DNA from: a virus
DNA: 64,000 nucleotides
Direction: 5' to 3' (one strand)
IMG/VR virus record: IMGVR_UViG_3300012922_000007
Span: 14,531 to 78,530 of that record
In this document: positions 1 to 64,000 of the stretch, in pieces
Layout of the letters: each line of letters starts with the position of its first letter
How positions within the stretch are numbered: position 1 is the stretch's first letter
Translations under genes and position numbers: made by a program
The notes under the pieces: model-generated
Seen by the model: the letters and a program-made list of their open reading frames with translations, nothing else
Databases searched by the model: none
Told to the model about the DNA's origin: nothing

Positions 1-164
1 ATTTTGTCCAGGGATCTCCAGTATCATACTGACAGCTTTCATACTTCCTGTGTAGACCCTCACAACGAGTACAGGTATATAAAGCATCTCCCTCAGGGGA
101 CCATCCCACAGCCGTGCCAGCTCCCGGTCCTTGGGGCTCCGATGGAAAATTTCCGTAAACTGTT

Positions 165-425
165 CTAGTCATTAGTCTTATCTTCAATTCTGTTAGTAAG
201 GTCGAGGGCTTGAGCAACTTGGTCTGTCCCAAATTCTAGGAACTCATGATCTGTAAAATCCTCGCCTTCGATAGATTCATGGACTTTGGCATAAACCACA
301 ACAGCCGAACCAGTTTGTTTCAGCTTCAGAAGTTCTGAGAAGGTTTCCTTACTAACTCCCAATGTTTCAAGGACATAGCTAATACCAGCTTCATATCCAT
401 CGGAATATGTTTCCATTCCTGTCAT
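165..425 (-). CDS. hypothetical protein
   Basis: 86-aa ORF, start/stop coupled to the 422-616 ORF. Confidence 0.6.
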   Translation of the reverse strand: MTGMETYSDGYEAGISYVLETLGVSKETFSELLKLKQTGSAVVVYAKVHESIEGEDFTDHEFLEFGTDQVAQALDLTNRIEDKTND

Positions 426-616
426 AACAATCCTTTTAGTTTCAACAGATTAGCTTCCTTGGCGAAGTACGTATAGACACCGATAAGGCCGAGGCTAATA
501 ATTCCACATAGAATTTGACCTCGCTGGAAGCAGTAGATGGCCCCAATGAACCATGTTCCGAAGACTGCTGATACTGCGATAGTGCCGATTACCTTCTCTG
601 TCTTAGACTTCTTCAT
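422..616 (-). CDS. small membrane protein (2 TM)
   Basis: two hydrophobic stretches; 4-nt overlaps with both neighbours. Confidence 0.6.
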   Translation of the reverse strand: MKKSKTEKVIGTIAVSAVFGTWFIGAIYCFQRGQILCGIISLGLIGVYTYFAKEANLLKLKGLL

Positions 617-819
617 TCGTCCTCCAAAGGTTCGGGTATAGATTTAAAGCCGACTGCATCTACTGCACTGTCCTTGCATTCTCGTTTCGAGGCCATTCCC
701 TCGGGAGTAGACTCTATGAGAAAGACCTCGTGTATCGGAAGACCTTCGGCTAGGGATATAGCCTCTAGTACAGAGGAGGCACGAACGTATTTTACGAGGC
801 GGTAGTCTTGTGGTTCCAC
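613..819 (-). CDS. hypothetical protein, first gene of the leftward operon
   Basis: GTG start preceded by AGAGGA on the - strand; just downstream of the ECF-type promoter. Confidence 0.55.
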   Translation of the reverse strand: MEPQDYRLVKYVRASSVLEAISLAEGLPIHEVFLIESTPEGMASKRECKDSAVDAVGFKSIPEPLEDE

Positions 820-860
820 GGGTCCTCTTTTGGGACCCCTATCAATGGGACCCTTTTACT

Positions 861-898
861 TCTATTTAGTTAGACGAAAAAAGTCACCGATAAGGCGC
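861..898 (-). promoter_or_regulatory. ECF-sigma-type promoter (copy 1), leftward/late
   Basis: - strand reads GCGCC-17nt-CGTCTAACTAAATAGA; same layout at 21345, 21401 and 38888. Confidence 0.7.
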
Positions 899-1111
899 AC
901 TGTAAGATAAAATATCAACTAACTAGGTCACTACGGTAAGTAACTGATGGTCAAGGGGGCTTCCCCACTCCCACCCCCTGAGGCAATCAAGGGTCCCCTA
1001 TCCTAACTCCTACTGTCTCACACACATACACTCACACGAATATAAATAACACACTCGAACACACGGGATACCGCGATCACACACGCACGCATACATAACG
1101 CGCCCGCGAAA

Positions 1112-1551
1112 CGAGTGTTGAAAACAAAGGCATTGCCGTAGGTTGATTGGAGTAATCAACCTCATCGAAAGTGACAGTAAAAACTAGTCTCGAAAATCAA
1201 AACCGCACCCACGTAACTCGTTTGCTTTCAATAGTTTGCCGCTAAGTGTATGATAACACGCGCACACGCATGCAATCGAAGTGCCAACAAAATTTCCATT
1301 TCCCCTTGACACGTTCGCTCTTCCCCTACATTCGCATCATGAGTTCGAGGTCAAACGCGAGGTCATCGTCCAGATCTGGACAACAGCACGTAGAGATGAA
1401 AAATCGTGTAAAATTTTCCCGTTTGTTTTCATGCATTTGCGTCGAAAACGCTCGCATGTCGTTGAAAACATAGGTGTGTAAAAAATACTCGAAAGCGGTA
1501 AAAATTACACGATATGAAAAATGGAAGTCGTTTGTTTTCATGCACTTGCGT
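1112..1551. repeat. cluster of IHF-like sites including a 23-bp direct repeat
   Basis: CGTTTGTTTTCATGCA(T/C)TTGCGT at 1420 and 1529; related CGTTTGCTTTCAATAGTTTG at 1219; inverted TTGAAAACAWAG at 1118 and 1462; resembles IHF consensus WATCAANNNNTTR. Confidence 0.5.
1271..1287 (-). promoter_or_regulatory. sigma54 (-24/-12) promoter, leftward
   Basis: - strand TTGGCAC-TTCGA-TTGCA is an exact match to TGGCAC-N5-TTGCW. Confidence 0.6.
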
Positions 1552-1552
1552 T

Positions 1553-1568
1553 TGGAACGGCACCTGCA
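1553..1568 (+). promoter_or_regulatory. sigma54 (-24/-12) promoter, rightward/early
   Basis: TGGAAC-GGCAC-CTGCA with correct GG-N10-GC spacing, upstream of the first + strand gene. Confidence 0.45.
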
Positions 1569-1747
1569 CTAGCACTTGCGACCGACGGTTACACAGGCAG
1601 TCCCGAACCCGAGAGCTTCTCGGTCGATGAGAGCATAAGTACTCGGCAGTAGCGATAGCATACCGTATACACCCGCTGTCAAACGGTCCTGTTAACCCGA
1701 GGTCAAACGTTAGCTGGCGAGCTATAAACGCACGCGGAGAAAACACA

Positions 1748-2026
1748 ATGCCAACCGAACAAGAAATTCTCAAAGCACGTATCGCTGAACTGGAGAAAGC
1801 TCTGGCAGCTAAGAACGCACCCAAGGCTATCTCGTTCAAGGTCAGCGAGAAGGGCGCGGTTAGCGCCTATGGTATCAACGCTCGCTTCCCAGTAACTTTA
1901 TATGCGGACCAATGGGTTCGGCTAAGTGCGGCGATGCCTGCTCTTGGCGAGTTCATCAAGGCGAATGCATCTAGCCTGTCAGTGAAACCGGCCAACCACG
2001 TCACGACTGTTCCGCCCACGAAGTAA
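1748..2026 (+). CDS. conserved uncharacterised protein
   Basis: GGAG RBS; motif KVSEKGAVSxYG...RFPVTLY..QW recalled from bacterial and phage hypotheticals. Confidence 0.75.
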   Translation: MPTEQEILKARIAELEKALAAKNAPKAISFKVSEKGAVSAYGINARFPVTLYADQWVRLSAAMPALGEFIKANASSLSVKPANHVTTVPPTK

Positions 2027-2101
2027 CACGGGTTTATTGCAAGCCGAATGATGACTGGCAACAGGAACTTTCGGCTTGACAATGCATCCGGAATGTGGAC
2101 A

Positions 2102-2611
2102 ATGCGAGAAATTAAACTAACCCGAGGCTATGTCGCATTGGTCAGCGACGAAGACTATGACCGAATATCAGTGCACAAGTGGTGTGCTAGCGAGTCGTGG
2201 TCAAGAGGCAAGATGCATAACGTATACGCTATCAGAAGTGCGGACGGATATACGCTGCGGATGCACAGGTTTATCCTTGGCGTCGATGAACACAAGGTCG
2301 AGGTCGATCACATTGACGGCAATGGACTTAACAATCAGCGCCACAACTTGCGAACGGGCAGTAGATCAGATAATGCTACGAATATGCCTAAGCGCAAGGA
2401 TGCTAAGTGGTCTGAATTCAAGGGAGTGGTATTACACGTCCAAAGTGGATTGTGGCGATGTGAACTATCCCTTGGCGGAGTTCGGATATATTTGGGCTAC
2501 TATCGTACCGAAATTGAGGCAGCTATGGCCTACGATATAGCGTCGCTGTTATTTCGAGGTGAGTTTGCGAGGTTAAACTTTGCCTCTGGCCCACCACTGC
2601 CAGTAATCTAA
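2102..2611 (+). CDS. HNH endonuclease with AP2 domain
   Basis: IKLTRGYVALV, MHRFIL, VDHIDGNGLNNQRHNLR, YLGYY..EIEAAMAYD..GEFARLNF. Confidence 0.9.
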   Translation: MREIKLTRGYVALVSDEDYDRISVHKWCASESWSRGKMHNVYAIRSADGYTLRMHRFILGVDEHKVEVDHIDGNGLNNQRHNLRTGSRSDNATNMPKRKDAKWSEFKGVVLHVQSGLWRCELSLGGVRIYLGYYRTEIEAAMAYDIASLLFRGEFARLNFASGPPLPVI

Positions 2612-2623
2612 TTCGAGGGCTAT

Positions 2624-2881
2624 ATGACACACTGTATCGAATGCGAGGGCAATTCCGAAGTAGGGCACGAGGCTACTTGCTACTATGCCCAAAACGAGGT
2701 CAATGTCCCTTGTGGGAAATGCGGACAGCATATGGCCGATGGGAGCGTCGTGGTTATGTCTTGGCAGAACACGGCTATTGAGCATGTTAACTGTCCAGAA
2801 CCGGACGGGGAATACGAGGTCAGAACACGGACTGCTAATGTCCAGATTCCGGATACATGTGTGCCCGAGGTCATTCGCTAG
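2624..2881 (+). CDS. small Cys/His-rich hypothetical protein
   Basis: GAGG RBS; CIEC and CGKC motifs. Confidence 0.6.
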   Translation: MTHCIECEGNSEVGHEATCYYAQNEVNVPCGKCGQHMADGSVVVMSWQNTAIEHVNCPEPDGEYEVRTRTANVQIPDTCVPEVIR

Positions 2882-3281
2882 GTCACTATCACGCATATAA
2901 TGCCATGTGTGCGTGAGTAGTAATCTAATGCGAGGTCAAGTCTATGATCGAAGTCAAGACAACAACAACGAATTTACATGTTTTCCTGTCGCTAACTGGA
3001 CACGCCTTCGACCAAACGACGCCAGATTCTGATAGGTCACATGGATTTTACTGGTCTATGCGTTGGCTTGCGCGTCAGGTTATTGGCCAAACTTGGATGG
3101 ACTGGCTTATTACGTAATTTCAATGCGAGGTTAAACCATGAAAGCACTAGCCAAACTCCGAGCCATTGCCCGGCAAAAGCATGATTGCGGGGAAATGACT
3201 TACACTGAACTTCAACTAATCCTGCTCGAACTTGAGAAGCGCAAGCGAGCATTACGAGGCAAGCCTTAGGCGAGGTCAAAA

Positions 3282-3413
3282 ATGAAAGACACGATTGTGT
3301 ACATACTTGTAGCGGGTTTGTTGCTCCCTGTGTATACCATTGCTGCACTTGGTTTATGGGCTCTGGTTATACATGTATACACGGAACTATTTGTTCCGAG
3401 GTCAAAACCATGA
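3282..3413 (+). CDS. small membrane peptide (43 aa)
   Basis: own translation MKDTIVYILVAGLLLPVYTIAALGLWALV...; GAGGT RBS. Confidence 0.55.
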   Translation: MKDTIVYILVAGLLLPVYTIAALGLWALVIHVYTELFVPRSKP

Positions 3414-3580
3414 AACTAAACACTTTGCTCGGATTGTTAGCGGCAGTTTGCCTTGGATTAACCCTGTCCAACGTCGCCTGCCTAATCGCGTATACCGATC
3501 TGGACAAGGAATATTCACAGGAAATGGGCTTGCGGGATCAATCTGATTCAATGCTTAGAGCTTGTCAGGCGGGGAATTAA
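3410..3580 (+). CDS. small signal-anchored protein
   Basis: MKLNTLLGLLAAVCLGLTL; GAGGT RBS; ATGA overlap with the previous ORF. Confidence 0.55.
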   Translation: MKLNTLLGLLAAVCLGLTLSNVACLIAYTDLDKEYSQEMGLRDQSDSMLRACQAGN

Positions 3581-3599
3581 CTCAATACGAGGTCAAAAT

Positions 3600-3731
3600 A
3601 TGATTGTGTACATCGTCGTTATCGTGTTCATGGTGCTGCTTTTCTCGTTCATGGGAATTGTAGTATACTTTGAACATGTGGAAGCAATGACATTGCTGAA
3701 AAACGCAGACGAAAACGAAGATAGTCTCTAG
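3600..3731 (+). CDS. small membrane peptide (43 aa)
   Basis: own translation MIVYIVVIVFMVLLFSFMGIVVYF...; GAGGT RBS. Confidence 0.55.
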   Translation: MIVYIVVIVFMVLLFSFMGIVVYFEHVEAMTLLKNADENEDSL

Positions 3732-3798
3732 TTACGAGGAGTATGTCCGGATTATGGACCTTGGCATACTCTTGGCAACTAGCCAATTCGAGGTCAAT

Positions 3799-3993
3799 AT
3801 GCGTAAGAGTGTAATTCTTGTACTGGTCCTGTTCGCGGTCGGCGCGATGGCTGCTGAACGCGTGAAAAGTCTGTATCACGTCTCGCACGTGTCTGAATCC
3901 CTAGTCGGGATTAGCTGCCCAATCAATCATGCCGACGTAACAGTGATTGGCAACTATAATGGCGTGTTGCTTATTAGCTGTGGTACTCGGTAA
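3799..3993 (+). CDS. small secreted protein
   Basis: signal peptide MRKSVILVLVLFAVGAMA; GAGGT RBS. Confidence 0.6.
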   Translation: MRKSVILVLVLFAVGAMAAERVKSLYHVSHVSESLVGISCPINHADVTVIGNYNGVLLISCGTR

Positions 3994-4004
3994 TCCCGTT
4001 TCCC

Positions 4005-4330
4005 TTGGTAGGACGCGAGGTCAATCTCGCGTAAGCTATTTAGTTTAACGTACTTAGTATAATTCAGCGAGTTGTGAAACGCTGTTGCTGAGGGACTAAG
4101 TAGCTTACGGAAGGTTGTCCAGTTCTGGACAGCTAACCTCGCCCTTGGCTTGGCGCCATCGGCTGATTCTGGCTGCTCAAGTGATTTCGAGGGCCGTTTA
4201 AATGCGATATGGCGAATCGAGGTCACGGAATGGGTTCGAGGCCGGAAACGAGGTCAAACGCCTCGCCTTGGCCTCGGAAACTAGGCTAGCGAACGTTTTA
4301 CAGCACGGTCGGACGTGCGGAAAGCGGGTT
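4005..4330 (+). ncRNA. candidate structured ncRNA
   Basis: no credible ORF; stems 4013-4032, 4030-4044/4095-4109 (15 bp), 4114-4133, 4237-4276. Confidence 0.45.
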
Positions 4331-4332
4331 TT

Positions 4333-4521
4333 ATGACGGACGAAGAATTGGAAAACAGTTATTACGGCCCTGTATGTAACATTGCAGGGTGTGTCGAGTG
4401 TTATGTTATGGTAATCGAGTGTAACTTCTGCGGAGAGATTAGCACAGTCCAGAATCCGGATAATGCGCCTCGTATTAACTGTCCGAACTGCGGTATTTCT
4501 AATTCTGTACCTCGGGACTGA
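4333..4521 (+). CDS. zinc-ribbon small protein
   Basis: CVEC, CNFC and CPNC motifs. Confidence 0.55.
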   Translation: MTDEELENSYYGPVCNIAGCVECYVMVIECNFCGEISTVQNPDNAPRINCPNCGISNSVPRD

Positions 4522-4549
4522 TATAACGAGATCATTGTAGTCTTGTAGT

Positions 4550-5105
4550 CTTAGGGCGGGATCGAATATGTACACAATGCTTCGCGCAAGCTGTTCATAA
4601 TAGAGCAGCTTACGAGGTGCATACCTCAAGACAAGTTAGACGGACCTGCAAGCTAGGTAACTAGCAGCTGTGCAAAGCAGCATCGAGGCGACGTGGAGTT
4701 AACGTCGTGGTCCACAAATATAAGTCTGCGCAAGTAGCGTAGATACCACGAGATAGAACGGGCAAGCTTTGGGCCAAAATGTCCAGAGAATTGCACTCTA
4801 CCAGCATATCAGGTAAGGAAATGCCTGACCCAAGTTTGATATGCGCCAGTTTGAAGAATATTGCGAACTTTGCAGCGCGGAGAGTGACCGTAACTGTGAG
4901 CGATAGCGGCTTCGAACCCTATACGCTTTGGATGGTAAGACCGCCAGCAGTTGAGTGTCTATTTCAAGAAGTATCCGCGAGGGCAGCAGCAAGGTTAGGT
5001 ATAAGCGACCGATATAAGTGCTTATAGCTAATGCATTTACGAGAGAACCGAGGCAACTCGTGAGCGACCCGAACTGCATTAGACTATGCGCATTTTGCGT
5101 ATACG
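4550..5105 (+). ncRNA. candidate large structured ncRNA
   Basis: dense series of hairpins (4588-4611, 4614-4627, 4652-4665 with GTAA loop, 4688-4708, 4804-4844, 5000-5026, 5028-5082); only weak ORFs without RBS. Confidence 0.5.
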
Positions 5106-5115
5106 AGGTGAAAAT

Positions 5116-5268
5116 ATGCACTTAAGTAACGAAGATTTGCTCTTGTTTATGTTAGACGCTCATCGACGTATTGAGGTATCAACTAACGCGTGCGAGGACG
5201 AAGAAGCCACTAAGTTATATAGATTATATCGCACAGAGGTTTTGAGGAGAATGAATCACGATGTCTAG
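5116..5268 (+). CDS. hypothetical protein
   Basis: GAGGTG RBS before ATG. Confidence 0.55.
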   Translation: MHLSNEDLLLFMLDAHRRIEVSTNACEDEEATKLYRLYRTEVLRRMNHDV

Positions 5269-5533
5269 TCTAGTTCTAAACGATGGCAACATAAAGACTT
5301 CTACTGGAGTTTTGGAAAGTAATTTGTCCTTTCAAGAAGCCATAGATTTCCTAGTTAATACTCCTAGTTGGTGGAGCGGGCCGAATGGCAAGGGACCGAC
5401 ATTGACCTTGGAGATTGTTAAGAATAGCAAGAATCACAACGGGAAAAATATTCTGATAGTTTCGGACGGCGATGTTAGTATTGAAATATCGGAACACGGT
5501 ATATTTTGCTATGCGTGGTCAGGTGCATCCTAA
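5261..5533 (+). CDS. hypothetical protein
   Basis: coupled ORF in the early cluster. Confidence 0.55.
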   Translation: MSSLVLNDGNIKTSTGVLESNLSFQEAIDFLVNTPSWWSGPNGKGPTLTLEIVKNSKNHNGKNILIVSDGDVSIEISEHGIFCYAWSGAS

Positions 5534-5679
5534 TGTCTGAAACTAAAGAAGTGCTCCTTGCTCGGATATTAGAGCTAGAGAACGCTTTAAAGCCTAAACC
5601 TAAATCCGAGGTCAAACGTAAACCTAGGAAACTAAAGGCTATACCAAATGGCCGCGTGAGTTTCAGATTTCAATTTTGA
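5533..5679 (+). CDS. small basic protein
   Basis: own translation MSETKEVLLARILELENALKPK...; N-terminus resembles that of the 1748 protein. Confidence 0.45.
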   Translation: MSETKEVLLARILELENALKPKPKSEVKRKPRKLKAIPNGRVSFRFQF

Positions 5680-5687
5680 GGTGAACT

Positions 5688-5888
5688 ATGTTCGGTCTTA
5701 CCATGATCTATGACAGAGAAACTGCGAGGTTAATTGGTTATCGGATATCCGAGGTCGAAGCCTTGCTAGGAACTAATCGCAGACGTGAATTCGAGGAGTA
5801 TATGCGAGGTAAAACCGTAGGTATTGCAAACGGGGAGCACATTGTCTATCCCAATGATTTAAAAGCATTTTTCCTGTACGGGAATTAA
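5688..5888 (+). CDS. hypothetical protein
   Basis: GAGGTG RBS. Confidence 0.6.
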   Translation: MFGLTMIYDRETARLIGYRISEVEALLGTNRRREFEEYMRGKTVGIANGEHIVYPNDLKAFFLYGN

Positions 5889-5904
5889 ACACGAGGTAAA
5901 AATC

Positions 5905-6090
5905 ATGTATGCTATCGTAATGGCGGAAGGTGACGATAAACAGTCTGTAATCAAGAGTTTGCTAGAAGCAATTACAGACTTAGAAAAAACCAGCATTGAC
6001 AACTGTTCAGCTCACAACTTTGAATACGAGATGTTCGAGGGAGAGATGCCTGCAATGGATATGCTCTTTAACGATCATTTTGGAAATTAG
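5905..6090 (+). CDS. small acidic hypothetical protein
   Basis: GAGGT RBS. Confidence 0.6.
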   Translation: MYAIVMAEGDDKQSVIKSLLEAITDLEKTSIDNCSAHNFEYEMFEGEMPAMDMLFNDHFGN

Positions 6091-6104
6091 CTACGAGGTG
6101 AATT

Positions 6105-6401
6105 ATGTGTTACGACAGACCTTGGGGACACGGAAACAAAATTGGCGAAGTCTATGTTGTTGAGGAAAATAGACTTGGTATCAACAATCATCAACCAAAA
6201 GATAAAAGTCTGGCTTTGTGTATAGAGCACACTGGAGACTATTTCTACGATTATATGCCAATAGTCGTAGATAAAAAAGGCATAAGGGCAAAATTAAACA
6301 AACAATTTGGTTCGTACGCCTTCCGTAAATTGTCCAGATTCCGGAAATTCTCAGATAGAGAGTTTCATTTACTTCTAGCTGGAGAGAATCTAAGCGAGTA
6401 A
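6105..6401 (+). CDS. hypothetical protein
   Basis: GAGGTG RBS. Confidence 0.6.
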   Translation: MCYDRPWGHGNKIGEVYVVEENRLGINNHQPKDKSLALCIEHTGDYFYDYMPIVVDKKGIRAKLNKQFGSYAFRKLSRFRKFSDREFHLLLAGENLSE

Positions 6402-6414
6402 CTACGGGGTCAAT

Positions 6415-6693
6415 ATGAATCGACACGAACAGAAAAAGTACGCCCATTTGATGCATTGGCACGAATGTGGTATATGCGAGAAAATGTCTGCTTGTACGGA
6501 TAGTCCTTGCACACGCCTCGATATCTGTCGAGAATGCGAGGTCAATCCTATGGAACAAGTCCTTGGAAAAGAAAGATGCGAGGTATTTGAACAGGAAATG
6601 TCCAAGGTCAGAGCCTACGAGGTTAATATTAGTAAGTATCTTGACCTCGGAGATTCGTGGCGTGCGAGGGGAATGTCAATTTCACTAGAGTAA
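6415..6693 (+). CDS. Cys-rich hypothetical protein
   Basis: CGIC and CREC motifs. Confidence 0.55.
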   Translation: MNRHEQKKYAHLMHWHECGICEKMSACTDSPCTRLDICRECEVNPMEQVLGKERCEVFEQEMSKVRAYEVNISKYLDLGDSWRARGMSISLE

Positions 6694-6706
6694 CGAGGTT
6701 CAACTC

Positions 6707-7242
6707 ATGCCGTACTATCGCAGAGGTTCTTTGGAAGAAAGATTTTGGTGGAATGTAGACAAAAACGGCCCAAAACCCAGTTTAGAATCAATACAAAAAT
6801 ATCCAGAAATTGAAAACACAATATGTTGGATTTGGACTGGCCACACCATAAAACACGGATACGGAAGAATGAAAGACAAATCCATAGGCACCCATTTAGC
6901 CCATAGAATTGCCTTTTATCTTGCTAACGGAAGATGGCCTAACACAACCACTCCTTTTATACTACATAAATGCGACAATCCTCCTTGTGTTAGACTCGAA
7001 CATTTAATTGAAGGAACTCATGCTCAAAATATTAAAGATTCGTATGATAAAAACAGGGGGGACTGAGCCGAGTTGGAGAAAATAACTTTTTTGCCAAAGT
7101 AACTAAAGACCAGGTAAAACAAATGCGTCAAATGTACGAAGAACAAGATGTATCGTATGCAAAACTTGCGACGTTGTTTGGCTTAAAACCGTCTACGGTA
7201 AGCGATATTTTGAAAAGAAAACACTGGAAGTGGGTAATTTAA
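6707..7242 (+). pseudogene. HNH endonuclease split by a -1 frameshift at a G6 run
   Basis: CWIWTG..GYG..AHR..ILHKCDNPPCVRLEHL stops at 7066; the usual C-terminal GENNFFAKVT..QVKQMR..HTH..WKWV continues in the -1 frame to TAA 7242. Confidence 0.7.
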
Positions 7243-7260
7243 ACTTAAGGAGGGAAACAA

Positions 7261-7482
7261 ATGTCGGATACAGAAAATAAAGAGGTGATGCACGCAATAG
7301 CTAACGAGTATGGTTGCTTTTGTTTACCCGATCAGAATTGCGATCAATGTACGGAATATGAAATTGAGTATCCGCATATCAACGATCTAAGAGACGAATC
7401 AGCCCACAAGTTAGTTGGCCCCGCTCTTCAGAATTACAATTCCCAACATTTTCATAGCTTTATCAGCCGAAAGTGTAGATAA
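7261..7482 (+). CDS. hypothetical protein
   Basis: AGGAGG RBS; CDQC motif. Confidence 0.55.
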   Translation: MSDTENKEVMHAIANEYGCFCLPDQNCDQCTEYEIEYPHINDLRDESAHKLVGPALQNYNSQHFHSFISRKCR

Positions 7483-7544
7483 GTTTCGTGTCAATCCGAG
7501 GCGATTGTCCTCGGGTTGTCAAGAAATTTACCTCGGAGTTAATT

Positions 7545-7826
7545 ATGCCTGAAGATGATCCGCAAATAGGATGGGTGACGTTTTATCATGACAGGACAAT
7601 AACTACCGCGTATGCCCGATGTTTTAATGAAGAATGTATGTCTAACCACCTGGTTATGAGAGCGTTATACCTATCGCAGGTCGAAGGTAAATTCCGTGTT
7701 AAGTGCTCGACTTGCGGATTTGGTTTGTATTACGAACCAGGTTTGCCTCTTATATTTAATGCGGAAATAGTAAGAAATCTGACGGAAATCGAAATAATCG
7801 CCGCTATGATTGATGCCGAGATGTAA
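7545..7826 (+). CDS. Zn-binding protein, divergent member of the paralog family
   Basis: PQIGWVTFY..C..C..LY..Q...KFRVKCSTC pattern parallels the 15570-family. Confidence 0.5.
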   Translation: MPEDDPQIGWVTFYHDRTITTAYARCFNEECMSNHLVMRALYLSQVEGKFRVKCSTCGFGLYYEPGLPLIFNAEIVRNLTEIEIIAAMIDAEM

Positions 7827-7914
7827 ACCCCATGTCACCATTGCACTTAGATGGCCACTACTGCGATTTTGGCCTCGGGTTTACTTCTGGGCATCTAGCC
7901 TACGGAGGAAAGTT

Positions 7915-8118
7915 ATGGCTCGTTTACCGGGAACAAAGAACAAGAAGTTTTCAATATTTGCATTTAAATCATCCGAGGACAGGGCATATTTCATCAGGAT
8001 GAATCTACCTACTGATGCGCCTTATACAGTTTATGTCCATCCCTCGCTATTTAACTCAGCAATTCAGTGGTATTATCTTCGCATTGAACTACCAGAATCT
8101 ACACAGAAGGAGGTCTAA
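7915..8118 (+). CDS. hypothetical protein
   Basis: GGAGG RBS. Confidence 0.55.
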   Translation: MARLPGTKNKKFSIFAFKSSEDRAYFIRMNLPTDAPYTVYVHPSLFNSAIQWYYLRIELPESTQKEV

Positions 8119-8448
8119 ATGTACGTAGCAATAGTATTTAGAAGTCTAAATGACGAGGCGGCAAATCCGAGGCCATTACCAGGAACAAACTATGCTCGTC
8201 TTGATCCACCTGATGTCGTTCCGGAAGAAGACGAGTTTCCATCGTCTGCGTCCGAACGGAGCGGATTTACAGTTGCACACACAATCCTTAAACCTACCGC
8301 ACAAGAAGCAGCCCAAGGTGCTGAAATTAAACGTCTTAGCCTTTCCAATTCTTATCCCAGTCGTAACTATAGGATTTGGGTTGGTCTGCTTTCACACGAG
8401 GTCCAAAGACCAGAGCCTCGTCCTTTACAGCTTGTAGAATTGGCGTAG
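8119..8448 (+). CDS. hypothetical protein
   Basis: AGGAGG RBS. Confidence 0.6.
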   Translation: MYVAIVFRSLNDEAANPRPLPGTNYARLDPPDVVPEEDEFPSSASERSGFTVAHTILKPTAQEAAQGAEIKRLSLSNSYPSRNYRIWVGLLSHEVQRPEPRPLQLVELA

Positions 8449-8462
8449 AATTAACGCGAGGT

Positions 8463-8565
8463 TAGCGCCTTGCGTCCTACATCCTGAGTCACTTAATATG
8501 CGAGCGGGGCTTGCAGCGTGACGAGTAGGTTCGACTCCTATCAGGGTGTAGGGCGGAGGGCGCTA
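8463..8565 (+). ncRNA. tRNA-like RNA (T-arm plus extended acceptor-like stem)
   Basis: GTAGG-TTCGACT-CCTAT T-arm at 8525-8541; 8463-8486 pairs with 8542-8565; no D-arm or anticodon arm. Confidence 0.55.
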
Positions 8566-8801
8566 TGAAATACGTGGCACTGCTTTGCCTCGTTGCGTTC
8601 GCATTTGCACAAGAAACCGAGAAACAGGCTTATCAGGTATGGGACGCCTCGTGTATTGTATCTATTAGCAAGGGGATTCATACGAGGATGGAAGCTCCAC
8701 TCAGGAGCGGCAAGCCAGATATGTCCGAGGTCAAAATCCTCGGAATTCACGCAGAATACGTGTCCGGATGTGGACATATTGAGATAAGGAAGGAGAAATA
8801 A
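8565..8801 (+). CDS. small secreted protein
   Basis: signal peptide MKYVALLCLVAFAFA; GGAGG RBS. Confidence 0.65.
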   Translation: MKYVALLCLVAFAFAQETEKQAYQVWDASCIVSISKGIHTRMEAPLRSGKPDMSEVKILGIHAEYVSGCGHIEIRKEK

Positions 8802-9074
8802 TGCCAAAGTACGGAAAGAGTAAGAATCCCGGAGCAAGAGAAAGCTGGCTTCGAGCCAAGAAACAGAACCGCCCTCGTCAAGTATGGGTTAATGACCACT
8901 GGGAGAAAGTATACTTTTGGCCTTGTTCCTACTAAGCAATACATGCTGGCTCTGCGCTTATTTAGATCAGAGAGCGGATCTCGATTATCAATACGAGGTC
9001 AACCAAAAGCTAGAAAATAACCTCGATATTTGCAATACGGAGTTAAATCAGGCACAGCATAGGAGCGAGTTCGA

Positions 9075-9509
9075 ATGATTATTTACCTCGTATCAACAGG
9101 AGATTACAGCGACTATCATGTAGTCGGTGCCTTTTCTACGAAAGAAAAGGCTTTAGAAGCCTTTCCATCAAAGGATTATGGGATAGAGGAATACGAGCTT
9201 GACAAGCCAACCGTTGTATTGAAACGAGTTTACTCGGATGTAATCGCTATTAGTGACGGTTCTAGATGGATTGGCTCTACTCCAGATCACGACGGAACAA
9301 CACATTTTGCCTCGAAATTGGACGAGGTTGATATAGGATTTAGAGGGAAATATGACTTTTTGCAATGGGACTGGCCCAAAAGTCATGGAACTAGCCACGT
9401 TTATGCCAAATCAGTGATTAGCCAAGAACACGCCACAAAGTTAGCTGCTGAAGGTCGTCAAGCTTTCCTTAGAAATGATAAGGCTTTATCGCACAATGTA
9501 GAGATTTAG
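9075..9509 (+). CDS. conserved phage hypothetical protein
   Basis: N-terminal IYLVSTGDYSDYHVVGAFSTKEKA..IEEYELD motif recalled from phage proteins. Confidence 0.7.
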   Translation: MIIYLVSTGDYSDYHVVGAFSTKEKALEAFPSKDYGIEEYELDKPTVVLKRVYSDVIAISDGSRWIGSTPDHDGTTHFASKLDEVDIGFRGKYDFLQWDWPKSHGTSHVYAKSVISQEHATKLAAEGRQAFLRNDKALSHNVEI

Positions 9510-9559
9510 ATTCAAAATCGAGGGCATCTATACGTTGTCCTCGTTTGTGCATCTAAATC
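9503..9559 (+). other. long interrupted hairpin upstream of the Sm-like gene (possible processing site)
   Basis: GATTTAGAT/ATCTAAATC and CGAGGGCA/TGTCCTCG arms. Confidence 0.5.
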
Positions 9560-9576
9560 AGTTCGAGGAGAAAATA

Positions 9577-9843
9577 ATGAAAAAGCTAGTACAAGTCACC
9601 GAGGTAGAAGGCGAAGGACTTATGGCTCTTATGGGCCAGAAAGTGCTTCTTCTGTGTGCAAACTACTTTTACACTGGAAAATTGATCGGGGTTAACGACA
9701 CTTTTGTTCAACTTGAAGACCCGGCAGTAGTATACGAGACTGGTTCGTGGTCGGATAGTAAATTTAAAGATGAACAGAAACTTCATACCAAAACATTCTA
9801 TATTTCGACCTCTGCTATTGAATCGTTTGGAGTTTCAAAATGA
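9577..9843 (+). CDS. Sm/LSm(Hfq)-like fold protein
   Basis: GAGGAG RBS; LxxLMGQKVLL..YFYTGKLIGVNDTFVQLED (Sm1-like) and FYISTSAIESFG (Sm2-like). Confidence 0.65.
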   Translation: MKKLVQVTEVEGEGLMALMGQKVLLLCANYFYTGKLIGVNDTFVQLEDPAVVYETGSWSDSKFKDEQKLHTKTFYISTSAIESFGVSK

Positions 9844-10109
9844 AGGATTTACGAAATAAGTGTAAGAAGTTATACAGGTCCTGGTCCTGGTCCTGGTCCG
9901 GGTCCTGGTCCTGGTCCAGGTCCGGGTCCTGGTCCAGGTCCGGGTCCAGGTCCGGGTCCGGGTCCAGGTCCTGGTCCGGGTCCTGGTCCGGGTCCAGGTC
10001 CGGGTCCGGGTCCTGGTCCGGGTCCGGGTCCAGGTCCTGGTCCGGGTCCTGGTCCGGGTCCAGGTCCGGGTCCTGGTCCGGGTCCGGGTCCGGGTCCGGG
10101 TCCTATTAA
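9840..10109 (+). CDS. Ser-(Trp/Gly/Arg) dipeptide-repeat protein
   Basis: ATGA-coupled to the Sm-like gene; 13-aa basic leader followed by (S-W/G/R) repeats. Confidence 0.5.
   Translation: MKDLRNKCKKLYRSWSWSWSGSWSWSRSGSWSRSGSRSGSGSRSWSGSWSGSRSGSGSWSGSGSRSWSGSWSGSRSGSWSGSGSGSGSY
9877..10104 (+). repeat. tandem hexamer array (GGTCCD)38
   Basis: 38 units with invariant GGTCC; the sixth base is T x13, G x18, A x7, never C. Confidence 0.97.
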
Positions 10110-10124
10110 AAAAATCTTCAACAT

Positions 10125-10148
10125 TACGAGCCTAGTGATAGGCTCGTA
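10125..10148 (+). terminator. perfect 10-bp hairpin with GTGA tetraloop
   Basis: TACGAGCCTA-GTGA-TAGGCTCGTA; U-tract is weak, so a stabilising hairpin is also possible. Confidence 0.55.
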
Positions 10149-10178
10149 TTGATGCAGATTTAATTCGGAGGTTAAAAC

Positions 10179-10610
10179 ATGGAACTTCAAATGTGTCGGG
10201 GAGCAAACTATCCGTATACGGACGAAGAGCTATCCCAAACTACTAGAGTTACACTACAATCGCCAATGTGGGGACCATTCTCAGGAACTATGAATATTTT
10301 CATAGAAAGGGATCGGTTGGCTAGTTTTATTTCCGGGTGGAGCAACCCCGATAATTTATCTAATAAAGAATACGCGATGAATATTCACATCGAACCAAAT
10401 TGGGCGTGTCCAGCAACTCCCTTAGTTAAAATAGATTGCCGATGTCAATTGCGACAGAGTTGCGCTCCTCTTCTAAATTGGCTTAGTTTGTGGGGCGAGT
10501 TTTATTGGGAACCCGAGGAGCAATCTAATCCACACGTAGAATCTCAGTTATGGCTGAGAGCAGACGGGTCAGTTGTAAAATACGAGTTTAATGATTCAGA
10601 TGGAGGTTAA
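10179..10610 (+). CDS. hypothetical protein
   Basis: GGAGG RBS, 143 aa. Confidence 0.6.
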   Translation: MELQMCRGANYPYTDEELSQTTRVTLQSPMWGPFSGTMNIFIERDRLASFISGWSNPDNLSNKEYAMNIHIEPNWACPATPLVKIDCRCQLRQSCAPLLNWLSLWGEFYWEPEEQSNPHVESQLWLRADGSVVKYEFNDSDGG

Positions 10611-10765
10611 ATCAGTGTTTTCAACAATTTGGGAAGCTCTATTCTGTTTTGAGCATGGAATCCTGTCCCCTAAAAATCTTCCGGCTGTCCTCGGACTTTG
10701 CGCCTGTCTCAGATGTACGTTCTATGGGATTAAATCGAAACTTGGTTGGTAACGAGGTCAAAATT

Positions 10766-10975
10766 ATGGAAAAATCATTAACAGTTGGAGAACTTCGTCA
10801 AGCTTTGGAAAACATGTCAGATGATCTGCCAGTTTATATCCACATTCCGGAATACGTTAAATTCGGATCACAGGAAGACTGTATGCGGTATGTAACCAAA
10901 GCACAATTTGTTCGAGAAGGAAGTATTTCCAATGCATGCTTCGATATCGAGGCGGGAGAAGGGTTTGGTTGGTAG
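10766..10975 (+). CDS. hypothetical protein
   Basis: LTVGELRQALENMSDDLPV motif; GAGGT RBS. Confidence 0.65.
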   Translation: MEKSLTVGELRQALENMSDDLPVYIHIPEYVKFGSQEDCMRYVTKAQFVREGSISNACFDIEAGEGFGW

Positions 10976-11211
10976 TATGACTAGATTTGAGGAATTGCTA
11001 AAGCTGCGCCTCTTCGACGATTTTAAACCGTGTTGGAAAGCACCGGAACGTCCTCCGCCTATTGATGGGCATTATTGGGATTGCAAATGCGAGGATTGTG
11101 CTTAATGTATCCCCAATGGCACGGCAAATCTTACTTTCGCCTCGCATATTTCTATGGAATCTCGGGGCTAATCTATCAAATATGGTTCGATCTAAAGAAT
11201 TGGAGGATATT

Positions 11212-11418
11212 GTGTCAAAAGACGTAGATGATGCTGTAGTTCGGCTCAAAAATGCAAGATTAGAGCTAGAATTGCTACGGGAGCACGAAAATGACACCGC
11301 TCGTACTTTTCATGCGTTGGGCCTCGGAGTAATTGAAAACGCCATCTCTTACTTAAACTCGGGGAAGATTTACACGAGGCGAGGTCTACATACAGCCATA
11401 CTTTTCGCCTTGGATTAA
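11212..11418 (+). CDS. hypothetical protein
   Basis: GGAGG RBS before GTG. Confidence 0.45.
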   Translation: MSKDVDDAVVRLKNARLELELLREHENDTARTFHALGLGVIENAISYLNSGKIYTRRGLHTAILFALD

Positions 11419-11490
11419 ATATGTGGATAAATCTCATTAAACTGTGGGTGTTATTGGTAGTTCTCTCAGAGAAAATGCGAGGTAAAAATT

Positions 11491-11811
11491 ATGTTAAAAA
11501 CACCTGAAAATGCCAAGATGTCGTTAGAGGAGCTATTTAAAGATAGTTGGAGCGATGGAGAAGAAGTGACGGTAAAGAAAGCAAAAGTATTCACATCTAA
11601 GGGAACCAAAAACGCCTTGGAAGTGAAAATTTCCCAAATGTATGAGTATCCAACCATAAAGAACTGGGAGGGCGGGGTTATATCAATGCTCCAGTCTATC
11701 GCTAAAGCCTGTGGAGGAAAGGATGTAAACAATGAGAATAGACATTCTTCATCTGGCTGCGAAACGTGCGACTATGGCAGCAATTATGTATGGGAATTCG
11801 TAGTTTGGTAG
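11491..11811 (+). CDS. conserved phage hypothetical protein
   Basis: C-terminal GCETCDYGS motif; GAGGT RBS. Confidence 0.65.
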   Translation: MLKTPENAKMSLEELFKDSWSDGEEVTVKKAKVFTSKGTKNALEVKISQMYEYPTIKNWEGGVISMLQSIAKACGGKDVNNENRHSSSGCETCDYGSNYVWEFVVW

Positions 11812-11895
11812 TCCAGAATCCGGACTCGATAATCATGTCATTGGCCTCGTATTGGGCCAATGGCGAGCTTATCGGCTCAAAGTAAGGAGGAAATA

Positions 11896-13551
11896 ATGCC
11901 AGCAAATAGGGCTAACTGCGGTTGTGCTTTGACCTCGGGTAACCCAGCTTGTACTGCTTGTATGCGATGTCCCGCGTGCTGCCGCAGCTATGGAGAGTGT
12001 CTTACATGCACTGGTCCATCCTGCGTAGATTCGAGACCAAGGCTTACGTATCGCCGAAGTCCGGATGTATCAGCAGAATTTAGAGCTTGTCAATCTTGTG
12101 GATTTTGTTCTGCGTGTTGTTCTCAGAGGAATAGGTGCCACCGGTGCACAGGGTGTCACAGTAACTACGAAAGAACTCGTATTTGCGCAAATTGTAATAT
12201 GTGTACAAATGGTTGTTGTCAATGTTGGAGTTGCGCGGGATGTCAGGTGAGGAGACCCCGAGGCAATCGCCAATGTCGTCAATGCGCTACTTGTATGCAG
12301 TGCTGTCAGTGTAGAACTTGTGAAAGATGCGAGGATCAGCGACGAGTCATTTGGTGTCCAGATTGCGAATATTGTTCTGGACATTGCAATGATCCGGAAA
12401 ATCATACTGAAAGCTTTGTTGATCTAAGGCCGGAGCATCTTCGACCTAGATCGGCAATTATTGCTTTCCAAAAACGTGCGTTAAAGTTCTGGAACTCTGA
12501 ACCTACGCAGTTCAAGAGAAATCCACTTAAACGCCACATTAGTGTTGAAATCGAGTGCGACAAGGTTAATACGTCCGGAAACGGAAAGAAATTGGCCTCG
12601 GTTCTCAAGAAATGGTCAGACTCTGTAGTGACAGACGGAAGTCTTTCCGGGGACTATGCACACGAGATCAATACCTCACCCTCGAATGGTGATCTATTCG
12701 TTAACCATATCGAACAGATTACTGAAGCCTATAAAGACATAGATGGCAAGTGCTCAGTGAAGTGCGGCCTCCACGTCCATGTAAATTGCCAAGATTTGAA
12801 GTTCTATGATCTTCGCAAGGTCATTTTGCTGTATGCTAGGATTGAACGAGCGTTGTTCGAACTATGCAGGCCAGACCGGGTTAATGCCCAGTATAGCCGT
12901 CTGTGTGGCAAGAACTATGCCAACATGTCTCCAAATCCGGAAGAATTTCGCAGACAGCTGTTCGGGAAGTTCTACTGTGATTCGGAGAAACTTGCAGTTG
13001 CTAGACCAGATAAGAACGTTGGCCTCGCGATTAAGAAGAAGAAAGAGGGCAAATATGCTGGTGTTAGGTATCGTGCTCTCAATCTTCACAGTTACTTTCT
13101 AAGGAAGACTGTGGAATTTCGGCATCATGAAGGGAGTGTTGACCCGGAAGTAATCATTAACTGGGCCGAGGTTTGTGCTTACATAATCGAAGCCGCGAAT
13201 AAGCTATCCGAGGCGCAAATTCGAGCTTTACCAGATACCTCTCGCCAAGCTTTGTCCACAATTCTACCAGAGAATCTGAGAGAATGGTGTGACAAGATTT
13301 GGGAGAAATCTGTTGTAAAATGGGAGGAAGTGGAAATCAGCAACAATAGACCAGATCTTCCCCTCGTTCCAAAGGAGGAAAAACAGTTGGATAGACGAGC
13401 ACTTCGCAAGAAACACAAGGCCGAAAGGAGAGCCAAGGCTAAAATTAATGAGTATAGGCTGATAGCTTTGCGAGCCATTATTTCAGGTCAGAGGTTGACT
13501 CCGCAACCGGTTGCTGCACAGTCCGGAACTGGACAATCAACTCCATTTTGA
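11896..13551 (+). CDS. putative amidoligase (COOH-NH2 ligase) with Cys-rich N-terminus
   Basis: SVEIE, DGSL, EINTSP, CGLHVHV, RYRALNL and TVEFRHH motifs; AGGAGG RBS. Confidence 0.88.
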   Translation: MPANRANCGCALTSGNPACTACMRCPACCRSYGECLTCTGPSCVDSRPRLTYRRSPDVSAEFRACQSCGFCSACCSQRNRCHRCTGCHSNYERTRICANCNMCTNGCCQCWSCAGCQVRRPRGNRQCRQCATCMQCCQCRTCERCEDQRRVIWCPDCEYCSGHCNDPENHTESFVDLRPEHLRPRSAIIAFQKRALKFWNSEPTQFKRNPLKRHISVEIECDKVNTSGNGKKLASVLKKWSDSVVTDGSLSGDYAHEINTSPSNGDLFVNHIEQITEAYKDIDGKCSVKCGLHVHVNCQDLKFYDLRKVILLYARIERALFELCRPDRVNAQYSRLCGKNYANMSPNPEEFRRQLFGKFYCDSEKLAVARPDKNVGLAIKKKKEGKYAGVRYRALNLHSYFLRKTVEFRHHEGSVDPEVIINWAEVCAYIIEAANKLSEAQIRALPDTSRQALSTILPENLREWCDKIWEKSVVKWEEVEISNNRPDLPLVPKEEKQLDRRALRKKHKAERRAKAKINEYRLIALRAIISGQRLTPQPVAAQSGTGQSTPF

Positions 13552-13571
13552 CCTCGTATTTAACTTCAAGC

Positions 13572-13597
13572 CCGGACTTCCCGAAAGCGAGGTCCGG
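13572..13597 (+). other. intergenic hairpin
   Basis: CCGGACTTC/GAGGTCCGG arms. Confidence 0.4.
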
Positions 13598-13617
13598 AGC
13601 GTGCGGTTAGGAGGAAT

Positions 13618-14151
13618 ATGAAAGAAATAGAGTTAACCCAGGGCTACAAAGCTTTGGTGGACGACGAAGACGAAGCCAAGGTAAATCAGTTTACTTGGTG
13701 TGCTATGGTTAGAAATAATAAAGACGGCTCGTTTCGTACAGTCTACGCACAAACATCTCTTGGAGTGGACGAAAAAGGAAAAAGTGTTAGGATATATTTA
13801 CATCGGTTTATACTCGGTATAGTTGATCCTAAAGTTTTAGTGGATCACAAAGACTATAACGGATTAAATTGCCAAAAAGAGAACCTCCGAATTGCAGCTG
13901 ATGGCCAAAATCCATGGAATGCTCGGATTTCAAAAAGCCATAAGACAGAATCTAAATACAAAGGCGTAACGTTGTATAAAAGCCACGGCAGAGTCATAGG
14001 ATACAAGTATAATATATGCAAGAAAGGTGAAAAGTTTTCGGAACGGGGATTTGAAACCGAGGATGAGGCTGGTCGAGCTTACGATAAAAAAGCCAAGGAG
14101 CTTTTTGGAGAGTACGCTTATCTAAACTTTCCGGATGAACAGGAATCTTAA
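13618..14151 (+). CDS. HNH endonuclease with AP2 domain
   Basis: IELTQGYKALVDDED, LHRFIL, VDHKDYNGLNCQKENLR, EAGRAYD..FGEYAYLNF. Confidence 0.9.
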   Translation: MKEIELTQGYKALVDDEDEAKVNQFTWCAMVRNNKDGSFRTVYAQTSLGVDEKGKSVRIYLHRFILGIVDPKVLVDHKDYNGLNCQKENLRIAADGQNPWNARISKSHKTESKYKGVTLYKSHGRVIGYKYNICKKGEKFSERGFETEDEAGRAYDKKAKELFGEYAYLNFPDEQES

Positions 14152-14173
14152 ATTAAACTAACGGAGGATGTAT

Positions 14174-15538
14174 ATGTGCGGTATTTTTTGTGTTGCAAAT
14201 AAAGAGGGTTACGAGCCAAAATTGGATATAGCCATTCCAATTATGGCATTGATAATGGAAGAGAGGGGTAGACACAGTTTTGGCCTCTCTGATGGTGTGG
14301 AAATTATCAAAGACACGGGGCCAATTTCTTCTGGATTGACTGTAAACATGTTTACGGGAAAGAAGGAGCTAATAGCCCACACTAGACACGCCACTCACGG
14401 TTCTCAAACTAAACAAAACGCGCATCCTTTTGAATTCGGAGAAGGAGAAAATAAAATTATTGGTTTGCACAATGGAGTATTAGTTAATCACGATAAGATG
14501 AACGAAGAACACAACAGAAAATTCGAGGTTGATTCTTGTCACATATTTCAGCATATTCTTGAAAACAAACCACTTAAGGACATCCAGGGCTACGGTGCGG
14601 TAGCTTTCTTCCAGCGTGGTAAAATGTATCTTGGTAGATTTAATGGAGGCCAGCTGGCTATTGCAAGAACAAAATTTGGAATAGTTGCGGCTTCGACTCA
14701 AGAAGCTGTTTACAAAGCTTTAAAAATATCCGGCTTGGAATTGGAATGTTTTTATGAGGTTCTGGATGAAAAACTTTATATGGTAGAAGAAGGTCTTTTA
14801 TTTAACACTGACAGAGATTTCCGCTTCGGCTCTCGCTACCAGCCCATAACCAACAACTATCACGGACATTACGAACCCCATGATTGGAGGCAAGGTTCGA
14901 ATTACTATGAAGGAGCACGAGGCCGATGGATCAACAATCACTGGGAAGAGGGTAAATGGATCAACAAAGATACATTTGTCCCAGGAGAATGGAAAACTGG
15001 TAAATTCACTCCGAATGACGAGGGCAAGGCTCAATTATTTCTCCTCGGAGATGGTAAATCTAAGAAGGGAAAGCAGAAGACCAAGAGGGCTGTCGCTGAC
15101 TCAGATGCAGATAACTGCTGTCTATGTCAGTGTTTGTTCTCAGTCGAGGAAGAAACTTGGGACAGTCCCTTCGGTGAGTTATGCGATAGCTGCATGATGA
15201 CTTGTTTTCGGGCTCAAATGGAAGAGGAGACCGAGGTCATTGAACTTGAAGCAACTATCGAGAACTCAGTAGGCGAGGGTATCCATAAACTGGACGATCC
15301 GTTTATTTCTACAACAGTCCGAGACTTTCTAAAGGAGCTAACAGATAAAGAAGCAGCAAGCAATAGATGCAATAAAGAGACAATGCAAGGATCGTGTGAC
15401 GAATGTGCAGTTACAGTTAGCAACGATGATAAGATATTTGTTGATAAAGCCGACGGCCACATAGTAAAATGGATTTTGTGTGTTGGATGTCATCATCAAC
15501 TAACAACTCCATATAACACAGAATTTCCAATCTGTTAA
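14174..15538 (+). CDS. class II (Ntn) glutamine amidotransferase
   Basis: MCGIF N-terminal nucleophile, RGRHSFG, HTRHATHG, NAHPF, HNG, VDS; GGAGG 6 nt before ATG 14174. Confidence 0.9.
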   Translation: MCGIFCVANKEGYEPKLDIAIPIMALIMEERGRHSFGLSDGVEIIKDTGPISSGLTVNMFTGKKELIAHTRHATHGSQTKQNAHPFEFGEGENKIIGLHNGVLVNHDKMNEEHNRKFEVDSCHIFQHILENKPLKDIQGYGAVAFFQRGKMYLGRFNGGQLAIARTKFGIVAASTQEAVYKALKISGLELECFYEVLDEKLYMVEEGLLFNTDRDFRFGSRYQPITNNYHGHYEPHDWRQGSNYYEGARGRWINNHWEEGKWINKDTFVPGEWKTGKFTPNDEGKAQLFLLGDGKSKKGKQKTKRAVADSDADNCCLCQCLFSVEEETWDSPFGELCDSCMMTCFRAQMEEETEVIELEATIENSVGEGIHKLDDPFISTTVRDFLKELTDKEAASNRCNKETMQGSCDECAVTVSNDDKIFVDKADGHIVKWILCVGCHHQLTTPYNTEFPIC

Positions 15539-15569
15539 GTCTTGAATCTGGATATCGAGGTCAAACTCC

Positions 15570-15878
15570 GTGTCCAGAATTGAGGATTTTATGGATAAAC
15601 CTATTGGATTAATGATATACTCCAAAAACGAGGGAAACAAATATTATGTGTTTTGTAGTGTTTGTTCCAAAAATAATAAGATGTACTGGAGTAGCTTAGA
15701 ACCCTTAAAAGGAAGATCGTGGCCAATTTACAGAGAGAATATCGGAGTTTTTGGCCAGAAATGCCATTGGAACGGATGTAGAAATTTTTTAGTAGAAGGT
15801 CATCTTGATTTATTTCCTAATCCGAATGACGAGCACCTCAGTCTAAACTCTCCCTCGGAGATACTAAATGGCGGATAA
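15570..15878 (+). CDS. Zn-binding paralog family protein
   Basis: PIG..YYVFCSVC..WPIYRENIG.FGQKCH. Confidence 0.75.
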   Translation: MSRIEDFMDKPIGLMIYSKNEGNKYYVFCSVCSKNNKMYWSSLEPLKGRSWPIYRENIGVFGQKCHWNGCRNFLVEGHLDLFPNPNDEHLSLNSPSEILNGG

Positions 15879-16149
15879 ACCAATCGGCTACCTCGGATTT
15901 AATCGAAGAAATTGCGATCATCTGTGCTATTGGTGTATAAGATGTTACGAGCATTATAGTATAGCGAGGCGGAGTTATTGGAGTAACAACACGTGGCCGA
16001 TATTCGAGGATCATCTCCAGAAGTTTAGACTTAAATGTCGTCAAGGATGTGGGAATATCCATAATCCGGACGAGCCAGAAGAATTTTTAAATAGTGAACT
16101 TGTTGAAACTCTTGTCCCCGAATTATTCGACGAACCGGAGGAAGACTAA
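15868..16149 (+). CDS. Zn-binding paralog family protein
   Basis: PIGYL..YWCIRC..WPIFEDHL..FRLKC..GC. Confidence 0.75.
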   Translation: MADKPIGYLGFNRRNCDHLCYWCIRCYEHYSIARRSYWSNNTWPIFEDHLQKFRLKCRQGCGNIHNPDEPEEFLNSELVETLVPELFDEPEED

Positions 16150-16538
16150 TGCCTTACGTTCCAGCGGGTAATGCAACAAATAGACAGGCGACCTCGTATG
16201 TCCCTCTAGCACCTAGAGAATGGATTGATGATCCCGAGGGCATTGGATTTATATTGTATTATGCACCGTATAGGAGGTATCACTGGTTTTGTAAGAAATG
16301 TTATTTAACTGATGAAAAATCATGGGATGCGTATAAAAGCGTGGATAGTGACGAGGGAAACGGTTTATTTTGGTCGTATAAGGACCAATTCAAAAATATG
16401 AGGCAAATTTGTGGTGTGGGGTCATGTACGTTTATTTTGGAAGGGATGGGTTTAAATACGTTTCCCAGTGATACTGGAGCTTTACCCTCGCCTACCGAAA
16501 TTTTAGCTCAAATTACGGGGAGAAACAATGTCAGGTAG
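16149..16538 (+). CDS. Zn-binding paralog family protein
   Basis: IGFILYY..WFCKKC..RQIC...C..LPSPTEI. Confidence 0.7.
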   Translation: MPYVPAGNATNRQATSYVPLAPREWIDDPEGIGFILYYAPYRRYHWFCKKCYLTDEKSWDAYKSVDSDEGNGLFWSYKDQFKNMRQICGVGSCTFILEGMGLNTFPSDTGALPSPTEILAQITGRNNVR

Positions 16539-17013
16539 ATCAGTAGTAGATGTTTGGTACCACGGTTGCCGCTACGAGGTTCTACGAGGTCAAGCACCTG
16601 GATGGGGACTAAGAATCTTCTTTAACGTAGAAGATGATGAGGATCTGTGGGTTCTCGACTCCAGTTCATCTGTAAAAACTAAGATTGATCCGATGGGAAC
16701 ATACTATGTCTCGCATTATGAGAGATTTTACTCTATCTCTAAGAAAGTAATAGGTTTCCGCAAGGAAGGTCCGAGGGTAACGCATATCAAGAGCGGGGAT
16801 AAATTCGATAAATACGTAGACCGTCCGACGAAATGGACTCCGAATAACCGAGCAATCCTGAAGGATTTGGATAGATATCGAATCTGGTTGACCTCGCAAC
16901 CTGAATTGGTCGAGGCGGCTCGTAAAGAGTTGAAAAACAAGGTGTTAGGTTGCTGGCATAGTCCGAAGGCCGGATTTGCAGATATTTTGCTGAAAGTGGC
17001 TAACGAGGAATAA
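16528..17013 (+). CDS. DUF4326-like protein (degenerate)
   Basis: C-terminal half KYVDRPTKW..YRIWL..QPELVEAARKELKNKVLGCW.SPK..ADILLKVAN. Confidence 0.65.
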   Translation: MSGRSVVDVWYHGCRYEVLRGQAPGWGLRIFFNVEDDEDLWVLDSSSSVKTKIDPMGTYYVSHYERFYSISKKVIGFRKEGPRVTHIKSGDKFDKYVDRPTKWTPNNRAILKDLDRYRIWLTSQPELVEAARKELKNKVLGCWHSPKAGFADILLKVANEE

Positions 17014-17188
17014 CATGAAAAAGCCAAAGTTTCGTTCTGATCCGTTGACTAAAATTAGAGAACTTCTGGATGAAAATAACCGCCAAAAGGAAGAAATATC
17101 AAGGCTCGAAAACAGAATATTAACCTTGGAAGCTAGAGTTCATATTTCTAATCTTCGAAACGAAATTGACGATATTTAAAGGAATAAT

Positions 17189-17452
17189 ATGCCAGATACT
17201 CCTGTAGGATATCTACTGTGGTGGCCGAGGACAAAGAAATATTACCTGTATTGTACTATATGTGCAAGTGGGCCTCGAAGAGAACGTTGGACTACTGCAC
17301 GAGGACCAAGTTGGCCAATCTATAAAGAACTAGTTGGAAATTATTCACAAAGATGCCACGATTGTGGAAGAATAACTTTTATGGGCGAAGATTTTCTGTT
17401 TCCGGACGAATTTTTGATAGGTTTACCCGGACCTGAGGCCATAAATGCCTGA
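17189..17452 (+). CDS. Zn-binding paralog family protein
   Basis: PVGYLLWW..YYLYCTIC..WPIYKELVGNYSQRCHDC..LPGPE. Confidence 0.8.
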   Translation: MPDTPVGYLLWWPRTKKYYLYCTICASGPRRERWTTARGPSWPIYKELVGNYSQRCHDCGRITFMGEDFLFPDEFLIGLPGPEAINA

Positions 17453-17720
17453 AGAACCAATAGGATATCTGCTCTGGTGGAATCCGCAAAACCGATGGTT
17501 TTATTATTGCCCAGAATGTTCAAAAGTAAATATAAACCATTGGAGACAGCAGGAAGCCAAGTTTTGGCCAGTATACATTGAACATATAGGGAAATATTCT
17601 CAAAAATGTGGGAATTTTCACGAAAATGGTCGTTATAGTTTGTGCGGAGAAGTCTCTACTGTACTATTTGACCAAGAATCACTTTTTACTTTGCCTAGAC
17701 CCGAGGATATTCATGCGTAA
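17445..17720 (+). CDS. Zn-binding paralog family protein
   Basis: PIGYLLWW..FYYCPEC..WPVYIEHIGKYSQKC..LPRPEDI. Confidence 0.8.
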   Translation: MPEEPIGYLLWWNPQNRWFYYCPECSKVNINHWRQQEAKFWPVYIEHIGKYSQKCGNFHENGRYSLCGEVSTVLFDQESLFTLPRPEDIHA

Positions 17721-17939
17721 AGACGCTCTTTTTCCTACTAAAACTAGCCTCGTGTTTAATTTCCGAGGTCTGCCCTCCTACACAGGAGGACATCGTTTTA
17801 TTTGTGGCCATATTCAAATATGCGGGGATCATGTCCAACGAATCAAAGAACCCGACGTTTGCTGGGATTGTTTCAAGGCTATCCGTATTCTGGAAAGTTC
17901 TAAGAGTCATAGGGTAATTCAGAAAAGAACGAGGTCAAA

Positions 17940-18365
17940 ATGAGCGAGCCTGTTGCGTATTTGTTTTGGTATACTTATGGGCCTAGGTGGTATATATTTT
18001 GTCCTAGATGTTATAGGGACAGCTGGACCCAAGAATCAAATAAGAAGTACATCTATCCGGTATTCGAGGAGTATGTTCAGAAATTCCATCTAATATGTCA
18101 TTCTGGTTGTATTATATCAGGTAAAGAGGAAGATCCTATTTTTGTAAACGCAGATACTACCTCTTTGCCGTCTCCAAATGAAATTCGAGATGAAATTCGA
18201 GGAGAAAATCAGGCAGGCAGTAGTCCGAGTTTCAGAGTTCTGGAACCAATGATATTTAACATACCTGCCGAGCAGCCATCTCGGAATTATCGAAATTACT
18301 TTTCTTATTCTACTAGCACTGATATCTCCAATATCAGGATTGTTCCTAATACAGAGGAAATATGA
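17940..18365 (+). CDS. Zn-binding paralog family protein
   Basis: PVAYLFW..YIFCPRC..YPVFEEYV..FHLICHSGC..LPSPNEI. Confidence 0.75.
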   Translation: MSEPVAYLFWYTYGPRWYIFCPRCYRDSWTQESNKKYIYPVFEEYVQKFHLICHSGCIISGKEEDPIFVNADTTSLPSPNEIRDEIRGENQAGSSPSFRVLEPMIFNIPAEQPSRNYRNYFSYSTSTDISNIRIVPNTEEI

Positions 18366-18518
18366 ACCTCGGAGACATTGGAGCTTGGGCAGGCGCTATT
18401 TTATCTTTAGTCTCGGCTATAGGCTACGCCTTCGCCGGGGATTATCGAAGGGCCTTGTACTTTGGATTCGCATTTGCTTTGACGTTAACGATTATCTGGA
18501 AATAACGAGGTCAAAAAC

Positions 18519-19331
18519 TTGAAATACATTCTTAGACGCCGAGGTATGGGCCGAGACTCGTGCCGACTGATTGCACAACACAGCACCACGGGTCTCAAAG
18601 TTATTCGTAATGACAAATATCAACCCGAGGCCAATTTCCTATTCCGGTGGGGAACTCTCTCAAATGTCCGGAATCCGGAAAGAGAGATTAACTCTTCCGA
18701 GGCTATTCACCTAGCTGCGAATAAGGCAGAGTTTAGGAAGGTATTGCAAGAGGAAAATTTGGCCCCGAAGACGTGGTACAATGGATTTGTGTCTTATCCT
18801 TGCATAGTCCGACCTTTGCAACATAGCGGAGGACAGAATTTATATGTTTGTAAGGACAGCCTCGATCTACAAGCTGCAATTCGAGCGTGTAACGGACAAT
18901 TTTACGCCTCGGAATTAATAAACAAGAAAGCCGAGTTTAGAGTATATACAGTATCTGGACGAGCCATAGGTGTGTCCCAGAAATTCCCTCGGGATGCTAA
19001 TTCGGTTGCTTGGAACGCTAGATGCGGCGGTACGGTGCAGACTGTTAGCTGGGATAACTGGCCTCTACGTGTACTTAAGTCGGCTATTCGGGCTGATGAA
19101 CTCTCTGGTTTAGATTTTGCTGCCCTCGATTTGATTGTGGATAACGAGGACAAAGTCTATGTCCTTGAATCTAACAGTGCTCCGTCGGTGTCAGATTATC
19201 GTGCTAAGTGTTTTGCGAGAGCTTTCGATTATATTATTGCTAACGGAAAAACTCGAATTCCTCTTGTGGGGCGTCTTGGAGGATGGAGAAAATTTCTCCA
19301 CCCGTCCTTGTCCTCGGAGGTTTGGCTATGA
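18519..19331 (+). CDS. ATP-grasp ligase (RimK/YheCD-like)
   Basis: AANKAEF, YPCIVRP..HSGG, EFRVY, WN...GG, GLDFAALD, YVLESNSAP. Confidence 0.88.
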   Translation: MKYILRRRGMGRDSCRLIAQHSTTGLKVIRNDKYQPEANFLFRWGTLSNVRNPEREINSSEAIHLAANKAEFRKVLQEENLAPKTWYNGFVSYPCIVRPLQHSGGQNLYVCKDSLDLQAAIRACNGQFYASELINKKAEFRVYTVSGRAIGVSQKFPRDANSVAWNARCGGTVQTVSWDNWPLRVLKSAIRADELSGLDFAALDLIVDNEDKVYVLESNSAPSVSDYRAKCFARAFDYIIANGKTRIPLVGRLGGWRKFLHPSLSSEVWL

Positions 19332-19591
19332 ACGATCGAGTAGGGATATTACTGAAGGATACGCAGAAACTATACTTCTTTTGTGCTTTCTGCGCCACTG
19401 GCTACGAAAACCTGAAAAGAAGGTATGGGTCGAACTGGGATATTTGGGATGTCTTCGAGGATCAAATCCCGGAGAACTGGGGCCAACCTTGTCAATCTGG
19501 AGGATGTACTAGAACACTAAGGGAAGGAATTCCTTTATTTGCCTCGGAGCTACAGATACAAGAGTTCTATGAAATGGTGCAACTCGTATAA
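19328..19591 (+). CDS. Zn-binding paralog family protein
   Basis: VGILL..LYFFCAFC..WDVFEDQI...GQPC...C. Confidence 0.7.
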   Translation: MNDRVGILLKDTQKLYFFCAFCATGYENLKRRYGSNWDIWDVFEDQIPENWGQPCQSGGCTRTLREGIPLFASELQIQEFYEMVQLV

Positions 19592-19841
19592 TTTGTACTT
19601 CTTCTGTAACTTCTGTAACGATAGATATGATTTTGCAGGAGATAGAAACGAACGTTGGAAAATTTGGCCTGTATATTTAGAGCAAATACCAGAGCTATTT
19701 GGACAAAAATGTCATCAAGATGATTGTCTTCAGATACTAAAACCAGGTCCGTCGTTATACGAAACGATCTCGGATATGAGAAAAGATTATAGCATGGTGT
19801 CTTTGTATAGGAGGAATAGTGCATCCTCTGGACAGGTTTGA
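19569..19841 (+). CDS. Zn-binding paralog family protein
   Basis: LYFFCNFC..WPVYLEQIPELFGQKCH..C. Confidence 0.7.
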   Translation: MKWCNSYNLYFFCNFCNDRYDFAGDRNERWKIWPVYLEQIPELFGQKCHQDDCLQILKPGPSLYETISDMRKDYSMVSLYRRNSASSGQV

Positions 19842-19976
19842 TAGTTTCGAGGGCATTTCTAATGAGGAATTGGCCTCGGTTTATTATGAGGCGCTTAGAG
19901 AAAGTGACCTCGATTTACCATGGTTAGAGAAAGAGATGCAAAGACGAGGATTACTTGGAATTACATAGGAGGAAAT

Positions 19977-20159
19977 ATGTTGACTTGTTCGTGCGGTTCA
20001 GTACTTGTAAGTGATGGAACTACGTTTCGATGCCCCTGGGCCTCGGATAAGAATTACCACACCAAACCACCTGTTGACCTCGCAGATCTCCGAGTTACCA
20101 CAATAGACGGACAAGCGAGGATAAAGGGAAAGAAGATCGGGAGGTTAATCAATGTCTAA
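19977..20159 (+). CDS. small zinc-ribbon protein
   Basis: AGGAGG RBS; CSC..C..H. Confidence 0.55.
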   Translation: MLTCSCGSVLVSDGTTFRCPWASDKNYHTKPPVDLADLRVTTIDGQARIKGKKIGRLINV

Positions 20160-20246
20160 GCCTAGTTACTTTTGGACGTTTATTGAAGGATTTTTCTTTG
20201 GATTTCTTTTAGCTTCATTATTGGGAATAGTGAGGGAGGTGCTTCG

Positions 20247-20597
20247 ATGAGAGGACATCCGGCGCAAAAAGCCTTTGAAATTGACCTTTCGGATGCCCTC
20301 GCGAAATTTAACGCTAAAACACGAGGTCGAAGCACTGAAGCGCAGCAATGGAAGCAACTTTTCGTGGCTGCGACCCTCTGCGGATTCGATATTCAGGTCT
20401 TGGACGTTGACCTCGTAGTAGTCACAGAAATCCAGAATCCGGACAAAGATATGACGGATAGATGGACGAGGAACAGGGACTTGTATTGTCAGCAGCGGGC
20501 TATTGTACAGAACGATATCAACAGTTCATATCCGGAACGTTGGCAACCTAATAGCCTCGATTTAGAAATAATGAAGGACCTCGGAATTAGTGTTTAG
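20247..20597 (+). CDS. hypothetical protein
   Basis: GGAGGT RBS. Confidence 0.65.
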   Translation: MRGHPAQKAFEIDLSDALAKFNAKTRGRSTEAQQWKQLFVAATLCGFDIQVLDVDLVVVTEIQNPDKDMTDRWTRNRDLYCQQRAIVQNDINSSYPERWQPNSLDLEIMKDLGISV

Positions 20598-20815
20598 TCC
20601 TCGGAAATAGACGGAGCTTGAACCGGGTCTGGTAATTTGACCACGCCCGCAACAAAGCCGTTTGGATCGGCGGGCAAAACTACGGCAATTTGGATAACAA
20701 TCACTGGTTGTCTGGCAGGAGTCCCGTCTAACCCGAGGCCGGAAGATTCATCAATTATAGAACCAAAGGCTGTGTTGCCAAGACCCATTGAGAAGGCAAT
20801 TCGGCTATTCTTGGA
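20597..20815 (+). ncRNA. candidate structured RNA upstream of an HNH gene
   Basis: CCTCGG..TAGACGG (20599-20614) pairs with CCGTCTA..CCGAGG (20724-20738), enclosing GCCCGC/GCGGGC and other stems. Confidence 0.35.
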
Positions 20816-20864
20816 AAGTATTTGTCCACTAGTATCACGAAAAACCATTGAAAGGACCTCGTAT

Positions 20865-21353
20865 ATGATTGATATTAAAACAGCTATTGAAAAATATGGA
20901 GCTTGTGAGCACGGGATAATGCCTTATGATACTCCCGATCCGATAAGTCGAAATAATCCTTGCATTTTATGCAAAAGAGAATCAACTCTATTAGCACTAA
21001 GAAAACGATTTTTATCGGGTAAAACCCAGGCCGATGTAGCTAAGCGTCGAATGCACATATGGAACGCAGGAGGCAATTTTACTCCAGAAGAATGGCTAGA
21101 ACGTTTTGACTATTGGGGTAAATGTTGTGTTTTGTGTAATATAGAACTAACCTTACAGAAAAAACACTCTAATACTGCAACTGTGGGTCATTTGATCCCG
21201 GTATCAGAAAAATGGCCGAATAGCAGCAACGAAGCTTGGAATATCGCTCCAATGTGTAAATCTTGTAATTCCTCTCAAGGAGACCGATATGCTTTAGAAG
21301 AATATCCTAAGGGATCTAAAATACTTAGAAAATTCTACAAACACTCTATCTAG
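20865..21353 (+). CDS. HNH endonuclease
   Basis: NFTPEEW, CVLC, TVGHLIPVS, NIAPMCKSCNSSQG. Confidence 0.85.
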   Translation: MIDIKTAIEKYGACEHGIMPYDTPDPISRNNPCILCKRESTLLALRKRFLSGKTQADVAKRRMHIWNAGGNFTPEEWLERFDYWGKCCVLCNIELTLQKKHSNTATVGHLIPVSEKWPNSSNEAWNIAPMCKSCNSSQGDRYALEEYPKGSKILRKFYKHSI

Positions 21354-21382
21354 TTAGACGAAGAGAGCATAGAAAAAGGTGC
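21345..21382 (-). promoter_or_regulatory. ECF-type promoter (copy 2), antisense to the early arm
   Basis: - strand GCACC-17nt-CGTCTAACTAGATAGA. Confidence 0.65.
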
Positions 21383-21400
21383 GAAATGTTGTCTAAAAAC

Positions 21401-21438
21401 GCGCCTTTTTGTACGTTTTGATCGTCAAATTAAACAGA
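21401..21438 (+). promoter_or_regulatory. ECF-type promoter (copy 3) upstream of the sigma gene
   Basis: GCGCC-17nt-CGTCAAATTAAACAGA. Confidence 0.7.
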
Positions 21439-21606
21439 GAAAGGTTCACATGAACGACTTTCCATATCTACATTCCGAGGACATCGGCACATCTCCAGTC
21501 GGGTTCGTATATTCACAGCCAGTGTTCTACTACTATCCTCAATCTGCTGAAAATAGAGAGGTTGTGCGACGGCGTCAATTAATTGACCTCGGACGAGGTG
21601 AGACTC

Positions 21607-22182
21607 GTGACTGAACTATTGGGCGAAGTTTTATCATACGATCCATCAGGAGTACGAGAAGATACGGAACTGATTGAATCCTACAAAAACGGAGATACCG
21701 AAGCATTTGGTAAGCTATTCGAAAAATACAAGCATTTTGTCTATAATTGCTGTATTAAGGCACTAAAAAATCCGGAAGATGCCGAGGATGTTTCTCAGAA
21801 TGTTTGGGTTCATTTTTCAGCCTATCTCTTTCAATTTAAAGAAGATTGTTCTGTTCGCACGATTCTTTTCCGAATTTCAAAAGATCGCTCCATAGACTAT
21901 ATTCGTCAGAAAGATACGAGGTCAGAAGAAGAACAATATTCTCCTGAAGACTTGAAGGAATTATATGCCTATTCCAAAGAATCCCCCGACCAGGATCTCC
22001 TAGTAAATGATATGCTTAAGTCGCTTGAACCCGAGGAAAAAGCCCTCGTAATTGCTATGGTATTCGAGGGTCATACAGGCGAGGAAGATGATCTAGCAGG
22101 CAAACTTGGAGTTGCGAGGTCAACCGTAAGTCGCAGATTAGACAGAGCTTTAGAGAAATTACGAGGTGAAATTAATGGTTGA
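21607..22182 (+). CDS. ECF-family RNA polymerase sigma factor
   Basis: GDTEAFGKLFEKY, DAEDVSQNVW, SIDYIR, C-terminal HTH LAGKLGVARSTVSRRLDRALEKLR; GTG 21607 preceded by GAGGTG. Confidence 0.9.
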   Translation: MTELLGEVLSYDPSGVREDTELIESYKNGDTEAFGKLFEKYKHFVYNCCIKALKNPEDAEDVSQNVWVHFSAYLFQFKEDCSVRTILFRISKDRSIDYIRQKDTRSEEEQYSPEDLKELYAYSKESPDQDLLVNDMLKSLEPEEKALVIAMVFEGHTGEEDDLAGKLGVARSTVSRRLDRALEKLRGEING

Positions 22183-22511
22183 CCATGAATTCTCAGACTC
22201 AGTTGAGAAGAATAAAGAACTATTGACGAGGTTGGTCGATTGTAACGATTGTGCTGTTAGGTGGAGTTGTTCATTAGAGGCGGATGGCCCCTAGTTCGGA
22301 AAATGTCCGAGGCATAAAAACGAGCCACAGGAGAAGCCGTGAGCGAGACTGTTAAATGTCCTAGGTGCGGCGGGCCAGGGCGACACTCAGGCCCAATCTG
22401 TCCGTTCTGTGACGATTGTTGTGCCCAGGAGGGTTACGAGGTCGCGCTCGACCCGTTCTCGCGATTCTTTGAGAAAATTCGCTGGATAGCCCGACACTGG
22501 AGAAAACTGCT

Positions 22512-23177
22512 ATGAACGAAGATTGGTCGAATAAGAACGATTTCGCGTCGGGGCAAAATGCGGGGCACACCTCCGCGCCGCCCGCTCCAGAGTGCACTTG
22601 CGGCTCGCATCCATTGGCTCCTCTTTATCACACGCCAACTTGCCCGAAGGCTTCTGCGGCACAACGCAAGCCCGCTCCTCCCGCACCCGCAGAATGCCAG
22701 AATTGCGATGAGCCGAAAGAGTGGCATGGCTCTGAAGCAGGGAAGATGCATCACGAATTTAATCCCAAGAGCGCACCCGCGGCGCCCTGCCCAGAATGCA
22801 ATCGTCCGACTGTTCACACGGCCACAATCTCAGGAATATGCCTATGCGTCTGCAACACATGCAAGCAACCATTTATCGGCGCACCCGCAGCGCAAGAGAC
22901 GGCGGACATTTGGAAGGAATGGGATAGCGACTCGCAACTTGTTAAATGGGCGGATTCTCGTGCCGCTTCTCTGAAAGACTCTCTAGAAATTCTCGGAGGT
23001 CGCGCCGACTTGGAGAAAATGCGAGCAGATATTGCTGAGGAGAAGGTAGAGAGTCTACAACGAGACAATGTGGTATTACTGGATGCGTTAGAGAAAGCGC
23101 AAGGTGAAAAGATTGAGGCCGAGATTAGTATCCGGAATCTGGAAAATACCCTCGAACAGAGCAAGGGAAAAGATTAA
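22512..23177 (+). CDS. hypothetical protein with Pro/Ala-linked Zn motifs and a C-terminal coiled coil
   Basis: CTC, CQNC, CPEC and CNTC separated by APPAP-like linkers. Confidence 0.6.
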   Translation: MNEDWSNKNDFASGQNAGHTSAPPAPECTCGSHPLAPLYHTPTCPKASAAQRKPAPPAPAECQNCDEPKEWHGSEAGKMHHEFNPKSAPAAPCPECNRPTVHTATISGICLCVCNTCKQPFIGAPAAQETADIWKEWDSDSQLVKWADSRAASLKDSLEILGGRADLEKMRADIAEEKVESLQRDNVVLLDALEKAQGEKIEAEISIRNLENTLEQSKGKD

Positions 23178-25256
23178 TTGATACATTGTCATGTAGATTT
23201 CGAGAGTAGGTCGCTAAAGGACCTTACTGAAGTGGGAATTGACGTGTATTCAAACGATACGAGTACGCAGGCGATTCTCCTCGCTTGGGCTATTGATGAT
23301 GAGCCGGTTAGCATAGTGAGTCTTCTCCGGGATTCTCTACCTAACCGGCTGCTGGAGGCTGTCCATAATCCGGATGTTATAATGGTAGCCTGGAATTCAA
23401 TGTTCGAGCGCCACATATTTGCCAAGTGTCTTGGGATAGTGATACCTATTGAACGGTGGCACGATCCGAGGATAACTGCGAGGTTTGCCTCTATTCCTGG
23501 AAGCCTTGAAGAATGTGGGAAGATTTTAAATCTTCCCCTCGAACAACGAAAACTTAAAGAGGGCCATGATTTAATCCAATTGTTCAGTATGCCTTATAGA
23601 ACCGGAGGCGAAGAGACATTATTTGGAATCCAGCCTGCGGAATTCCACGATTGGAACGATAGACCGGAAGAGTGGAGCCGGTTCGAAGAATATTGTAAAC
23701 AGGATGTAGCCTGCGAGCGCTTTATTATGAAGGCGTTGCGGGGATTTAAGCTACCTGAAAAAGAGATTCGAGGATGGTGGTTGGATCAAAGGATTAATGA
23801 TCGTGGCTTAAAAATTGGATTAGATTTAGTCGGAAATGCTCTAAAACTAGCCGAAAAAGAAAAAGAAGATATTTTATCTAATTTATCAGAAAAAACTGGT
23901 CTGGCAAATCCTAATTCTAATCCTCAGATGCTTGCGTGGATAAAAGAGAGAGGATATGTTTTCTCTAGTATGGGTAAAGCTTTTGTTGCTAGAGCGTTGG
24001 CGGGGGAAAGTCCTCTTACGCCGGAATGTAAAGAGGTCCTTGAACTACGACAGCTATCCTCTCGAACCAGCTACACCAAGTATATTAATATTCAGAATAG
24101 AACTGGACTGGATGGACGACTTCGAGATCAATTTTCATTTTTAGGTTCATCTAGGGCCGGAAGATGGGCAAGTTTAGGCGGAGCACAGCTCCACAATCTC
24201 CCGAGACCTACTAAAGAAGTTAGCAAAAATATGGATTTAGCTGTGGATCTGCTTAGAAAAGGAAATTTTGAAGAGATTAGATCAAAATTTTCTGATCCAA
24301 TGGCACTAGCGGTTAGCTGCGTGCGCTGCGCTATTGTTGCAGACAAAGATAAAAACTTGGTGGTAGCGGACTATGGGGCTGTGGAAAACAGAGTATTAGG
24401 ATGGGTGGCGAGGTGCGACGGTATTCTAAAAGTTTTCCGAGATAATCTTGATCCATATGTTAGTTTTGGTACATTTATGCACGGTAAATCTTATGAAGAA
24501 TTAGATCCAGAAGCAAAAGGAATTACGGAGGAAGAAAAAGCAGCTCGAAAAGAGAAAAGACAAGAAGCAAAACCTGCGGTTTTAGGAGCAGGCTATCGCC
24601 TTGGAGGCGGACAGCTTGGTACAGATAAGTTTGGGAACGAAATTCGCACGGGGCTTTGGGGATATTCGAAGGCTATGGGAGTCGACCTTCCTCAAGAAGA
24701 ATGCGAAAGAATTGTAGCAGTATTTAGAGCTGCCTATCCTGAAGTTTGTCATCTTTGGTACGATCTTGAAAATGCTTCTTTCGATTGTCTGGATGGCGGT
24801 AAGCATGAGGCCGGCCGATGCGTATTTGAAGCATTCGGAGGCGTGGATAGATTTGATAGAAAGCTCATGCGAATTACTTTGCCATCCGGCAGGGGGCTTC
24901 ACTATATAAGACCTCGTGTTGAATCAAGGGAATTTTTCGGTAAACCAAAGAAAACACTAGTATACGAGGGCATTCATCAGCAAACAAGGAATTGGGAACC
25001 TACCACTACACACGGTGGAAAATTAACAGAGAACATCGTGCAAGGGATAGCAAGAGATCTTTTAATGGAAGCAATGCTTGCTGCAGAAGAAGAAGGATAT
25101 TTTATTGTTGCCCATGTTCATGATGAAATTGTGTGCGAGGAAAAAGAATTAGGTTTAGAAGGTTTGATTAAAATAATGATTAAACCACCCGATTGGGGGC
25201 AAGATTTACCTTTGTCGGCAGAAGGCTATATCAGTAAATATTACAAGAAAGGGTAA
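23178..25256 (+). CDS. DNA polymerase family A (SPO2/APSE-like) with 3'-5' exonuclease
   Basis: VDFESRS, AWNSMFER, YCKQDV; motif A VADYGAVENR, motif B RQEAKPAVLGAGY, motif C VHDEIV. Confidence 0.95.
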   Translation: MIHCHVDFESRSLKDLTEVGIDVYSNDTSTQAILLAWAIDDEPVSIVSLLRDSLPNRLLEAVHNPDVIMVAWNSMFERHIFAKCLGIVIPIERWHDPRITARFASIPGSLEECGKILNLPLEQRKLKEGHDLIQLFSMPYRTGGEETLFGIQPAEFHDWNDRPEEWSRFEEYCKQDVACERFIMKALRGFKLPEKEIRGWWLDQRINDRGLKIGLDLVGNALKLAEKEKEDILSNLSEKTGLANPNSNPQMLAWIKERGYVFSSMGKAFVARALAGESPLTPECKEVLELRQLSSRTSYTKYINIQNRTGLDGRLRDQFSFLGSSRAGRWASLGGAQLHNLPRPTKEVSKNMDLAVDLLRKGNFEEIRSKFSDPMALAVSCVRCAIVADKDKNLVVADYGAVENRVLGWVARCDGILKVFRDNLDPYVSFGTFMHGKSYEELDPEAKGITEEEKAARKEKRQEAKPAVLGAGYRLGGGQLGTDKFGNEIRTGLWGYSKAMGVDLPQEECERIVAVFRAAYPEVCHLWYDLENASFDCLDGGKHEAGRCVFEAFGGVDRFDRKLMRITLPSGRGLHYIRPRVESREFFGKPKKTLVYEGIHQQTRNWEPTTTHGGKLTENIVQGIARDLLMEAMLAAEEEGYFIVAHVHDEIVCEEKELGLEGLIKIMIKPPDWGQDLPLSAEGYISKYYKKG

Positions 25257-25257
25257 A

Positions 25258-25800
25258 ATGCCTTCAAAAGAAGAATACGCGAACATGACCGAGGAACAAA
25301 AAAATATCATATTAGAAAGAAATAACAAGTGGAGAGAAAACAATAAAGAGGCTTATGCGATTTCACAAAGAAATTATAGAAAAAGAAACAAAGAGAAGAT
25401 AGCTTCGTTGAAAAAGACGCAATATGAGGAAAATAAACATGTTGTTTTATTAGCAGCTAAAATAATTTATTATTTACGCAAAGCTCTTATGCCGAATACT
25501 TTAGCAGAATCAGGGTCTAGGCAGCAGAGGAAGACTCTTTATAAAATGACTCCAGAACAGCTAGATCAGATGTGGAGCGAGCAAGGCGGTGTTTGCAAAA
25601 TGTGCTCTCTTCCTACTAACAAATTATGCGTAGATCACGATCATAATTGTTGCCCCGGAAAAGCTTCGTGCGGTAAATGCATCCGTGGCATTTTATGCCA
25701 TACGTGTAATATTGCTCTGGGGGTATACGAAAAACACAAATCAAATTGCGAAGATTATTTAATAAACTTCCTAAGAAAACGCGATACGAGGTCAATCTAA
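25258..25800 (+). CDS. recombination endonuclease VII-family protein
   Basis: QGGVCKMC, LCVDHDH, IRGILCHTCNIALG. Confidence 0.9.
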   Translation: MPSKEEYANMTEEQKNIILERNNKWRENNKEAYAISQRNYRKRNKEKIASLKKTQYEENKHVVLLAAKIIYYLRKALMPNTLAESGSRQQRKTLYKMTPEQLDQMWSEQGGVCKMCSLPTNKLCVDHDHNCCPGKASCGKCIRGILCHTCNIALGVYEKHKSNCEDYLINFLRKRDTRSI

Positions 25801-26162
25801 TGCCTTCACCCAAGAAGATCGGCATCCTGATATTTCACGAGGAATACCGTCATTATTTAACACTTTGTACGGAGTGTTTCGAGGGGCATAATTGGTTAAC
25901 CGAAAACAGAAATTGGCCGATTTACGAGGGGGATTTCGGAATGTTTCGTCAACCATGTGACTATTGCCACGAAGAAATGAATCCCGAGGCCAGTCCTACA
26001 ATGTCTGAACTATTTACCATCAGAAAACTTACAATTACGAGGTATGATAGTTACACGAGAACTACGAGGCCAAAACTTCCTGCCCCTCGAACTATTGAAA
26101 GGATGGTGAAAAATGAAACTATTGGCGACCTTAATATTCCTGTTGTTCCTAGCACCCAATGA
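25800..26162 (+). CDS. Zn-binding paralog family protein (dispersed copy)
   Basis: KIGILIF..YLTLCTEC..NWPIYE..FGMFRQPCDYC..ELF. Confidence 0.75.
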   Translation: MPSPKKIGILIFHEEYRHYLTLCTECFEGHNWLTENRNWPIYEGDFGMFRQPCDYCHEEMNPEASPTMSELFTIRKLTITRYDSYTRTTRPKLPAPRTIERMVKNETIGDLNIPVVPSTQ

Positions 26163-26325
26163 TGTCCGGAATACGGATTCTTGCCCTAACTGCGATTGTC
26201 ATAATTCTAATTGGTATCATTGTTCGGCTTACTGCTATACGAGGAAAAATTCACGAGGTCAGCCGACTTGTATGAATCAAGACGAATTTAAGGCTTGCAC
26301 AAAGTTGTGCGCGAGGTCAAAATGA
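26113..26325 (+). CDS. small secreted Cys-rich protein
   Basis: signal peptide MKLLATLIFLLFLAP; 8 Cys. Confidence 0.55.
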   Translation: MKLLATLIFLLFLAPNDVRNTDSCPNCDCHNSNWYHCSAYCYTRKNSRGQPTCMNQDEFKACTKLCARSK

Positions 26326-26537
26326 GCGAATACCAAGAAGGTTTTGTAGACGGTATTTCTTCAATGGAGGGACGAATAGATAACTTAAAGGAGGACTTGG
26401 AAGCATTAAAAGAAGAAAACAGGATTCTAAGAATTAGGTTAAATATGTGTCCAGAATGTGGACTTACAAAACCAGACCATAAAATGAGTTGTGATACACG
26501 ATAATGGGCCACTCCCCATAAAATAAAAAGGAGAACT

Positions 26538-26987
26538 ATGAAACTAATCTCTGTTATTATCCTTGCCCTTGCGAGTTCGTTCGCCTCGGCTCAGACTACA
26601 TACACAACCACACAGGACGCTTGTAGCGGAAAGGCTAATCAAGCGTGTTTCAACATTCCAGTAGTTGATCAGAATAACTTTTCCGGGGTCATTTCTATTG
26701 ATAACCGATCTGTGCAGTACGGTGGATCGCTTTACCTCGGGCCATTCGGGGTCAATGGATATCACGGAGTTTATGCCGGATTTGTCGCTAATCCGGATGG
26801 AACCAAGAACGATTTCAACGGTATCGGATCATTTGAATCTGACGACACAAGCGTAGTTGGGCAGTTTCAGTTCCACGCTTACTATGTCAAGTCTTGTTCA
26901 GGGCGAGGCTGTGGTTCGACCTTGGGCTGGCATTTCCGTATCTTGGCGGGAAGTACAGTAACTGTCGGTGCAACGCAGCCCGACTAA
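26538..26987 (+). CDS. secreted protein
   Basis: signal peptide MKLISVIILALASSFASA; AGGAG RBS. Confidence 0.75.
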   Translation: MKLISVIILALASSFASAQTTYTTTQDACSGKANQACFNIPVVDQNNFSGVISIDNRSVQYGGSLYLGPFGVNGYHGVYAGFVANPDGTKNDFNGIGSFESDDTSVVGQFQFHAYYVKSCSGRGCGSTLGWHFRILAGSTVTVGATQPD

Positions 26988-27243
26988 TAGAATACGAGGT
27001 TCACGATCCGGCTAACCGGCTTGGTCGTGAACCATGTGTTTTTATAGGAGGTTAAAGAATGAATCACAAATGTGGTGCTGTAGACGACGAATCGTGTTTG
27101 TTTGGCTCCGTACACCGCTGCAAGTTTTGGTGTCCTGAAGATAATACTATATGCGGCGGACCTCACACGTGTCTATGCGGATCAAAGTGGCAATATTATG
27201 AACCTAGTGGTCTTTATCAAAGTTCAGACGATTCGAGACCGTA

Positions 27244-28089
27244 ATGACATTCGAAACCTATGTAAATTACTTCAACGAAAGTATTTTGGCCTTGGGTAAG
27301 ACTTCGTCCATAAAAAGTTCGAGGTCAAGGCTAAAGAAATGCGTAGAAGTCTTTGGTAAAGAAGAACTTCCCCTAGATCCTAGGCGCGTTCAGAAGTTCA
27401 TTACTCAGCTTAGTCAGAAATATCCTAGCCAAACAGTGGCTAATGTCTGGGGAGCGTTTAGAGCTGTACTTATGCGGGCAAAATCTGAGGGATTAATCTC
27501 CTCCGTCCCCTCTCCTCTATTACCAAAGATAGAACGATCAGAACAGCCTTGGTTTACAGTCGAGCAGATGCGAATTCTTTCGAGGTACGAACCAATCTAC
27601 GCATTCGCTTCTGAGACTGGCGCGAGGATAGGCGAGATCTTAGCGATCCAGATTCCGGATATTGACTTCGAGAACAAGACGATCCATATAAGACGCAACG
27701 TGTATGACGGGGTTATTTCAAGTCCTAAAACGAGGGCGGGGACAAGGTTAATTTCAGCCTCGACTTGGCTCTGTGATATTCTAAAGAAAGAATGCGAGGG
27801 CCGCGAGGATGGTTTTATATTCCAATCGCTTGGAGGAGGGCCTCGTAATCCAGATTCTGAGACTAGAAAATTGCAACATGCGTGTACAGTGTTTGATATT
27901 CCGTATGCAGGGTGGCATGGATTTAGGCGTGGAAATTGCACGCTTATGGCGATGACTTTAGGAATAGCGGAGAGCCTAATAGAGTACAGAGTTGGACACT
28001 CTGTTAGAGGCGTTTTGAGCCGGTACATACATTTTTTCCCTGGCGAAGACCGGGAAATTTCCGAAAGGATATCAGAGGTATTACGATGA
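27244..28089 (+). CDS. tyrosine recombinase/integrase
   Basis: ETGARIGE, PKT, HGFRR, VGH and SRY catalytic residues. Confidence 0.9.
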   Translation: MTFETYVNYFNESILALGKTSSIKSSRSRLKKCVEVFGKEELPLDPRRVQKFITQLSQKYPSQTVANVWGAFRAVLMRAKSEGLISSVPSPLLPKIERSEQPWFTVEQMRILSRYEPIYAFASETGARIGEILAIQIPDIDFENKTIHIRRNVYDGVISSPKTRAGTRLISASTWLCDILKKECEGREDGFIFQSLGGGPRNPDSETRKLQHACTVFDIPYAGWHGFRRGNCTLMAMTLGIAESLIEYRVGHSVRGVLSRYIHFFPGEDREISERISEVLR

Positions 28090-28313
28090 CATATAAACCT
28101 AGATACTCAGGACCAAACAACTCGGGGGTGTGTATATGTGGTCACGACTGGACCGAACATCATCTAGGCGTGATTATGAACGAGGATTATTTCGAGGCTA
28201 CTGGAGAGTCTTATCTACCTGAAGAATGCGAAGCATATGGATCGAATGAAATGGGTGGATTGGATTCCGAGGGCAACAATCATTGCCAGAGATATAAAGA
28301 TTCAGGAGAATAA
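28086..28313 (+). CDS. small Cys/His protein
   Basis: CICGH...HH..C..C. Confidence 0.6.
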   Translation: MTYKPRYSGPNNSGVCICGHDWTEHHLGVIMNEDYFEATGESYLPEECEAYGSNEMGGLDSEGNNHCQRYKDSGE

Positions 28314-29002
28314 AATGAAAATAATTTTAGGAATTACATTTGCGGGGGGTGGAATAATGCTGGGAGTCGTGTCCTTAACCATCGGATCGTTTCAAAACAC
28401 AATTACTGGAGCACCAGTGCGTTGGATATTTCTTCCAATAGCGGCGGGATTGCTAATCCTTACTAGCTATTATTTACTACGAGAAGAGAAAGGCGAATGA
28501 TCTTCGACACCCAAGACTTACTGTACATAACCTCGGTTCTATTATTGATCTGGTTTGGATTAGTAGAGGATCGGTTGAATAATGCGAGGCGAATTTTAAA
28601 TCCGAAAGAAAAGAACGAAGCTATTAAAGACTTGCTGAGGACATATGTATGGAAGACATGAACAAATAACTAGGACACTGTGTCCATATTGCAAACGTGT
28701 TATAGAATGTAAAGAGGTATGGGTGGATGGATATCTCGTTCACCTCGATTTACTTCCCCATAATACATGTAGTAATCATCAGTTGACTAAATAAAATACG
28801 AGGTTAAAATTATGCTCGTAGTGGTAGACTCACGAAAGTTTAAGAAGCTTATGGACGATGTTCGAGGTTTGCAGCGTTATGAAAGTACTTCAGATCAGTA
28901 TGATGCGGGGACAAGGGATGGTTCTAATTCGTCCGTAATCCGGATTCACGAGATGTTGACCTCGTTTTGGAATGAACTTACCAAGGAATAACAGGAGAGA
29001 TA

Positions 29003-29923
29003 ATGGCTTATACAGAAGCAGAACTAAAAGCAATTCGCGAGGTCCATGCAAAGGACGCTACCGACGCACAGTATGAAAATTTTATCCGGGAATGTAGCGA
29101 GAGAAATCTCATGCCGGGTCGTCATGTCTATTTCCAACTGCGGTCTCAGTCCGAGAAGGATGAAAATGGAAACTGGGTTAAGTCCAAGAGACCTATTCAC
29201 ATAAGCTCTATCGACGCTATGCGTTTGATTGCTCAGAGAACCGGGCAATACCAAGGTCAGGCTCCTCCTGTTTACATTTACCTCGATGAGAATAATTTTC
29301 CAAGTATCAAATCCGAGGTCATGCTCCCTGATAAGGACAACCCTGACATTCCTGCCAAACCGTATGCCGTTCAGGTATCAGTGTTTAGAGCGGGATTTCA
29401 ACGCCCGTTGACTGCTACTGCTAGGTTCGAGGCATACGCTACTAAGAAGTTCAATGGCGGGCTGACGGATATGTGGGATCGGCGGGGTCCTGAGCAGTTA
29501 GCTAAATGCTGTGAATCGTTGGCTATTAGGCAAGCTTTCCCTGAGGAGCTGGCAGGGGTTTATATCGCAGAAGAGTTCAAGGACGAACCAGAAACACAGG
29601 AAATTCTAATAGAATCTGCAAAGACCTCGAAGAAAAAGGAAGCCAAAATTGAGCCTAGTCCTATTCCTGTTAGTGATGGTGTTGTTGCTGACGACAAGCC
29701 GGGTCAAGTATTAGCAACTAAAAACGAGGTCATCCCCTGGGCTAAGAAACTTAAAGCCCTGGGTGTGGAAAAAGAAAGATTGCTTAAGTACGTAGAGAAG
29801 AAATACAAAGTATCCAAGACCACAGAACTTACTCTAGAACAACTTAACGAGATTGTGCAAAAATGTCTTGCATCGAGAGAGAAAGGACTCGATACTCTAA
29901 ATATAATGTTAGATTCTGAATAA
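29003..29923 (+). CDS. single-strand annealing protein (Bet/RecT family)
   Basis: SIDAMRLIAQRTGQYQG, MW...PEQLAKCCESLAIRQAFP..L.GVY..EE. Confidence 0.88.
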   Translation: MAYTEAELKAIREVHAKDATDAQYENFIRECSERNLMPGRHVYFQLRSQSEKDENGNWVKSKRPIHISSIDAMRLIAQRTGQYQGQAPPVYIYLDENNFPSIKSEVMLPDKDNPDIPAKPYAVQVSVFRAGFQRPLTATARFEAYATKKFNGGLTDMWDRRGPEQLAKCCESLAIRQAFPEELAGVYIAEEFKDEPETQEILIESAKTSKKKEAKIEPSPIPVSDGVVADDKPGQVLATKNEVIPWAKKLKALGVEKERLLKYVEKKYKVSKTTELTLEQLNEIVQKCLASREKGLDTLNIMLDSE

Positions 29924-29948
29924 AAACAGGCCGAACCAAGGAGAATTA

Positions 29949-31016
29949 ATGAAGTCAATTACGAAGTTGCTCGGCACGACCGGACTAGCCTTTTTCTTGT
30001 CCCTTTCCCTCGGATGTTACGGGGTTAAGAAAGTAGTAATTTCACCCCCACCGGGACTAACCGAAGCACCTTCCGGATTTGATAATGAAACTAATGGTTT
30101 TGTAGATCAGGCGAGGCACGATGCAGATCGAGATCAATTCGAGGAAGACGCGGGAGATGAAATTGGCCCTGTGTTTAATCATAGGTCTTGCCTCGATTGT
30201 CATTCTAGTCCAGTAACCGGAGGCTATTCTCAAGTATTTGAACACAGAATTGCAGCCGGTGCGAGGTTAATTCACGATCAAGTTGTCCCTGGAACTGCAC
30301 AGGAAGTATCTCCCGCAGGTGCACACAATGCTCTACGAGCCTCGATTTCTCTTATGGGTGATGGGTTTGTAGAACAGGTTCCGGATAGTTTGTTGAAGTA
30401 TATCGCATCGGTTAACGGCGGGGTTTTTGTCCTCGTAGATAACGGACGGGTAGGCCGGTTTGGTCACAAGGACCAGCACGCCGGTCTATTTGAATTCGCA
30501 GGCGATGCAGACTTCAACGAGAAGGGAGTAGGCAACAGAGTTAATCCAGATCCGGACAATGGTATCGAGGACCTGGAACCAACTTGTCTTGGTGGTGGAG
30601 AGGATATTGACTGCTATACGAGGTTTATGCAGGCTCTTAAGGCTCCACCTCGTGGTAAGATCACTGATCAAGTAAACCAGGGCGAGGAAGTATTCTATAA
30701 AATTGGTTGCGCATTTTGCCATACACCAACCTTGTATACTAGCAAGAACGTGTTCCATCCTTATGGGGACTATTTGCTTCATAACATTGGGACAGGGGAT
30801 GGTGTTGCACAAGGCGCGGCTCCTGCTAATGTTGTTCGTACCGCGCCTTTGTGGGGACTTAGAACCAAGTCTCGCATGTTGCACGATGGTCGTGTGTTCG
30901 ATGTCCTTGCAGCTATTAAAGCGCATGAGAAAGAGGCTGATAGGTCCGAGGACAAGTTCGAGAGGTTGAGTAAGAAAGACAAAGAAAATTTGCTTGTGTT
31001 TTTGAATTCACTTTAA
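29949..31016 (+). CDS. di-heme oxidoreductase/peroxidase-family (DHOR-like) exported cytochrome c
   Basis: signal peptide; two CxxCH (CLDCH, CAFCH); GPVFN..SC, GRFG.K, RTAPLWGL, LHDGR. Confidence 0.85.
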   Translation: MKSITKLLGTTGLAFFLSLSLGCYGVKKVVISPPPGLTEAPSGFDNETNGFVDQARHDADRDQFEEDAGDEIGPVFNHRSCLDCHSSPVTGGYSQVFEHRIAAGARLIHDQVVPGTAQEVSPAGAHNALRASISLMGDGFVEQVPDSLLKYIASVNGGVFVLVDNGRVGRFGHKDQHAGLFEFAGDADFNEKGVGNRVNPDPDNGIEDLEPTCLGGGEDIDCYTRFMQALKAPPRGKITDQVNQGEEVFYKIGCAFCHTPTLYTSKNVFHPYGDYLLHNIGTGDGVAQGAAPANVVRTAPLWGLRTKSRMLHDGRVFDVLAAIKAHEKEADRSEDKFERLSKKDKENLLVFLNSL

Positions 31017-31028
31017 GGAGAATAAATA

Positions 31029-31460
31029 ATGGGTAAGTCAGTAAACCGCGTAACTCTTGTCGGGAACCTTGGTAAGGACCCGGAAATTGTAAACTCAAAC
31101 AGCGGAACAAAGATTGCAAAATTTTCCCTCGCTACTAATGAAAGTTTTAAAAATAAAGAAGGTTCTTGGACTGAAAGAACAGAGTGGCACAATATTGTGG
31201 TCTTTGCCCGGCTAGCCGATGTTGTTGAGTCGTATGTTAAGAAAGGAAGTCAGGTCTATATCGAAGGAAAGATCCAGACTCGGACATACGAGAAAGATGG
31301 GGTCACCAAATATTTTACAGAAATTGTAGGTAACGAGCTGGTGCTATTAGGCAGTAAGGGATCATCTTCTGATATTTCTGGAGATGAACCTCGTGCTGTC
31401 GCTGCTAGTCGTCCGGTTACTAAGTCTGATCCGATCGACGATAGTGATTTGCCATTCTGA
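31029..31460 (+). CDS. ssb: single-stranded DNA-binding protein
   Basis: VNRVTLVGNLGKDPE, TEWHNIV, KGSQVYIEGK, acidic DLPF tail. Confidence 0.97.
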   Translation: MGKSVNRVTLVGNLGKDPEIVNSNSGTKIAKFSLATNESFKNKEGSWTERTEWHNIVVFARLADVVESYVKKGSQVYIEGKIQTRTYEKDGVTKYFTEIVGNELVLLGSKGSSSDISGDEPRAVAASRPVTKSDPIDDSDLPF

Positions 31461-31495
31461 TAAGTCCTTTATTATGTATAACTTAGAAAGGACTT

Positions 31496-32389
31496 ATGCC
31501 TCGTAACAGAGTAGAAACAGAAGATAGTTTGATTTACCAGGGCCGCGCACTAATCCATTTCTATCCGAATAGTCATAGATACCGGGTTAGTGTACCTGCC
31601 TTGGATAAATGGCGAGTTCCTGTCATCGGCGTTACTACGATCCTCGGTGTCAAGGACAAATCATCTGCTCTCCAGAAATGGACAGCAGATATGGCTGAGC
31701 TATATGGCCAGATTCAGGTCGCAGAGAATCAAAAATCCTGGATGTATAATGACCAAGTTTTAAAGATTCTCAGAGACATGAAGACTCACTATCGTCTTGT
31801 CAAACAGCAGGCGGCAGATGTGGGGGTAGTCGTTCATGACTACCTTCATTCTGTGCTTCTTGCGAGGCAGAATTCTTGGGACGAACCATGTCGTCCGGAA
31901 CTGGACGAACGGTTTAACTCGAAGATGCGAGGTCAGGTCGATGCAGCAATTGATGCTGGCCTAGAATTTTTCAGCAAACATAAACTAGTACCATGGACTA
32001 TGGAAAAACCCGTATGGTCGCCCTCGAATTCTTACATCGGTACGGACGATTTTATTGGAACTCTGGACGGAGAATTAGTTTGCCTTGATTTTAAAACTAG
32101 TAAATATTTATACAGCGAAGTATTCCTCCAGACTATGGCTTATCAGACAGCATACAAAGAAGAATTTCCAGATTGTGGACAATTCGAAGCTAACTGGGGG
32201 GTTCAAGTTGCTAAGGACGGAAAGCTTAATGCGGTACGTCGAGGTAAAGAATATTTTGAAAATGATTGGCGGGCATTCTTAGGAGCAAAGACTTTGTATG
32301 AATGGGACCGAATAGAATCGGGGTCAAAACCCATGGTTAACCTCGGATCTCTAGACGCGATTCCAATACCTAATGAGGAGGAATGGTGA
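31496..32389 (+). CDS. PD-(D/E)XK exonuclease
   Basis: VTTILG, G..VH, YIGTDD, LDFKTS, LQTMAY. Confidence 0.8.
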   Translation: MPRNRVETEDSLIYQGRALIHFYPNSHRYRVSVPALDKWRVPVIGVTTILGVKDKSSALQKWTADMAELYGQIQVAENQKSWMYNDQVLKILRDMKTHYRLVKQQAADVGVVVHDYLHSVLLARQNSWDEPCRPELDERFNSKMRGQVDAAIDAGLEFFSKHKLVPWTMEKPVWSPSNSYIGTDDFIGTLDGELVCLDFKTSKYLYSEVFLQTMAYQTAYKEEFPDCGQFEANWGVQVAKDGKLNAVRRGKEYFENDWRAFLGAKTLYEWDRIESGSKPMVNLGSLDAIPIPNEEEW

Positions 32390-32564
32390 GATTTATATAT
32401 GAAGCATGGTGTATAATTAGAGGTTATCACAAAACAAAAGGAATACACACCGAGTCGGGGGTACTTACCCAAACTTGTAGATGTGGTGAGGAGAAGAAGA
32501 CTTCGTTCTTTCCTAGACCAGGGGCTATTATCAACTATAACACTACATGGAGGATATTTAGTTA

Positions 32565-33131
32565 ATGGAAAAAAGATATTATGGAATTAAAGCAATTCCA
32601 ACTATATTTAAGGGAATAAAGTATGATTCTCTTAACGAAGCACGATGGGCCGTATTCTTTGATGCTTTAAATATTCCATTTGAACCTCAGCCTAGAGGCG
32701 ATATGATGGAGACTCCCAATGGGACAACATATTATCAACCGGATTTTCGTATTAAACTGCCCCACAAAGGGTGCAATTACACAACAGATTCATATTTTGT
32801 AGAGATAAAACATTCAGCACCAGTAGAAGAGGAAGTATACAAGGCCCAACAATTGGCTATTTTAAGTCGATATCCTGTGTTTATTCTTACTGAACAGCCG
32901 TATGATAATCTGTACGCCTCCTCCGATAAAGGTTGGAAGTTTGATATTTACGGAGACTCAGATACCGGACACGTGTTTACAGAATGCTGCAAATGTGGGT
33001 CGATAAATTTAGTTTATGGGGGGTATACAAACGAATTACCTTGCCCTCACGATACTGGTCGAGGAAACGCTTCTTATAAAATCACCGCCGCTGCTATTAC
33101 CGCGAGGGGGTTTAATGGCCGGGATATCTAA
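32565..33131 (+). CDS. PD-(D/E)XK restriction-endonuclease-like protein
   Basis: YDSLNEARWAVFFD, YQPDF, FVEIK. Confidence 0.75.
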   Translation: MEKRYYGIKAIPTIFKGIKYDSLNEARWAVFFDALNIPFEPQPRGDMMETPNGTTYYQPDFRIKLPHKGCNYTTDSYFVEIKHSAPVEEEVYKAQQLAILSRYPVFILTEQPYDNLYASSDKGWKFDIYGDSDTGHVFTECCKCGSINLVYGGYTNELPCPHDTGRGNASYKITAAAITARGFNGRDI

Positions 33132-33534
33132 GAGTGACCCGCATCGAAAACCAAATTATTTTCCATGGAACGAAGATGATTTTAGTGGAAACATAAAAGT
33201 TAGATTTATGACACCGGCACAAAGATGGATGTACCGAACTTTACTCTGCAGTGCATTTTTTGAATCCACGAGACCTCATTTACCAGACGACGATTCTGTT
33301 CTTTGGATGATTGCCGGGTGTGAGAGTCAAGAACAATGGAATGAAAATAAAGAACCGGTTCGTGCAATGTTTTTTCAGATACGAGACGGTAGAAGAAAAT
33401 TGTTGGGCCATCCTCGACTCGTAAGTGATTGGAATGCCTTGGTTAAAACACGTTTGGATTGGATAGAAAAATCTCGAAAAGGAGGGGCCGCTTCTGCTCA
33501 AGCAAAGGTTGAGCAAAGGTCAACCACCGGTTAA
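33115..33534 (+). CDS. replication-initiator-like wHTH protein (YdaU/DUF1376-like)
   Basis: YFPWNEDDF..KVRFMT..RWMYRTLL, HPRL, SRKGGAASA. Confidence 0.65.
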   Translation: MAGISKSDPHRKPNYFPWNEDDFSGNIKVRFMTPAQRWMYRTLLCSAFFESTRPHLPDDDSVLWMIAGCESQEQWNENKEPVRAMFFQIRDGRRKLLGHPRLVSDWNALVKTRLDWIEKSRKGGAASAQAKVEQRSTTG

Positions 33535-33600
33535 CCAAAGGTCAACCATTTTCAACTAAGGTAAGTAAAGAGAAGTATAAGTGTAAGTAAAGTGAAAGGA
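33502..33600. repeat. iteron-like 11-bp repeats plus an A-rich tract (candidate replication origin)
   Basis: GCAAAGGTTGA GCAAAGGTCAA CCACCGGTTAA CCAAAGGTCAA, followed by an AAGTA-periodic tract. Confidence 0.55.
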
Positions 33601-33605
33601 ACTTA

Positions 33606-34196
33606 ATGGCTTTATCGGAAAAGTTGCGTAGTTTGGTTTACGAGAAAACAGGAAAAGCTGCTCACATAAATGATTGGGCGGTCACAGCTTTTAGAAACGG
33701 GCTAGGTGGAGAGAAAGTAATGCTTGCCCGCTTCCGTGATTGGTTAGACAATAATCCGGATTCCGGACGACCTCTACAAGACTTCCTAGATGTGTCCGAT
33801 GAGTTGGCTGAGGAAAGTCCGAGGGAAATCGTCGTAGGCGGGATCATTAAACAAGACGAGGTCAAGCATCTAGGAGTTAAACTCTTTGCAATTACAGAGT
33901 TAGCATTGTCCGGAAAGAATCTACGACCGGCAGCTAACCTTCTCGACTCATATTCCGAGGAAGAGATACTCAGTGCTTTCAAATACTTCTACGTGAAACT
34001 GGATGACTTTGCGAGGAAAAATTCTTTGACCTCGTTCTTCAAAGACGGCGGCGGAGAGATAGTTATACTCAGTCTCAGGGAACAGAAAGCTCGTCAGGAC
34101 GAGGTCATGCGCTTAGCCTCGGCTCCAACTGCGCCTTTGGTCGAAGCAAACGAGGTCAAGGACGAGGACGAAAATTCAATTGAGGTGGACTTTTAG
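33606..34196 (+). CDS. hypothetical protein (replication module)
   Basis: AAGGA RBS, 196 aa. Confidence 0.65.
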   Translation: MALSEKLRSLVYEKTGKAAHINDWAVTAFRNGLGGEKVMLARFRDWLDNNPDSGRPLQDFLDVSDELAEESPREIVVGGIIKQDEVKHLGVKLFAITELALSGKNLRPAANLLDSYSEEEILSAFKYFYVKLDDFARKNSLTSFFKDGGGEIVILSLREQKARQDEVMRLASAPTAPLVEANEVKDEDENSIEVDF

Positions 34197-34578
34197 TCCG
34201 GAATATGGACCTACGTAAAACAGGCTAGTTCTATTCACAGAAACGAGCGTAAACCAAAGAATGGACCTAAGGACCACCCTAAGGTCAAACGTTGATTCTG
34301 TAAAGAGGAAACGCAGGGAATCATGGTGTGACAGAACTTTTAAAAGGAGATCCAATGGCGAGAACACTAGACGAGGAAATTGAACGAGCTTTAATAGAAT
34401 GCGAAGCGGAAGGGGTTGATCCGAGACCATGGATGAGTGGGGACCATAAGCTATCCATGAAACACTGGTCTTTAGTCCAAAAGAAACTCAATGCCAAGTA
34501 CGAGTTTAAACCTCGCAAACCATTGTCTCCAGAACACAAGGCAAAACTTAAAGCTGGGCGAGAAGCCGCGAGGTCAAA

Positions 34579-35193
34579 ATGATTACCATGCCAAAAAATT
34601 CCATCTGCAATCGTATAGGAATTACAGATTTTTTGGAAACAGATTTGCATAAATATTTGCAAAGACTTCCAAATATAACAAAAGAAGGTCCTTGGATTGC
34701 GGGCGGAGCAGTACGAAGAACTTTAACTCGTATTCCCTTGACAAGTGATTTGGATTTCTTCTTCAAGGACGAGGCCCAAGAAAAGAAATTTGTCGAGGAT
34801 ATTATTCGTATTGGAGCTATTAAGAAATTTGAGAACGAGTTCAATTCTACGTGGATTATACCCGCAATTATAGATTCTCCAGAACTTAAGATTCAAGTAA
34901 TAAAATTTCGATATTATAGTAATCCTTTGGAAGTTATTGATAGCTTTGATTTTACGTTGTGTCAATTTGCGTATGATAGTGAAAATATTTATATGTCTGA
35001 TTTTGCCATGTGGGATGTATCCAGAAAACGGATAGTTCCACACAAACTAACGTATGCTACAGCTAGTCTCCGTAGATTATTAAAGTATATTAATCAAGGA
35101 TTTACAGTATGTAACGGAGGATTAGCAGACATCCTAAATCAAGTATCAACAAATCCACAGATAATTGAAGCCGATATAAAATACATAGATTAG
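34579..35193 (+). CDS. nucleotidyltransferase (poly(A) polymerase/CCA head-domain-like)
   Basis: WIAGGAVRR..DLDFF, DSFDFTLCQFAYD, RRLLKY..GF. Confidence 0.75.
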   Translation: MITMPKNSICNRIGITDFLETDLHKYLQRLPNITKEGPWIAGGAVRRTLTRIPLTSDLDFFFKDEAQEKKFVEDIIRIGAIKKFENEFNSTWIIPAIIDSPELKIQVIKFRYYSNPLEVIDSFDFTLCQFAYDSENIYMSDFAMWDVSRKRIVPHKLTYATASLRRLLKYINQGFTVCNGGLADILNQVSTNPQIIEADIKYID

Positions 35194-35207
35194 CATTCGA
35201 GGTCAAA

Positions 35208-35426
35208 ATGACACAGAAACGATTCCGGTTTGTTCAAGATGATTCTTTACATTGGTATGCTATACCCGAGGACAAGCGCGAGGCGTTCGATAAATGGATT
35301 GAGTATATGTCTGATGAGAGCGACGACGAGCCATATATTAAATACAGAGGCGAGTCATTCGACGTTTTTCGCCTCGGAATGCATATAAGTAACTATACAT
35401 TCACAGACTTGAAGGAGGGCAGATGA
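35208..35426 (+). CDS. hypothetical protein
   Basis: QDDSLHWYAIP motif; GAGGT RBS. Confidence 0.6.
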   Translation: MTQKRFRFVQDDSLHWYAIPEDKREAFDKWIEYMSDESDDEPYIKYRGESFDVFRLGMHISNYTFTDLKEGR

Positions 35427-35986
35427 ACTATCTAGCAATCGACAATGAGACTGGCGGGTTAGGCGAGGTTAGTCTCCTAACTTCCTACTTCGCAGTCCTA
35501 GATTCGAACCTCCGGATTCTGGACGATTTGTATCTGTATCTCAAACCCGAGGACGGCATCTATCGAATCGAACCGCAAGCTCTTGAAATCAATGGAATTA
35601 ACCTCGTGTCTCACGACAAGATCGCCGAGACTAAAAGTACAGCAGGGAATAAACTATATCGATTCCTGAAATCTTATAGCAACGATGGAGCAGATAAGCT
35701 AATTCCCCTCGGACATAATGTCACATTCGATGTCATAGGGATATACGAGGGCATTCTCAATCGAAATATATTCGAGAAGTTTACCTCGTATCGTAAACTA
35801 GACACAGCAGTTATTGCTCAGTTCCTTAAACTTGCCGGAAAGATTCCAGACGAGGTTAGTGGAAGTCTCGGCAGCCTCGCAACCTTCTTCGGGATTGCGA
35901 ACGACAAAGCACATGACGCAAAGGCGGATGTCCTCGTAACTATCGAAGTTCTCAAATCTATGTTAAAACTTGTGGAGGGGAAATGA
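35423..35986 (+). CDS. DEDDh 3'-5' exonuclease (DnaQ-like)
   Basis: IDNETGG, GHNVTFD, LDT, AHDAKADV. Confidence 0.9.
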   Translation: MNYLAIDNETGGLGEVSLLTSYFAVLDSNLRILDDLYLYLKPEDGIYRIEPQALEINGINLVSHDKIAETKSTAGNKLYRFLKSYSNDGADKLIPLGHNVTFDVIGIYEGILNRNIFEKFTSYRKLDTAVIAQFLKLAGKIPDEVSGSLGSLATFFGIANDKAHDAKADVLVTIEVLKSMLKLVEGK

Positions 35987-36342
35987 ACGATATTGATAAG
36001 TACGGAGAATTCACTGTAGACTTATGGGCCAGTGGAAACTATACTATAGACACTATCTGGAATATGGAAACACGGGTAGCAGCTGAACGATCCCTGTCAA
36101 TTATGGCCTTGGGTGCTGCAGGAGAAACAGGCGAGGTCATTGAACACGTCAAGAAGTTTCTAAGAGATGGAAAGCTAGACAGAGAGGCTTTGTTGAAAGA
36201 ATTCGGTGATCAAGTTTACTACTGGGCTAGACTGGTTAAGTTCTTTGGATTCTTGCCTTCGGAAGTCCTCGCAGCTAATATAGAGAAATTAGAATCGAGG
36301 AGAGCCAGAGGCGTAATTAAAGGGTCAGGTGACAACCGATGA
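35983..36342 (+). CDS. MazG-like nucleotide pyrophosphohydrolase
   Basis: LGAAGETGEVIEHVKK..RD, KEFGDQVYY, NIEKLESR..RG.I.GSGDNR. Confidence 0.9.
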   Translation: MNDIDKYGEFTVDLWASGNYTIDTIWNMETRVAAERSLSIMALGAAGETGEVIEHVKKFLRDGKLDREALLKEFGDQVYYWARLVKFFGFLPSEVLAANIEKLESRRARGVIKGSGDNR

Positions 36343-36964
36343 AACTAGGTAAAGACTTCATTCAATGGTATTTAAATAATCTATGCCATCATTCTGTAGA
36401 TAGTATTGTAATACACGGCAAGCAAATGATGTGTCTTAGATGTGCTAGGACTATATTCATAACGAACGATCTTTTAGAGAGATACAAGAAAGATTGCAAA
36501 GAACGCGAGGAATTTCTTAATGGTTCTTAACCTCGGACCCAGCAGATATGCCTTAGGAATCATAAATATACAAGAAGAGATTGAGGAATACGAGAAAGAA
36601 CACCGAATCTGGAGACAAGCTGGATCTGTTAGCAAACCATATTCGGACGACGATGATCCAACATATGATATCTGGTATAGGCATCATTGGTCCAAAGAAG
36701 ATCTTGCGAGGTTAAAAACAGAAAGAGAACAGGAAAAATACTACAAAACTCACAGAGTTGGATTGATAAAAATTGAGGAGTTTTAATGGGTCATGTTGTT
36801 TCTAAATTAAACTTCAAAAATGTATACATCAACATATCTCCTACTTCTTTATTTGTACACGAAGATGGTACAAAAACAACTTTTGAAATAGAAGGAATGA
36901 AACCCGGATTTTTTATAAATGTAGATATTGAAATGTTGCAAGAAGATAAAGAGGACATAACTTA

Positions 36965-38884
36965 ATGTCAGATGAGAAAGATCTTCGTGCTTTAAAGAGT
37001 AATCCCAAAGTCCTCGAACTGTATGCTAAACACGTTCAGTTACATCGCGAGGGCAAGGGATATCGAGGACGATGTCCTTTCGGTTCCCGACATGCTAGGG
37101 GGGAAGATCGCACACCAAGCATGGATATATGGGCGGCAGAAGACGGAAGTTTTATTTTCAAATGTCTTGGATGCGGGTCTTCAGGCAATATTATGCAGTT
37201 TGTTATGGATACAGAAAAAGTTAAGTTCGACGAAGCAGTTTCCAGAATCCGGACTTTCCTTAAAGATACTTGGTTTGAGGGCCGAGATACAGTAGACGAA
37301 GTGTTCCGGTCTCCTGTCCTCGAAGAACCCAAGGAATTCATTACCTTCCCAATAAGTAACTGCGAAAAATTTACTCAGGCTTTGCGCGAGTCGAAAGATG
37401 CGAGGGCATTTTTAAATAGCAGGAAGATTGACCTCGATACTGCATGTCGTCTACATGTTGGATTTCGTCAGGCGATGCCCTCGGAAGTAAACGTCCCAAA
37501 CGATGTTAGAGATAAAGGCTGGTTGGTATTTCCATACATCGAGAAAGATAGGGTAGTCCGGGTCAAGTTTCGGTCCATCGTATCTAAGGTCTTTACACAA
37601 CAGAGAGCAATGAAACAGCAGGGATTCTTCAACTCCAATGCGGCAGATCCCCTCAAGCCCTTGTTTTTAGTTGAAGGTGAACTCGACTGTTGTGCTTTAG
37701 AATCAGCGGGTTTCAATGCAGTTGCAATTCCAAATGCCTCGTACAAAGTAACTCCAGCAGACAAAGATGTGCTTATGTCCTCGTCTGAACTTTTTCTTTC
37801 AGGCGATAACGACCAAGCAGCCGGAACCGAGGCTATGAAAAAACTTTGGTCGGAACTCCAGGATAACGTATATCTCTTGCAGTGGCCCTCGGATATCAAA
37901 GACGCTAATGAACTTCTTATGAAGTGCGAGGACCTCGGAGAGTTCAAGGCCAAAGTCCTCGACCTCGCGAAGAACGCCAAGGCCCAACCAATGCCGGGAG
38001 TATTCTCCTTGCAAGAAGCGATGCTAAATTCCACGAATACGGATATGGCTAATCATCCGAATCGGCTACACTTTCCGTGGCCCTCGGTTGATTCAATGGC
38101 AATTTGTTTGCCGGGGTCGGTAGTTGCTTTTACAGCCTCATCCTCGGGTATGGGTAAGAGCCAGATGCTTATGCAAGCTACTCTAGATTCAGCAGTTAGA
38201 CACGGCGAGGTCGTTCTAAACTACCAAGCTGAAATGTCTCCGGACGAAATTGCCAACATTGTAACGGCGCACGTCCTCGCAAAAGATCGAAATGAATTGT
38301 CCTCAAACGATTATCAGGAGGCCGCAAGACGAATTCGATGCGCAAAATATTATATCGGATGTAGCCCGGATGCACAAAACTCAACTCAAGTTCTTGATTT
38401 AATTGAACATGCAATACGTAGACTCAGTCCTACGATTGTTGTCCTCGATCATCTGCACCATATATGTGCTAATGTTTCCAACGAGATACAAGATCAGTCC
38501 AACGCAATGAAGCGTATTAAAGGCATGGCTCAGAAATATGGATTGAAGTTTATTGTTGTCGGTCAACCTCGTAAGAGCAATCAGCAGAATCGAGGCAAAG
38601 ATATTTATGCTTCGGACATCAAGGGATCAGAGAGCATCGTAAGTGCTTCAGATGCAGTGTTTATCATACACCGGGAGATCATGAAAGACTTTGACCCAGC
38701 TCACCCGCCTTTAGATATCTTCAGTCCGGAGATAAAAATAACCCTTCACAAAGGCCGAACCAAGGGAAAAGGGGCGGCGGCATGTAGTTTAATTTTTCGA
38801 GGGAAAATAGCCACATTTGTGGATGCTTTGGAGTTAGAAGCAGGGGTTAATTTGCCCTCGAACGAGGAAAGTTTTTTCTCGTAG
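36965..38884 (+). CDS. bifunctional primase-helicase (Zn finger + TOPRIM + SF4/DnaB-like)
   Basis: CPF..H..FKCLGC; VEGELD, DND; SSGMGKS, VLDHLH, DIKGS. Confidence 0.92.
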   Translation: MSDEKDLRALKSNPKVLELYAKHVQLHREGKGYRGRCPFGSRHARGEDRTPSMDIWAAEDGSFIFKCLGCGSSGNIMQFVMDTEKVKFDEAVSRIRTFLKDTWFEGRDTVDEVFRSPVLEEPKEFITFPISNCEKFTQALRESKDARAFLNSRKIDLDTACRLHVGFRQAMPSEVNVPNDVRDKGWLVFPYIEKDRVVRVKFRSIVSKVFTQQRAMKQQGFFNSNAADPLKPLFLVEGELDCCALESAGFNAVAIPNASYKVTPADKDVLMSSSELFLSGDNDQAAGTEAMKKLWSELQDNVYLLQWPSDIKDANELLMKCEDLGEFKAKVLDLAKNAKAQPMPGVFSLQEAMLNSTNTDMANHPNRLHFPWPSVDSMAICLPGSVVAFTASSSGMGKSQMLMQATLDSAVRHGEVVLNYQAEMSPDEIANIVTAHVLAKDRNELSSNDYQEAARRIRCAKYYIGCSPDAQNSTQVLDLIEHAIRRLSPTIVVLDHLHHICANVSNEIQDQSNAMKRIKGMAQKYGLKFIVVGQPRKSNQQNRGKDIYASDIKGSESIVSASDAVFIIHREIMKDFDPAHPPLDIFSPEIKITLHKGRTKGKGAAACSLIFRGKIATFVDALELEAGVNLPSNEESFFS

Positions 38885-38887
38885 AAT

Positions 38888-38925
38888 GCGCCTTTTTACC
38901 TATTTGAATCGTCCAATTAAATAGA
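38888..38925 (+). promoter_or_regulatory. ECF-type promoter (copy 4)
   Basis: GCGCC-17nt-CGTCCAATTAAATAGA in the intergenic gap after the primase-helicase. Confidence 0.7.
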
Positions 38926-38936
38926 AAGAACAATAA

Positions 38937-39599
38937 ATGACAATCGAAGCCATTATAGAACAACCATTTACCGATACCGAACTCGCAGAAGCCTCTCGTC
39001 TCAAGTCTGAGATCGATGAACTCCTCGGCTCGATCACTAGCCTCGAACGAAGTCTTCTGCAGGGTTGGGCGAGGTTAAGTTCTAATCTATACGAGGTCAG
39101 GGAAAAGAAGTATTGGCTTGAATATGGGTTTAACTCCTTTGGAAAGTACATCGTGGAGATAGGGGACAAAGTTGGCAAGGGTCGGTCGCAATTGTATATG
39201 GGAGTGAGAATTGTCGAACAATTGCCCGAGGTCAGTTCCGAGGATTTGACACAGATTGGTATCTCAAAAGCTGCAGAACTATGCAAGATTCGATCTGCGG
39301 GTAAAGCCGTGCCTCGTGAACTGATCGAACGAGCTAAGCGATCCGATGTAACGATCGAAGAAGTTCGGGCCGAAGTCTTCAATACTCTTCATGCAACTCC
39401 GGAAGAACGAGGTAAGTTCTTCGATCTAAGCGGGTTCCCAGTTACGGAAGACGAGCGTCTTCTCCTCGAACATGCAATTGAAGTTGCCAAGAGGACCCCC
39501 CCAACAGTTCGCCACGACATTCCCGAATACATGCAGAAGAAAGAATGCTTCATACGTTTTGCCATGGAGTACCTGAGTCAATACGAGGATGGTCAGTGA
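38937..39599 (+). CDS. hypothetical protein
   Basis: 220-aa ORF; ATG about 11 nt after the promoter motif. Confidence 0.7.
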   Translation: MTIEAIIEQPFTDTELAEASRLKSEIDELLGSITSLERSLLQGWARLSSNLYEVREKKYWLEYGFNSFGKYIVEIGDKVGKGRSQLYMGVRIVEQLPEVSSEDLTQIGISKAAELCKIRSAGKAVPRELIERAKRSDVTIEEVRAEVFNTLHATPEERGKFFDLSGFPVTEDERLLLEHAIEVAKRTPPTVRHDIPEYMQKKECFIRFAMEYLSQYEDGQ

Positions 39600-39967
39600 A
39601 GACACGAGGTCAAAGGAATCACGTATGGGTAGAAGTGTCCGGATCTGGACTTCCAATTCGTATCATAAAACACTGGAGCGAAGCCAGTCAGTTGCCCTCG
39701 GATCTAGTCCGATTCGTAAATAGAACTTGGGCCGTAGGAGAGATACGAAGACAAGTATTCGAGAGAGATAATTATGAATGTAGACGGTGCGGAAAACGAG
39801 GCAATGCGCAAACTTTGGAAATGGATGAATTTATATCTAGAGGCGAGGGAGGAATGATCGGATTAGATAATTCCTGGACCCTGTGCCACAGTTGTCACAC
39901 GGGGTCCTCGACCTCGGAACATGGAAATAGGAGACTAATGTTTAGTAAGAACGAGGAACGGCGATGA
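39596..39967 (+). CDS. HNH endonuclease-like protein
   Basis: VFERDNYECRRC, RGEGG, N..TLCHSCH. Confidence 0.8.
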   Translation: MKTRGQRNHVWVEVSGSGLPIRIIKHWSEASQLPSDLVRFVNRTWAVGEIRRQVFERDNYECRRCGKRGNAQTLEMDEFISRGEGGMIGLDNSWTLCHSCHTGSSTSEHGNRRLMFSKNEERR

Positions 39968-40182
39968 GTTTTTGCCCTCACCATGTGTGGAGTTCTAGAT
40001 ATTGCCAGCAATGCACTCCAAATTCTGGAGGTGGAATCTATGTTCCTCCAAAGATATCAACCGAGGAAGAAGACCTCGAACTTAAAAAGTGGTTCTGTAA
40101 GAAGTGTTTAGGTAAGCATTTGGCAGCATACGAGGCGGGGTTATTTTGTCTGGATTGTGGACAAGAGGATAAGGAGCGCTAA

Positions 40183-40683
40183 GTGGGAGCAGAGAAAAAT
40201 CAACAACTTACATTAAAGAATTGGCCAAACACTGGAGTAGATACTGATCTCGAACCAGGAACGGAGCTGGTCGGAAGGACCACGTTTAGAGTTTTTTGCG
40301 ATTCGCGAACATGTAAAAATTCCGTACAATGGGTGCTTGAGACAGCGGGGGAAAACGCCGAAGGCGTGCCTTGTGATGCTTGGCGAATTCTTATCCTCGA
40401 ACAGTTCGAAGGCCAGAAGGAAACATTCTGTTCCAAAGAGTGTCTGATTCGTTGGTTGAAAAATTATGTTCCTCCGTTGTCTCCAAAGGAGAAAGCAATG
40501 ATTGAAACTAATAATTCCAAGGTCGAAGCTAAGAAGAATATCGTCAAAGTTCCGGTTCCGGACATTCCTGGAATCGAAGAGTCTACATATGTTAAGGTTC
40601 TACGAGAGCAAACTAAAGAACGAGCGGAGTCTGCTGCGCTTAGTCAGCCGGACGGCTTCGCCGAGGAATCTTCGAATGAGTAA
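40183..40683 (+). CDS. hypothetical protein with Zn motif
   Basis: CD..C and FCSKECL. Confidence 0.6.
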   Translation: MGAEKNQQLTLKNWPNTGVDTDLEPGTELVGRTTFRVFCDSRTCKNSVQWVLETAGENAEGVPCDAWRILILEQFEGQKETFCSKECLIRWLKNYVPPLSPKEKAMIETNNSKVEAKKNIVKVPVPDIPGIEESTYVKVLREQTKERAESAALSQPDGFAEESSNE

Positions 40684-40866
40684 TGAATACCTAGTAGTAG
40701 TTGAGGCAGTTGACTACGTAAATGTAGAGGCAGAAGACATAGACTCTGCAAGTAGAGAAGCAATCGAGATCTTTAAAACTAACCCCGGTTCTGCCGCATT
40801 TAACGCAACTATCGTTCGAGAGACTAAAGACGGGGAAGATACTTTTCCTAAGGGAGAGACTGCATA

Positions 40867-41121
40867 ATGTCTGAATTCACAGTACACGATCTTTTGAAAG
40901 ATGTAATTATGAGTTCTGTTACAGACGAGGGAATGCCGGTATTTCTTATCTACGAGGAAGTTGCTTGTTCAGTAAATGACCTCGCATTTAGCTATGACCA
41001 GTTTATGGACTCTGTAGGATGCCTTGTAGAGAATAAGTATCTTAACGCAAACGAGGTTGATGGAGTTACGGAACTGTCGTTGTCTAAGGAAAACACTACG
41101 CCTAGGTTGGATGTCAATTAA
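40867..41121 (+). CDS. acidic hypothetical protein
   Basis: coupled ORF. Confidence 0.55.
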   Translation: MSEFTVHDLLKDVIMSSVTDEGMPVFLIYEEVACSVNDLAFSYDQFMDSVGCLVENKYLNANEVDGVTELSLSKENTTPRLDVN

Positions 41122-41555
41122 TGGCGACCTTCGCAGATTTCGAGAAATCGATTGTCGCGTTAACTTGCCTTAGAGAGATGCGAGGCGAAGGAATAAATGC
41201 TATGTTGGCGGTAGCTTTTGTTCTTCGCAATAGAGCACAAGCTGGTTGGCACAGAAGCAGTCCATATCTTAACGCTATTGCAGCTAAGCAGTTTAGTTCT
41301 CTAACAATTTTAGGAGATCCTAATACTGTTTGGTTCCCCCCAGAGCCAAATGATCCGGAATTTGTTCAGCTCCTACATCTTATGGATGAAGTGTTTGATG
41401 AGAACAATCCTCGTGTAGATAATATTACTGGGAAAGCTCTTTACTATTGGGTTCCAGAGAATTCTACACCAAATGGTTGGTTTGCTAGAAATATAGCTAA
41501 TAACCCAGATCATGCTCGGTGCGCGGTTATAGGTAGGACGGTTTTCTACAAATGA
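41121..41555 (+). CDS. cell wall hydrolase (SleB/Hydrolase_2), candidate endolysin
   Basis: REMRGEG..AVAFVLRNR, KQFSS, DNITGKALYY, IGRTVFY. Confidence 0.85.
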   Translation: MATFADFEKSIVALTCLREMRGEGINAMLAVAFVLRNRAQAGWHRSSPYLNAIAAKQFSSLTILGDPNTVWFPPEPNDPEFVQLLHLMDEVFDENNPRVDNITGKALYYWVPENSTPNGWFARNIANNPDHARCAVIGRTVFYK

Positions 41556-43153
41556 AAAAAATCTTCCTGGTTCTTTTCCTATTTCTAGGAACTGCATTTT
41601 CTCAGACATTCGACGGTCCGGCTGAACTGCCTCGATCCATTCCCTCGGTAGTAAGTGTTTCTCCGAATCCTTCTAAGATAATTGGGCCATCAGATAATCT
41701 TCAGGAGGCGTTGAACACCGCAGTATGCGGGGACTATTTCAGTGTACATCCGTCGTTATTGATTACTGGAGTTCTCATTCTTCCCACTCTTGCCTGCGAT
41801 GACCAGCATTGGATTACTATTACTAATGGAAACATGACTGCACTTGATGCGCCCATCCGCATACATCCGAGTGTACCCATGCCGAAGATCACTGGCTCAG
41901 TGAAATCGGGATTACAGGTCAGGTTTATAGGATTTGAGGTCACTAGGACAGGAACTGGGGTAGTTACTTCGTTAATTATACCCGGATCTAACATGATCTA
42001 TGATCGTCTCTATGTGCATGGTTCTCCTACTACGGAAACAGTGCGAGGAATAAACCTATCTAACTCTGTAAATGTTGCGATTATTAATTCATGGTTCAGT
42101 GATTTCCATTGTTTAGCTGTCGCAGGGGCATGTGGCGACGCCCAGGCAATTGTCGGAGGATTAAGCAACTCGCAGGACGGTAACTATCTGATCCAGAATA
42201 ACTATCTAGAAGCTTCCGGGGAGAACATTTTATTCGGCGGTGGTTCTGCGACTGTAGTTCCGACAAACATTACGATTCGATATAATGATTTTGCAAAACC
42301 TGATTCGTGGAACCCGTCCGATTCAAGCTATGCTCCAGTTGTAGGTAAAGATGGCCTTGCACATCCTTGGATCGTGAAGAATCTGTTCGAGTTAAAGAAT
42401 GCGCAGAGAGTGCTCGTCGAAGGCAATCGAATGGTTGGATCTTGGGGAGGCTTTACCCAAGCTGGAACTGCAATCTTGATGGGACCAAAGAATCAGGCCG
42501 GGGCCAACGGTACGAATCTGTGCTCAATTTGTTCTGTTGAAGATGTGACGTTCCGGAACAACTGGATATCTAAGACAGGTGGAGCTTTAGTTATTGGATA
42601 TGGGGCTTCGGATAACGGTGGGTGGCCTACGGCATCAGATCGATTCTCAATTCATGATAACCAGTTTGATAGGTTGCAGTATGCAACATGTTCCCAGTGT
42701 ACTCATTACCTAATCCAGATTGGATCGGGGTATGATGCAGTTCATCCCCCGCCCTCGGTTCTACATGATGTCAGTATTAAGAACAACGTGTTTTATTTGG
42801 ATGGAACTGGGTGGCTTCCGCCTCGACCTACCGATGGTGCGGCACACGGGTTCCTTATAGTTAGTGCCCCTCCAGGAGGAATATTCAATATAGTTTACGA
42901 GAACAACGTTCAGCCGGGTGGCAGCAATCCGATCTCTTCCACGGGCGGTGGTTCAAATAACTGCTTTACGAATCAGTTGAAATCGTATAGCGCCGGGTTA
43001 GCCTTATGCTGGACAGGTTCATCCTCGTTCACTGGGAATGTAATCTTCACACAAGGTAGTTTTAATACGACTTGGCCAGCAGGAAACTATCCAATTCCAG
43101 TAGGCAGTAATCAGAATACGCTTCAATTACAGTTAGGAAATAGAAAACCATGA
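41552..43153 (+). CDS. secreted right-handed beta-helix (pectin-lyase-like) protein
   Basis: signal peptide; FDGPAELPR; NNYLEASGENILFGG, VKNLFELKNAQRVLVEGN beta-helix turns. Confidence 0.8.
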   Translation: MKKIFLVLFLFLGTAFSQTFDGPAELPRSIPSVVSVSPNPSKIIGPSDNLQEALNTAVCGDYFSVHPSLLITGVLILPTLACDDQHWITITNGNMTALDAPIRIHPSVPMPKITGSVKSGLQVRFIGFEVTRTGTGVVTSLIIPGSNMIYDRLYVHGSPTTETVRGINLSNSVNVAIINSWFSDFHCLAVAGACGDAQAIVGGLSNSQDGNYLIQNNYLEASGENILFGGGSATVVPTNITIRYNDFAKPDSWNPSDSSYAPVVGKDGLAHPWIVKNLFELKNAQRVLVEGNRMVGSWGGFTQAGTAILMGPKNQAGANGTNLCSICSVEDVTFRNNWISKTGGALVIGYGASDNGGWPTASDRFSIHDNQFDRLQYATCSQCTHYLIQIGSGYDAVHPPPSVLHDVSIKNNVFYLDGTGWLPPRPTDGAAHGFLIVSAPPGGIFNIVYENNVQPGGSNPISSTGGGSNNCFTNQLKSYSAGLALCWTGSSSFTGNVIFTQGSFNTTWPAGNYPIPVGSNQNTLQLQLGNRKP

Positions 43154-44150
43154 TTAATACTGATGCAGATCTTAGAAACGTTTACAAACGGCTGTCTTTA
43201 TCTATGACAGGAGGTACTATGTGTCCAGTTCCGGACAACACTTCGGATAGGATCGAGGTCTTTGCCTCGCCCTCGGGAAGCACAATCGTATTCTGCGGAC
43301 GATGTAATGACAATACATATTCCGGACAACCCGCGTGTTGTAAATTTATGATTGACATGTTAACCAAGTATTTTGGGGGTAGAGAATGTACGTCCTTGTC
43401 CTGTATATAAAAAGACAACCAGATCAGTTAATTGGAAAACCTAAGACTTATAACGAGGCGTTTCGTAAGTATGAGAAATTGACCTCGCAGTATCCCGACC
43501 GACGATACGCATTGAGGAGAGTATGAAGGCCAAGGACCGTTGCAAGGATTACTGTCAAGGTGATCGATGTAAACTTGAGCCGGGGCACGGAGATTCGCAC
43601 GTCGGTAATTTTGTTGCGTGGGATCGTGCTGATGCTCCAATGGAACTTTATCCTCGTGAACATCGGAGGAATCGCCTCGCAGCTAAACAAGATCAACAGC
43701 AGAAGTCTTGGATTAAAAATATGACTTTGATGATTCGCCTCGGAGCTTTAGCCGAGATTTACCTCAAACCATTTATGAAGGAGCCGGAGGAGAAATGACG
43801 ATAGAAGAAAAGAAGATTCTACTTGAGTTTGTTACTTCTAATACATTTCATGATTCTATGATGAGCACGGACAAGATCTTGAATGTAAAAGCTTTGATAG
43901 AATTATTCTCAAGTCCGACGCTAGCAGAACAATTGATTCTAGATAATCCGAATCCACGTCCGAAACCCGGACAGCTTTTGCCCCGTTAGGAGACGATTGT
44001 GCTATATCAAAATCGCACATGGACCTGCCCCGCTAGCAGTAATACAGATGATAAGACTTGGGACTTTGCATTCTTGAGCAAGTCAGAGTTTATGGAACGT
44101 TACTCGGTGACTGAAAAAGAATATAATGATCTCGCATTGAAAGGCACGAA

Positions 44151-44480
44151 GTGATAGAGAATATTGCCCTCGTATTCTCCTCAGTCATTATCGGCGGAGG
44201 ACTAATGTACGGAGCTATTTATTGCTATGGAAGGATTGCCCATTGGAAGGCTTTGTACGAGCAGTCTGAAGATGATTTTGAGGAAGTCCTCGTACGAGCA
44301 ACCAAGGCCGAGAGAGCGGCGCAGGCAACAACAGACAAATACGTGGCGATAACTGAATTGATAAAGGCGCAGATGGAAAGACCGGTAGTTTGCGCTCTAA
44401 CGGAAACTCAGATACAGACTATCGCCTCGGTTCTTTCTCAGTTGGTTATGGTTAACCAAGGAGTTAATAGGCTTAACTAA
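44151..44480 (+). CDS. membrane-anchored coiled-coil protein
   Basis: N-terminal TM segment followed by a heptad region. Confidence 0.55.
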   Translation: MIENIALVFSSVIIGGGLMYGAIYCYGRIAHWKALYEQSEDDFEEVLVRATKAERAAQATTDKYVAITELIKAQMERPVVCALTETQIQTIASVLSQLVMVNQGVNRLN

Positions 44481-44887
44481 TGAATAAACAGGAGAAGGTA
44501 AAGGATCGTCGATTACAGAAACTGTTCCGGACGACCTTGGAAGAATACCGGAAGATCGAGGACTTCCAGAAGAATAGTAAGTTCAAGATCCTTCTAGGGA
44601 AAAAGAATGGGTATGACCATCATCATGCTTCCGGGCGTTGCCGAGGAATCCTGGATTGGAGATTGAATAGGGCACTTGGCCTCGTAGAATCCGTTGCAAA
44701 GAATGAAGGGGAAGCGGCGGAAATTCTCTACGTATTGTCTGAATATCTCGTGTCTCCACCAGCAGTCGAAGTTATCGGAGAACGGTTCGGATTGATAGGT
44801 CAAGCTAAGGTGAAGCGTCGTATGATTTATGGATCTAAAGACGGACCAATTTTGCCCCCGAAGAAAAAGAGGAAACATGTTGGCTAA
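44480..44887 (+). CDS. endonuclease VII-like protein (Zn-less)
   Basis: DHHHASGRCRGILDWRLNRALG. Confidence 0.6.
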   Translation: MNKQEKVKDRRLQKLFRTTLEEYRKIEDFQKNSKFKILLGKKNGYDHHHASGRCRGILDWRLNRALGLVESVAKNEGEAAEILYVLSEYLVSPPAVEVIGERFGLIGQAKVKRRMIYGSKDGPILPPKKKRKHVG

Positions 44888-45581
44888 AATCTCGGCGTAC
44901 TTGCAGTCTCATGAAAAATTGATCCTAGGGGTTGGCACTCTCGTCATTGTACTGTACCTCGGTAATCGTTGGATAAATTCGTCCGAGGTCAAAGCAGATG
45001 AGGCTAATCAAAGGGCACAAGCGGCTCTTGTGGAACAAAAAAAGATTGTAGATAATTTGACCTCGTCTTTACAAGACGCACAGAAGAGAAGCGATGCAGT
45101 AGTGACCCAGTCGGCTATGCAGGTCTTTAATTTGCAACAGGAAATCGCCTCGCTTCGCAACAGCCTCGCATTAGAACAGGAGGCTATTCGGACTAAGCCT
45201 ATTAGTGCAATCGCCTCGGACTGGAACCAACTGATCCAGATTCCGGACGGAGTAACTAACACGAGTATCGGGATTACGGTATCGGAGGCTGCCGCTCGTG
45301 CGACGTTGTCAACGTTGGTTGAGGTTCCGGTATTGCAGAAGACGGTGGATAATCAGAGTAAGGAGTTGGCTAGCAAAGACCTAGCGCTGTCTGCACAGGC
45401 GGCGACTATTAAGGCATCGGATGACCTCGTATCCGGCTTACGTGTCCAGATTGTGGATGGTCAGACTGCGTGTACGAAACAAGTGGCGTTGGAGAAGGCT
45501 AATGCTCGCAAGGGTAAGCGTACGTGGTTTTTGATTGGCTTCGCCTCTGGCTTAGCAACCCGAGTTCTGGCACATTTTTAG
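44877..45581 (+). CDS. spanin-like membrane coiled-coil protein
   Basis: N-terminal TM, long coiled coil, hydrophobic C-terminus. Confidence 0.5.
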   Translation: MLAKISAYLQSHEKLILGVGTLVIVLYLGNRWINSSEVKADEANQRAQAALVEQKKIVDNLTSSLQDAQKRSDAVVTQSAMQVFNLQQEIASLRNSLALEQEAIRTKPISAIASDWNQLIQIPDGVTNTSIGITVSEAAARATLSTLVEVPVLQKTVDNQSKELASKDLALSAQAATIKASDDLVSGLRVQIVDGQTACTKQVALEKANARKGKRTWFLIGFASGLATRVLAHF

Positions 45582-45641
45582 ACTAAGGCACTTATTAGTC
45601 AGTATTTAACTTATAAATATAAAGAAAATAAAGGACAATAA

Positions 45642-46412
45642 ATGTCTAGTAATTCACCTCGGATTCTGCTCTTAGACCTAGAGACGTTACCTCACCTGGG
45701 ATATTCCTGGGGCAAGTGGGATCAGAATATTATTAGGTTTGCCCAAGAAACTTGTATCGCCACTTTCGCTGCGAAGTGGATGGGAGATGGTGGAGTATTC
45801 GGAAAAAAGCTTAATGACTATCCGGGCTACAAACCGAATTCATATGACGACAAGAAACTCGTTAAAGATTTGTGGGATCTTTTGGATGAAGCAGATATTG
45901 TGATCGCTCACAATGGAAAAGATTTTGATGTCAAGGTGTGCCGAGCACGATTCTTGTTCCATGGGATGCTGCCGCCCTCGCCGTTCAAAGTAATCGACAC
46001 GAAGAATATTGCTAAGAAAGTAGGACGGTTTAGTTCAAATTCTTTAAATGACTTGGCCAGTTACCTCGGGTTTGGTTCGAAGATTAAAACGGACTTCGAT
46101 CTGTGGTTAGGGTGTATCGCAGGCGACGCGGATTCATGGAATAAAATGCTTCGCTACAATAAACACGACATACATTTACTGGAAAAATTATACAAGCGAT
46201 TGATGGCCTGGGCCGGAAATCATCCTAACTTGACTTTGTTTCGCAAGGATGCCGACTGTCCCAAGTGCGGCTCGAAGCATGTTACCTGTCGCGGAGTTGC
46301 AACTCTGGTGTCCGGACAATATCAGCGCTATCAATGTCAAGATTGTGGTGGATGGAGCCGTTCTACAAAACTAATCAACAAGACCAATAAAGTTAATGCA
46401 CAGACTGATTGA
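45642..46412 (+). CDS. RNase H-like (DnaQ/YprB-type) exonuclease with C-terminal Zn ribbon
   Basis: LDLETLP, AHNGKDFD, IDT, YNKHDI; CPKCGS..RYQCQDCG. Confidence 0.85.
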   Translation: MSSNSPRILLLDLETLPHLGYSWGKWDQNIIRFAQETCIATFAAKWMGDGGVFGKKLNDYPGYKPNSYDDKKLVKDLWDLLDEADIVIAHNGKDFDVKVCRARFLFHGMLPPSPFKVIDTKNIAKKVGRFSSNSLNDLASYLGFGSKIKTDFDLWLGCIAGDADSWNKMLRYNKHDIHLLEKLYKRLMAWAGNHPNLTLFRKDADCPKCGSKHVTCRGVATLVSGQYQRYQCQDCGGWSRSTKLINKTNKVNAQTD

Positions 46413-46418
46413 GGATAA

Positions 46419-47405
46419 ATGGGACTTAAAGAAGAACTAGTTTCTATAGAAAAACAATTTGGAAAAGGATCGGTTTTTTGTCTAGGAGATAAAGAAGCCG
46501 TTCGAATTCCAGCGATATCTACAGGGTGTTTAAGCTTAGACAGAGCAATTGGAATTGGAGGGTTTCCTCGTGGTCGTATTGTAGAAATTTTTGGTCCAGA
46601 ATCCTCTGGAAAAACTACACTGGCTCTTCAAACTATCGCTCAGGCCCAACTAAATGGAGGCAAGGGAGCAATTATTGACGTTGAGCACGCTCTAGATTTA
46701 ATTTACGCCAAAAACTTAGGCGTTAAAACAGATGAATTATTAGTTTCTCAGCCGGACTACGGAGAAGCAGCATTAGAAATATGCGAACGATTAATTAAAT
46801 CAGGAGAACTGGACATTGTAGTAATAGATAGTGTGGCCGCTTTAGTTCCCCGCTCAGAATTAGAAGGAGATTTTGGCGACGCACAGATGGGGCTACAAGC
46901 CAGAATGATGAGCCAAGCCATGAGAAAACTTACCGGTTTAGTACATCGGTCTAATTGCTGCCTCGTGTTGTTGAACCAGTTACGAAGTAAGCTGGGTGTA
47001 ATGTATGGATCAAACGAAACCACGACCGGTGGGAATGCTCTAAAATTTTATGCTAGTTTGAGAATTGATATGCGCAGGATTCAAACAATTAAATCTGGAG
47101 ATGATGCAGCGGGTTCCAGAATAAAAATTAAATTAGTCAAGAACAAAGTTTTTCGTCCTTTTGGATTCACAGAAGTAGATTTAATGTTTGGAGAAGGGTT
47201 TTCTAAAGAAGCGGATCTATTAGATTTAGCTATTTCTGGCGGTATTGTTGATAAATCGGGTTCTTGGATGTCATTTCAAGGAGAAAGGCTCGGACAAGGG
47301 CGAGAACAAGTTTGTTCAGAACTACGAGAAAATAAAAATCTTTATGACAGAATCTACAAAGCCGTTGACAGTCTTGCTGTATATGATTCGAAATCGAGTA
47401 AATAA
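46419..47405 (+). CDS. recA: recombinase RecA
   Basis: [46 protein letters not shown]. Confidence 0.98.
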
Positions 47406-48003
47406 TAAAGTCTATATTGGACAAACGCAGCGTTCTTTAACTCGTCGGTGGTTTGAACATTGTTGGGAAGCTGATAATGGTTTTACTAGAACTATTTGTA
47501 AAGCTATAAGAAAATATGGAAAAGAATCTTTTAGTGTACTTCCTTTGATTCGCTTTGAAACTTCCGAGGAAGCAAATGCCGCTGAACAATTGTGGATAAA
47601 GGCGCTGAAGACACAGAGAAAAGGTTATAATATATCTCCTGGTGGTCCGGCTCCTATGAAAGGGCGGCATCACACAGAAGAATCAAAAAAGAAACAAAGC
47701 AACAGCATAAGTGGAGAAAAACACCCATTATGGGGTAAAAAACACTCACTTGAGTCTAAAGAAAAGATGAGACAATCTCAGCTTAGAGTAGCAAAACATG
47801 GTAAAGATAAACTCAATTTTCGTCATGACGTTCCGGCCAGCGTAGTAATGATTTTATTTGCTGATGGTATTAAAAGACGAACTATGTCGAGATTGTTAAA
47901 TATAGAAAGAACTAGCTTAGATTCTAGAATTAGAAGCAACAGTTTAGAAAAATTAGCCAAAGAGAACCCTGAAGTTCTTGCGAGGTTAAAAGATAAACTA
48001 TGA
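47344..48003 (+). CDS. GIY-YIG homing endonuclease with NUMOD3 motifs
   Basis: [24 protein letters not shown]; HHTEESKKK and [11 protein letters not shown]. Confidence 0.88.
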
Positions 48004-48176
48004 CTGCTCAAGAAAAGAAAAAGATTCTTCTAGACCGCGCTATTATTAAATACAACGAAACTCGTCAGAAGTTTTATCTAAAACGAATCAAGGCTCTTTC
48101 AGAAAGTCTTGAAACTGGAAATCCTATTACGGTTGTTGATGCTGATATTGAGGTCAAGAATTCTTAAGGGGGCTCT

Positions 48177-48929
48177 GTGAGTGTTCGTCTATTTGTGGCA
48201 GGAGATGTCCATGGTTCGATCCACGAGATGTATCGTATGGTTAAGAAGTACGAGGACAGGGGTCTAAAAATAGATGGGATCGTCCAGGTTGGTGATTGGG
48301 GTGTGTTTGTAGATGTAGGAGATTGGAAAGATTACTGGAGCGGATCATCCATAGCTCCTAAACCAACTCTTGTAATTATGGGAAATCATGAAGATCCGAG
48401 GGCAATTCTAGATTGGCAAGCAGCTCCAAATCAAGTTCCTAACATTACCCTCGCACCAGACGGGAAGATTACAGATTTCCTAGGTGTGCGACTAGCTTGC
48501 GTATGGGGTAACTACAGTCCAATAAGTTACATGAACCCGGATCGAGTTGTCCAGAACCGGAAATCCGGACAAAATCCTCGAATTGCCGCTCATATCAATC
48601 GTTATGCTGTGGAGAATCTCCTCGCACAGGAGGGACCTATGGACATGCTGATAACTCACGACAGTGCGAGGGTTTCGTTCCCAGCCGGGTTTGGACCTAT
48701 GGACCCGCTTATTGGAGAAATTCTTGGACTACGAGGTCGAGAAGAGATGTCTATGGCTAAAGGCTGTCCGGGGTTTGATGATCTGCTTAGGAAATTTAAA
48801 CCTCGCCACTACCTATTCGGTCATCTTCATTCCTACGAAACTCAACAGATAGGTGGCACGGAATCAACACTGCTTCAATGTATTGAATATAACAAAGAGA
48901 ATAATTTCTTTAAAGTCCTGGAGTTCTAA
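48177..48929 (+). CDS. calcineurin-like metallophosphoesterase
   Basis: GDVHG, GD, GNHE, THD, FGHLH. Confidence 0.9.
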   Translation: MSVRLFVAGDVHGSIHEMYRMVKKYEDRGLKIDGIVQVGDWGVFVDVGDWKDYWSGSSIAPKPTLVIMGNHEDPRAILDWQAAPNQVPNITLAPDGKITDFLGVRLACVWGNYSPISYMNPDRVVQNRKSGQNPRIAAHINRYAVENLLAQEGPMDMLITHDSARVSFPAGFGPMDPLIGEILGLRGREEMSMAKGCPGFDDLLRKFKPRHYLFGHLHSYETQQIGGTESTLLQCIEYNKENNFFKVLEF

Positions 48930-49051
48930 ATGAGTGATCGAACAATGGCAACAATCAGGACTATCGGAGCTATCGCTTCCCCGGTGATCTCGGTTCTGTC
49001 TCTGATAGTCCAACTTTACATACTAACCCATTTACACCGATAGGAGAAAGA

Positions 49052-49471
49052 ATGGCAGGGAAGATCGAGGTCGAATCAAAGGCAATTAGCACTAATCCAA
49101 AAGATATTCTTGGTGCTAAAAAGATCTCACTTACTAAGATTCCTAGCACCGCTTTGCTTCATGAAGCGCAGGCTATGATGAACGGGGCAGATAAATATGG
49201 ATCATATAATTGGAGAGCAAAATCGGTACTTGCGAGTATATATGTGGACGCGGCTCTACGGCACCTCTTATCTTGGTTTGAAGGTCAGGAGGTAGCTGAG
49301 GATAGTGGAGTTCATCATCTCGGACACGCTAGAGCTTGTTTGGGAATTTTGCTTGATGCTCTAGAAACAGGAAATCTCGTTGATGATCGTCCAGTTTGTG
49401 GACAACCAGATTCATTCGATAAAACTCAATCTAGACTGGCAGAGATTGTAAAGAAGAAACGAGGTGTATAG
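49052..49471 (+). CDS. dATP/dGTP diphosphohydrolase-domain (DUF5664-like) protein
   Basis: GADKYGSYNWR, YVDAALRHL..W, DSGVHHLGHA. Confidence 0.85.
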   Translation: MAGKIEVESKAISTNPKDILGAKKISLTKIPSTALLHEAQAMMNGADKYGSYNWRAKSVLASIYVDAALRHLLSWFEGQEVAEDSGVHHLGHARACLGILLDALETGNLVDDRPVCGQPDSFDKTQSRLAEIVKKKRGV

Positions 49472-50091
49472 TGGCTTCAATAGGGATAGATCTTGATGAT
49501 TGTCTTGCGGATTTTATGTCTTCCTTCTCTAAAATAAGCTATAAGCTTTTTGGGAGGCCGGAGCCCGGAATCTTGCCGGTGGACTGGGAGTGGTCCAACT
49601 TTGATCTTACAAAGGAACAGTTAAACGAGGCGTGGAACAAAGTCCGAGAAACATATCTCTTCTGGGAGAATCTTGGGCTGGAACCGGGAGTAACTCCCCA
49701 CAATATTTATGACCTCGAAGAACGTCACGACGTTTTCTTCATTACTGCCAGAGTTCCATCCAGGGGAGATTCTATTAAGAATCAGTCTTGCAACTGGATC
49801 AGGGATAATATTGGCATAGAAAACCCCACAGTATTTGTTACTACTAATAAAGGCCCTCTTGCGGCAGCGTTGAAGCTAGATTATTTCGTGGATGACCGCC
49901 CTAAGAACTGTTTAGAGATCCTTGAGGCCGTGCCTACGTGCAAGATTTACCTCAAGGATTCCAGTCATAATCAACCGTTCAGCGATCCTCGAATTCCTCG
50001 AATTAAAGATATGAATGAATTCGTGGACATTGTTAAGGAGTTAGAGAAAGAGAAAAATATAGAAAAATTAGTCGAACGTATTATCTCGTAA
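49471..50091 (+). CDS. 5'(3')-deoxyribonucleotidase (HAD, NT5C-like)
   Basis: IDLDDCLAD, ITAR, K, FVDDRPKN. Confidence 0.88.
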   Translation: MASIGIDLDDCLADFMSSFSKISYKLFGRPEPGILPVDWEWSNFDLTKEQLNEAWNKVRETYLFWENLGLEPGVTPHNIYDLEERHDVFFITARVPSRGDSIKNQSCNWIRDNIGIENPTVFVTTNKGPLAAALKLDYFVDDRPKNCLEILEAVPTCKIYLKDSSHNQPFSDPRIPRIKDMNEFVDIVKELEKEKNIEKLVERIIS

Positions 50092-53000
50092 GGCCCATCG
50101 ACTTGAGACGGTGATAGTTTTCATCACTCCCTCGTTCGGAAGGGCTTAGTTTCTGTACATAAGACCTGGATTTCTTAAGTAGATCAGGGAGAAGTTTCTG
50201 TTTTTCTTCCTCGGTACTGACGTTCCAAACGTCGAGGAAGTCACCGATATTAAGACGACCCCCTTTGGCTCTAAGAATATCCTCGCGGCCCATTGTTAAC
50301 ACTTGCCTGCGTTCGGTAGGCGTGAACTCATGTAGATCAACGGAATGCCCTGAACGAATTTGATCGGCAGCATCAAGGACTTTATGATGACGTTCGACTT
50401 GAGACGGATCGCTAATACCAGCAGGGAGACGATCATTGAGTCTCTGACTAGCTAGTTTCTCCGCCGCCGTCCTGTTGGCAGAGGGAGAAACTCCAAATCC
50501 TCTCGCTATACTAGTAGCGAAATCATCTTCCTGACTTCCGGTTTGAAACTTTCTAGAAATATCCGGAACAAAGTACTTAAGAAACTGAGATCCTCCACCT
50601 TGTAGAGAAATAGGTGATACGTTGCGAATTGCGTCTCCGATAAGCTGTGTATCACTCATCTTCTTGCCTTGGTCATTTCGCCCGTAAAGAACATCGACCC
50701 CGGTTTTAACAAGCGGATTCAAACGGTTGCGAACGAAAGACTTAGGATCATTTAAAGAATTCCAGACATCCTCTGGCATTGTGCGCATTCCCCAGACTTT
50801 CTTTTCATCAGGGCTGACAACTCCGAACGGATGATCCATGTGCAGTTGTCCATGAAGCAACAGATTAGTAGCCTGCGCCACCAGCATGTTGTACATGGCC
50901 ATTCTAGCAAAGCTTCTAGCAACAATTGACCCCCCTGGCTTGAAGGCTGACATTGTGAAGTCTATTTGTGATCCAGAAAAATCAGGAGCAAGCGCCAACA
51001 TCCGCAGAAAATCGACGGTATTCGCGCTAACTCCAAGAGCCTTCCAATTCAATCCACCGAACGTCGCGTTGGTTAAACGGGCTGCAGTAGTATAAGTCTG
51101 GTGTTCACTCCAATTCGGATTTTGTTCTCGAAGATCACCGGCCATCTTTTCGAAGGCAACGGACTTCAACCGAGGTAACCAGTTTCCGAATAGATGGTCC
51201 TCGGCTTTAGACTGTATGTCTTTCAAATATGGAATTTTCCCAATAAGTCCACCACCGCTGGCTTCGCTATCCGCAGCCGCTCGGTACGACGATCGTTCAA
51301 TGTGATCACCTAGTAATACGAGGCCGTGTGCAGTTCCCTTGGTTGCAGCTAACCCCGCAGGATCAATTTCCTCCGGATGGAAGATTTCATGCAGACTAAG
51401 TCCAGTTTGCAAACCTCGTAGTGCTTCCGTAGCATAGTGGAATGGTGACAGAGATAACAAAGTCTTTTTGGCAAACTGAGATGCTCCGAGGACGGAGTTC
51501 ATCCACGGAGTTCTGCGAACCCACGATGAATCATCGAACGTCTGATTAACTCGTTCTATGTGATCCGGATGAAACATCAAAGCAGTTTTCTTACGAACAG
51601 GCAATTCTACGGGATTTCCTTCTCCGTCTAGCAATACTCCACCATCTGGTCCTTTAGCGAATCCTACATCTGTAACTCTGAAGCGTCCAAAGGTTTTAGG
51701 ACCTTCTACGTAATCGGTCACGTCGAGGTAAGGCTTGCCCTCGTGGTAAATAATGTGGTCAGAATCGGGGTCAATCGCCGATGTATCGTCAAACCGAATC
51801 CCTCGCCTCGCAACAGTTCTTCCAGATTCTATAGTCTGTGGAATATTCCGGATTCTGGACGGTTCGATAGCGACTGGACGCCCGTCTGTGTCGTCGTGTC
51901 GAATTAACTCGTTCTCTGCCTGGACAATACCGTGCGCCGCCCCCATACTACGCTCGTAGTTAGATGCTGCTTCGACCATTCCAATCTGCTTAGGAACATA
52001 TCCCTTCTTCAATGCATCTACCATATTATCGAATCTTCTGGTCTTTAGTTGTCCTGGTTTCTTCGTAGCACGAAGCGTGCCCTCCGATGGACGGAAGGCG
52101 TTTTGTGTCTCGTCCTCGGGATTGTATTGCCTATTGCCAGCATAGTTCTCGCGAGCTTCAGCATCAGGATGTACGAGGCCCGCGCTCTTGGCTTTCTCCC
52201 AATGCTGGTCATAGAACGGACGAAATTCCTCGGCCATGTCTCGAAGTTCTCTAGGTAATCCGAGGGCAATTTCTATATTGCGAAGCTGCTGAGCTTTGTC
52301 CTTGGGACTAATATTATCCAGATTCTGGACTTGTTCTTTAAAGTCTCGAAGATTCTCTAGAGTATTTGGAGAACCTTCTGGTCTCGGCTCGGCTTCGTTT
52401 TTTAGTCCACCCGCCTCGTGATACCATTTCATGGCTACATCGAGATCATGCGGTGTTACTTCAAATCCAGTTGCCTTCGTGACTTCCTGAGCATATTTCT
52501 CTAGAACAGGTTGGTACTGATCTTCCATCTTATTAGCACGTAGTTTGCCCTGCTCTATCTCACTATGCTGAAGATTGTAGGCATCAATATCCGGTGTGTG
52601 ATTATATTTGGACGCTCCCAGTTTAGTTACTAAATGATTAACAGAAGCCGCTGCAAAGACTAATCCTAGCCCTGCTGTAGTAATATGTTCCTCGGCTGCG
52701 TCCCAATCTCCGGTCTTGATATCGGATTGAATCATTGGAACTTGTGCCATGAATCCTCGGATCTGATCCAAGGCGAACCCACCTGTAGCAACCTTATCGA
52801 TAGTTCCCGCCCATTTTCCTACCTGTGCTGCTTCCTCTGCTCCAAACTTCTGCGATACCCAATTGAGTACATTCGAACCAAAGGTTTCCGCTGACGCAAC
52901 CCCTTCTCCAGCAAATCCCGCTTCGGCAGCTTCTGCTAGTGCCGCCTCGCCTGCAGTTGCAATAGACGATGTCCCGGCAGTAGCAAGCATTAGTGCGAGG

Positions 53001-53452
53001 CTAACCGGACTAGTCAACGAAGAAACGAACTTCTCTACACCCTTCTCAATCCCTCCCGCTCCTTCCCTAAATTCTGGAATCCCAAAGTACGTAGAAATAG
53101 GACGAGTGAGAATTGATTCACCAGTTCCAGATCTGTCTTCATAGCTAGGAACCGGTTTACCGAGTTTTTGTTCTTGAGTCTCCGGTTGTTCCCCCGTGGG
53201 AGCTTCTTGAATCTTGGAATCAGGACGAGGGAAAAATTCCTCGAAAGGATTATTGTAAGATTGAGCAGGGGCTGGCGCAGAAGTCTGTGCAGTAGGAGAA
53301 GCAGGAGTTTGACCTTGGGCAGGGAAGAACGAAGAGAACGGATTGTCTCCTGCATTAGAGGCAGCAGGTGCAGAGACGGGTTCTGGCGCAGCCATTTGAG
53401 GTTGCGCCGGAGTTGTTTGAAAATATTCGTCAAACGGGTTGTTTTGTGGCAT
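50081..53452 (-). CDS. large internal virion/DNA ejection protein
   Basis: 1123 aa; repeated NPFxxFF N-terminus; last gene of the virion operon. Confidence 0.6.
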   Translation of the reverse strand: MPQNNPFDEYFQTTPAQPQMAAPEPVSAPAASNAGDNPFSSFFPAQGQTPASPTAQTSAPAPAQSYNNPFEEFFPRPDSKIQEAPTGEQPETQEQKLGKPVPSYEDRSGTGESILTRPISTYFGIPEFREGAGGIEKGVEKFVSSLTSPVSLALMLATAGTSSIATAGEAALAEAAEAGFAGEGVASAETFGSNVLNWVSQKFGAEEAAQVGKWAGTIDKVATGGFALDQIRGFMAQVPMIQSDIKTGDWDAAEEHITTAGLGLVFAAASVNHLVTKLGASKYNHTPDIDAYNLQHSEIEQGKLRANKMEDQYQPVLEKYAQEVTKATGFEVTPHDLDVAMKWYHEAGGLKNEAEPRPEGSPNTLENLRDFKEQVQNLDNISPKDKAQQLRNIEIALGLPRELRDMAEEFRPFYDQHWEKAKSAGLVHPDAEARENYAGNRQYNPEDETQNAFRPSEGTLRATKKPGQLKTRRFDNMVDALKKGYVPKQIGMVEAASNYERSMGAAHGIVQAENELIRHDDTDGRPVAIEPSRIRNIPQTIESGRTVARRGIRFDDTSAIDPDSDHIIYHEGKPYLDVTDYVEGPKTFGRFRVTDVGFAKGPDGGVLLDGEGNPVELPVRKKTALMFHPDHIERVNQTFDDSSWVRRTPWMNSVLGASQFAKKTLLSLSPFHYATEALRGLQTGLSLHEIFHPEEIDPAGLAATKGTAHGLVLLGDHIERSSYRAAADSEASGGGLIGKIPYLKDIQSKAEDHLFGNWLPRLKSVAFEKMAGDLREQNPNWSEHQTYTTAARLTNATFGGLNWKALGVSANTVDFLRMLALAPDFSGSQIDFTMSAFKPGGSIVARSFARMAMYNMLVAQATNLLLHGQLHMDHPFGVVSPDEKKVWGMRTMPEDVWNSLNDPKSFVRNRLNPLVKTGVDVLYGRNDQGKKMSDTQLIGDAIRNVSPISLQGGGSQFLKYFVPDISRKFQTGSQEDDFATSIARGFGVSPSANRTAAEKLASQRLNDRLPAGISDPSQVERHHKVLDAADQIRSGHSVDLHEFTPTERRQVLTMGREDILRAKGGRLNIGDFLDVWNVSTEEEKQKLLPDLLKKSRSYVQKLSPSERGSDENYHRLKSMGLTR

Positions 53453-53466
53453 TCACTATCCCTTGA

Positions 53467-55122
53467 CTAAATGGTTGATTCTTCTTCCTCTTTAGGCTTT
53501 ACACCAACAAGAGGACCTGTTATATCTGTAAACTTTTGAAACCCTTTCTTAAGAGTGTCAAGGGTACTTGGTTCGGCGTATGGATCAAATCCGTGCGATA
53601 TCGCTAGAGAAACGGCTTCCTGAGGAGATTGAGCAGATTTGGCAAACTGCGCTTTCTGTTCTTTCGTCATAGGCGTTCCAGATCTAGGAGCTTTAGGCAG
53701 ATTTTTCTGTAATAGCTCTTGTTGCTGACGAACTGCTTTAGCTTTCAGATCACGTTGTTCCTTTTGTTTACTTTGAGCATCACCAACGGCTTTTGCTACA
53801 GTTGGATTGATATTGCTTACTGCTTGGATGAATTCTTGGTTCATAGCAGAACGCTGACCTTGTAGATCAGACACGTCCGCACCAGGGTCTGCTTTCTGAC
53901 GCTCTTTAATTGCATCATCAATACCTTGGACATTCTGTTTATATAGTGTAGCCAGCGCGGTCTGACCATTCTTCTCGGCTATATCCACAGACTTCTGAGC
54001 CAATGCATCCTGTCTAGCAGCTTGGTGTTTTTCCAGATTAAGCTTACCTTGTTCCATGGCTCGTTTCTGAGCATCGTCAGCAAGCTTCATAATATCTGTC
54101 TGAGATAGTTGAACGCTTTCTTCGAGGCCGTCGGTATAGACTTTCGATCCAACTGCTTTATTGACCTCGCCCTTAGTCATCGTGTGCATCTGTGTAAGAC
54201 TGTTAATAGGCTGGTCGATTAGACGAACTGTAGTGAAATCGAGGGGATCGACGGGTTTTCCTGTTTCTTTATCTATCCAGTTTCCGGTATCGTCTACGTG
54301 TGCTGTCGTAGGCATAGATGTGGTGTAAACTGGAACACGCACATGCTGGCTATCTCCTGCAACTGCAAGATTAGGATTCTTCTTTAGCGCAGCTTCCAAT
54401 GTCCTCGCATTAGCCGCTTGACCATTAATATTCTTGCCATCAACTACGATCTGAGCATCTTTGCCACCTGCAGAATAAGCAGCAGCAGCCATAGATTGAT
54501 TTACAGAGTTCACGTGATCAATATTATCTGCAGGCATGTGATGAATTAGATAAAGACTGTGTGCAGTCTGAATGGTCAGCCCCGCAGTAGCCGCAATCGC
54601 ATGTTGGTGCTCATCAGAATACTTCTGCATCTTAGCAGTTTCTTCGGCCTTCTTCTGTCTTAACTGAGTATTCTGAATCTCTTGCTGCCGTTGTTTTTCA
54701 TTCTCATCGAGACCGCGCTGAACTGTCGAAGACGCTCCCTTAGCAAAGCCCTCGCCAAATCCGTGGGCTTGTGTTCCTGCTCCTAGAATTCCGCTAAGCA
54801 GCATTCCTCTAAAGAGTTGACCTGGCTTCTGTTCAACTGGAACTTCTTTAACAGATCCGTCAGGCTGTTCCTGCCATTGAGTCTGAGTTCCCATAACAGC
54901 TTTAACCAGACGACCAACCATGGAATGATGAGCTTCATCAATCTGTTGAGCTTGGTTGGGTTGAATCTGGGATTCCGAGGGCATCGGCAGCATACTGGAT
55001 GTAGGGTCCGGATTCTGGATATTTATTGAAGGAGTTGTAGGAGGCAATAATAGTCCTGGAGCCGGAGTTCCAACACTGGCCTCGGGTTGCAATTGATCTG
55101 GCAAGGGATTAAACTGAGCCAT
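53467..55122 (-). CDS. internal virion/ejection protein
   Basis: Gln/Ala-rich helical protein with a Gly-rich hydrophobic patch; position in the operon. Confidence 0.55.
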   Translation of the reverse strand: MAQFNPLPDQLQPEASVGTPAPGLLLPPTTPSINIQNPDPTSSMLPMPSESQIQPNQAQQIDEAHHSMVGRLVKAVMGTQTQWQEQPDGSVKEVPVEQKPGQLFRGMLLSGILGAGTQAHGFGEGFAKGASSTVQRGLDENEKQRQQEIQNTQLRQKKAEETAKMQKYSDEHQHAIAATAGLTIQTAHSLYLIHHMPADNIDHVNSVNQSMAAAAYSAGGKDAQIVVDGKNINGQAANARTLEAALKKNPNLAVAGDSQHVRVPVYTTSMPTTAHVDDTGNWIDKETGKPVDPLDFTTVRLIDQPINSLTQMHTMTKGEVNKAVGSKVYTDGLEESVQLSQTDIMKLADDAQKRAMEQGKLNLEKHQAARQDALAQKSVDIAEKNGQTALATLYKQNVQGIDDAIKERQKADPGADVSDLQGQRSAMNQEFIQAVSNINPTVAKAVGDAQSKQKEQRDLKAKAVRQQQELLQKNLPKAPRSGTPMTKEQKAQFAKSAQSPQEAVSLAISHGFDPYAEPSTLDTLKKGFQKFTDITGPLVGVKPKEEEESTI

Positions 55123-55525
55123 TATACTTCTCCTTAGACGAATCCAGGAAATAACTTAGTGGAGTGTCTTTGCTGATATCTTGATCCTTAAGCGCCCGAC
55201 GTAGGAAAGAGACTACGTTGCTAATTCCGCCTGGTTCCTTGATCCCATAGACGCCAAGCAGATTGGTAAGTGTATCTGTGGGCTTTAACCCCGCTCTGGA
55301 ATTGCCTTCGAGCTTAAGCTGAGCATCGAAGCAGGCAGCCTTGTAGCCACTAAGCCACGAGGTAAATACACGACGACCTTGTTCGTCAGTCTCGTGTTTA
55401 CCTGGACGAGCGAAGCTTCGAATCATTAGGGGATTACGAAGGTTGTAACACTGCGATTCCGGATCGTTCGCACCGTTTACTTTGGCAAGCGCGTCAACCA
55501 CGGCTTCAATTCTATTAACTGGCAT
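55109..55525 (-). CDS. putative virion-associated lysozyme-like protein
   Basis: RNPLMIR..GRRVF.S..SGYKA..TLTNLL..Y resembles the NNPGNIR family. Confidence 0.4.
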   Translation of the reverse strand: MPVNRIEAVVDALAKVNGANDPESQCYNLRNPLMIRSFARPGKHETDEQGRRVFTSWLSGYKAACFDAQLKLEGNSRAGLKPTDTLTNLLGVYGIKEPGGISNVVSFLRRALKDQDISKDTPLSYFLDSSKEKYNGSV

Positions 55526-55540
55526 AATTTCTCCTAGCCA

Positions 55541-56290
55541 TTAAGTTTTAGGTGCTCCACCTGAACCGGGGAGTTTGAATCCGCCTGTAGCCCAACCACC
55601 AGCAACCGATCCTGCGACACTTCCAAGAATACCACCTACAACCCCTGCCGTAGTTGGCTCCGTTGCCATAGCGTGTTGTGCCTCGAACGTGTCCCTCGCA
55701 CCGGACAACGCCTGGGAGCTATAAGCAGTAGGATCTAGAATCTGTGCGGACTTCTGACCAATTCCTACAGCGTTCAGATAGTTCTCGCGACCTGTTTGCC
55801 ATCCTGCAGTAGTAATACCCAACTGTTGCGAGGCTTCTTGCGCGGCTGCTCGATTAGCTGCTTCAGCTCGTAGAGTCGCAGCAGTTCCAGAGGGGAGGAA
55901 CTTGTTCCCTCCCCCCACTGCCGCCAGCGCTTCGCCAGTGGCCTGCCGAGCCATCTTATAAGCTCCTGCTGTTCCCTCGGAAGCTTGTGTGCGAAGTGCG
56001 GCATCTTGCTGCGCCGAGAACCCGTATTGACTCGGTCCTGCAGCAATCGTAGCTTTAATACTTTTATCTATGTTATCGAGGATAGCTTGCTGGCCTGCGA
56101 AAGCTGTGCCGAAAGAACCCTTAAGAGTATCAGTCATCTGCTGGAGATTGTTGGCCGCGTTCTTTTCCTCGCCAGTAACTTTACACAGGGCCACAGGACC
56201 CTGGTGTTCTACTGACTCACGATAATCGGCTGGTTTTCCAGTCATAAAATCTTCCATCGAATTCCAGACAGCTTTGGTTGTTATAATCAT
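55541..56290 (-). CDS. DNA pilot/ejection-type protein
   Basis: Ala/Gln-rich with a Gly-rich hydrophobic C-terminus. Confidence 0.5.
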   Translation of the reverse strand: MIITTKAVWNSMEDFMTGKPADYRESVEHQGPVALCKVTGEEKNAANNLQQMTDTLKGSFGTAFAGQQAILDNIDKSIKATIAAGPSQYGFSAQQDAALRTQASEGTAGAYKMARQATGEALAAVGGGNKFLPSGTAATLRAEAANRAAAQEASQQLGITTAGWQTGRENYLNAVGIGQKSAQILDPTAYSSQALSGARDTFEAQHAMATEPTTAGVVGGILGSVAGSVAGGWATGGFKLPGSGGAPKT

Positions 56291-56700
56291 TGTTTTTCCA
56301 AGTCCGAAATACGGACACGGTACACTGGAACATTAATTCTTTCAAATAACTGATTCTCGGCAAAGGTCGAGGTTCTTTCGTCTGATCCTAAGAAGTAAAT
56401 CTCCCCACGACCTTGCAAGTGACACGAAGTCACTAGTGCCTGAACAATTTCTTTCAAGGCTAGAGCTTGTTTCCTGTCCGAGACCTCGGGATTAACACAC
56501 ACCGACTCCATCATTAGGGGAGTCTGGACAGGCATGAATAGTATTACGCCGTCCTCGGAATCATACGCTGCAAGGGTAAAGGTCGATGGGTATTCAATTA
56601 CTTTTGGATCTATCTTATTTCTTTCCAGATTCTGGACAGCCCATTTCGTACATTTGTCGATGTCACGTTTTTCAGCCTGACGCACAAATATATGCTTCAT
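56287..56700 (-). CDS. GNAT-like virion assembly protein
   Basis: VRQAEKRDI N-terminus; position between tail and ejection genes as in podoviruses. Confidence 0.4.
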   Translation of the reverse strand: MKHIFVRQAEKRDIDKCTKWAVQNLERNKIDPKVIEYPSTFTLAAYDSEDGVILFMPVQTPLMMESVCVNPEVSDRKQALALKEIVQALVTSCHLQGRGEIYFLGSDERTSTFAENQLFERINVPVYRVRISDLEKQ

Positions 56701-56961
56701 TTATATTCCTAGTTTCTTAAATACAGTGTGTAGCAGACCAGATATTACTCCGGCTCCGCCTATCGCAACCCATTTCACCTTCTTGAGATCAGATATTTCT
56801 TTTTTCATCTTGTCCATTCCTCCGTCTGTTTCGAAGAACGGAACTACATTGGTTTCTAGAGCGGTTGATCGTTGCCTCAGCTCGGTAAATCCCTCGTTTA
56901 TCTCTTTTCTTGCATCGCGCAGTTCTATTAGAATAAGTTCATTGATGTTTACATCTGACAT
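56701..56961 (-). CDS. small coiled-coil protein with C-terminal TM (holin/XhlA-like)
   Basis: KWVAIGGAGVISGLL tail. Confidence 0.45.
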   Translation of the reverse strand: MSDVNINELILIELRDARKEINEGFTELRQRSTALETNVVPFFETDGGMDKMKKEISDLKKVKWVAIGGAGVISGLLHTVFKKLGI

Positions 56962-56968
56962 AAGGGGC

Positions 56969-58153
56969 CTATTTGTATTCTATTACGGCGTAACAAAAAG
57001 TAATGCTTGGAGTGCTGCTTCCTGTAGATTTATTATCGCCGGTTCCAAAGATAGCAACGGGGGAATTACCACCAATTAAGTTAGTACTTATTGTAGCAAC
57101 GTTTGTTCCATTTATATAAAAATCGACCGACGTTGCTGTTGAATTAGGGAATAATTGAAATACTGTAGACGGGGCTGCAGAAAAAGCTACACCAGTATTT
57201 ACTACGGTTTGAGCAACGTTACTAGTCCCTGTAACAGCCTTCCAAGTAGTATCGGTTGTAGTGCTAAATCTAAACCCAATGTAACCTGCGTTAGGAGTAT
57301 CCGTCGCAAATAGATTGCCGTTTAGGGCTGTTGCAGAAGTCGTTATTCCTACCCAATAACGAAAAGCGGTCGGCCCCGCCATCGCTTGACGAAAGGTATA
57401 TCGACGAGAAGAAAGAAGAGTACTTCGAACAACGGTGTTTACGGTGGAATCTAGCCCTGCTCTCCAAGAACAATCGGTATTGGGGGAAGAGCCCGCGCTT
57501 CCGGTGTACGTACTGCAAGTTCCTTCACTAGCAACGTTTCCGGCAATATGAGCTGTAGTTGCCGTGCTAACGGTTTGAATTCCTTCTATTGCCACTCCGA
57601 AAGGATTGCCTGTAGATCCATCACAATACAGAAAGGAAGTTCCAAGAGACGGAAGGGTTGCTGCAGTAATTCCTCCAGAAGCGGTTATTGTTGTTGCGCC
57701 GCCAGAATTAGAAAGAGTTATATTTGTTCCGGCTACGAGATTTTCAAGAACTTGGTTACTGTTGTTTACTCCGTTAGTCTGTAATGTAATTCTGGGAGCC
57801 GTAGGTTGAGGAACAGGTTGGTTAGGAATCCAGGTGCTTACGTTAAAAGTTCCAGTATCGGGCACTGTTTCGAATTGTGGAGATTCCCATGCTGTTGTTC
57901 CGTCCTGTCGAAACGCCTCGATAATATAGTAAGCACCAATTGGAAGTAGTGGATCTGTGGACCAAACTTGCTGGCCAACAGACACATTTCCGGAATTGTC
58001 GAGTTGAATCCTAACGGGAATTCCTGCTGCAATTTGTGTCGCTGTTGAAGGGTCCTGCTCGTCGTGAGACAAGGTCATCGTTAGATAACCAGAGTCAAGG
58101 ATCTCCCCAGAGCTGCTCTGAAATTTCCCACCACTAAGAGTTACTAACGCCAT
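56969..58153 (-). CDS. tail fibre/receptor-binding protein
   Basis: N-terminal anchor domain shared with 58897-59529; AGTNITLS linker; beta-rich C-terminus. Confidence 0.65.
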   Translation of the reverse strand: MALVTLSGGKFQSSSGEILDSGYLTMTLSHDEQDPSTATQIAAGIPVRIQLDNSGNVSVGQQVWSTDPLLPIGAYYIIEAFRQDGTTAWESPQFETVPDTGTFNVSTWIPNQPVPQPTAPRITLQTNGVNNSNQVLENLVAGTNITLSNSGGATTITASGGITAATLPSLGTSFLYCDGSTGNPFGVAIEGIQTVSTATTAHIAGNVASEGTCSTYTGSAGSSPNTDCSWRAGLDSTVNTVVRSTLLSSRRYTFRQAMAGPTAFRYWVGITTSATALNGNLFATDTPNAGYIGFRFSTTTDTTWKAVTGTSNVAQTVVNTGVAFSAAPSTVFQLFPNSTATSVDFYINGTNVATISTNLIGGNSPVAIFGTGDNKSTGSSTPSITFCYAVIEYK

Positions 58154-58162
58154 TTGTTATCC

Positions 58163-58894
58163 TTAGGCTCCGAATACATCGCCCTGAGTAAATCCTAATA
58201 TAGGAAGTGTTTTAAATCCAACTGCCGCTCCTGCAAAATTTGTTTGAGATCCTGGCGTAAATGCCGTGGATTGCGCTCCCGCAGGAACATTTAGAGCATA
58301 TTGAAGCTGGCCTGTAGTAGCTACTCCCATATTTATGCCTAGTATATATCCAGCTCCCGCTGTAGCATTTGCAGAGTTTCCAGAGAATCCAACTAGTACG
58401 AGGTCGGTTTTAGTCGTGGTCATTGTACCCACGGTAGGTGTTCCAGTGCTCTGAGCAACTGCCCTCGTAACGTCTACAGGACTAGATGTAGCTATACCGG
58501 AGAACTCATATAGTGCGAATTCAACAGACATTGTTGCGGTGAAGCCGCTTCCAGAAATATTATGTGTAGCAGTAGTTGTTATACCGGGAGCAATAGAAGG
58601 AGCGTTTGCCCTATATAAGATTCTTAGTCCGCCTGCCGTAGTTCCTGGAGTTGTAGTCCACGAGTTCAAAGTCGCTTCTGTCCAGGTTATTCCGGAAGTA
58701 ATCGCGGCGAGTTGGCCTGCGCCTACACTGCTCGTGGTAGAAGAGAGTCTTCCATAGACTACGCACACTAGAAGACTTCCTGCAGTAGTCGTGGACGAAA
58801 AACCAACGGCTGAAGAAGTTAACGTCCACGGAGCCGCAGTAGGGCCTCCTGTCGCGCTACCGCCTATATTCGATTGTAGAAGGCTCATTGACAT
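58163..58894 (-). CDS. Thr/Ser/Gly-rich virion/tail protein
   Basis: composition; TTTAGSLLV and YEFSGI motifs. Confidence 0.55.
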   Translation of the reverse strand: MSMSLLQSNIGGSATGGPTAAPWTLTSSAVGFSSTTTAGSLLVCVVYGRLSSTTSSVGAGQLAAITSGITWTEATLNSWTTTPGTTAGGLRILYRANAPSIAPGITTTATHNISGSGFTATMSVEFALYEFSGIATSSPVDVTRAVAQSTGTPTVGTMTTTKTDLVLVGFSGNSANATAGAGYILGINMGVATTGQLQYALNVPAGAQSTAFTPGSQTNFAGAAVGFKTLPILGFTQGDVFGA

Positions 58895-58896
58895 AA

Positions 58897-59529
58897 TTAA
58901 GGAATACTTATGTTCAAAGCGACGTTTATTCTTGTAACTGTAGAAACCGAATTTAACGAAAATTGTATTTCGTCACCCGCCACAATTGCAGTTGAACCCC
59001 AACCTGATAAAGAGAGGTCTTCATTTTTCTGAGACGCGGTTAAACTTGGTTTATCACTTCCAGCGATGCTTACAGTCGCAGGAAATCCGGCGTATGACGA
59101 CCTGAGAACATCCACTACACATGAACCACTTACGTCTGCTGTAATTACCCATCCCGTCAAAGTACAGGGAAAAGGAATTGATAATTGACCTTTTGCTCCT
59201 GTTGAGGGAACCGCACCACCGCCGTCGATTGTATAAGAGATTACTGCTGTTCTAGACACTGTAGTTCCTTCCCATACAAAGACTCCGTTAACATCATAAA
59301 CTTTAAGATCGTAGAAAGTACCCGAGGGCGTTAGCTGGTCGCTTGACCATAGATTGAATGCAACCGTCGATCCAGAATTATTAAGTTGACCTCGGACTTT
59401 TAACCCCGCAGTAACCTGAGAACCATCCGAACTTACAGCATCCTCGGACAAAGTTGCGATCACGTATCCATTGGATACAGGAGTTCCGTCCGGATTCTGG
59501 AAAATCATCGAGACGTTTGTAGGGGGCAT
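58897..59529 (-). CDS. tail fibre-like protein
   Basis: shared anchor domain; IDGGGAV.STGAKG..IPFPCT.TGW C-domain. Confidence 0.6.
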   Translation of the reverse strand: MPPTNVSMIFQNPDGTPVSNGYVIATLSEDAVSSDGSQVTAGLKVRGQLNNSGSTVAFNLWSSDQLTPSGTFYDLKVYDVNGVFVWEGTTVSRTAVISYTIDGGGAVPSTGAKGQLSIPFPCTLTGWVITADVSGSCVVDVLRSSYAGFPATVSIAGSDKPSLTASQKNEDLSLSGWGSTAIVAGDEIQFSLNSVSTVTRINVALNISIP

Positions 59530-59972
59530 CAGAGCGCTGCAATTTTAATATGAAGATTATAGTTCATAGCAGCCGCAGCGTTACTAGCGTAACCAAAAGC
59601 GTACGTAACATTGGTGGCTGCCTTGCAATTAAGAAGAATCGGAACTCCAAGAAGAACCGTTGTAGTAGTATTTCCTGTACTTGTCGTGGCTATTGTTCCT
59701 GCGGCTATCTGAGCAGCCGCTGTAATAGTTTGTACTACGGTGTCTGGATCGGTATAGACAATTGTTAGCGCTCCTAGCGTAGAACTAGTTCCGGCAGCCG
59801 TTGTAACTTTAGCATCCCAGTTAAGCAAATATTGGCCAGAAACAACAATTGCAAAAAGAGTAGTCGTAGTAATAGCCGCAGTCTGGGCGGTAAGATCTAC
59901 AGACGCTTGATTTATCGGAACACCTGTTTGGATTGTAATCTGCTCCGCCGAATTGATCTTTTTTGTTGCCAT
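59529..59972 (-). CDS. Thr/Ala-rich virion protein
   Basis: composition and position in the operon. Confidence 0.55.
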   Translation of the reverse strand: MATKKINSAEQITIQTGVPINQASVDLTAQTAAITTTTLFAIVVSGQYLLNWDAKVTTAAGTSSTLGALTIVYTDPDTVVQTITAAAQIAAGTIATTSTGNTTTTVLLGVPILLNCKAATNVTYAFGYASNAAAAMNYNLHIKIAAL

Positions 59973-60793
59973 CAGAAGACCACCTCAAGAAAATCACCAG
60001 TTAATGGTGCGGTTGTCATCGCAATAGTCCATACACCACTAACTAGATTTAAGAAATAATTTGACCCCGCAGTTTGATACAACCCGTTCAAGAACGTGTC
60101 AATATAAATATTGGGGTTGCTAGGAGTTCCACCCACTATTGTAAAATTTGTAGTTACGCCGTCCGTAGCCGGTGTCGTGGCATACAGATTCCTGGTCGTC
60201 TGTTCATCTGGGGCAAATACTGCTTCCAAAGCATCTCCGGTTGTTGGCGCCGTAGTAAATACTACTGTCCAGACTCCACTCATACGGTTTAATGTATAAT
60301 TGGTAGTCGGCGTTTGCAAAATACCGTTGACATAAATATCTACATACGAGGACGCTGGTAGATCCGCTGGAAACGAGAATGATGTGGTTACCGAATCTGC
60401 AGCAGGAGTCAACGTGTATATGAATCTATTTCCGTTTGGATTCGAAAATACAACATCGATTACATCGCCGGAAGCCGGTGCCGTACTAAAAAGAATTGAC
60501 CCCGGACTTGGAAACGTATAGTTAGTATTAAGAGTCTGTAGAATACCATTTACATATACATCGGCATACAACAATGACAAACCCGAGGGAAAACCAACTA
60601 TTGTAAAAGTTTGAAACGATCCATCCGGGGCAGGTGTTACAGAATATGCTTTACGAGAGTTCTGACTCCCTCCGGAAGCGGACAATGTAACTGATCCGCC
60701 GATAGGAACAAATCCTCCGCCGCTAAGTCCCGAGCCAGCTAGGACGGAGACCCCGCTTGTGTTACTTATTGGTAACGGATATAATTGACCCAT
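59972..60793 (-). CDS. tail protein with three tandem ~70-aa repeats
   Basis: Y..TPA.D....F...D.Y.NG..QT...NY......TAP..GD....VF x3. Confidence 0.65.
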   Translation of the reverse strand: MGQLYPLPISNTSGVSVLAGSGLSGGGFVPIGGSVTLSASGGSQNSRKAYSVTPAPDGSFQTFTIVGFPSGLSLLYADVYVNGILQTLNTNYTFPSPGSILFSTAPASGDVIDVVFSNPNGNRFIYTLTPAADSVTTSFSFPADLPASSYVDIYVNGILQTPTTNYTLNRMSGVWTVVFTTAPTTGDALEAVFAPDEQTTRNLYATTPATDGVTTNFTIVGGTPSNPNIYIDTFLNGLYQTAGSNYFLNLVSGVWTIAMTTAPLTGDFLEVVF

Positions 60794-61515
60794 TAGCTAG
60801 CCGTCGGTGTAAAGGTTATCGTTACTACTATTGAACTCGCCGACGCTCCTATATTAGTTACTGTTGTGTAAATTGAACTCGTTTGAGGCGAATCACCATT
60901 TGATCCCGGAACGTCTGGAGAACATATCCAATCCAGTTCACTGGCCTGTAATAGATACCAATCACCGATAATTCCGTTTTCTGTGCCAATTACAACAGCC
61001 TGCGTGAATGGTCTAGAAAGGTCAGCGTTCTGTGTCGCAGCAGTTTTATACAACTCCACTCTCGCGGGGGCGCTAACTGCAACCCGCATACACTGGAACC
61101 CCTTGGCAATCTGGACAATTGTTGGATAAACTTGTCCAACAATTAGAGCCGGAGTTACCAATGCCGTAGTCTGGACCAACGGCGCAGTCGTCGTAGTAGT
61201 CGAAGTTCTTGACGAGGTAACGATATTCGTTACAGATGTTCCACCAGCACCGGAGGCCAACGACGATAGTGTCGGAGGAGACAGCACTCTATACTGAGGA
61301 GCTTGACCACCTCGATAATATTGTCGTAGATTATCCGGACTTACATTAATAGGAGGAGTCGGGCACCTTAGGTTAACATTAGACTTGACGCTATAAATTT
61401 GGTCCGGATTCGTATACGGAGGCGGTGTTAGATCTGTTGCCGGAGATATGGGGTGTTCAATATCAAACTTCGCCGGATCTAGCGGTCGAGTTGCTTCAGC
61501 TAAAGTTGGCATCAC
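60793..61515 (-). CDS. virion/tail protein
   Basis: ARVELY.T..Q.AD.SR motif; position in the operon. Confidence 0.55.
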   Translation of the reverse strand: MMPTLAEATRPLDPAKFDIEHPISPATDLTPPPYTNPDQIYSVKSNVNLRCPTPPINVSPDNLRQYYRGGQAPQYRVLSPPTLSSLASGAGGTSVTNIVTSSRTSTTTTTAPLVQTTALVTPALIVGQVYPTIVQIAKGFQCMRVAVSAPARVELYKTAATQNADLSRPFTQAVVIGTENGIIGDWYLLQASELDWICSPDVPGSNGDSPQTSSIYTTVTNIGASASSIVVTITFTPTAS

Positions 61516-63998
61516 ATCTCCGGAATAAACGTGCCGACCAGCGTATATCCGATGACCTCGTTCCCAAAATTCTCAGCAGGCCAATCAATTCGTACTTGTA
61601 TATGACGACAATATGCGGGAAGCTGGGTCTCAGAGAAATACAACCTCCTGGAATATATAGATCCAGACTGAGGCAAGATTGCAGGATCGGGGCCAGGTCT
61701 AACAAGAGCCTCGAACGTTCCAGCAACTTCATCTATTAGAACAGAGAAAGATGGCAATGTTCCGGTAGCGGTGGCGTCAAATGACAAGAAATTAAGTTCA
61801 GCTACTCGGCTAGACTCCGCCAACATAATCGAACCGATCGTGGCATTCGCGGTATACGAAACACCATTATCTTGCCAAGTCGTTAAATCCCTATTCAAAA
61901 TCTTTCCGGTCGAGGCGGGTCCTAGTAGAAGCTTGTGTATTCCTGGAGCAACTTCTATAGACTGAACTGCTTTGACCCCGCCTACAATAGTGGCAAAAGG
62001 AGCCCAAGTATATCCGGATTCCGGAGCAGGGGTCTGAAGAAGTCTGTACCACCCTGTTGTACCATCGGCCACGTACAGAGCCTTGTCCTGTGAACCAGAC
62101 ACGTGCCACGCTACGTAGACATTCTCGGGGTTCCAGTTGGATTCCTCAAACTTGTTACCGATATTGTTACCAACTTCTGAGAATCCTGCGTTAGGGTCCA
62201 AGGACAAAACTTGTCCGTCCGAGGTAAAGAAATTGATAATGACCCCGTTTACTGCCAGAGCGTTGTAAGATAAGAGTCCAACACCGTCAGCATAAGGAAG
62301 AGGGAACAGCGGTTGCTGAGCCGTTCCGTTTCCGGAAATCAGATAGATATCAGACACGGTGAAGATCATGGCTCCGAGGCTGTTCGGAACAATCCTTGTA
62401 ACCTGAGAAGGGAACGTTGCAGAATTGGTTGGAGGGTTGCCCTCGATTCCATTTCCTATAGGAGCATCGGGTCCATCAGTCCAGAATACTACGTTTCCGA
62501 TGGCATAGAAGATGCGATTGAGATGGAAGGCCAATGCCCTCGCACCAGTCGGCGGAGGAGTATTCTCAAAGGCAATTGGAGCCTGCAGAAGGATATTTAG
62601 TCCGGAATCCGGCGTAGTATCGAAGTATCCGTGTGCCTGATACTGGGCCAATGGAACAGTGTATACCGTGTTGCTTACCCCGGCGCTATTAACGCCGCCA
62701 GCTGGATTGGCTCCTCCGGGGATTAGGAATGGTGTAGAACCTCCGTCCTTAGTCCGGAAGATAGCTATATAATCAACCTGAGGATCGATATTAGCAGGTA
62801 ATCCTCCTGATACTTGAACACCTGCCGCACCTCGGAAATTACCAGTAGCTGTACTGGCAAGACCGGCATTAGATACTGTGTTCGTCAGTGTGTTAACAAG
62901 GGCGAGGTAATATGTCCAGCCACCATTAAGAACGGTTAGTGATCCGGCCTGGGTTGATCCGGCAGGACCATTATTCATCCAGATAAGGTCGGCCCCATCT
63001 GGGGTCGTTCCAAACAACGTTGTCGAAAAAGTCGGGGGTCCTGGAGGTGAAGCTTCAGTCACTCCGGTAGAGAATGGAACCTGTATATTTCCATTGCCAT
63101 CCACGATCTGGTTGGATAGAACATAGACCACGCTATTGGGAATATCCCCGCCAGACGAGGTTCGTTTAAAGTTCTTAACAGGGCCTAGGTTATACCACGT
63201 ATACCGGCCCGAGGTCTCCGTAACGCTGGGATATGTTGGCGGCGTAGCAAATGAACTCGCCGGGAATACCGGTGTCGTGGGCTGGGAAATAGCGGCAGCA
63301 CTGAGAACGTCTTTACCATTGATCTGAACGATCATGGTCTGCTCGCTCAGATGCCCGTTTGCGTAATTGAACTCGAAGGTATATGTTCCGGCACCAGGGA
63401 ACAGAATCTGATAAGTGTCGTTGGGCCAGAACCCTGAGTTGTTCTGTCCACCAATCAAGGTATAGCCATTGACTGCCGTCTTACCGGCTCCGCCAGATGA
63501 CACACCCATATCCTGGAATACTTGGAATCCACTTACATAAGAAACAGAGGTGTTTCCAAATCCGAATACCATGCCGTCGTCGTGGTTAATCCTAAACGAC
63601 AGTGTATAGTTTCCGGATGGGATAATGGGAATTACCAATGATCCGGAAATGGACCATCCGTAGTTAGACGTAGCGGCAGCATCAGGAGTAGTAAACCCTG
63701 TAACCGTGTCGGCCCCGTCAATAGTCGATACCCGCATCGGATTGACGTTTGCATCAATCGAGCCGGTTGACCTCGGATCATTATAATTTAGACTGCCTAC
63801 AGAATACGTAGCGACAGGGGCAGACGGGAAATTATGGTTAAAAGCCCCGTTATTCTGTCCATTAAAGTGTCCAAGCGTTACAGCGGTTGCCCCGCCAGAC
63901 AGAGTTATACCACCAACCGCTAACTGGAATAAGCACAGAACTCCTCCAACGGTGGCAGTTATAAACGCTCCACTGGCGTATGACGTACTTGGAGCCCA
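61512..63998 (-). CDS. tail nozzle/stabilisation-type protein with PA14-like domain (5' partial)
   Basis: the frame stays open from 63737 to the window edge (own translation); FRINHDDG..GTYTFEFNY PA14-like motif; propeller-like C-terminus. Confidence 0.6.
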   Translation of the reverse strand, partial: WAPSTSYASGAFITATVGGVLCLFQLAVGGITLSGGATAVTLGHFNGQNNGAFNHNFPSAPVATYSVGSLNYNDPRSTGSIDANVNPMRVSTIDGADTVTGFTTPDAAATSNYGWSISGSLVIPIIPSGNYTLSFRINHDDGMVFGFGNTSVSYVSGFQVFQDMGVSSGGAGKTAVNGYTLIGGQNNSGFWPNDTYQILFPGAGTYTFEFNYANGHLSEQTMIVQINGKDVLSAAAISQPTTPVFPASSFATPPTYPSVTETSGRYTWYNLGPVKNFKRTSSGGDIPNSVVYVLSNQIVDGNGNIQVPFSTGVTEASPPGPPTFSTTLFGTTPDGADLIWMNNGPAGSTQAGSLTVLNGGWTYYLALVNTLTNTVSNAGLASTATGNFRGAAGVQVSGGLPANIDPQVDYIAIFRTKDGGSTPFLIPGGANPAGGVNSAGVSNTVYTVPLAQYQAHGYFDTTPDSGLNILLQAPIAFENTPPPTGARALAFHLNRIFYAIGNVVFWTDGPDAPIGNGIEGNPPTNSATFPSQVTRIVPNSLGAMIFTVSDIYLISGNGTAQQPLFPLPYADGVGLLSYNALAVNGVIINFFTSDGQVLSLDPNAGFSEVGNNIGNKFEESNWNPENVYVAWHVSGSQDKALYVADGTTGWYRLLQTPAPESGYTWAPFATIVGGVKAVQSIEVAPGIHKLLLGPASTGKILNRDLTTWQDNGVSYTANATIGSIMLAESSRVAELNFLSFDATATGTLPSFSVLIDEVAGTFEALVRPGPDPAILPQSGSIYSRRLYFSETQLPAYCRHIQVRIDWPAENFGNEVIGYTLVGTFIPEM

Positions 63999-64000
63999 CG

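Follow-up and report, generated by a model that had tools for sequence, protein, structure and literature searches.

The genome of the uncultured soil phage G000 is strewn with an asymmetric 9-mer, CGAGGTCAA, that is over-represented at the level of the DNA itself, independently of strand, with a core enriched in every codon phase; a subset of copies doubles as ribosome-binding sites, and related phages carry a different word or none. In the window (the whole 64-kb stretch of DNA analysed), we counted 45 exact copies, 29 on the plus strand and 16 on the minus strand (Table 1), whereas dinucleotide-preserving shuffles of the window gave 0.50 copies on average and never more than 3. The entire 78,530-base contig holds 50 copies (30 plus, 20 minus) where approximately 0.5 would be expected, a raw excess over chance of approximately 100-fold. 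All 44 coordinates listed in a preliminary description of this DNA were right, one minus-strand copy (515–523) having been overlooked. No spacing rule between copies was found.

The flanks of the copies carry almost no information, and the unit of the word is therefore nine bases. Positions 1–5 (CGAGG) are nearly invariant and positions 6–9 (TCAA) looser, while C precedes 50 of the 52 occurrences of GAGGTCAA, giving the 9-mer a sharp edge at its first base. The core was rightly described earlier as pervasive: no other pentamer comes near CGAGG/CCTCG in over-representation (528 copies, 110 expected, approximately fivefold), its enrichment extends to each of the six codon phases (2.1- to 4.8-fold), and from the counts 50 of the 528 cores continue into TCAA, against approximately 2.5 expected. 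An unbiased pentamer scan returned z=23 for CGAGG in G000 and z values of 4–7 in the stretches of 14 other relatives, in which it detected no such word.

The nesting of the 9-mer within a fivefold enriched pentamer, like the different word in related phages, had escaped the preliminary description. Its observation that the DNA polymerase gene (23232–25256) and recA (46419–47405) contain no 9-mer was confirmed; core pentamers are nonetheless present in both (nine and two, respectively). The density of the core in G000 is uneven, many early and replication genes having 8–15 per kb and recA and most structural genes approximately 1–5 per kb, which could mirror the history of the gene modules and not function.

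Table 1. Exact copies of CGAGGTCAA in window coordinates, with strand and context (SD, Shine–Dalgarno position of the start codon named)
Position	Strand	Context
515–523	−	sense, within minus-strand gene 422–616
1346–1354	+	intergenic, divergent non-coding region 820–1747; no start; near-copy CGAGGTCAt 3 nt downstream
1698–1706	+	intergenic; ATG 1748 41 nt off, too far for SD
2695–2703	+	sense, within gene 2624–2881
2931–2939	+	SD, ATG 2944
3271–3279	+	SD, ATG 3282 (43-aa ORF)
3397–3405	+	SD, ATG 3410
3588–3596	+	SD, ATG 3600 (43-aa ORF)
3789–3797	+	SD, ATG 3799 (64-aa ORF)
4016–4024	+	intergenic, no start codon behind
4249–4257	+	intergenic, no credible start; more CGAGG/CCTCG cores on flanks
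5607–5615	+	intergenic, no start codon behind
6537–6545	+	SD, ATG 6550 (47-aa ORF)
6641–6649	−	intergenic, antisense to plus-strand gene block
8726–8734	+	sense, within gene 8565–8801
8994–9002	+	sense, within gene 8917–9078
10753–10761	+	SD, ATG 10766
11929–11937	−	intergenic, antisense to plus-strand block
13548–13556	−	antisense, across stop of amidoligase gene 12295–13551
15556–15564	+	SD, GTG 15570 (102-aa ORF)
16585–16593	+	sense, within gene 16528–17013
16888–16896	−	antisense, within gene 16528–17013
17930–17938	+	SD, ATG 17940
18506–18514	+	SD, TTG 18519 (ATP-grasp gene)
20074–20082	−	antisense, within gene 19977–20159
20407–20415	−	antisense, within gene 20247–20597
21583–21591	−	antisense, within gene 21450–21614
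22115–22123	+	sense, within ECF sigma factor gene 21607–22182
25787–25795	+	SD, ATG 25800; within 3′ end of endonuclease VII gene
26312–26320	+	SD, ATG 26322
27320–27328	+	sense, within tyrosine recombinase gene 27244–28089
28956–28964	−	antisense, within gene 28812–28991
33857–33865	+	sense, within gene 33606–34196
34026–34034	−	antisense, within gene 33606–34196
34151–34159	+	sense, within gene 33606–34196
34569–34577	+	SD, ATG 34579; within 3′ end of gene 34355–34582
35198–35206	+	SD, ATG 35208
37428–37436	−	antisense, within primase-helicase gene 36965–38884
39605–39613	+	sense, within HNH gene 39596–39967
43479–43487	−	intergenic, antisense to plus-strand block
44984–44992	+	sense, within gene 44877–45581
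45057–45065	−	antisense, within gene 44877–45581
54161–54169	−	sense, within minus-strand gene 53467–55122
59386–59394	−	sense, within minus-strand gene 58897–59508
63767–63775	−	sense, within minus-strand gene 61512–63998

With protein sequence and per-gene codon usage preserved, the 9-mer remained in excess in coding sequences in both orientations (sense: 20 copies against 1.5 expected, approximately 13-fold; antisense: 9 against 0.6, approximately 15-fold), as did the core (sense: 248 against 86; antisense: 198 against 50). The excess of the 9-mer holds on both strands under synonymous-codon and codon-order shuffles, which removes composition as its cause; the preliminary description had taken a loss of enrichment under control for RBS position and codon usage as the refuting outcome, and the enrichment persists. 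Twenty-nine of the 50 copies in the contig lie inside coding sequences and the intergenic ones are 17 sense and 4 antisense, a strand bias that in G000 follows Shine–Dalgarno use only; no transcription polarity is left after codon control.

Shine–Dalgarno placement (sense, 4–12 nt upstream of a start codon) was found for only 14 of the 45 copies; these precede the starts of early and middle genes by 1–5 nt, almost all within the early/middle block on the plus strand, and act as their Shine–Dalgarno sites. The other 31 are elsewhere, and among the sense intergenic copies five are not followed by a start codon. CGAGG occupies this position in 29 of 135 genes, and the corresponding motifs of the late structural genes are GGAGG, AGGAG or AAGGA; against the extended Shine–Dalgarno consensus as we know it, GGAGGTGAT, the 9-mer matches at six of nine positions. 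The small proportion of copies so placed and the similar sense and antisense enrichment within genes support the earlier contention that ribosome binding cannot explain the word and, together with the presence of the core in all codon phases, argue that it is kept at the DNA level. It fits a site that something reads on DNA.

Three relatives, G001, G002 and G003, representing at least two other deep lineages of the DNA polymerase PolA (G001/G002 and G003 form separate branches), are saturated with another word, TCGCCCGAA, with the core GCCCG and common flanks (T-C-GCCCG-A-A); G001 and G003 come from one metagenome. GCCCG occurs 1094 times in the complete genome of G001 against 216 expected, evenly spread (553 plus, 541 minus) along a sequence with fixed ends and direct terminal repeats, and across the word-rich phages one core copy is met every 75–150 bases on both strands. 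A third branch, G005, has a weak excess of GCCCG alone (z=7.8), the flanks being absent, and the complete relative G004 is a clean negative with no enriched word. Between G001 and G002 (60 % nucleotide identity), 28 % of GCCCG sites coincide in the alignment, compared with 12.4 % for pentamers overall, and 72 % turn over; at aligned sites, exact matches are in excess and one-mismatch partners in deficit. No substitution signature was seen at the site differences between these two genomes, and no near-cognate pentamer is depleted, one-transition neighbours being slightly enriched. An unrelated 30-kb phage, G311, picked from 2.9 million contigs, contains CGAGGTCA 14 times against 0.8 expected, an excess that is modest against shuffles (7 versus 1.4). 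The over-abundant word in G000 and the different one in three relatives suggest that something reads such words on DNA.

Among candidate readers with a DNA-binding domain, the best correlated is an HNH-AP2 protein, which G000, G001 and G003, all pentamer-rich, encode and seven pentamer-poor relatives lack; however, 66 stretches of other phages with HNH-AP2 homologues contained no hyper-abundant pentamer, and the protein is thus not sufficient. A RecB-family nuclease is likewise common to the word-rich phages and missing from seven word-poor relatives. All four pentamer-rich phages of known status encode recA and none of the six recA-less relatives is pentamer-rich, but two relatives with recA have no word. 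No repressor-like candidate reader was found in G000. A six-frame search of the 78.5-kb contig, which is 72 % complete, returned no match to the methyltransferase families PF01555, PF00145 and PF02384; a host methyltransferase may still act on the word, and CGAGG has been reported to rank second in frequency among the 6mA motifs of gut phages (PMC10711547). The preliminary description had suggested a search for the motif in related phages and the host; in relatives we found a different word or none, and among 502 bacterial genomes that may lack the host (301 from Acidobacteriota, the phylum with the nearest RecA at 61–64 % identity, and 201 from Bacilli), a survey of the 9-mer only gave at most approximately 0.05 copies per kb, compared with 0.64 per kb in G000.

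The explanation that we tentatively prefer is a selected duplex-DNA word, a self mark read by a protein of the phage lineage and partly co-opted for ribosome binding. In this view, CGAGGTCAA represents in its complete form a short, asymmetric word for recognition, with the invariant core CGAGG and a softer tail, TCAA, which would be maintained in the phage genome by selection on the DNA itself and read as duplex DNA in either orientation, site by site. Its reader would be a sequence-specific factor acting genome-wide, presumably a protein of the phage lineage with binding, marking or cutting activity at this 'self' word. As GAGG is part of the word, sense intergenic copies would have been co-opted as Shine–Dalgarno sites of approximately 14 genes of the early and middle classes. 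We infer all three of the protein nature of the reader, its encoding by the phage and the effect of reading. More doubtful is the wider proposal that a group of soil phages of approximately 100 kb keeps a lineage-specific 'self' word with an orientation-blind duplex-DNA reader, a specificity switched between lineages and reuse in ribosome binding; if true, it would establish a programmable system of genome marking for which no viral precedent has been described.

It is rather unlikely, in our judgement, that the word is instead imposed by a host system that favours DNA with CGAGG(TCAA), possible forms being a Chi-like RecBCD/AddAB signal, a host-wide 'self' word and biased repair; the phages of that host would accumulate the word, and the GCCCG phages would have another host. 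The flanked GCCCG word on separate deep branches, with two of its carriers from one metagenome, is as compatible with a host factor in common as with a common phage reader, and so is the excess in G311, although that excess is modest and was chosen from a very large collection. The flankless excess in G005 looks as it would after partial adaptation, and the low density in recA and most structural genes resembles amelioration of acquired modules. The Chi site of Bacillus subtilis is a pentamer, and the distribution of recA points the same way, apart from the two recA-bearing relatives with no word. Chi is directional, however, and G001 with its fixed ends displays neither strand nor end polarity; the bacterial genomes sampled, among which the host may not be, also speak against this reading. 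A reading with no reader at all, in which the word is a neutral by-product of composition or of context-biased mutation or repair, has very little probability: the RecB-family nuclease could belong to a repair route and most GCCCG sites turn over, but aligned sites are retained at more than double the frequency of other pentamers, with the exact-match excess and one-mismatch deficit given above, near-cognates are not depleted, the site differences bear no substitution signature and the 9-mer begins at a sharp edge.

Two separate phenomena might also be at work. The 9-mer would then tag early and middle genes at the RNA level, either as a special ribosome-binding site or as a sequence on which a phage endoribonuclease acts in the way that T4 RegB acts on GGAG, and the pentamer excess would be a separate DNA-level bias. 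The start-linked plus-strand copies, the different late-gene motifs, the consensus match and the sense bias of intergenic copies are in keeping with this, but the 31 copies away from starts, the five without a start codon and an intragenic antisense enrichment as strong as the sense one, which a tag would not predict, make it improbable. We likewise give little credence to primase start sites, whereby a T7-type primase-helicase recognizes 5′-CCTCG-3′ (the 3′ G being cryptic), makes pppGAGG and so secures lagging-strand priming on both strands. G000 does encode a gp4-like primase-helicase with a CHC2 zinc finger (36965–38884; Zn_ribbon_DnaG, Toprim and DnaB_C), both strands are evenly used in G001, and GCCCG could be read in the same way, as pppGCCC; T7 primase sites follow the same logic as CCTCG, being 5 nt long with one cryptic base and a purine-initiated primer. 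Yet word and primase part company in the complete relative G004, which has a 43–44 % identical primase-helicase and no enriched word. The three known primase pentamers of T7 are only 1.1- to 1.9-fold enriched in a genome whose pentamer maximum is 2.1-fold, and as a pentamer is expected by chance approximately once per kb on each strand, a fivefold excess would meet no obvious requirement.

The preliminary description had pictured a stoperator-, Chi- or uptake-sequence-like or modification-linked site; a DNA-level site is supported, whereas for each of these analogues tested features were not found in the sequences and genomes sampled. Like the stoperators of cluster A mycobacteriophages, which are read by a phage protein (L5 gp71), the word has many dispersed asymmetric copies in one genome and varies between relatives. 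Stoperators are 13 bp long, mostly intergenic and oriented with transcription, whereas most copies here are inside coding sequences, in all phases and without polarity after codon control. The 14 start-linked copies recall the start-associated sequence (SAS) of cluster K mycobacteriophages, which is an exactly conserved word lying immediately upstream of many starts and taking in the ribosome-binding site; SAS is start-linked and sense only, while two-thirds of the G000 copies lie within genes, run antisense or lack a start. Uptake sequences (USS/DUS) and HIP1 share a density of approximately 0.6 per kb, presence on both strands and in genes against codon preference, and a strict core with softer flanks, but these are bacterial chromosomal words, an uptake sequence being host-wide at about 1 per kb in a competent bacterium and HIP1 palindromic; the present word and its core are asymmetric, belong to a phage and are not found at such density in the bacteria surveyed. 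Chi and Chi-enriched phages (PMC3784561) offer a short (5–8 nt), asymmetric, G-rich word over-represented in phage genomes, as CGAGG is, and the word-rich phages carry recombination genes; Chi, however, is polar and matches the host's own word, and we saw neither polarity nor a host word in the genomes sampled. Also comparable are WACTRTGAC of Pseudomonas phage Rembedalsseter and 60 relatives and TACTRTGMC of phage tf, nick-associated 9-mers that are phage-lineage-specific, asymmetric and group-wide, inside and outside genes, with a function not established (PMC11780129). Those lie on one strand, approximately 13 per genome, at mapped nicks (PMC11780129), whereas the G000 word, known from assembled sequence alone, has 50 copies on both strands and a 528-copy pentamer core. 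What differs from all of these is the combination of an asymmetric but non-polar word in all reading frames, a very high density, a pentamer core that extends to a complete form of nine bases, and replacement by a different word in related phages, with none in one complete relative.

Iterated words of bacteria (uptake sequences, Chi and HIP1) have readers or functions that took decades to find or are still open, and a few phage cases are known, namely stoperators, start-associated sequences and nick motifs. The four word-rich genomes and at least seven word-poor ones provide a comparative set for a reader search. Should the reader prove to be a phage protein, this would be a novel means by which a virus labels its DNA; should it belong to the host, the word would lead directly to that host and to a pathway of defence or repair in uncultured soil bacteria.

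Within the window, the 9-mer CGAGGTCAA occurs 45 times (29 copies on the + strand and 16 on the − strand), against a mean of 0.5 and a maximum of 3 in dinucleotide shuffles, and the whole contig holds 50 copies (30 +, 20 −). The preliminary description had listed 44 positions, all of which proved correct; one copy, at 515–523 on the − strand, had been overlooked. The core of the word is sharply defined: C precedes 50 of the 52 occurrences of GAGGTCAA, giving a sharp 5′ edge, positions 1–5 are near-invariant, positions 6–9 accept substitutions (CGAGGGCAA, 15 copies; CGAGGTTAA, 14 copies) and the flanking 25 bases on each side are nearly information-free. This core, CGAGG/CCTCG, is by a wide margin the most over-represented pentamer (528 copies versus 110 expected from base composition), and its stepwise extension yields 191 copies of CGAGGT, 108 of CGAGGTC, 71 of CGAGGTCA and 50 of CGAGGTCAA. 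From base composition, a TCAA continuation is expected for about 2.5 of the 528 cores, so the 9-mer represents a top form in its own right rather than a side effect of core abundance.

Other words are also abundant in this phage. The contig contains 83 copies of the palindrome TCCGGA (166 when both strands are counted, versus 30 expected), whose full form is given as TCCRGAWTCYGGA; coding sequences contain 77, versus 31 after synonymous shuffling. Longer k-mers are led by GGTCCGGGTCC (18 copies) and GGTCCTGGTCC (12 copies), located at 9870–10124 of the window and in the tail-fibre region; we attribute them to an array that encodes collagen-like or hexamer repeats, and a separate reading had noted (GGTCCD)38 at 9503–10152.

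The preliminary description held that ribosome-binding site (RBS) use could not explain the copies, and the excess indeed persists when synonymous codons are shuffled within each gene, a procedure that preserves the proteins and per-gene codon usage. The enrichment thereby passes the very check that the preliminary description had proposed as able to refute it. Coding sequences contain 248 sense and 198 antisense copies of CGAGG (86 and 50 expected) and 20 sense and nine antisense copies of CGAGGTCAA (1.5 and 0.6 expected); shuffling codon order lowers the expectations still further, and CGAGG is enriched in all six codon phases (2.1- to 4.8-fold). Coding or RBS bias is excluded as the cause of the enrichment. 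A subset of copies serve as ribosome-binding sites, with 14 of the 45 window copies in Shine-Dalgarno (SD) position, 1–5 nt upstream of a start codon, nearly all of them within the rightward early/middle gene block. The others are intragenic (14 sense, eight antisense), intergenic in sense orientation without a start downstream (five) or antisense in intergenic or gene-boundary positions (four). The sense surplus (30 + versus 20 −) comes from this intergenic RBS use, intragenic enrichment being approximately equal in both orientations. Across the contig, CGAGG occupies the SD position in 29 of 135 genes and the remainder use GGAGG, AGGAG or AAGGA, suggesting that the host anti-SD is probably ordinary. 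Four of the five start-less sense intergenic copies (1346, 1698, 4249 and 5607) read CGAGGTCAAACG; all four fall within non-coding DNA of the early region and may therefore be a subclass of their own, for example a transcription or RNA signal. Cores are unevenly distributed: many early and replication genes have 8–15 per kb, most structural genes roughly 1–5 and recA 2. Distances between cores show neither a preferred value nor phasing across the contig, the sole spacing signal being a 2-fold excess of CGAGG..CCTCG pairs 11–30 nt apart; periodicity and paired half-sites were rejected, since no spacing dominates.

The 78,530-base IMG/VR contig, of which the window spans bases 14531–78530, is linear and 72 % complete (CheckV). 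The phage is present in two soil metagenome runs, one of which may be its source while the other contains a near-identical sequence at low depth, and the run search listed no RNA dataset containing it. Our own ORF-based calls gave 136 genes (89 % coding), directed leftward over contig bases 1–15349, rightward over 16278–64621 and leftward over the remainder. They encode replication proteins (family A DNA polymerase, T7-gp4-like primase-helicase and SSB), recombination proteins (RecA, RecT and a RecB-family nuclease), an ECF sigma factor for regulation, a tyrosine recombinase for site-specific recombination, several HNH nucleases and endonuclease VII, along with MazG and a MazZ-like domain for nucleotide metabolism. 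The family of the latter, PF18909, is presumably the MazZ family of diaminopurine ‘Z-genome’ phages. An amidoligase/glutamine amidotransferase/ATP-grasp ligase cluster is also present, and we take enzymes of this type to be predicted makers of hypermodified thymidines or peptide tags (phage base modification). Small proteins or domains that are candidates for DNA binding further include DUF1376 (window 33115–33534), zinc-ribbon paralogues around 15570–19841 and the zinc finger of the primase. A six-frame search of the 78.5 kb (72 % of the genome) returned no DNA methyltransferase match to PF01555, PF00145 or PF02384. In gut phages, CGAGG has been documented as a 6mA motif (PMC10711547); beyond that listing, we found no publication that treats CGAGG or CCTCG as a word of phage genomes.

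Window positions of genes considered as modifiers, nucleotide-pool enzymes or candidate readers of the word
Feature	Window position	Family or remark
HNH-AP2 (small HNH endonuclease fused to an AP2 DNA-binding domain)	2213–2611	paralogue of the copy below
HNH-AP2	13618–14151	paralogue of the copy above
Amidoligase, class-II glutamine amidotransferase and RimK-like ATP-grasp cluster	12295–19331	amidoligase, PF12224
RecB-family PD-(D/E)XK nuclease	31496–32389	phrog_298
MazG	35983–36342	separate gene
dATP/dGTP diphosphohydrolase N-terminal domain	49052–49471	Pfam PF18909, E 3e-24

No close cultured relative was found (PolA identity ≤36 %); metagenomic PolA proteins with 62–75 % identity exist (the closest, P0002–P0004, at 75, 64 and 62 %). 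The 80 loci returned by a profile search of IMG/VR have PolA identities of no more than 43 %, include no close relative and show no enrichment in CGAGGTCAA. The best match, G001, a complete genome of 91,482 bases with terminal repeats, has a saturating word of its own, GCCCG/CGGGC, with 1094 copies observed versus 216 expected; two further relatives, G002 and G003, share it (365 versus 90 and 129 versus 31, respectively). GCCCG is enriched in all six codon phases against synonymous shuffles, and the flanks T-C-GCCCG-A-A are common to the three genomes, giving a 9-base full form of the same build as T-n-CGAGG-t-C-A-A in the studied phage. Another relative, G005, displays a weak GCCCG excess (z=7.8) without these flanks, and the complete 106.5-kb genome of G004 has no enriched word and serves as a negative control. 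When all pentamers were scanned against synonymous shuffles, the studied phage and G001 reached z=23 and z=26, respectively, versus 4–7 in stretches from 14 other relatives. In the PolA tree, the studied phage, G004, G003 and the G001–G002 pair form separate deep branches in an unresolved polytomy, with G005 elsewhere; the strong trait thus has a patchy distribution, one word being present on at least two deep branches. A single metagenome yielded both G001 and G003.

The word of G001 is evenly spread (55–70 copies per 5 kb; 553 + and 541 −), with no change in polarity towards the fixed genome ends. Aligning 17 orthologue pairs of G001 and G002 (56 % amino acid and 60 % nucleotide identity) revealed GCCCG at the same aligned position for 28 % of sites, versus 12.4 % for pentamers overall. 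Exact matches are over-represented, partners with one mismatch are under-represented and the differences favour no particular substitution. This pattern fits a model in which purifying selection maintains some of the sites and the others turn over. Longer private words also occur in the relatives: GTACGGAAAACG-type 10–12-mers in G001 (about 36 copies; loci L093–L097), of which GTTTTCCGTA is also found seven times in G002, GAAAATGGAC in G004 (20 copies; L102–L107) and TAGGTCCGCAC in G005 (15 copies; L108–L112). Such 10–12-mers may act as promoters or operators specific to each phage.

Among bacterial RecA proteins, those of Acidobacteriota are nearest (61–64 % identity), a weak hint at the host. 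In the 301 Acidobacteriota and 201 Bacilli genomes sampled, the density of CGAGGTCAA is at most ~0.05 per kb, versus 0.64 in the phage, so that no host-wide word was found within this sample; three of the Acidobacteriota genomes (G162, G034 and G059) are unpublished, and the result is independent of them. Scanning IMG/VR for CGAGGTCAA-N200-230-CGAGGTCAA returned at least 120 stretches, most of those listed being chance pairs or tandem coding repeats. An unrelated 30-kb phage lacking protein similarity to the studied one, G311 (IMGVR_UViG_3300031951_000860, loci L313–L314), carries CGAGGTCA 14 times on both strands versus 0.8 expected, an excess that is modest against shuffles (7 versus 1.4 and 7 versus 1.8) in a contig chosen out of millions. 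Oligonucleotide usage in G311 is in general strongly biased (CATCG, 224 versus 54).

Gene content was compared between pentamer-rich genomes, saturated with either CGAGG or GCCCG, and seven near-complete word-poor relatives (G004, G005, G315, G316, G318, G320 and G321). Two proteins are common to the former and missing from all seven of the latter: HNH-AP2 and the RecB-family nuclease. HNH-AP2 occurs in the studied phage (two copies, one inserted between the amidoligase and amidotransferase genes), G001 (two copies) and G003; none was found within the 40 kb of G002 examined. The AP2 assignment is supported by Pfam matches (E 5e-7 to 0.012, all under the gathering score) and a PDB match to ERF096 (2e-4). 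AP2 domains act as monomers on short, asymmetric, GC-rich sites, a binding mode that would fit HNH-AP2 as the reader of the word. However, homologues are widespread in IMG/VR phages (>500 matches), and none of 66 homologue-bearing stretches from other phages has a hyper-abundant pentamer; HNH-AP2 is therefore not sufficient, and its link with the word probably reflects shared ecology or ancestry. It may merely mark shared ecology or homing-endonuclease traffic. The RecB-family nuclease, encoded by all four word-rich and none of the seven word-poor genomes, has legible D..D-x-K and Q-x-x-x-Y motifs and no sequence match in the PDB, and its association may be one of shared ancestry only. recA is carried by all four word-rich phages of known status and was rejected as a correlate, as two word-poor phages also carry it. 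With few and phylogenetically dependent genomes, these associations are leads, not findings.

The word is maintained in the DNA itself, whatever the strand, frame or position, and its counterpart in related phages differs in sequence but has the same build. Several known systems (start-associated sequences, stoperators, Chi and uptake sequences) resemble it in part, and none was shown to match it in all of its own defining features. The closest published case is the nick-associated 9-mer of Pseudomonas phage Rembedalsseter and 60 relatives (~13 per genome; PMC11780129), which lies on one strand only, whereas CGAGGTCAA lies on both (30 +, 20 −). A signal acting solely in RNA fails, being contradicted by the antisense copies. 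Neutral drive fails too, against site conservation and in the absence of a mutational signature: no near-cognate single-substitution neighbour of CGAGG is depleted, and the mild enrichment of the transition neighbours CAAGG and CGAAG looks like site decay rather than Vsr-type conversion. A VSP-like conversion drive was rejected on this lack of depletion and because G001/G002 differences bear no substitution signature. Primase recognition is a weak explanation, as G004 has a homologous primase and no word, and the precedent of T7 was rejected, its own primase pentamers being enriched only 1.1- to 1.9-fold.

Imposition of the word by a host system would explain why distantly related phages of one sample share one word, but a classical Chi mechanism is at odds with a word without polarity; we regard a host origin as rather unlikely, if nearly as likely as a factor of the phage lineage. 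The latter is our tentative preference, held at less than even confidence: a phage-lineage reader would recognise the word in duplex DNA in either orientation, one site at a time. Under such a reader, copies that are required in intergenic DNA anyway would have been co-opted economically as RBSs.

What the first reader, a model, noticed from the sequence alone, without database searches (positions are those of the whole stretch)
9503..10152. Sm/Hfq-like gene coupled to a 38-unit three-letter hexamer array, bracketed by hairpins
Seen: a long hairpin (9503-9559), then an 88-aa gene with Sm1/Sm2-like motifs, then an ATGA-coupled ORF whose body is (GGTCCD)38, then a perfect 10-bp GTGA hairpin (10125-10148). 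Five of the six bases are invariant. The sixth spells TTTG TTAGTAGAGG ATGTGAGGTG GATGTGAGTG GGGT, never uses C, and contains a duplicated 9-unit block. The ORF reads Ser-(Trp/Gly/Arg) using only TCC for Ser, so the DNA/RNA period is conserved more tightly than the protein requires. Known: Sm/Hfq proteins form 6-7-subunit rings that bind about 1 nt per subunit on the proximal face. Inference: this is a self-contained two-part system. The Sm ring may bind or thread the hexamer-periodic RNA, or it may chaperone an RS/WS low-complexity peptide prone to condensate or amyloid formation. The array could also act as a slippage-diversified decoy against host defence, since every unit contains GGWCC and every unit junction forms CCNGG, both restriction-type sites. 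I recall similar small-protein + dipeptide-repeat pairs in uncultured phages but know of no assigned function.
Basis: partly seen in the sequence, partly recalled or inferred. Interest (0 to 1): 0.88.

Follow-up and report, generated by a model that had tools for sequence, protein, structure and literature searches.

The report
Phage Sm-like protein with Ser-X repeat peptide
An uncultured phage carries a self-contained two-gene module, a small Sm-fold (RNA-chaperone-like) protein followed by a translationally coupled gene encoding a fast-evolving peptide made almost entirely of Ser-(Trp/Gly/Arg) repeats; hundreds of phages share it and no database or paper I could search describes it.

Summary
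Only the unit count of 38 could not be checked against reads.

- **Sm fold:** the 88-aa protein has an Sm/LSm fold (AF2 pLDDT 92.5; Foldseek and VIA top hits are all Sm/LSm, Z up to 10.3). No Pfam or PHROG family matches it.
- **Array always follows:** every evaluable homologous locus has a period-6 array after the gene. Units differ between loci (GGTCG/C/A/T-N or GGAGC-N), but all read Ser-(Trp/Gly/Arg) in one frame.
- **That frame is translated:**
  - It has an ATG at the upstream stop (ATGA in 45 of 76), a leader, and a stop just after the array.
  - Stop-creating changes are avoided in it (0 of 28, P=2.6e-5) but not in the Gly-X frame.
  - Arg uses only AGG or only CGG in 66 of 72 arrays.
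- **Superfamily:** a homologous ~112-aa class (HHalign 96.5%) carries the same kind of peptide with a different leader. Leader class tracks partner class (P=3e-10), which suggests direct binding.
- **Not conserved:** RNA self-pairing, restriction-type sites, hairpins and neighbouring genes.

Function is inferred, not shown: probably an Sm-like hub docking cationic Trp/Arg-rich disordered tails. Earlier scan notes cover only this same stretch, not other DNA.

The parts
9503..9559 (+). Long imperfect hairpin between the stop of the upstream gene (9075-9509) and the cassette. It is probably an RNA-level boundary or stability element.
   Evidence: -24.2 kcal/mol, z -5.9. Not conserved in relatives. 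Contigs of the source sample branch at 9507, suggesting a mosaic junction.
9565..9570 (+). Shine-Dalgarno-like GAGGAG, 6 nt before the ATG of the Sm-like gene.
   Evidence: Read directly from the sequence.
9577..9843 (+). Gene for an 88-aa Sm/LSm-fold protein (partner class 1, motif NYFYTGKLxGVN...LEDPAIVYETG...IESFG). Its C-terminal codons carry the GGAG (9829-9832) and the ATG for the next gene.
   Evidence: AF2 pLDDT 92.5. Foldseek top hits are all Sm/LSm at probability 1.0. VIA Z reaches 10.3, and the top ~30 hits are Sm/LSm proteins or Sm-fold subunits. About 1,192 homologues at 90% clustering and 525 clusters at 50%. No Pfam or PHROG family.
9840..10109 (+). Repeat-peptide gene (89 aa): basic leader MKDLRNKCKKLY (9840-9875), then 38 x (Trp/Gly/Arg)-Ser, then Tyr and a stop. 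Net charge is +12. It is translationally coupled through ATGA.
   Evidence: The same ORF architecture appears in ~all relatives. Stop-creating changes are avoided in this frame, P=2.6e-5.
9877..10104 (+). Homogenised hexamer array (GGTCCD)38, the DNA of the repeat body. Position 6 is the first base of the Trp/Gly/Arg codon and positions 3-5 are the Ser codon TCC.
   Evidence: Array turnover is faster than the flanks in near-identical phages.
10113..10160 (+). Hairpin 4 nt after the stop of the peptide gene. The core is a 10-bp stem with a GTGA tetraloop at 10125-10148. No U-tract follows, so it is not a canonical intrinsic terminator.
   Evidence: -23 kcal/mol, z -7.3. Not flagged as a terminator. 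Not conserved in relatives.

Best explanation
This is a mobile, phage-specific two-gene module.

Shown:
1. Gene 1 encodes a small protein with an Sm/LSm fold.
2. Gene 2 starts at or beside gene 1's stop codon and is translated. Its product is a short leader followed by 10 to about 45 (X-Ser) dipeptides with X = Trp, Gly or Arg in roughly equal thirds. It is cationic (median net charge +10) and very rich in Trp.
3. The repeat DNA evolves by gain, loss and shuffling of whole 6-nt units. This keeps five positions identical within an array. Selection on the peptide keeps exactly three unit types, one each for Trp, Gly and Arg.
4. Two homologous classes of gene 1 each pair with their own leader class on gene 2.

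Inferred:
- The leader docks on the Sm-like protein. The basic leader may meet the acidic EVEGEG N-terminal segment in the 88-aa class; the amphipathic MNAAxLRAGFD leader may meet the extra N-terminal helix in the ~112-aa class.
- If the Sm-like protein forms the usual 6-7-mer ring, the complex is a hub displaying several disordered Arg/Trp 'sticker' and Gly/Ser 'spacer' tails.
- Such a particle would bind and bridge RNA or DNA, or condense with it, early in infection.
- This would be the same design as Sm proteins with repeat tails in cis, but with the tail supplied as a separate, rapidly adjustable polypeptide.
For: - Fold.
- Array follows the gene in every evaluable locus found by protein similarity alone.
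- All five unit types read Ser + NGG in one frame.
- That frame has an ATG, a leader and an immediate stop in ~all loci, whereas the Gly-X frame has no start and contains stops.
- In a frame-independent set of 87 arrays there is 1 stop in +f3 against 8, 18, 17 and 85 in other frames.
- G>A changes that would create TAG or TGA in +f3 are absent (0 of 28; 31% expected; P=2.6e-5), while control changes show no such bias.
- Degenerate paralogues keep the Ser periodicity and stay open.
- 70 of 72 arrays hold Trp, Gly and Arg at about one third each in random order. Arg is AGG-only or CGG-only in 66 of 72.
- ATGA overlap in 45 of 76, and leader class against partner class gives Fisher P=2.8e-10.
- Partner classes are homologous (HHalign 96.5%, E 1e-9; cross-hit E 4e-7).
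- No other conserved neighbour.
- Precedent for Sm rings with tandem-repeat disordered arms: Borg aaTR-Sm proteins (PMC9879509, section 2.4.1).
- Phage LSm-like early proteins are known in T4 (PMC12152347).
Against: - No direct evidence of expression, of peptide-partner binding, of ring formation or of nucleic-acid binding.
- The canonical Sm2 'RG' and the loop-3 Asn of the uridine pocket are not evident in the family consensus, so RNA binding may not be the ancestral mode.
- Within arrays, rare deviations do not show the excess at synonymous sites expected of a long-standing coding sequence (unit positions 1-5 = 53, 13, 22, 23, 13). I attribute this to very recent homogenisation, but it is unexplained.
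- Some Ser-X peptide genes occur in tandem sets, or without a visible Sm-like gene directly upstream.
- Composition alone cannot separate nucleic-acid binding from membrane activity or decoy functions.
Confidence: 0.42

Rival explanations
1. Toxic or membrane-active peptide plus keeper. The Arg/Trp-rich (X-Ser)n peptide is an amphipathic beta-strand peptide (Ser on one face, Trp/Arg on the other) that damages the host envelope or another host target. The upstream Sm-like protein binds its leader as a chaperone or antidote that controls timing, in an arrangement like an antitoxin-toxin operon.
For: - Composition (Arg 16%, Trp 15%, net charge about +10) resembles Arg/Trp-rich antimicrobial peptides (my own knowledge).
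- A small upstream gene translationally coupled to the downstream one is the typical type II toxin-antitoxin layout.
- Leader/partner co-variation.
- Multi-copy peptide genes per partner.
Against: - No signal peptide, no hydrophobic segment and no link to lysis genes.
- Half of all residues are Ser and a sixth are Gly, which is unusual for membrane-active peptides.
- Lengths up to 95 aa or more, with free variation, fit a polymer-like role better than a defined toxin.
Confidence: 0.18
2. Decoy or sponge for a host factor. The disordered repeat peptide saturates or blocks a host protein, such as a protease, a chaperone, a nucleic-acid enzyme or a defence sensor. Rapid length and sequence change would reflect an arms race.
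For: - The array differs between phages with identical flanks.
- The module sits in early regions of many unrelated phage backbones.
- The order of X residues is random.
Against: - Composition is tightly held at one third each of Trp, Gly and Arg in 70 of 72 arrays. That looks like a physicochemical requirement rather than an escape race.
- No host target is known.
- The role of the Sm-like partner would be unexplained.
Confidence: 0.14
3. RNA-level element. The Sm-like ring binds the hexamer-periodic transcript, for autoregulation or as a sponge or guide RNA, by analogy with phage VIPR repeat RNAs. Under this reading the ORF would be incidental.
For: - Sm/Hfq proteins bind periodic RNA (my own knowledge).
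- GG is invariant in every unit.
- The window's array folds strongly.
- VIPR shows that phages use repeat RNAs with fixed GG and variable letters (bioRxiv 10.64898/2026.04.26.720920).
Against: - Stops are selectively avoided in frame +3.
- ATG, leader and stop are conserved.
- Five different unit types share only GG plus the encoded Ser-X.
- A and C are interchangeable and mutually exclusive at the variable site.
- Strong RNA self-pairing is limited to the rare GGTCC type.
- VIPR has period 5, two variable bases, a RAMP/RRM protein and intergenic RNAs.
- Autoregulatory binding in addition to translation is not excluded.
Confidence: 0.07
4. Read-through fusion. The array is read in the Gly-X frame, (Gly-Pro)38 in the window, as a C-terminal tail of the Sm-like protein after suppression of the single TGA, like the Arg-Gly tails of eukaryotic SmD1/D3.
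For: - In the window the Gly-Pro frame continues gene 1 across one TGA, and the variable base is silent there.
- The array is in phase with gene 1 in 71 of 87 loci.
- Most relatives would read (Gly-Arg)n.
Against: - The phase follows automatically from the ATGA overlap.
- Two or three stops intervene in several loci.
- The frame contains internal stops that are not avoided (GGTTGA x5, GGTTAG x3).
- The second residue would be Arg, Pro, Gln/His, Leu or Ala depending on the locus.
- No tRNA genes and no sign of recoding in the window.
Confidence: 0.03
5. DNA-level feature or artefact: a restriction-site decoy, a recombination or packaging signal, or an assembly artefact.
For: - GGWCC occurs 38 times and CCNGG 37 times in the window's array.
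- Contigs often break at these arrays.
Against: - The sites are absent from the dominant unit types.
- Arrays recur at the same place in hundreds of independent assemblies and carry coding constraints.
Confidence: 0.02

Closest known systems
Borg-encoded Sm ribonucleoproteins with amino-acid tandem repeats (aaTR-Sm; Schoelmerich et al. 2023, PMC9879509)
   Same: An Sm-fold protein of a mobile element is combined with a perfect, fast-evolving nucleotide tandem repeat whose unit length is divisible by 3. The repeat encodes a low-complexity, probably disordered arm.
   Different: In Borgs the repeat is fused in cis at the N-terminus, units are 4-17 aa, the elements are archaeal, and the Sm1/Sm2 motifs are canonical. 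Here the repeat is a separate, translationally coupled polypeptide with its own leader, the unit is a dipeptide (X-Ser), the elements are phages, and the Sm sequence motifs are divergent.
Eukaryotic SmD1/SmD3/SmB and LSm4 with C-terminal Arg-Gly dipeptide-repeat tails (my own knowledge)
   Same: An Sm core plus a cationic dipeptide-repeat tail. The window's family would give the same overall design if the peptide docks on the ring.
   Different: Those tails are covalent, consist of Arg-Gly, and are methylated for SMN binding. Here the tail is a separate gene with Ser at every second residue and 15% Trp. The Gly-Arg reading of the DNA is the wrong frame.
T4 GoF / MotB.1 / Frd.2 LSm-like early proteins (Kim et al. 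2025, PMC12152347) and Pfam Phage_Hfq (PF23874)
   Same: Small phage early proteins with an Sm-like fold and no clear function, thought to act on RNA.
   Different: There is no sequence match: no Pfam hit at E<=1, and Phage_Hfq is only a weak language-model neighbour at 0.79. None of them is described with a coupled repeat-peptide gene.
VIPR systems (phage RAMP protein plus YNNGG-repeat guide RNAs; bioRxiv 10.64898/2026.04.26.720920)
   Same: A phage-encoded small nucleic-acid-binding protein sits next to short-period tandem repeats with a fixed GG and variable letters.
   Different: VIPR has period 5 rather than 6, two freely variable bases rather than one with three classes, an RRM/RAMP fold rather than Sm, and noncoding intergenic RNAs rather than an ORF under selection against stops.
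Arg/Trp-rich antimicrobial peptides and sticker-spacer (Arg/aromatic plus Gly/Ser) phase-separating low-complexity domains (my own knowledge)
   Same: The repeat body is made of only Arg, Trp, Gly and Ser.
   Different: The resemblance is in composition only. No homology, no experimental link and no known phage example.

Membership tests
Sm/LSm/Hfq superfamily | Sm fold: a short N-terminal helix followed by a strongly bent five-stranded antiparallel beta-sheet | tested here: met
   AF2 pLDDT 92.5, with a helix at 16-18 and strands at 22-27, 30-39, 43-52, 66-77 and 81-86. The Foldseek top 50 hits are almost all Sm/LSm chains, probability 1.0, TM 0.52-0.64. VIA-align Z is 10.3-8 for Sm/LSm proteins or Sm-fold subunits and ~7 for Hfq.
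Sm/LSm/Hfq superfamily | Match to the curated sequence families (Pfam LSM PF01423, Hfq, Phage_Hfq PF23874) | tested here: not met
   No Pfam family at E<=1. No PDB sequence match with the family profile at E<=10. The relation is seen only at fold level.
Sm/LSm/Hfq superfamily | Conserved Sm1/Sm2 nucleotide-pocket residues (loop-3 Asn, loop-5 Arg-Gly) | tested here: inconclusive
   The family consensus has G-K-L-x-G-V-N (Sm1-like, Asn40 >=90% conserved) but no Arg-Gly before the last strand; Glu82 is invariant there. This was judged by eye without a structure-based alignment.
Sm/LSm/Hfq superfamily | Assembly into 6- or 7-membered rings | not testable with these tools
   Only monomer prediction is available. 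Natural tandem-domain relatives exist (P0122, P0134, P0190). The P0122 model shows two Sm-like barrels, but pTM is 0.58 and no interface read-out was available.
VIPR (Vipr RAMP protein plus vrRNA) | RAMP/RRM-fold protein; YNNGG (period 5) repeats with two variable bases; noncoding RNA | tested here: not met
   The protein has an Sm fold. The period is 6, with one variable base in three classes. The repeat lies in an ORF where stops are avoided.
In-ORF perfect tandem repeats creating disordered regions (Borg-type aaTRs) | Perfect nucleotide repeat with unit length divisible by 3, inside an ORF, evolving faster than its flanks | tested here: met
   Unit of 6 nt with positions 1-5 invariant. It lies inside the ORF 9840-10109. 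L010 and L011 have identical flanks, but their arrays differ by 4 units and at many variable sites. Disorder was not computed and is inferred from composition.
Sm proteins with covalent Arg-Gly tails (SmD1/D3/LSm4 type) | Repeat tail translated in frame as part of the Sm polypeptide | tested here: not met
   1-3 stops lie between the gene and the array. The Gly-X frame has internal stops that are not avoided. The peptide has its own ATG and leader.
RiPP precursor peptide | A leader-core peptide next to a conserved modifying enzyme | tested here: not met
   A leader plus repetitive core is present. However, no gene other than the Sm-like one recurs within about 4 kb in 87 loci.

The most novel reading that the evidence does not exclude
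Phages have split the 'Sm ring with low-complexity tails' design into two genes. The ring subunit recognises a short leader, and the tail is a free-standing, hypervariable Ser-(Trp/Gly/Arg) polymer whose length and sticker pattern can change within a few generations by unit slippage. Assembled, the multivalent particle would drive RNA or DNA condensation, forming a phage-made membraneless compartment or an RNA trap early in infection. That would make it the first viral, tunable, trans-assembled sticker-spacer scaffold in bacteria.
Probability: 0.2. Interest if true: 0.88.

Novelty: new variant of a known kind. Interest (0 to 1): 0.74.

Why it matters
This is a widespread, wholly unannotated phage module. 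It is easy to miss for four reasons: the peptide is filtered out as low complexity, gene callers hesitate between frames, assemblies break at the array, and the only GenBank relative does not annotate the gene.

It offers three things:
1. A clean natural example of how concerted evolution of a 6-nt unit and selection on the encoded residue together shape a sequence with five frozen positions and one variable one.
2. A new family of phage Sm-fold proteins with a built-in, co-varying peptide partner. This makes the long-standing question of what phage Sm-like early proteins do directly testable through binding, leader-swap and localisation experiments.
3. A minimal four-residue (Ser, Gly, Arg, Trp) polymer that could be useful as a tunable disordered module.

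Tried and rejected
1. **Gly-Pro read-through fusion.** This was my first idea. I rejected it because of intervening stops, internal stops and locus-specific second residues.
2. **Flanking hairpins as a conserved part of the module.** They are real in the window but absent in 15 relatives.
3. **Conserved RNA structure of the array.** Only the GGTCC type folds better than shuffled sequence.
4. **Synonymous-site excess within arrays.**
   - A translation-selected set gave Ser-codon deviations of 47 > 21 > 11 for positions 3, 2 and 1, but that set is biased.
   - Frame-independent sets gave no such excess, so I count this test as inconclusive.
   - Pooling all arrays mixes in unrelated Gly-X proteins and giant-virus hits.
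5. **Reads.** All runs are Logan contigs. Those of X1 break at the array, and X2, X18 and the RNA run X19 laid nothing. There is therefore no evidence on unit number, heterogeneity or transcription.
6. **Database searches.**
   - DNA search of cultured and GenBank phages found nothing.
   - The protein search found one uncultured record in which the gene is not annotated.
   - A search of 185,579 species genomes found one hit, a Dependentiae MAG contig that is probably a phage.
   - A HMMER search with the repeat peptide gave 5,516 word-sharing candidates, none of which scored, because of the low-complexity correction.
   - The Atlas was unavailable for the peptide.
7. **Tandem-domain fold (P0122) as a proxy for the ring interface.** pTM was 0.58 and the interface could not be read.
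8. **Literature.** Peptide strings gave 0 papers, 'dipeptide/hexanucleotide repeat + phage' returned only C9orf72 work, and a search on tandem repeats in phage genomes gave nothing relevant.
9. **Promoter and terminator scan.** Nothing above chance near the cassette.
Full report
**1. The observation**

The window is part of a 78.5-kb IMG/VR phage contig. It encodes a DNA polymerase, a primase-helicase, an amidoligase and a glutamine amidotransferase.

- A hairpin lies at 9503-9559 (z -5.9).
- An 88-aa ORF lies at 9577-9843, with a GAGGAG ribosome-binding site.
- A second ORF lies at 9840-10109, and its ATG overlaps the first gene's TGA.
- The array is 38 hexamers with GGTCC invariant and a sixth base of G18/T13/A7.
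- A 10-bp stem with a GTGA loop lies within a longer hairpin at 10113-10160 (z -7.3).

Logan contigs of the probable source sample end at 9867 and restart at 10112. The flanks are therefore confirmed, but the exact unit count is not.

**2. Which frame?**

The hexamer reads Gly-Pro in the frame of the upstream gene, across a single TGA, with the variable base silent. It reads Ser-(Trp/Gly/Arg) in the frame of the ATGA-coupled ORF. Relatives decide between these.

Protein similarity alone found 31 IMG/VR loci. Every locus with enough downstream sequence has a period-6 array directly after the gene, and many contigs end there. The units differ between loci: GGTCGN (commonest), GGTCAN, GGTCTN, GGTCCN and GGAGCN. 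In the Gly-X frame these give Gly-Arg, Gly-Gln/His, Gly-Leu, Gly-Pro and Gly-Ala. In the other frame all give Ser (TCN or AGC) followed by NGG, which is Trp, Gly or Arg.

In nearly every locus the Ser-X frame has three features:
- an ATG at or next to the upstream stop;
- a short leader;
- a stop within 0-6 codons after the array.

The Gly-X frame has no start codon and carries stops in several loci.

**3. A frame-independent test**

I selected 87 distinct arrays only because they lie directly after an Sm-superfamily gene.

| Frame | Stops inside arrays |
|---|---|
| +1 | 8 |
| +2 | 18 |
| +3 (Ser-X) | 1 |
| -1 | 17 |
| -2 | 85 |
| -3 | 0 (cannot reach a stop in one step) |

G-to-A changes at unit positions 1 or 2 occur 28 times. 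They never follow a T, where they would create TAG or TGA in +3, although T is 31% of variable bases (P=2.6e-5). Control changes to T or C follow T in 7 of 28 cases. In the Gly-X frame, stop-creating changes (GGTTGA, GGTTAG) are not avoided. The peptide frame is therefore under selection to stay open.

The classical synonymous-excess test was inconclusive. I attribute this to how recently the arrays were homogenised.

**4. Array dynamics**

- Two phages with identical flanks (L010 and L011) differ by four units and at many variable sites.
- Across 72 arrays of 12 or more units, the order of Trp, Gly and Arg is indistinguishable from random.
- 70 of the 72 hold all three residues, at 0.32/0.34/0.34.
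- Arg is encoded only by AGG (22 arrays) or only by CGG (44), with both in 6.

This is what unit-level turnover (concerted evolution) plus selection for three amino-acid classes predicts. Redundant unit types are lost, while functionally distinct ones are kept.

**5. The partner protein**

The family alignment gave an AF2 model with pLDDT 92.5. Foldseek against the PDB returns Sm/LSm chains almost exclusively (probability 1.0). An independent aligner gives Z up to 10.3, with the top ~30 hits being Sm/LSm proteins or Sm-fold subunits and Hfq at Z~7.

No Pfam, PHROG or PDB sequence match exists. The family has about 1,192 members at 90% clustering and 525 clusters at 50%. It is almost absent from cellular genomes: the single hit is a MAG contig that carries the same cassette. 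Longer family members are N-terminal extensions or tandem duplications of the domain.

**6. A wider superfamily**

Sixty-two of those arrays are small Ser-X ORFs. Their upstream genes fall into one BLAST cluster containing the 88-aa class and a ~112-aa class (FIRTVT..TGxL..LExAAWIADTGRF..EVEP, alignment A2). The two classes are homologous: HHalign gives 96.5% probability, E 1e-9, and the A2 profile finds the window's own gene at E 4e-7.

Leaders differ by class. The 88-aa class has basic leaders such as M-R-x-R-K-Q-K-Y. The ~112-aa class has MNAAxLRAGF(D/E)-type leaders. The association is strong (24:3 against 2:27, Fisher P=2.8e-10).

Some phages carry three to five tandem peptide genes with one leader type. 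No other neighbouring gene is conserved. The pair is thus a self-contained module, and the leader probably contacts the partner.

**7. What is not conserved**

- The two hairpins.
- RNA self-pairing, which is confined to the GGTCC type.
- GGWCC and CCNGG sites, which occur only in the GGTCC type.

These argue against the RNA-threading and restriction-decoy ideas.

VIPR systems are the closest RNA-level analogue. They differ in period, in the number of variable bases, in protein fold and in being noncoding.

**8. Mechanism**

- **Shown:** an Sm-fold protein plus a translated, coupled, cationic (median +10), Trp-rich (15%) Ser-X repeat peptide of 19-95 aa, with co-varying leaders.
- **Inferred:** the leader docks on the Sm-like protein. 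If that protein forms a ring, the complex displays several Arg/Trp sticker and Gly/Ser spacer tails able to bind and bridge nucleic acid.

Precedents for Sm cores with repeat tails in cis are the Borg aaTR-Sm proteins and eukaryotic SmD1/D3/LSm4 (my own knowledge). Phage LSm-like early proteins of unknown role exist in T4.

Rival functions remain open: a toxic or membrane-active peptide with a keeper protein, or a decoy for a host factor.

**9. Verdict**

The module is real, widespread and undescribed in the sources I could search. Its function is unknown, but it can now be tested directly.

Noticed in passing
window 11860-13551 and 14168-15538 (+): An amidoligase-like gene (phrog_2443, E 9e-24) and a glutamine amidotransferase-like gene (phrog_14519) lie 2-5 kb downstream of the cassette. 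This may be a peptide- or nucleotide-modification pair. It is not conserved next to the cassette in other phages.
   Followed up: partly
window 9507 (left edge of the upstream hairpin): Contigs of the source sample branch here. One continues leftwards with unrelated sequence, and depth changes from 14 to 5.7. This suggests co-existing phage variants with a mosaic junction at the cassette boundary.
   Followed up: no
P0122, P0134, P0190 (metagenomic proteins): Natural tandem duplications of the Sm-like domain in one chain (186-218 aa). They may be pseudo-dimeric ring building blocks. The AF2 model shows two barrels, but the interface is uncertain.
   Followed up: partly
L019 1506-2004 and 3455-3882; L020 1928-2240 and 3237-3446: Clusters of three to five overlapping Ser-X peptide genes share the leader MKITQNRKPKW / MQITQYRKPKW. 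A sigma-factor-like gene (region-4-like ...SESRISQRLKKIQ...) lies between the cluster and the Sm-like gene. L019 also has a decayed array with stops in all frames at 3282-3546.
   Followed up: partly
L045 (IMG/VR contig 3300037171_000075), minus strand: Three consecutive large arrays (41, 39 and 11 units) encode peptides with the leader MNPAIQAW. No Sm-like gene is directly upstream in the stretch held.
   Followed up: no
loci L154-L272 (GGTCCN scan): Most (GGTCCN)6 matches in IMG/VR, several of them in giant-virus MAGs, are not Ser-X ORFs (only 3 of 121 qualify). They are probably Gly-Pro-rich stretches of larger proteins.
   Followed up: no
window 33498-33548: A short tandem repeat of period 11/22 (TCAACCAAAGG-like, 4.6 copies) lies in the replication-gene region.
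   Followed up: no
window 50081-63998 (-): A block of large minus-strand genes (1123, 551, 394 and 741 aa), presumably structural, has no PHROG match at E<=1e-5. The phage lineage is poorly represented in reference sets.
   Followed up: no
L033 = GenBank MW202825.1 5395-5830: In the only GenBank relative, neither the Sm-like gene nor the peptide gene is annotated. Its array is degenerate and mixes the Ser codons TCG, TCA and TCT.
   Followed up: yes
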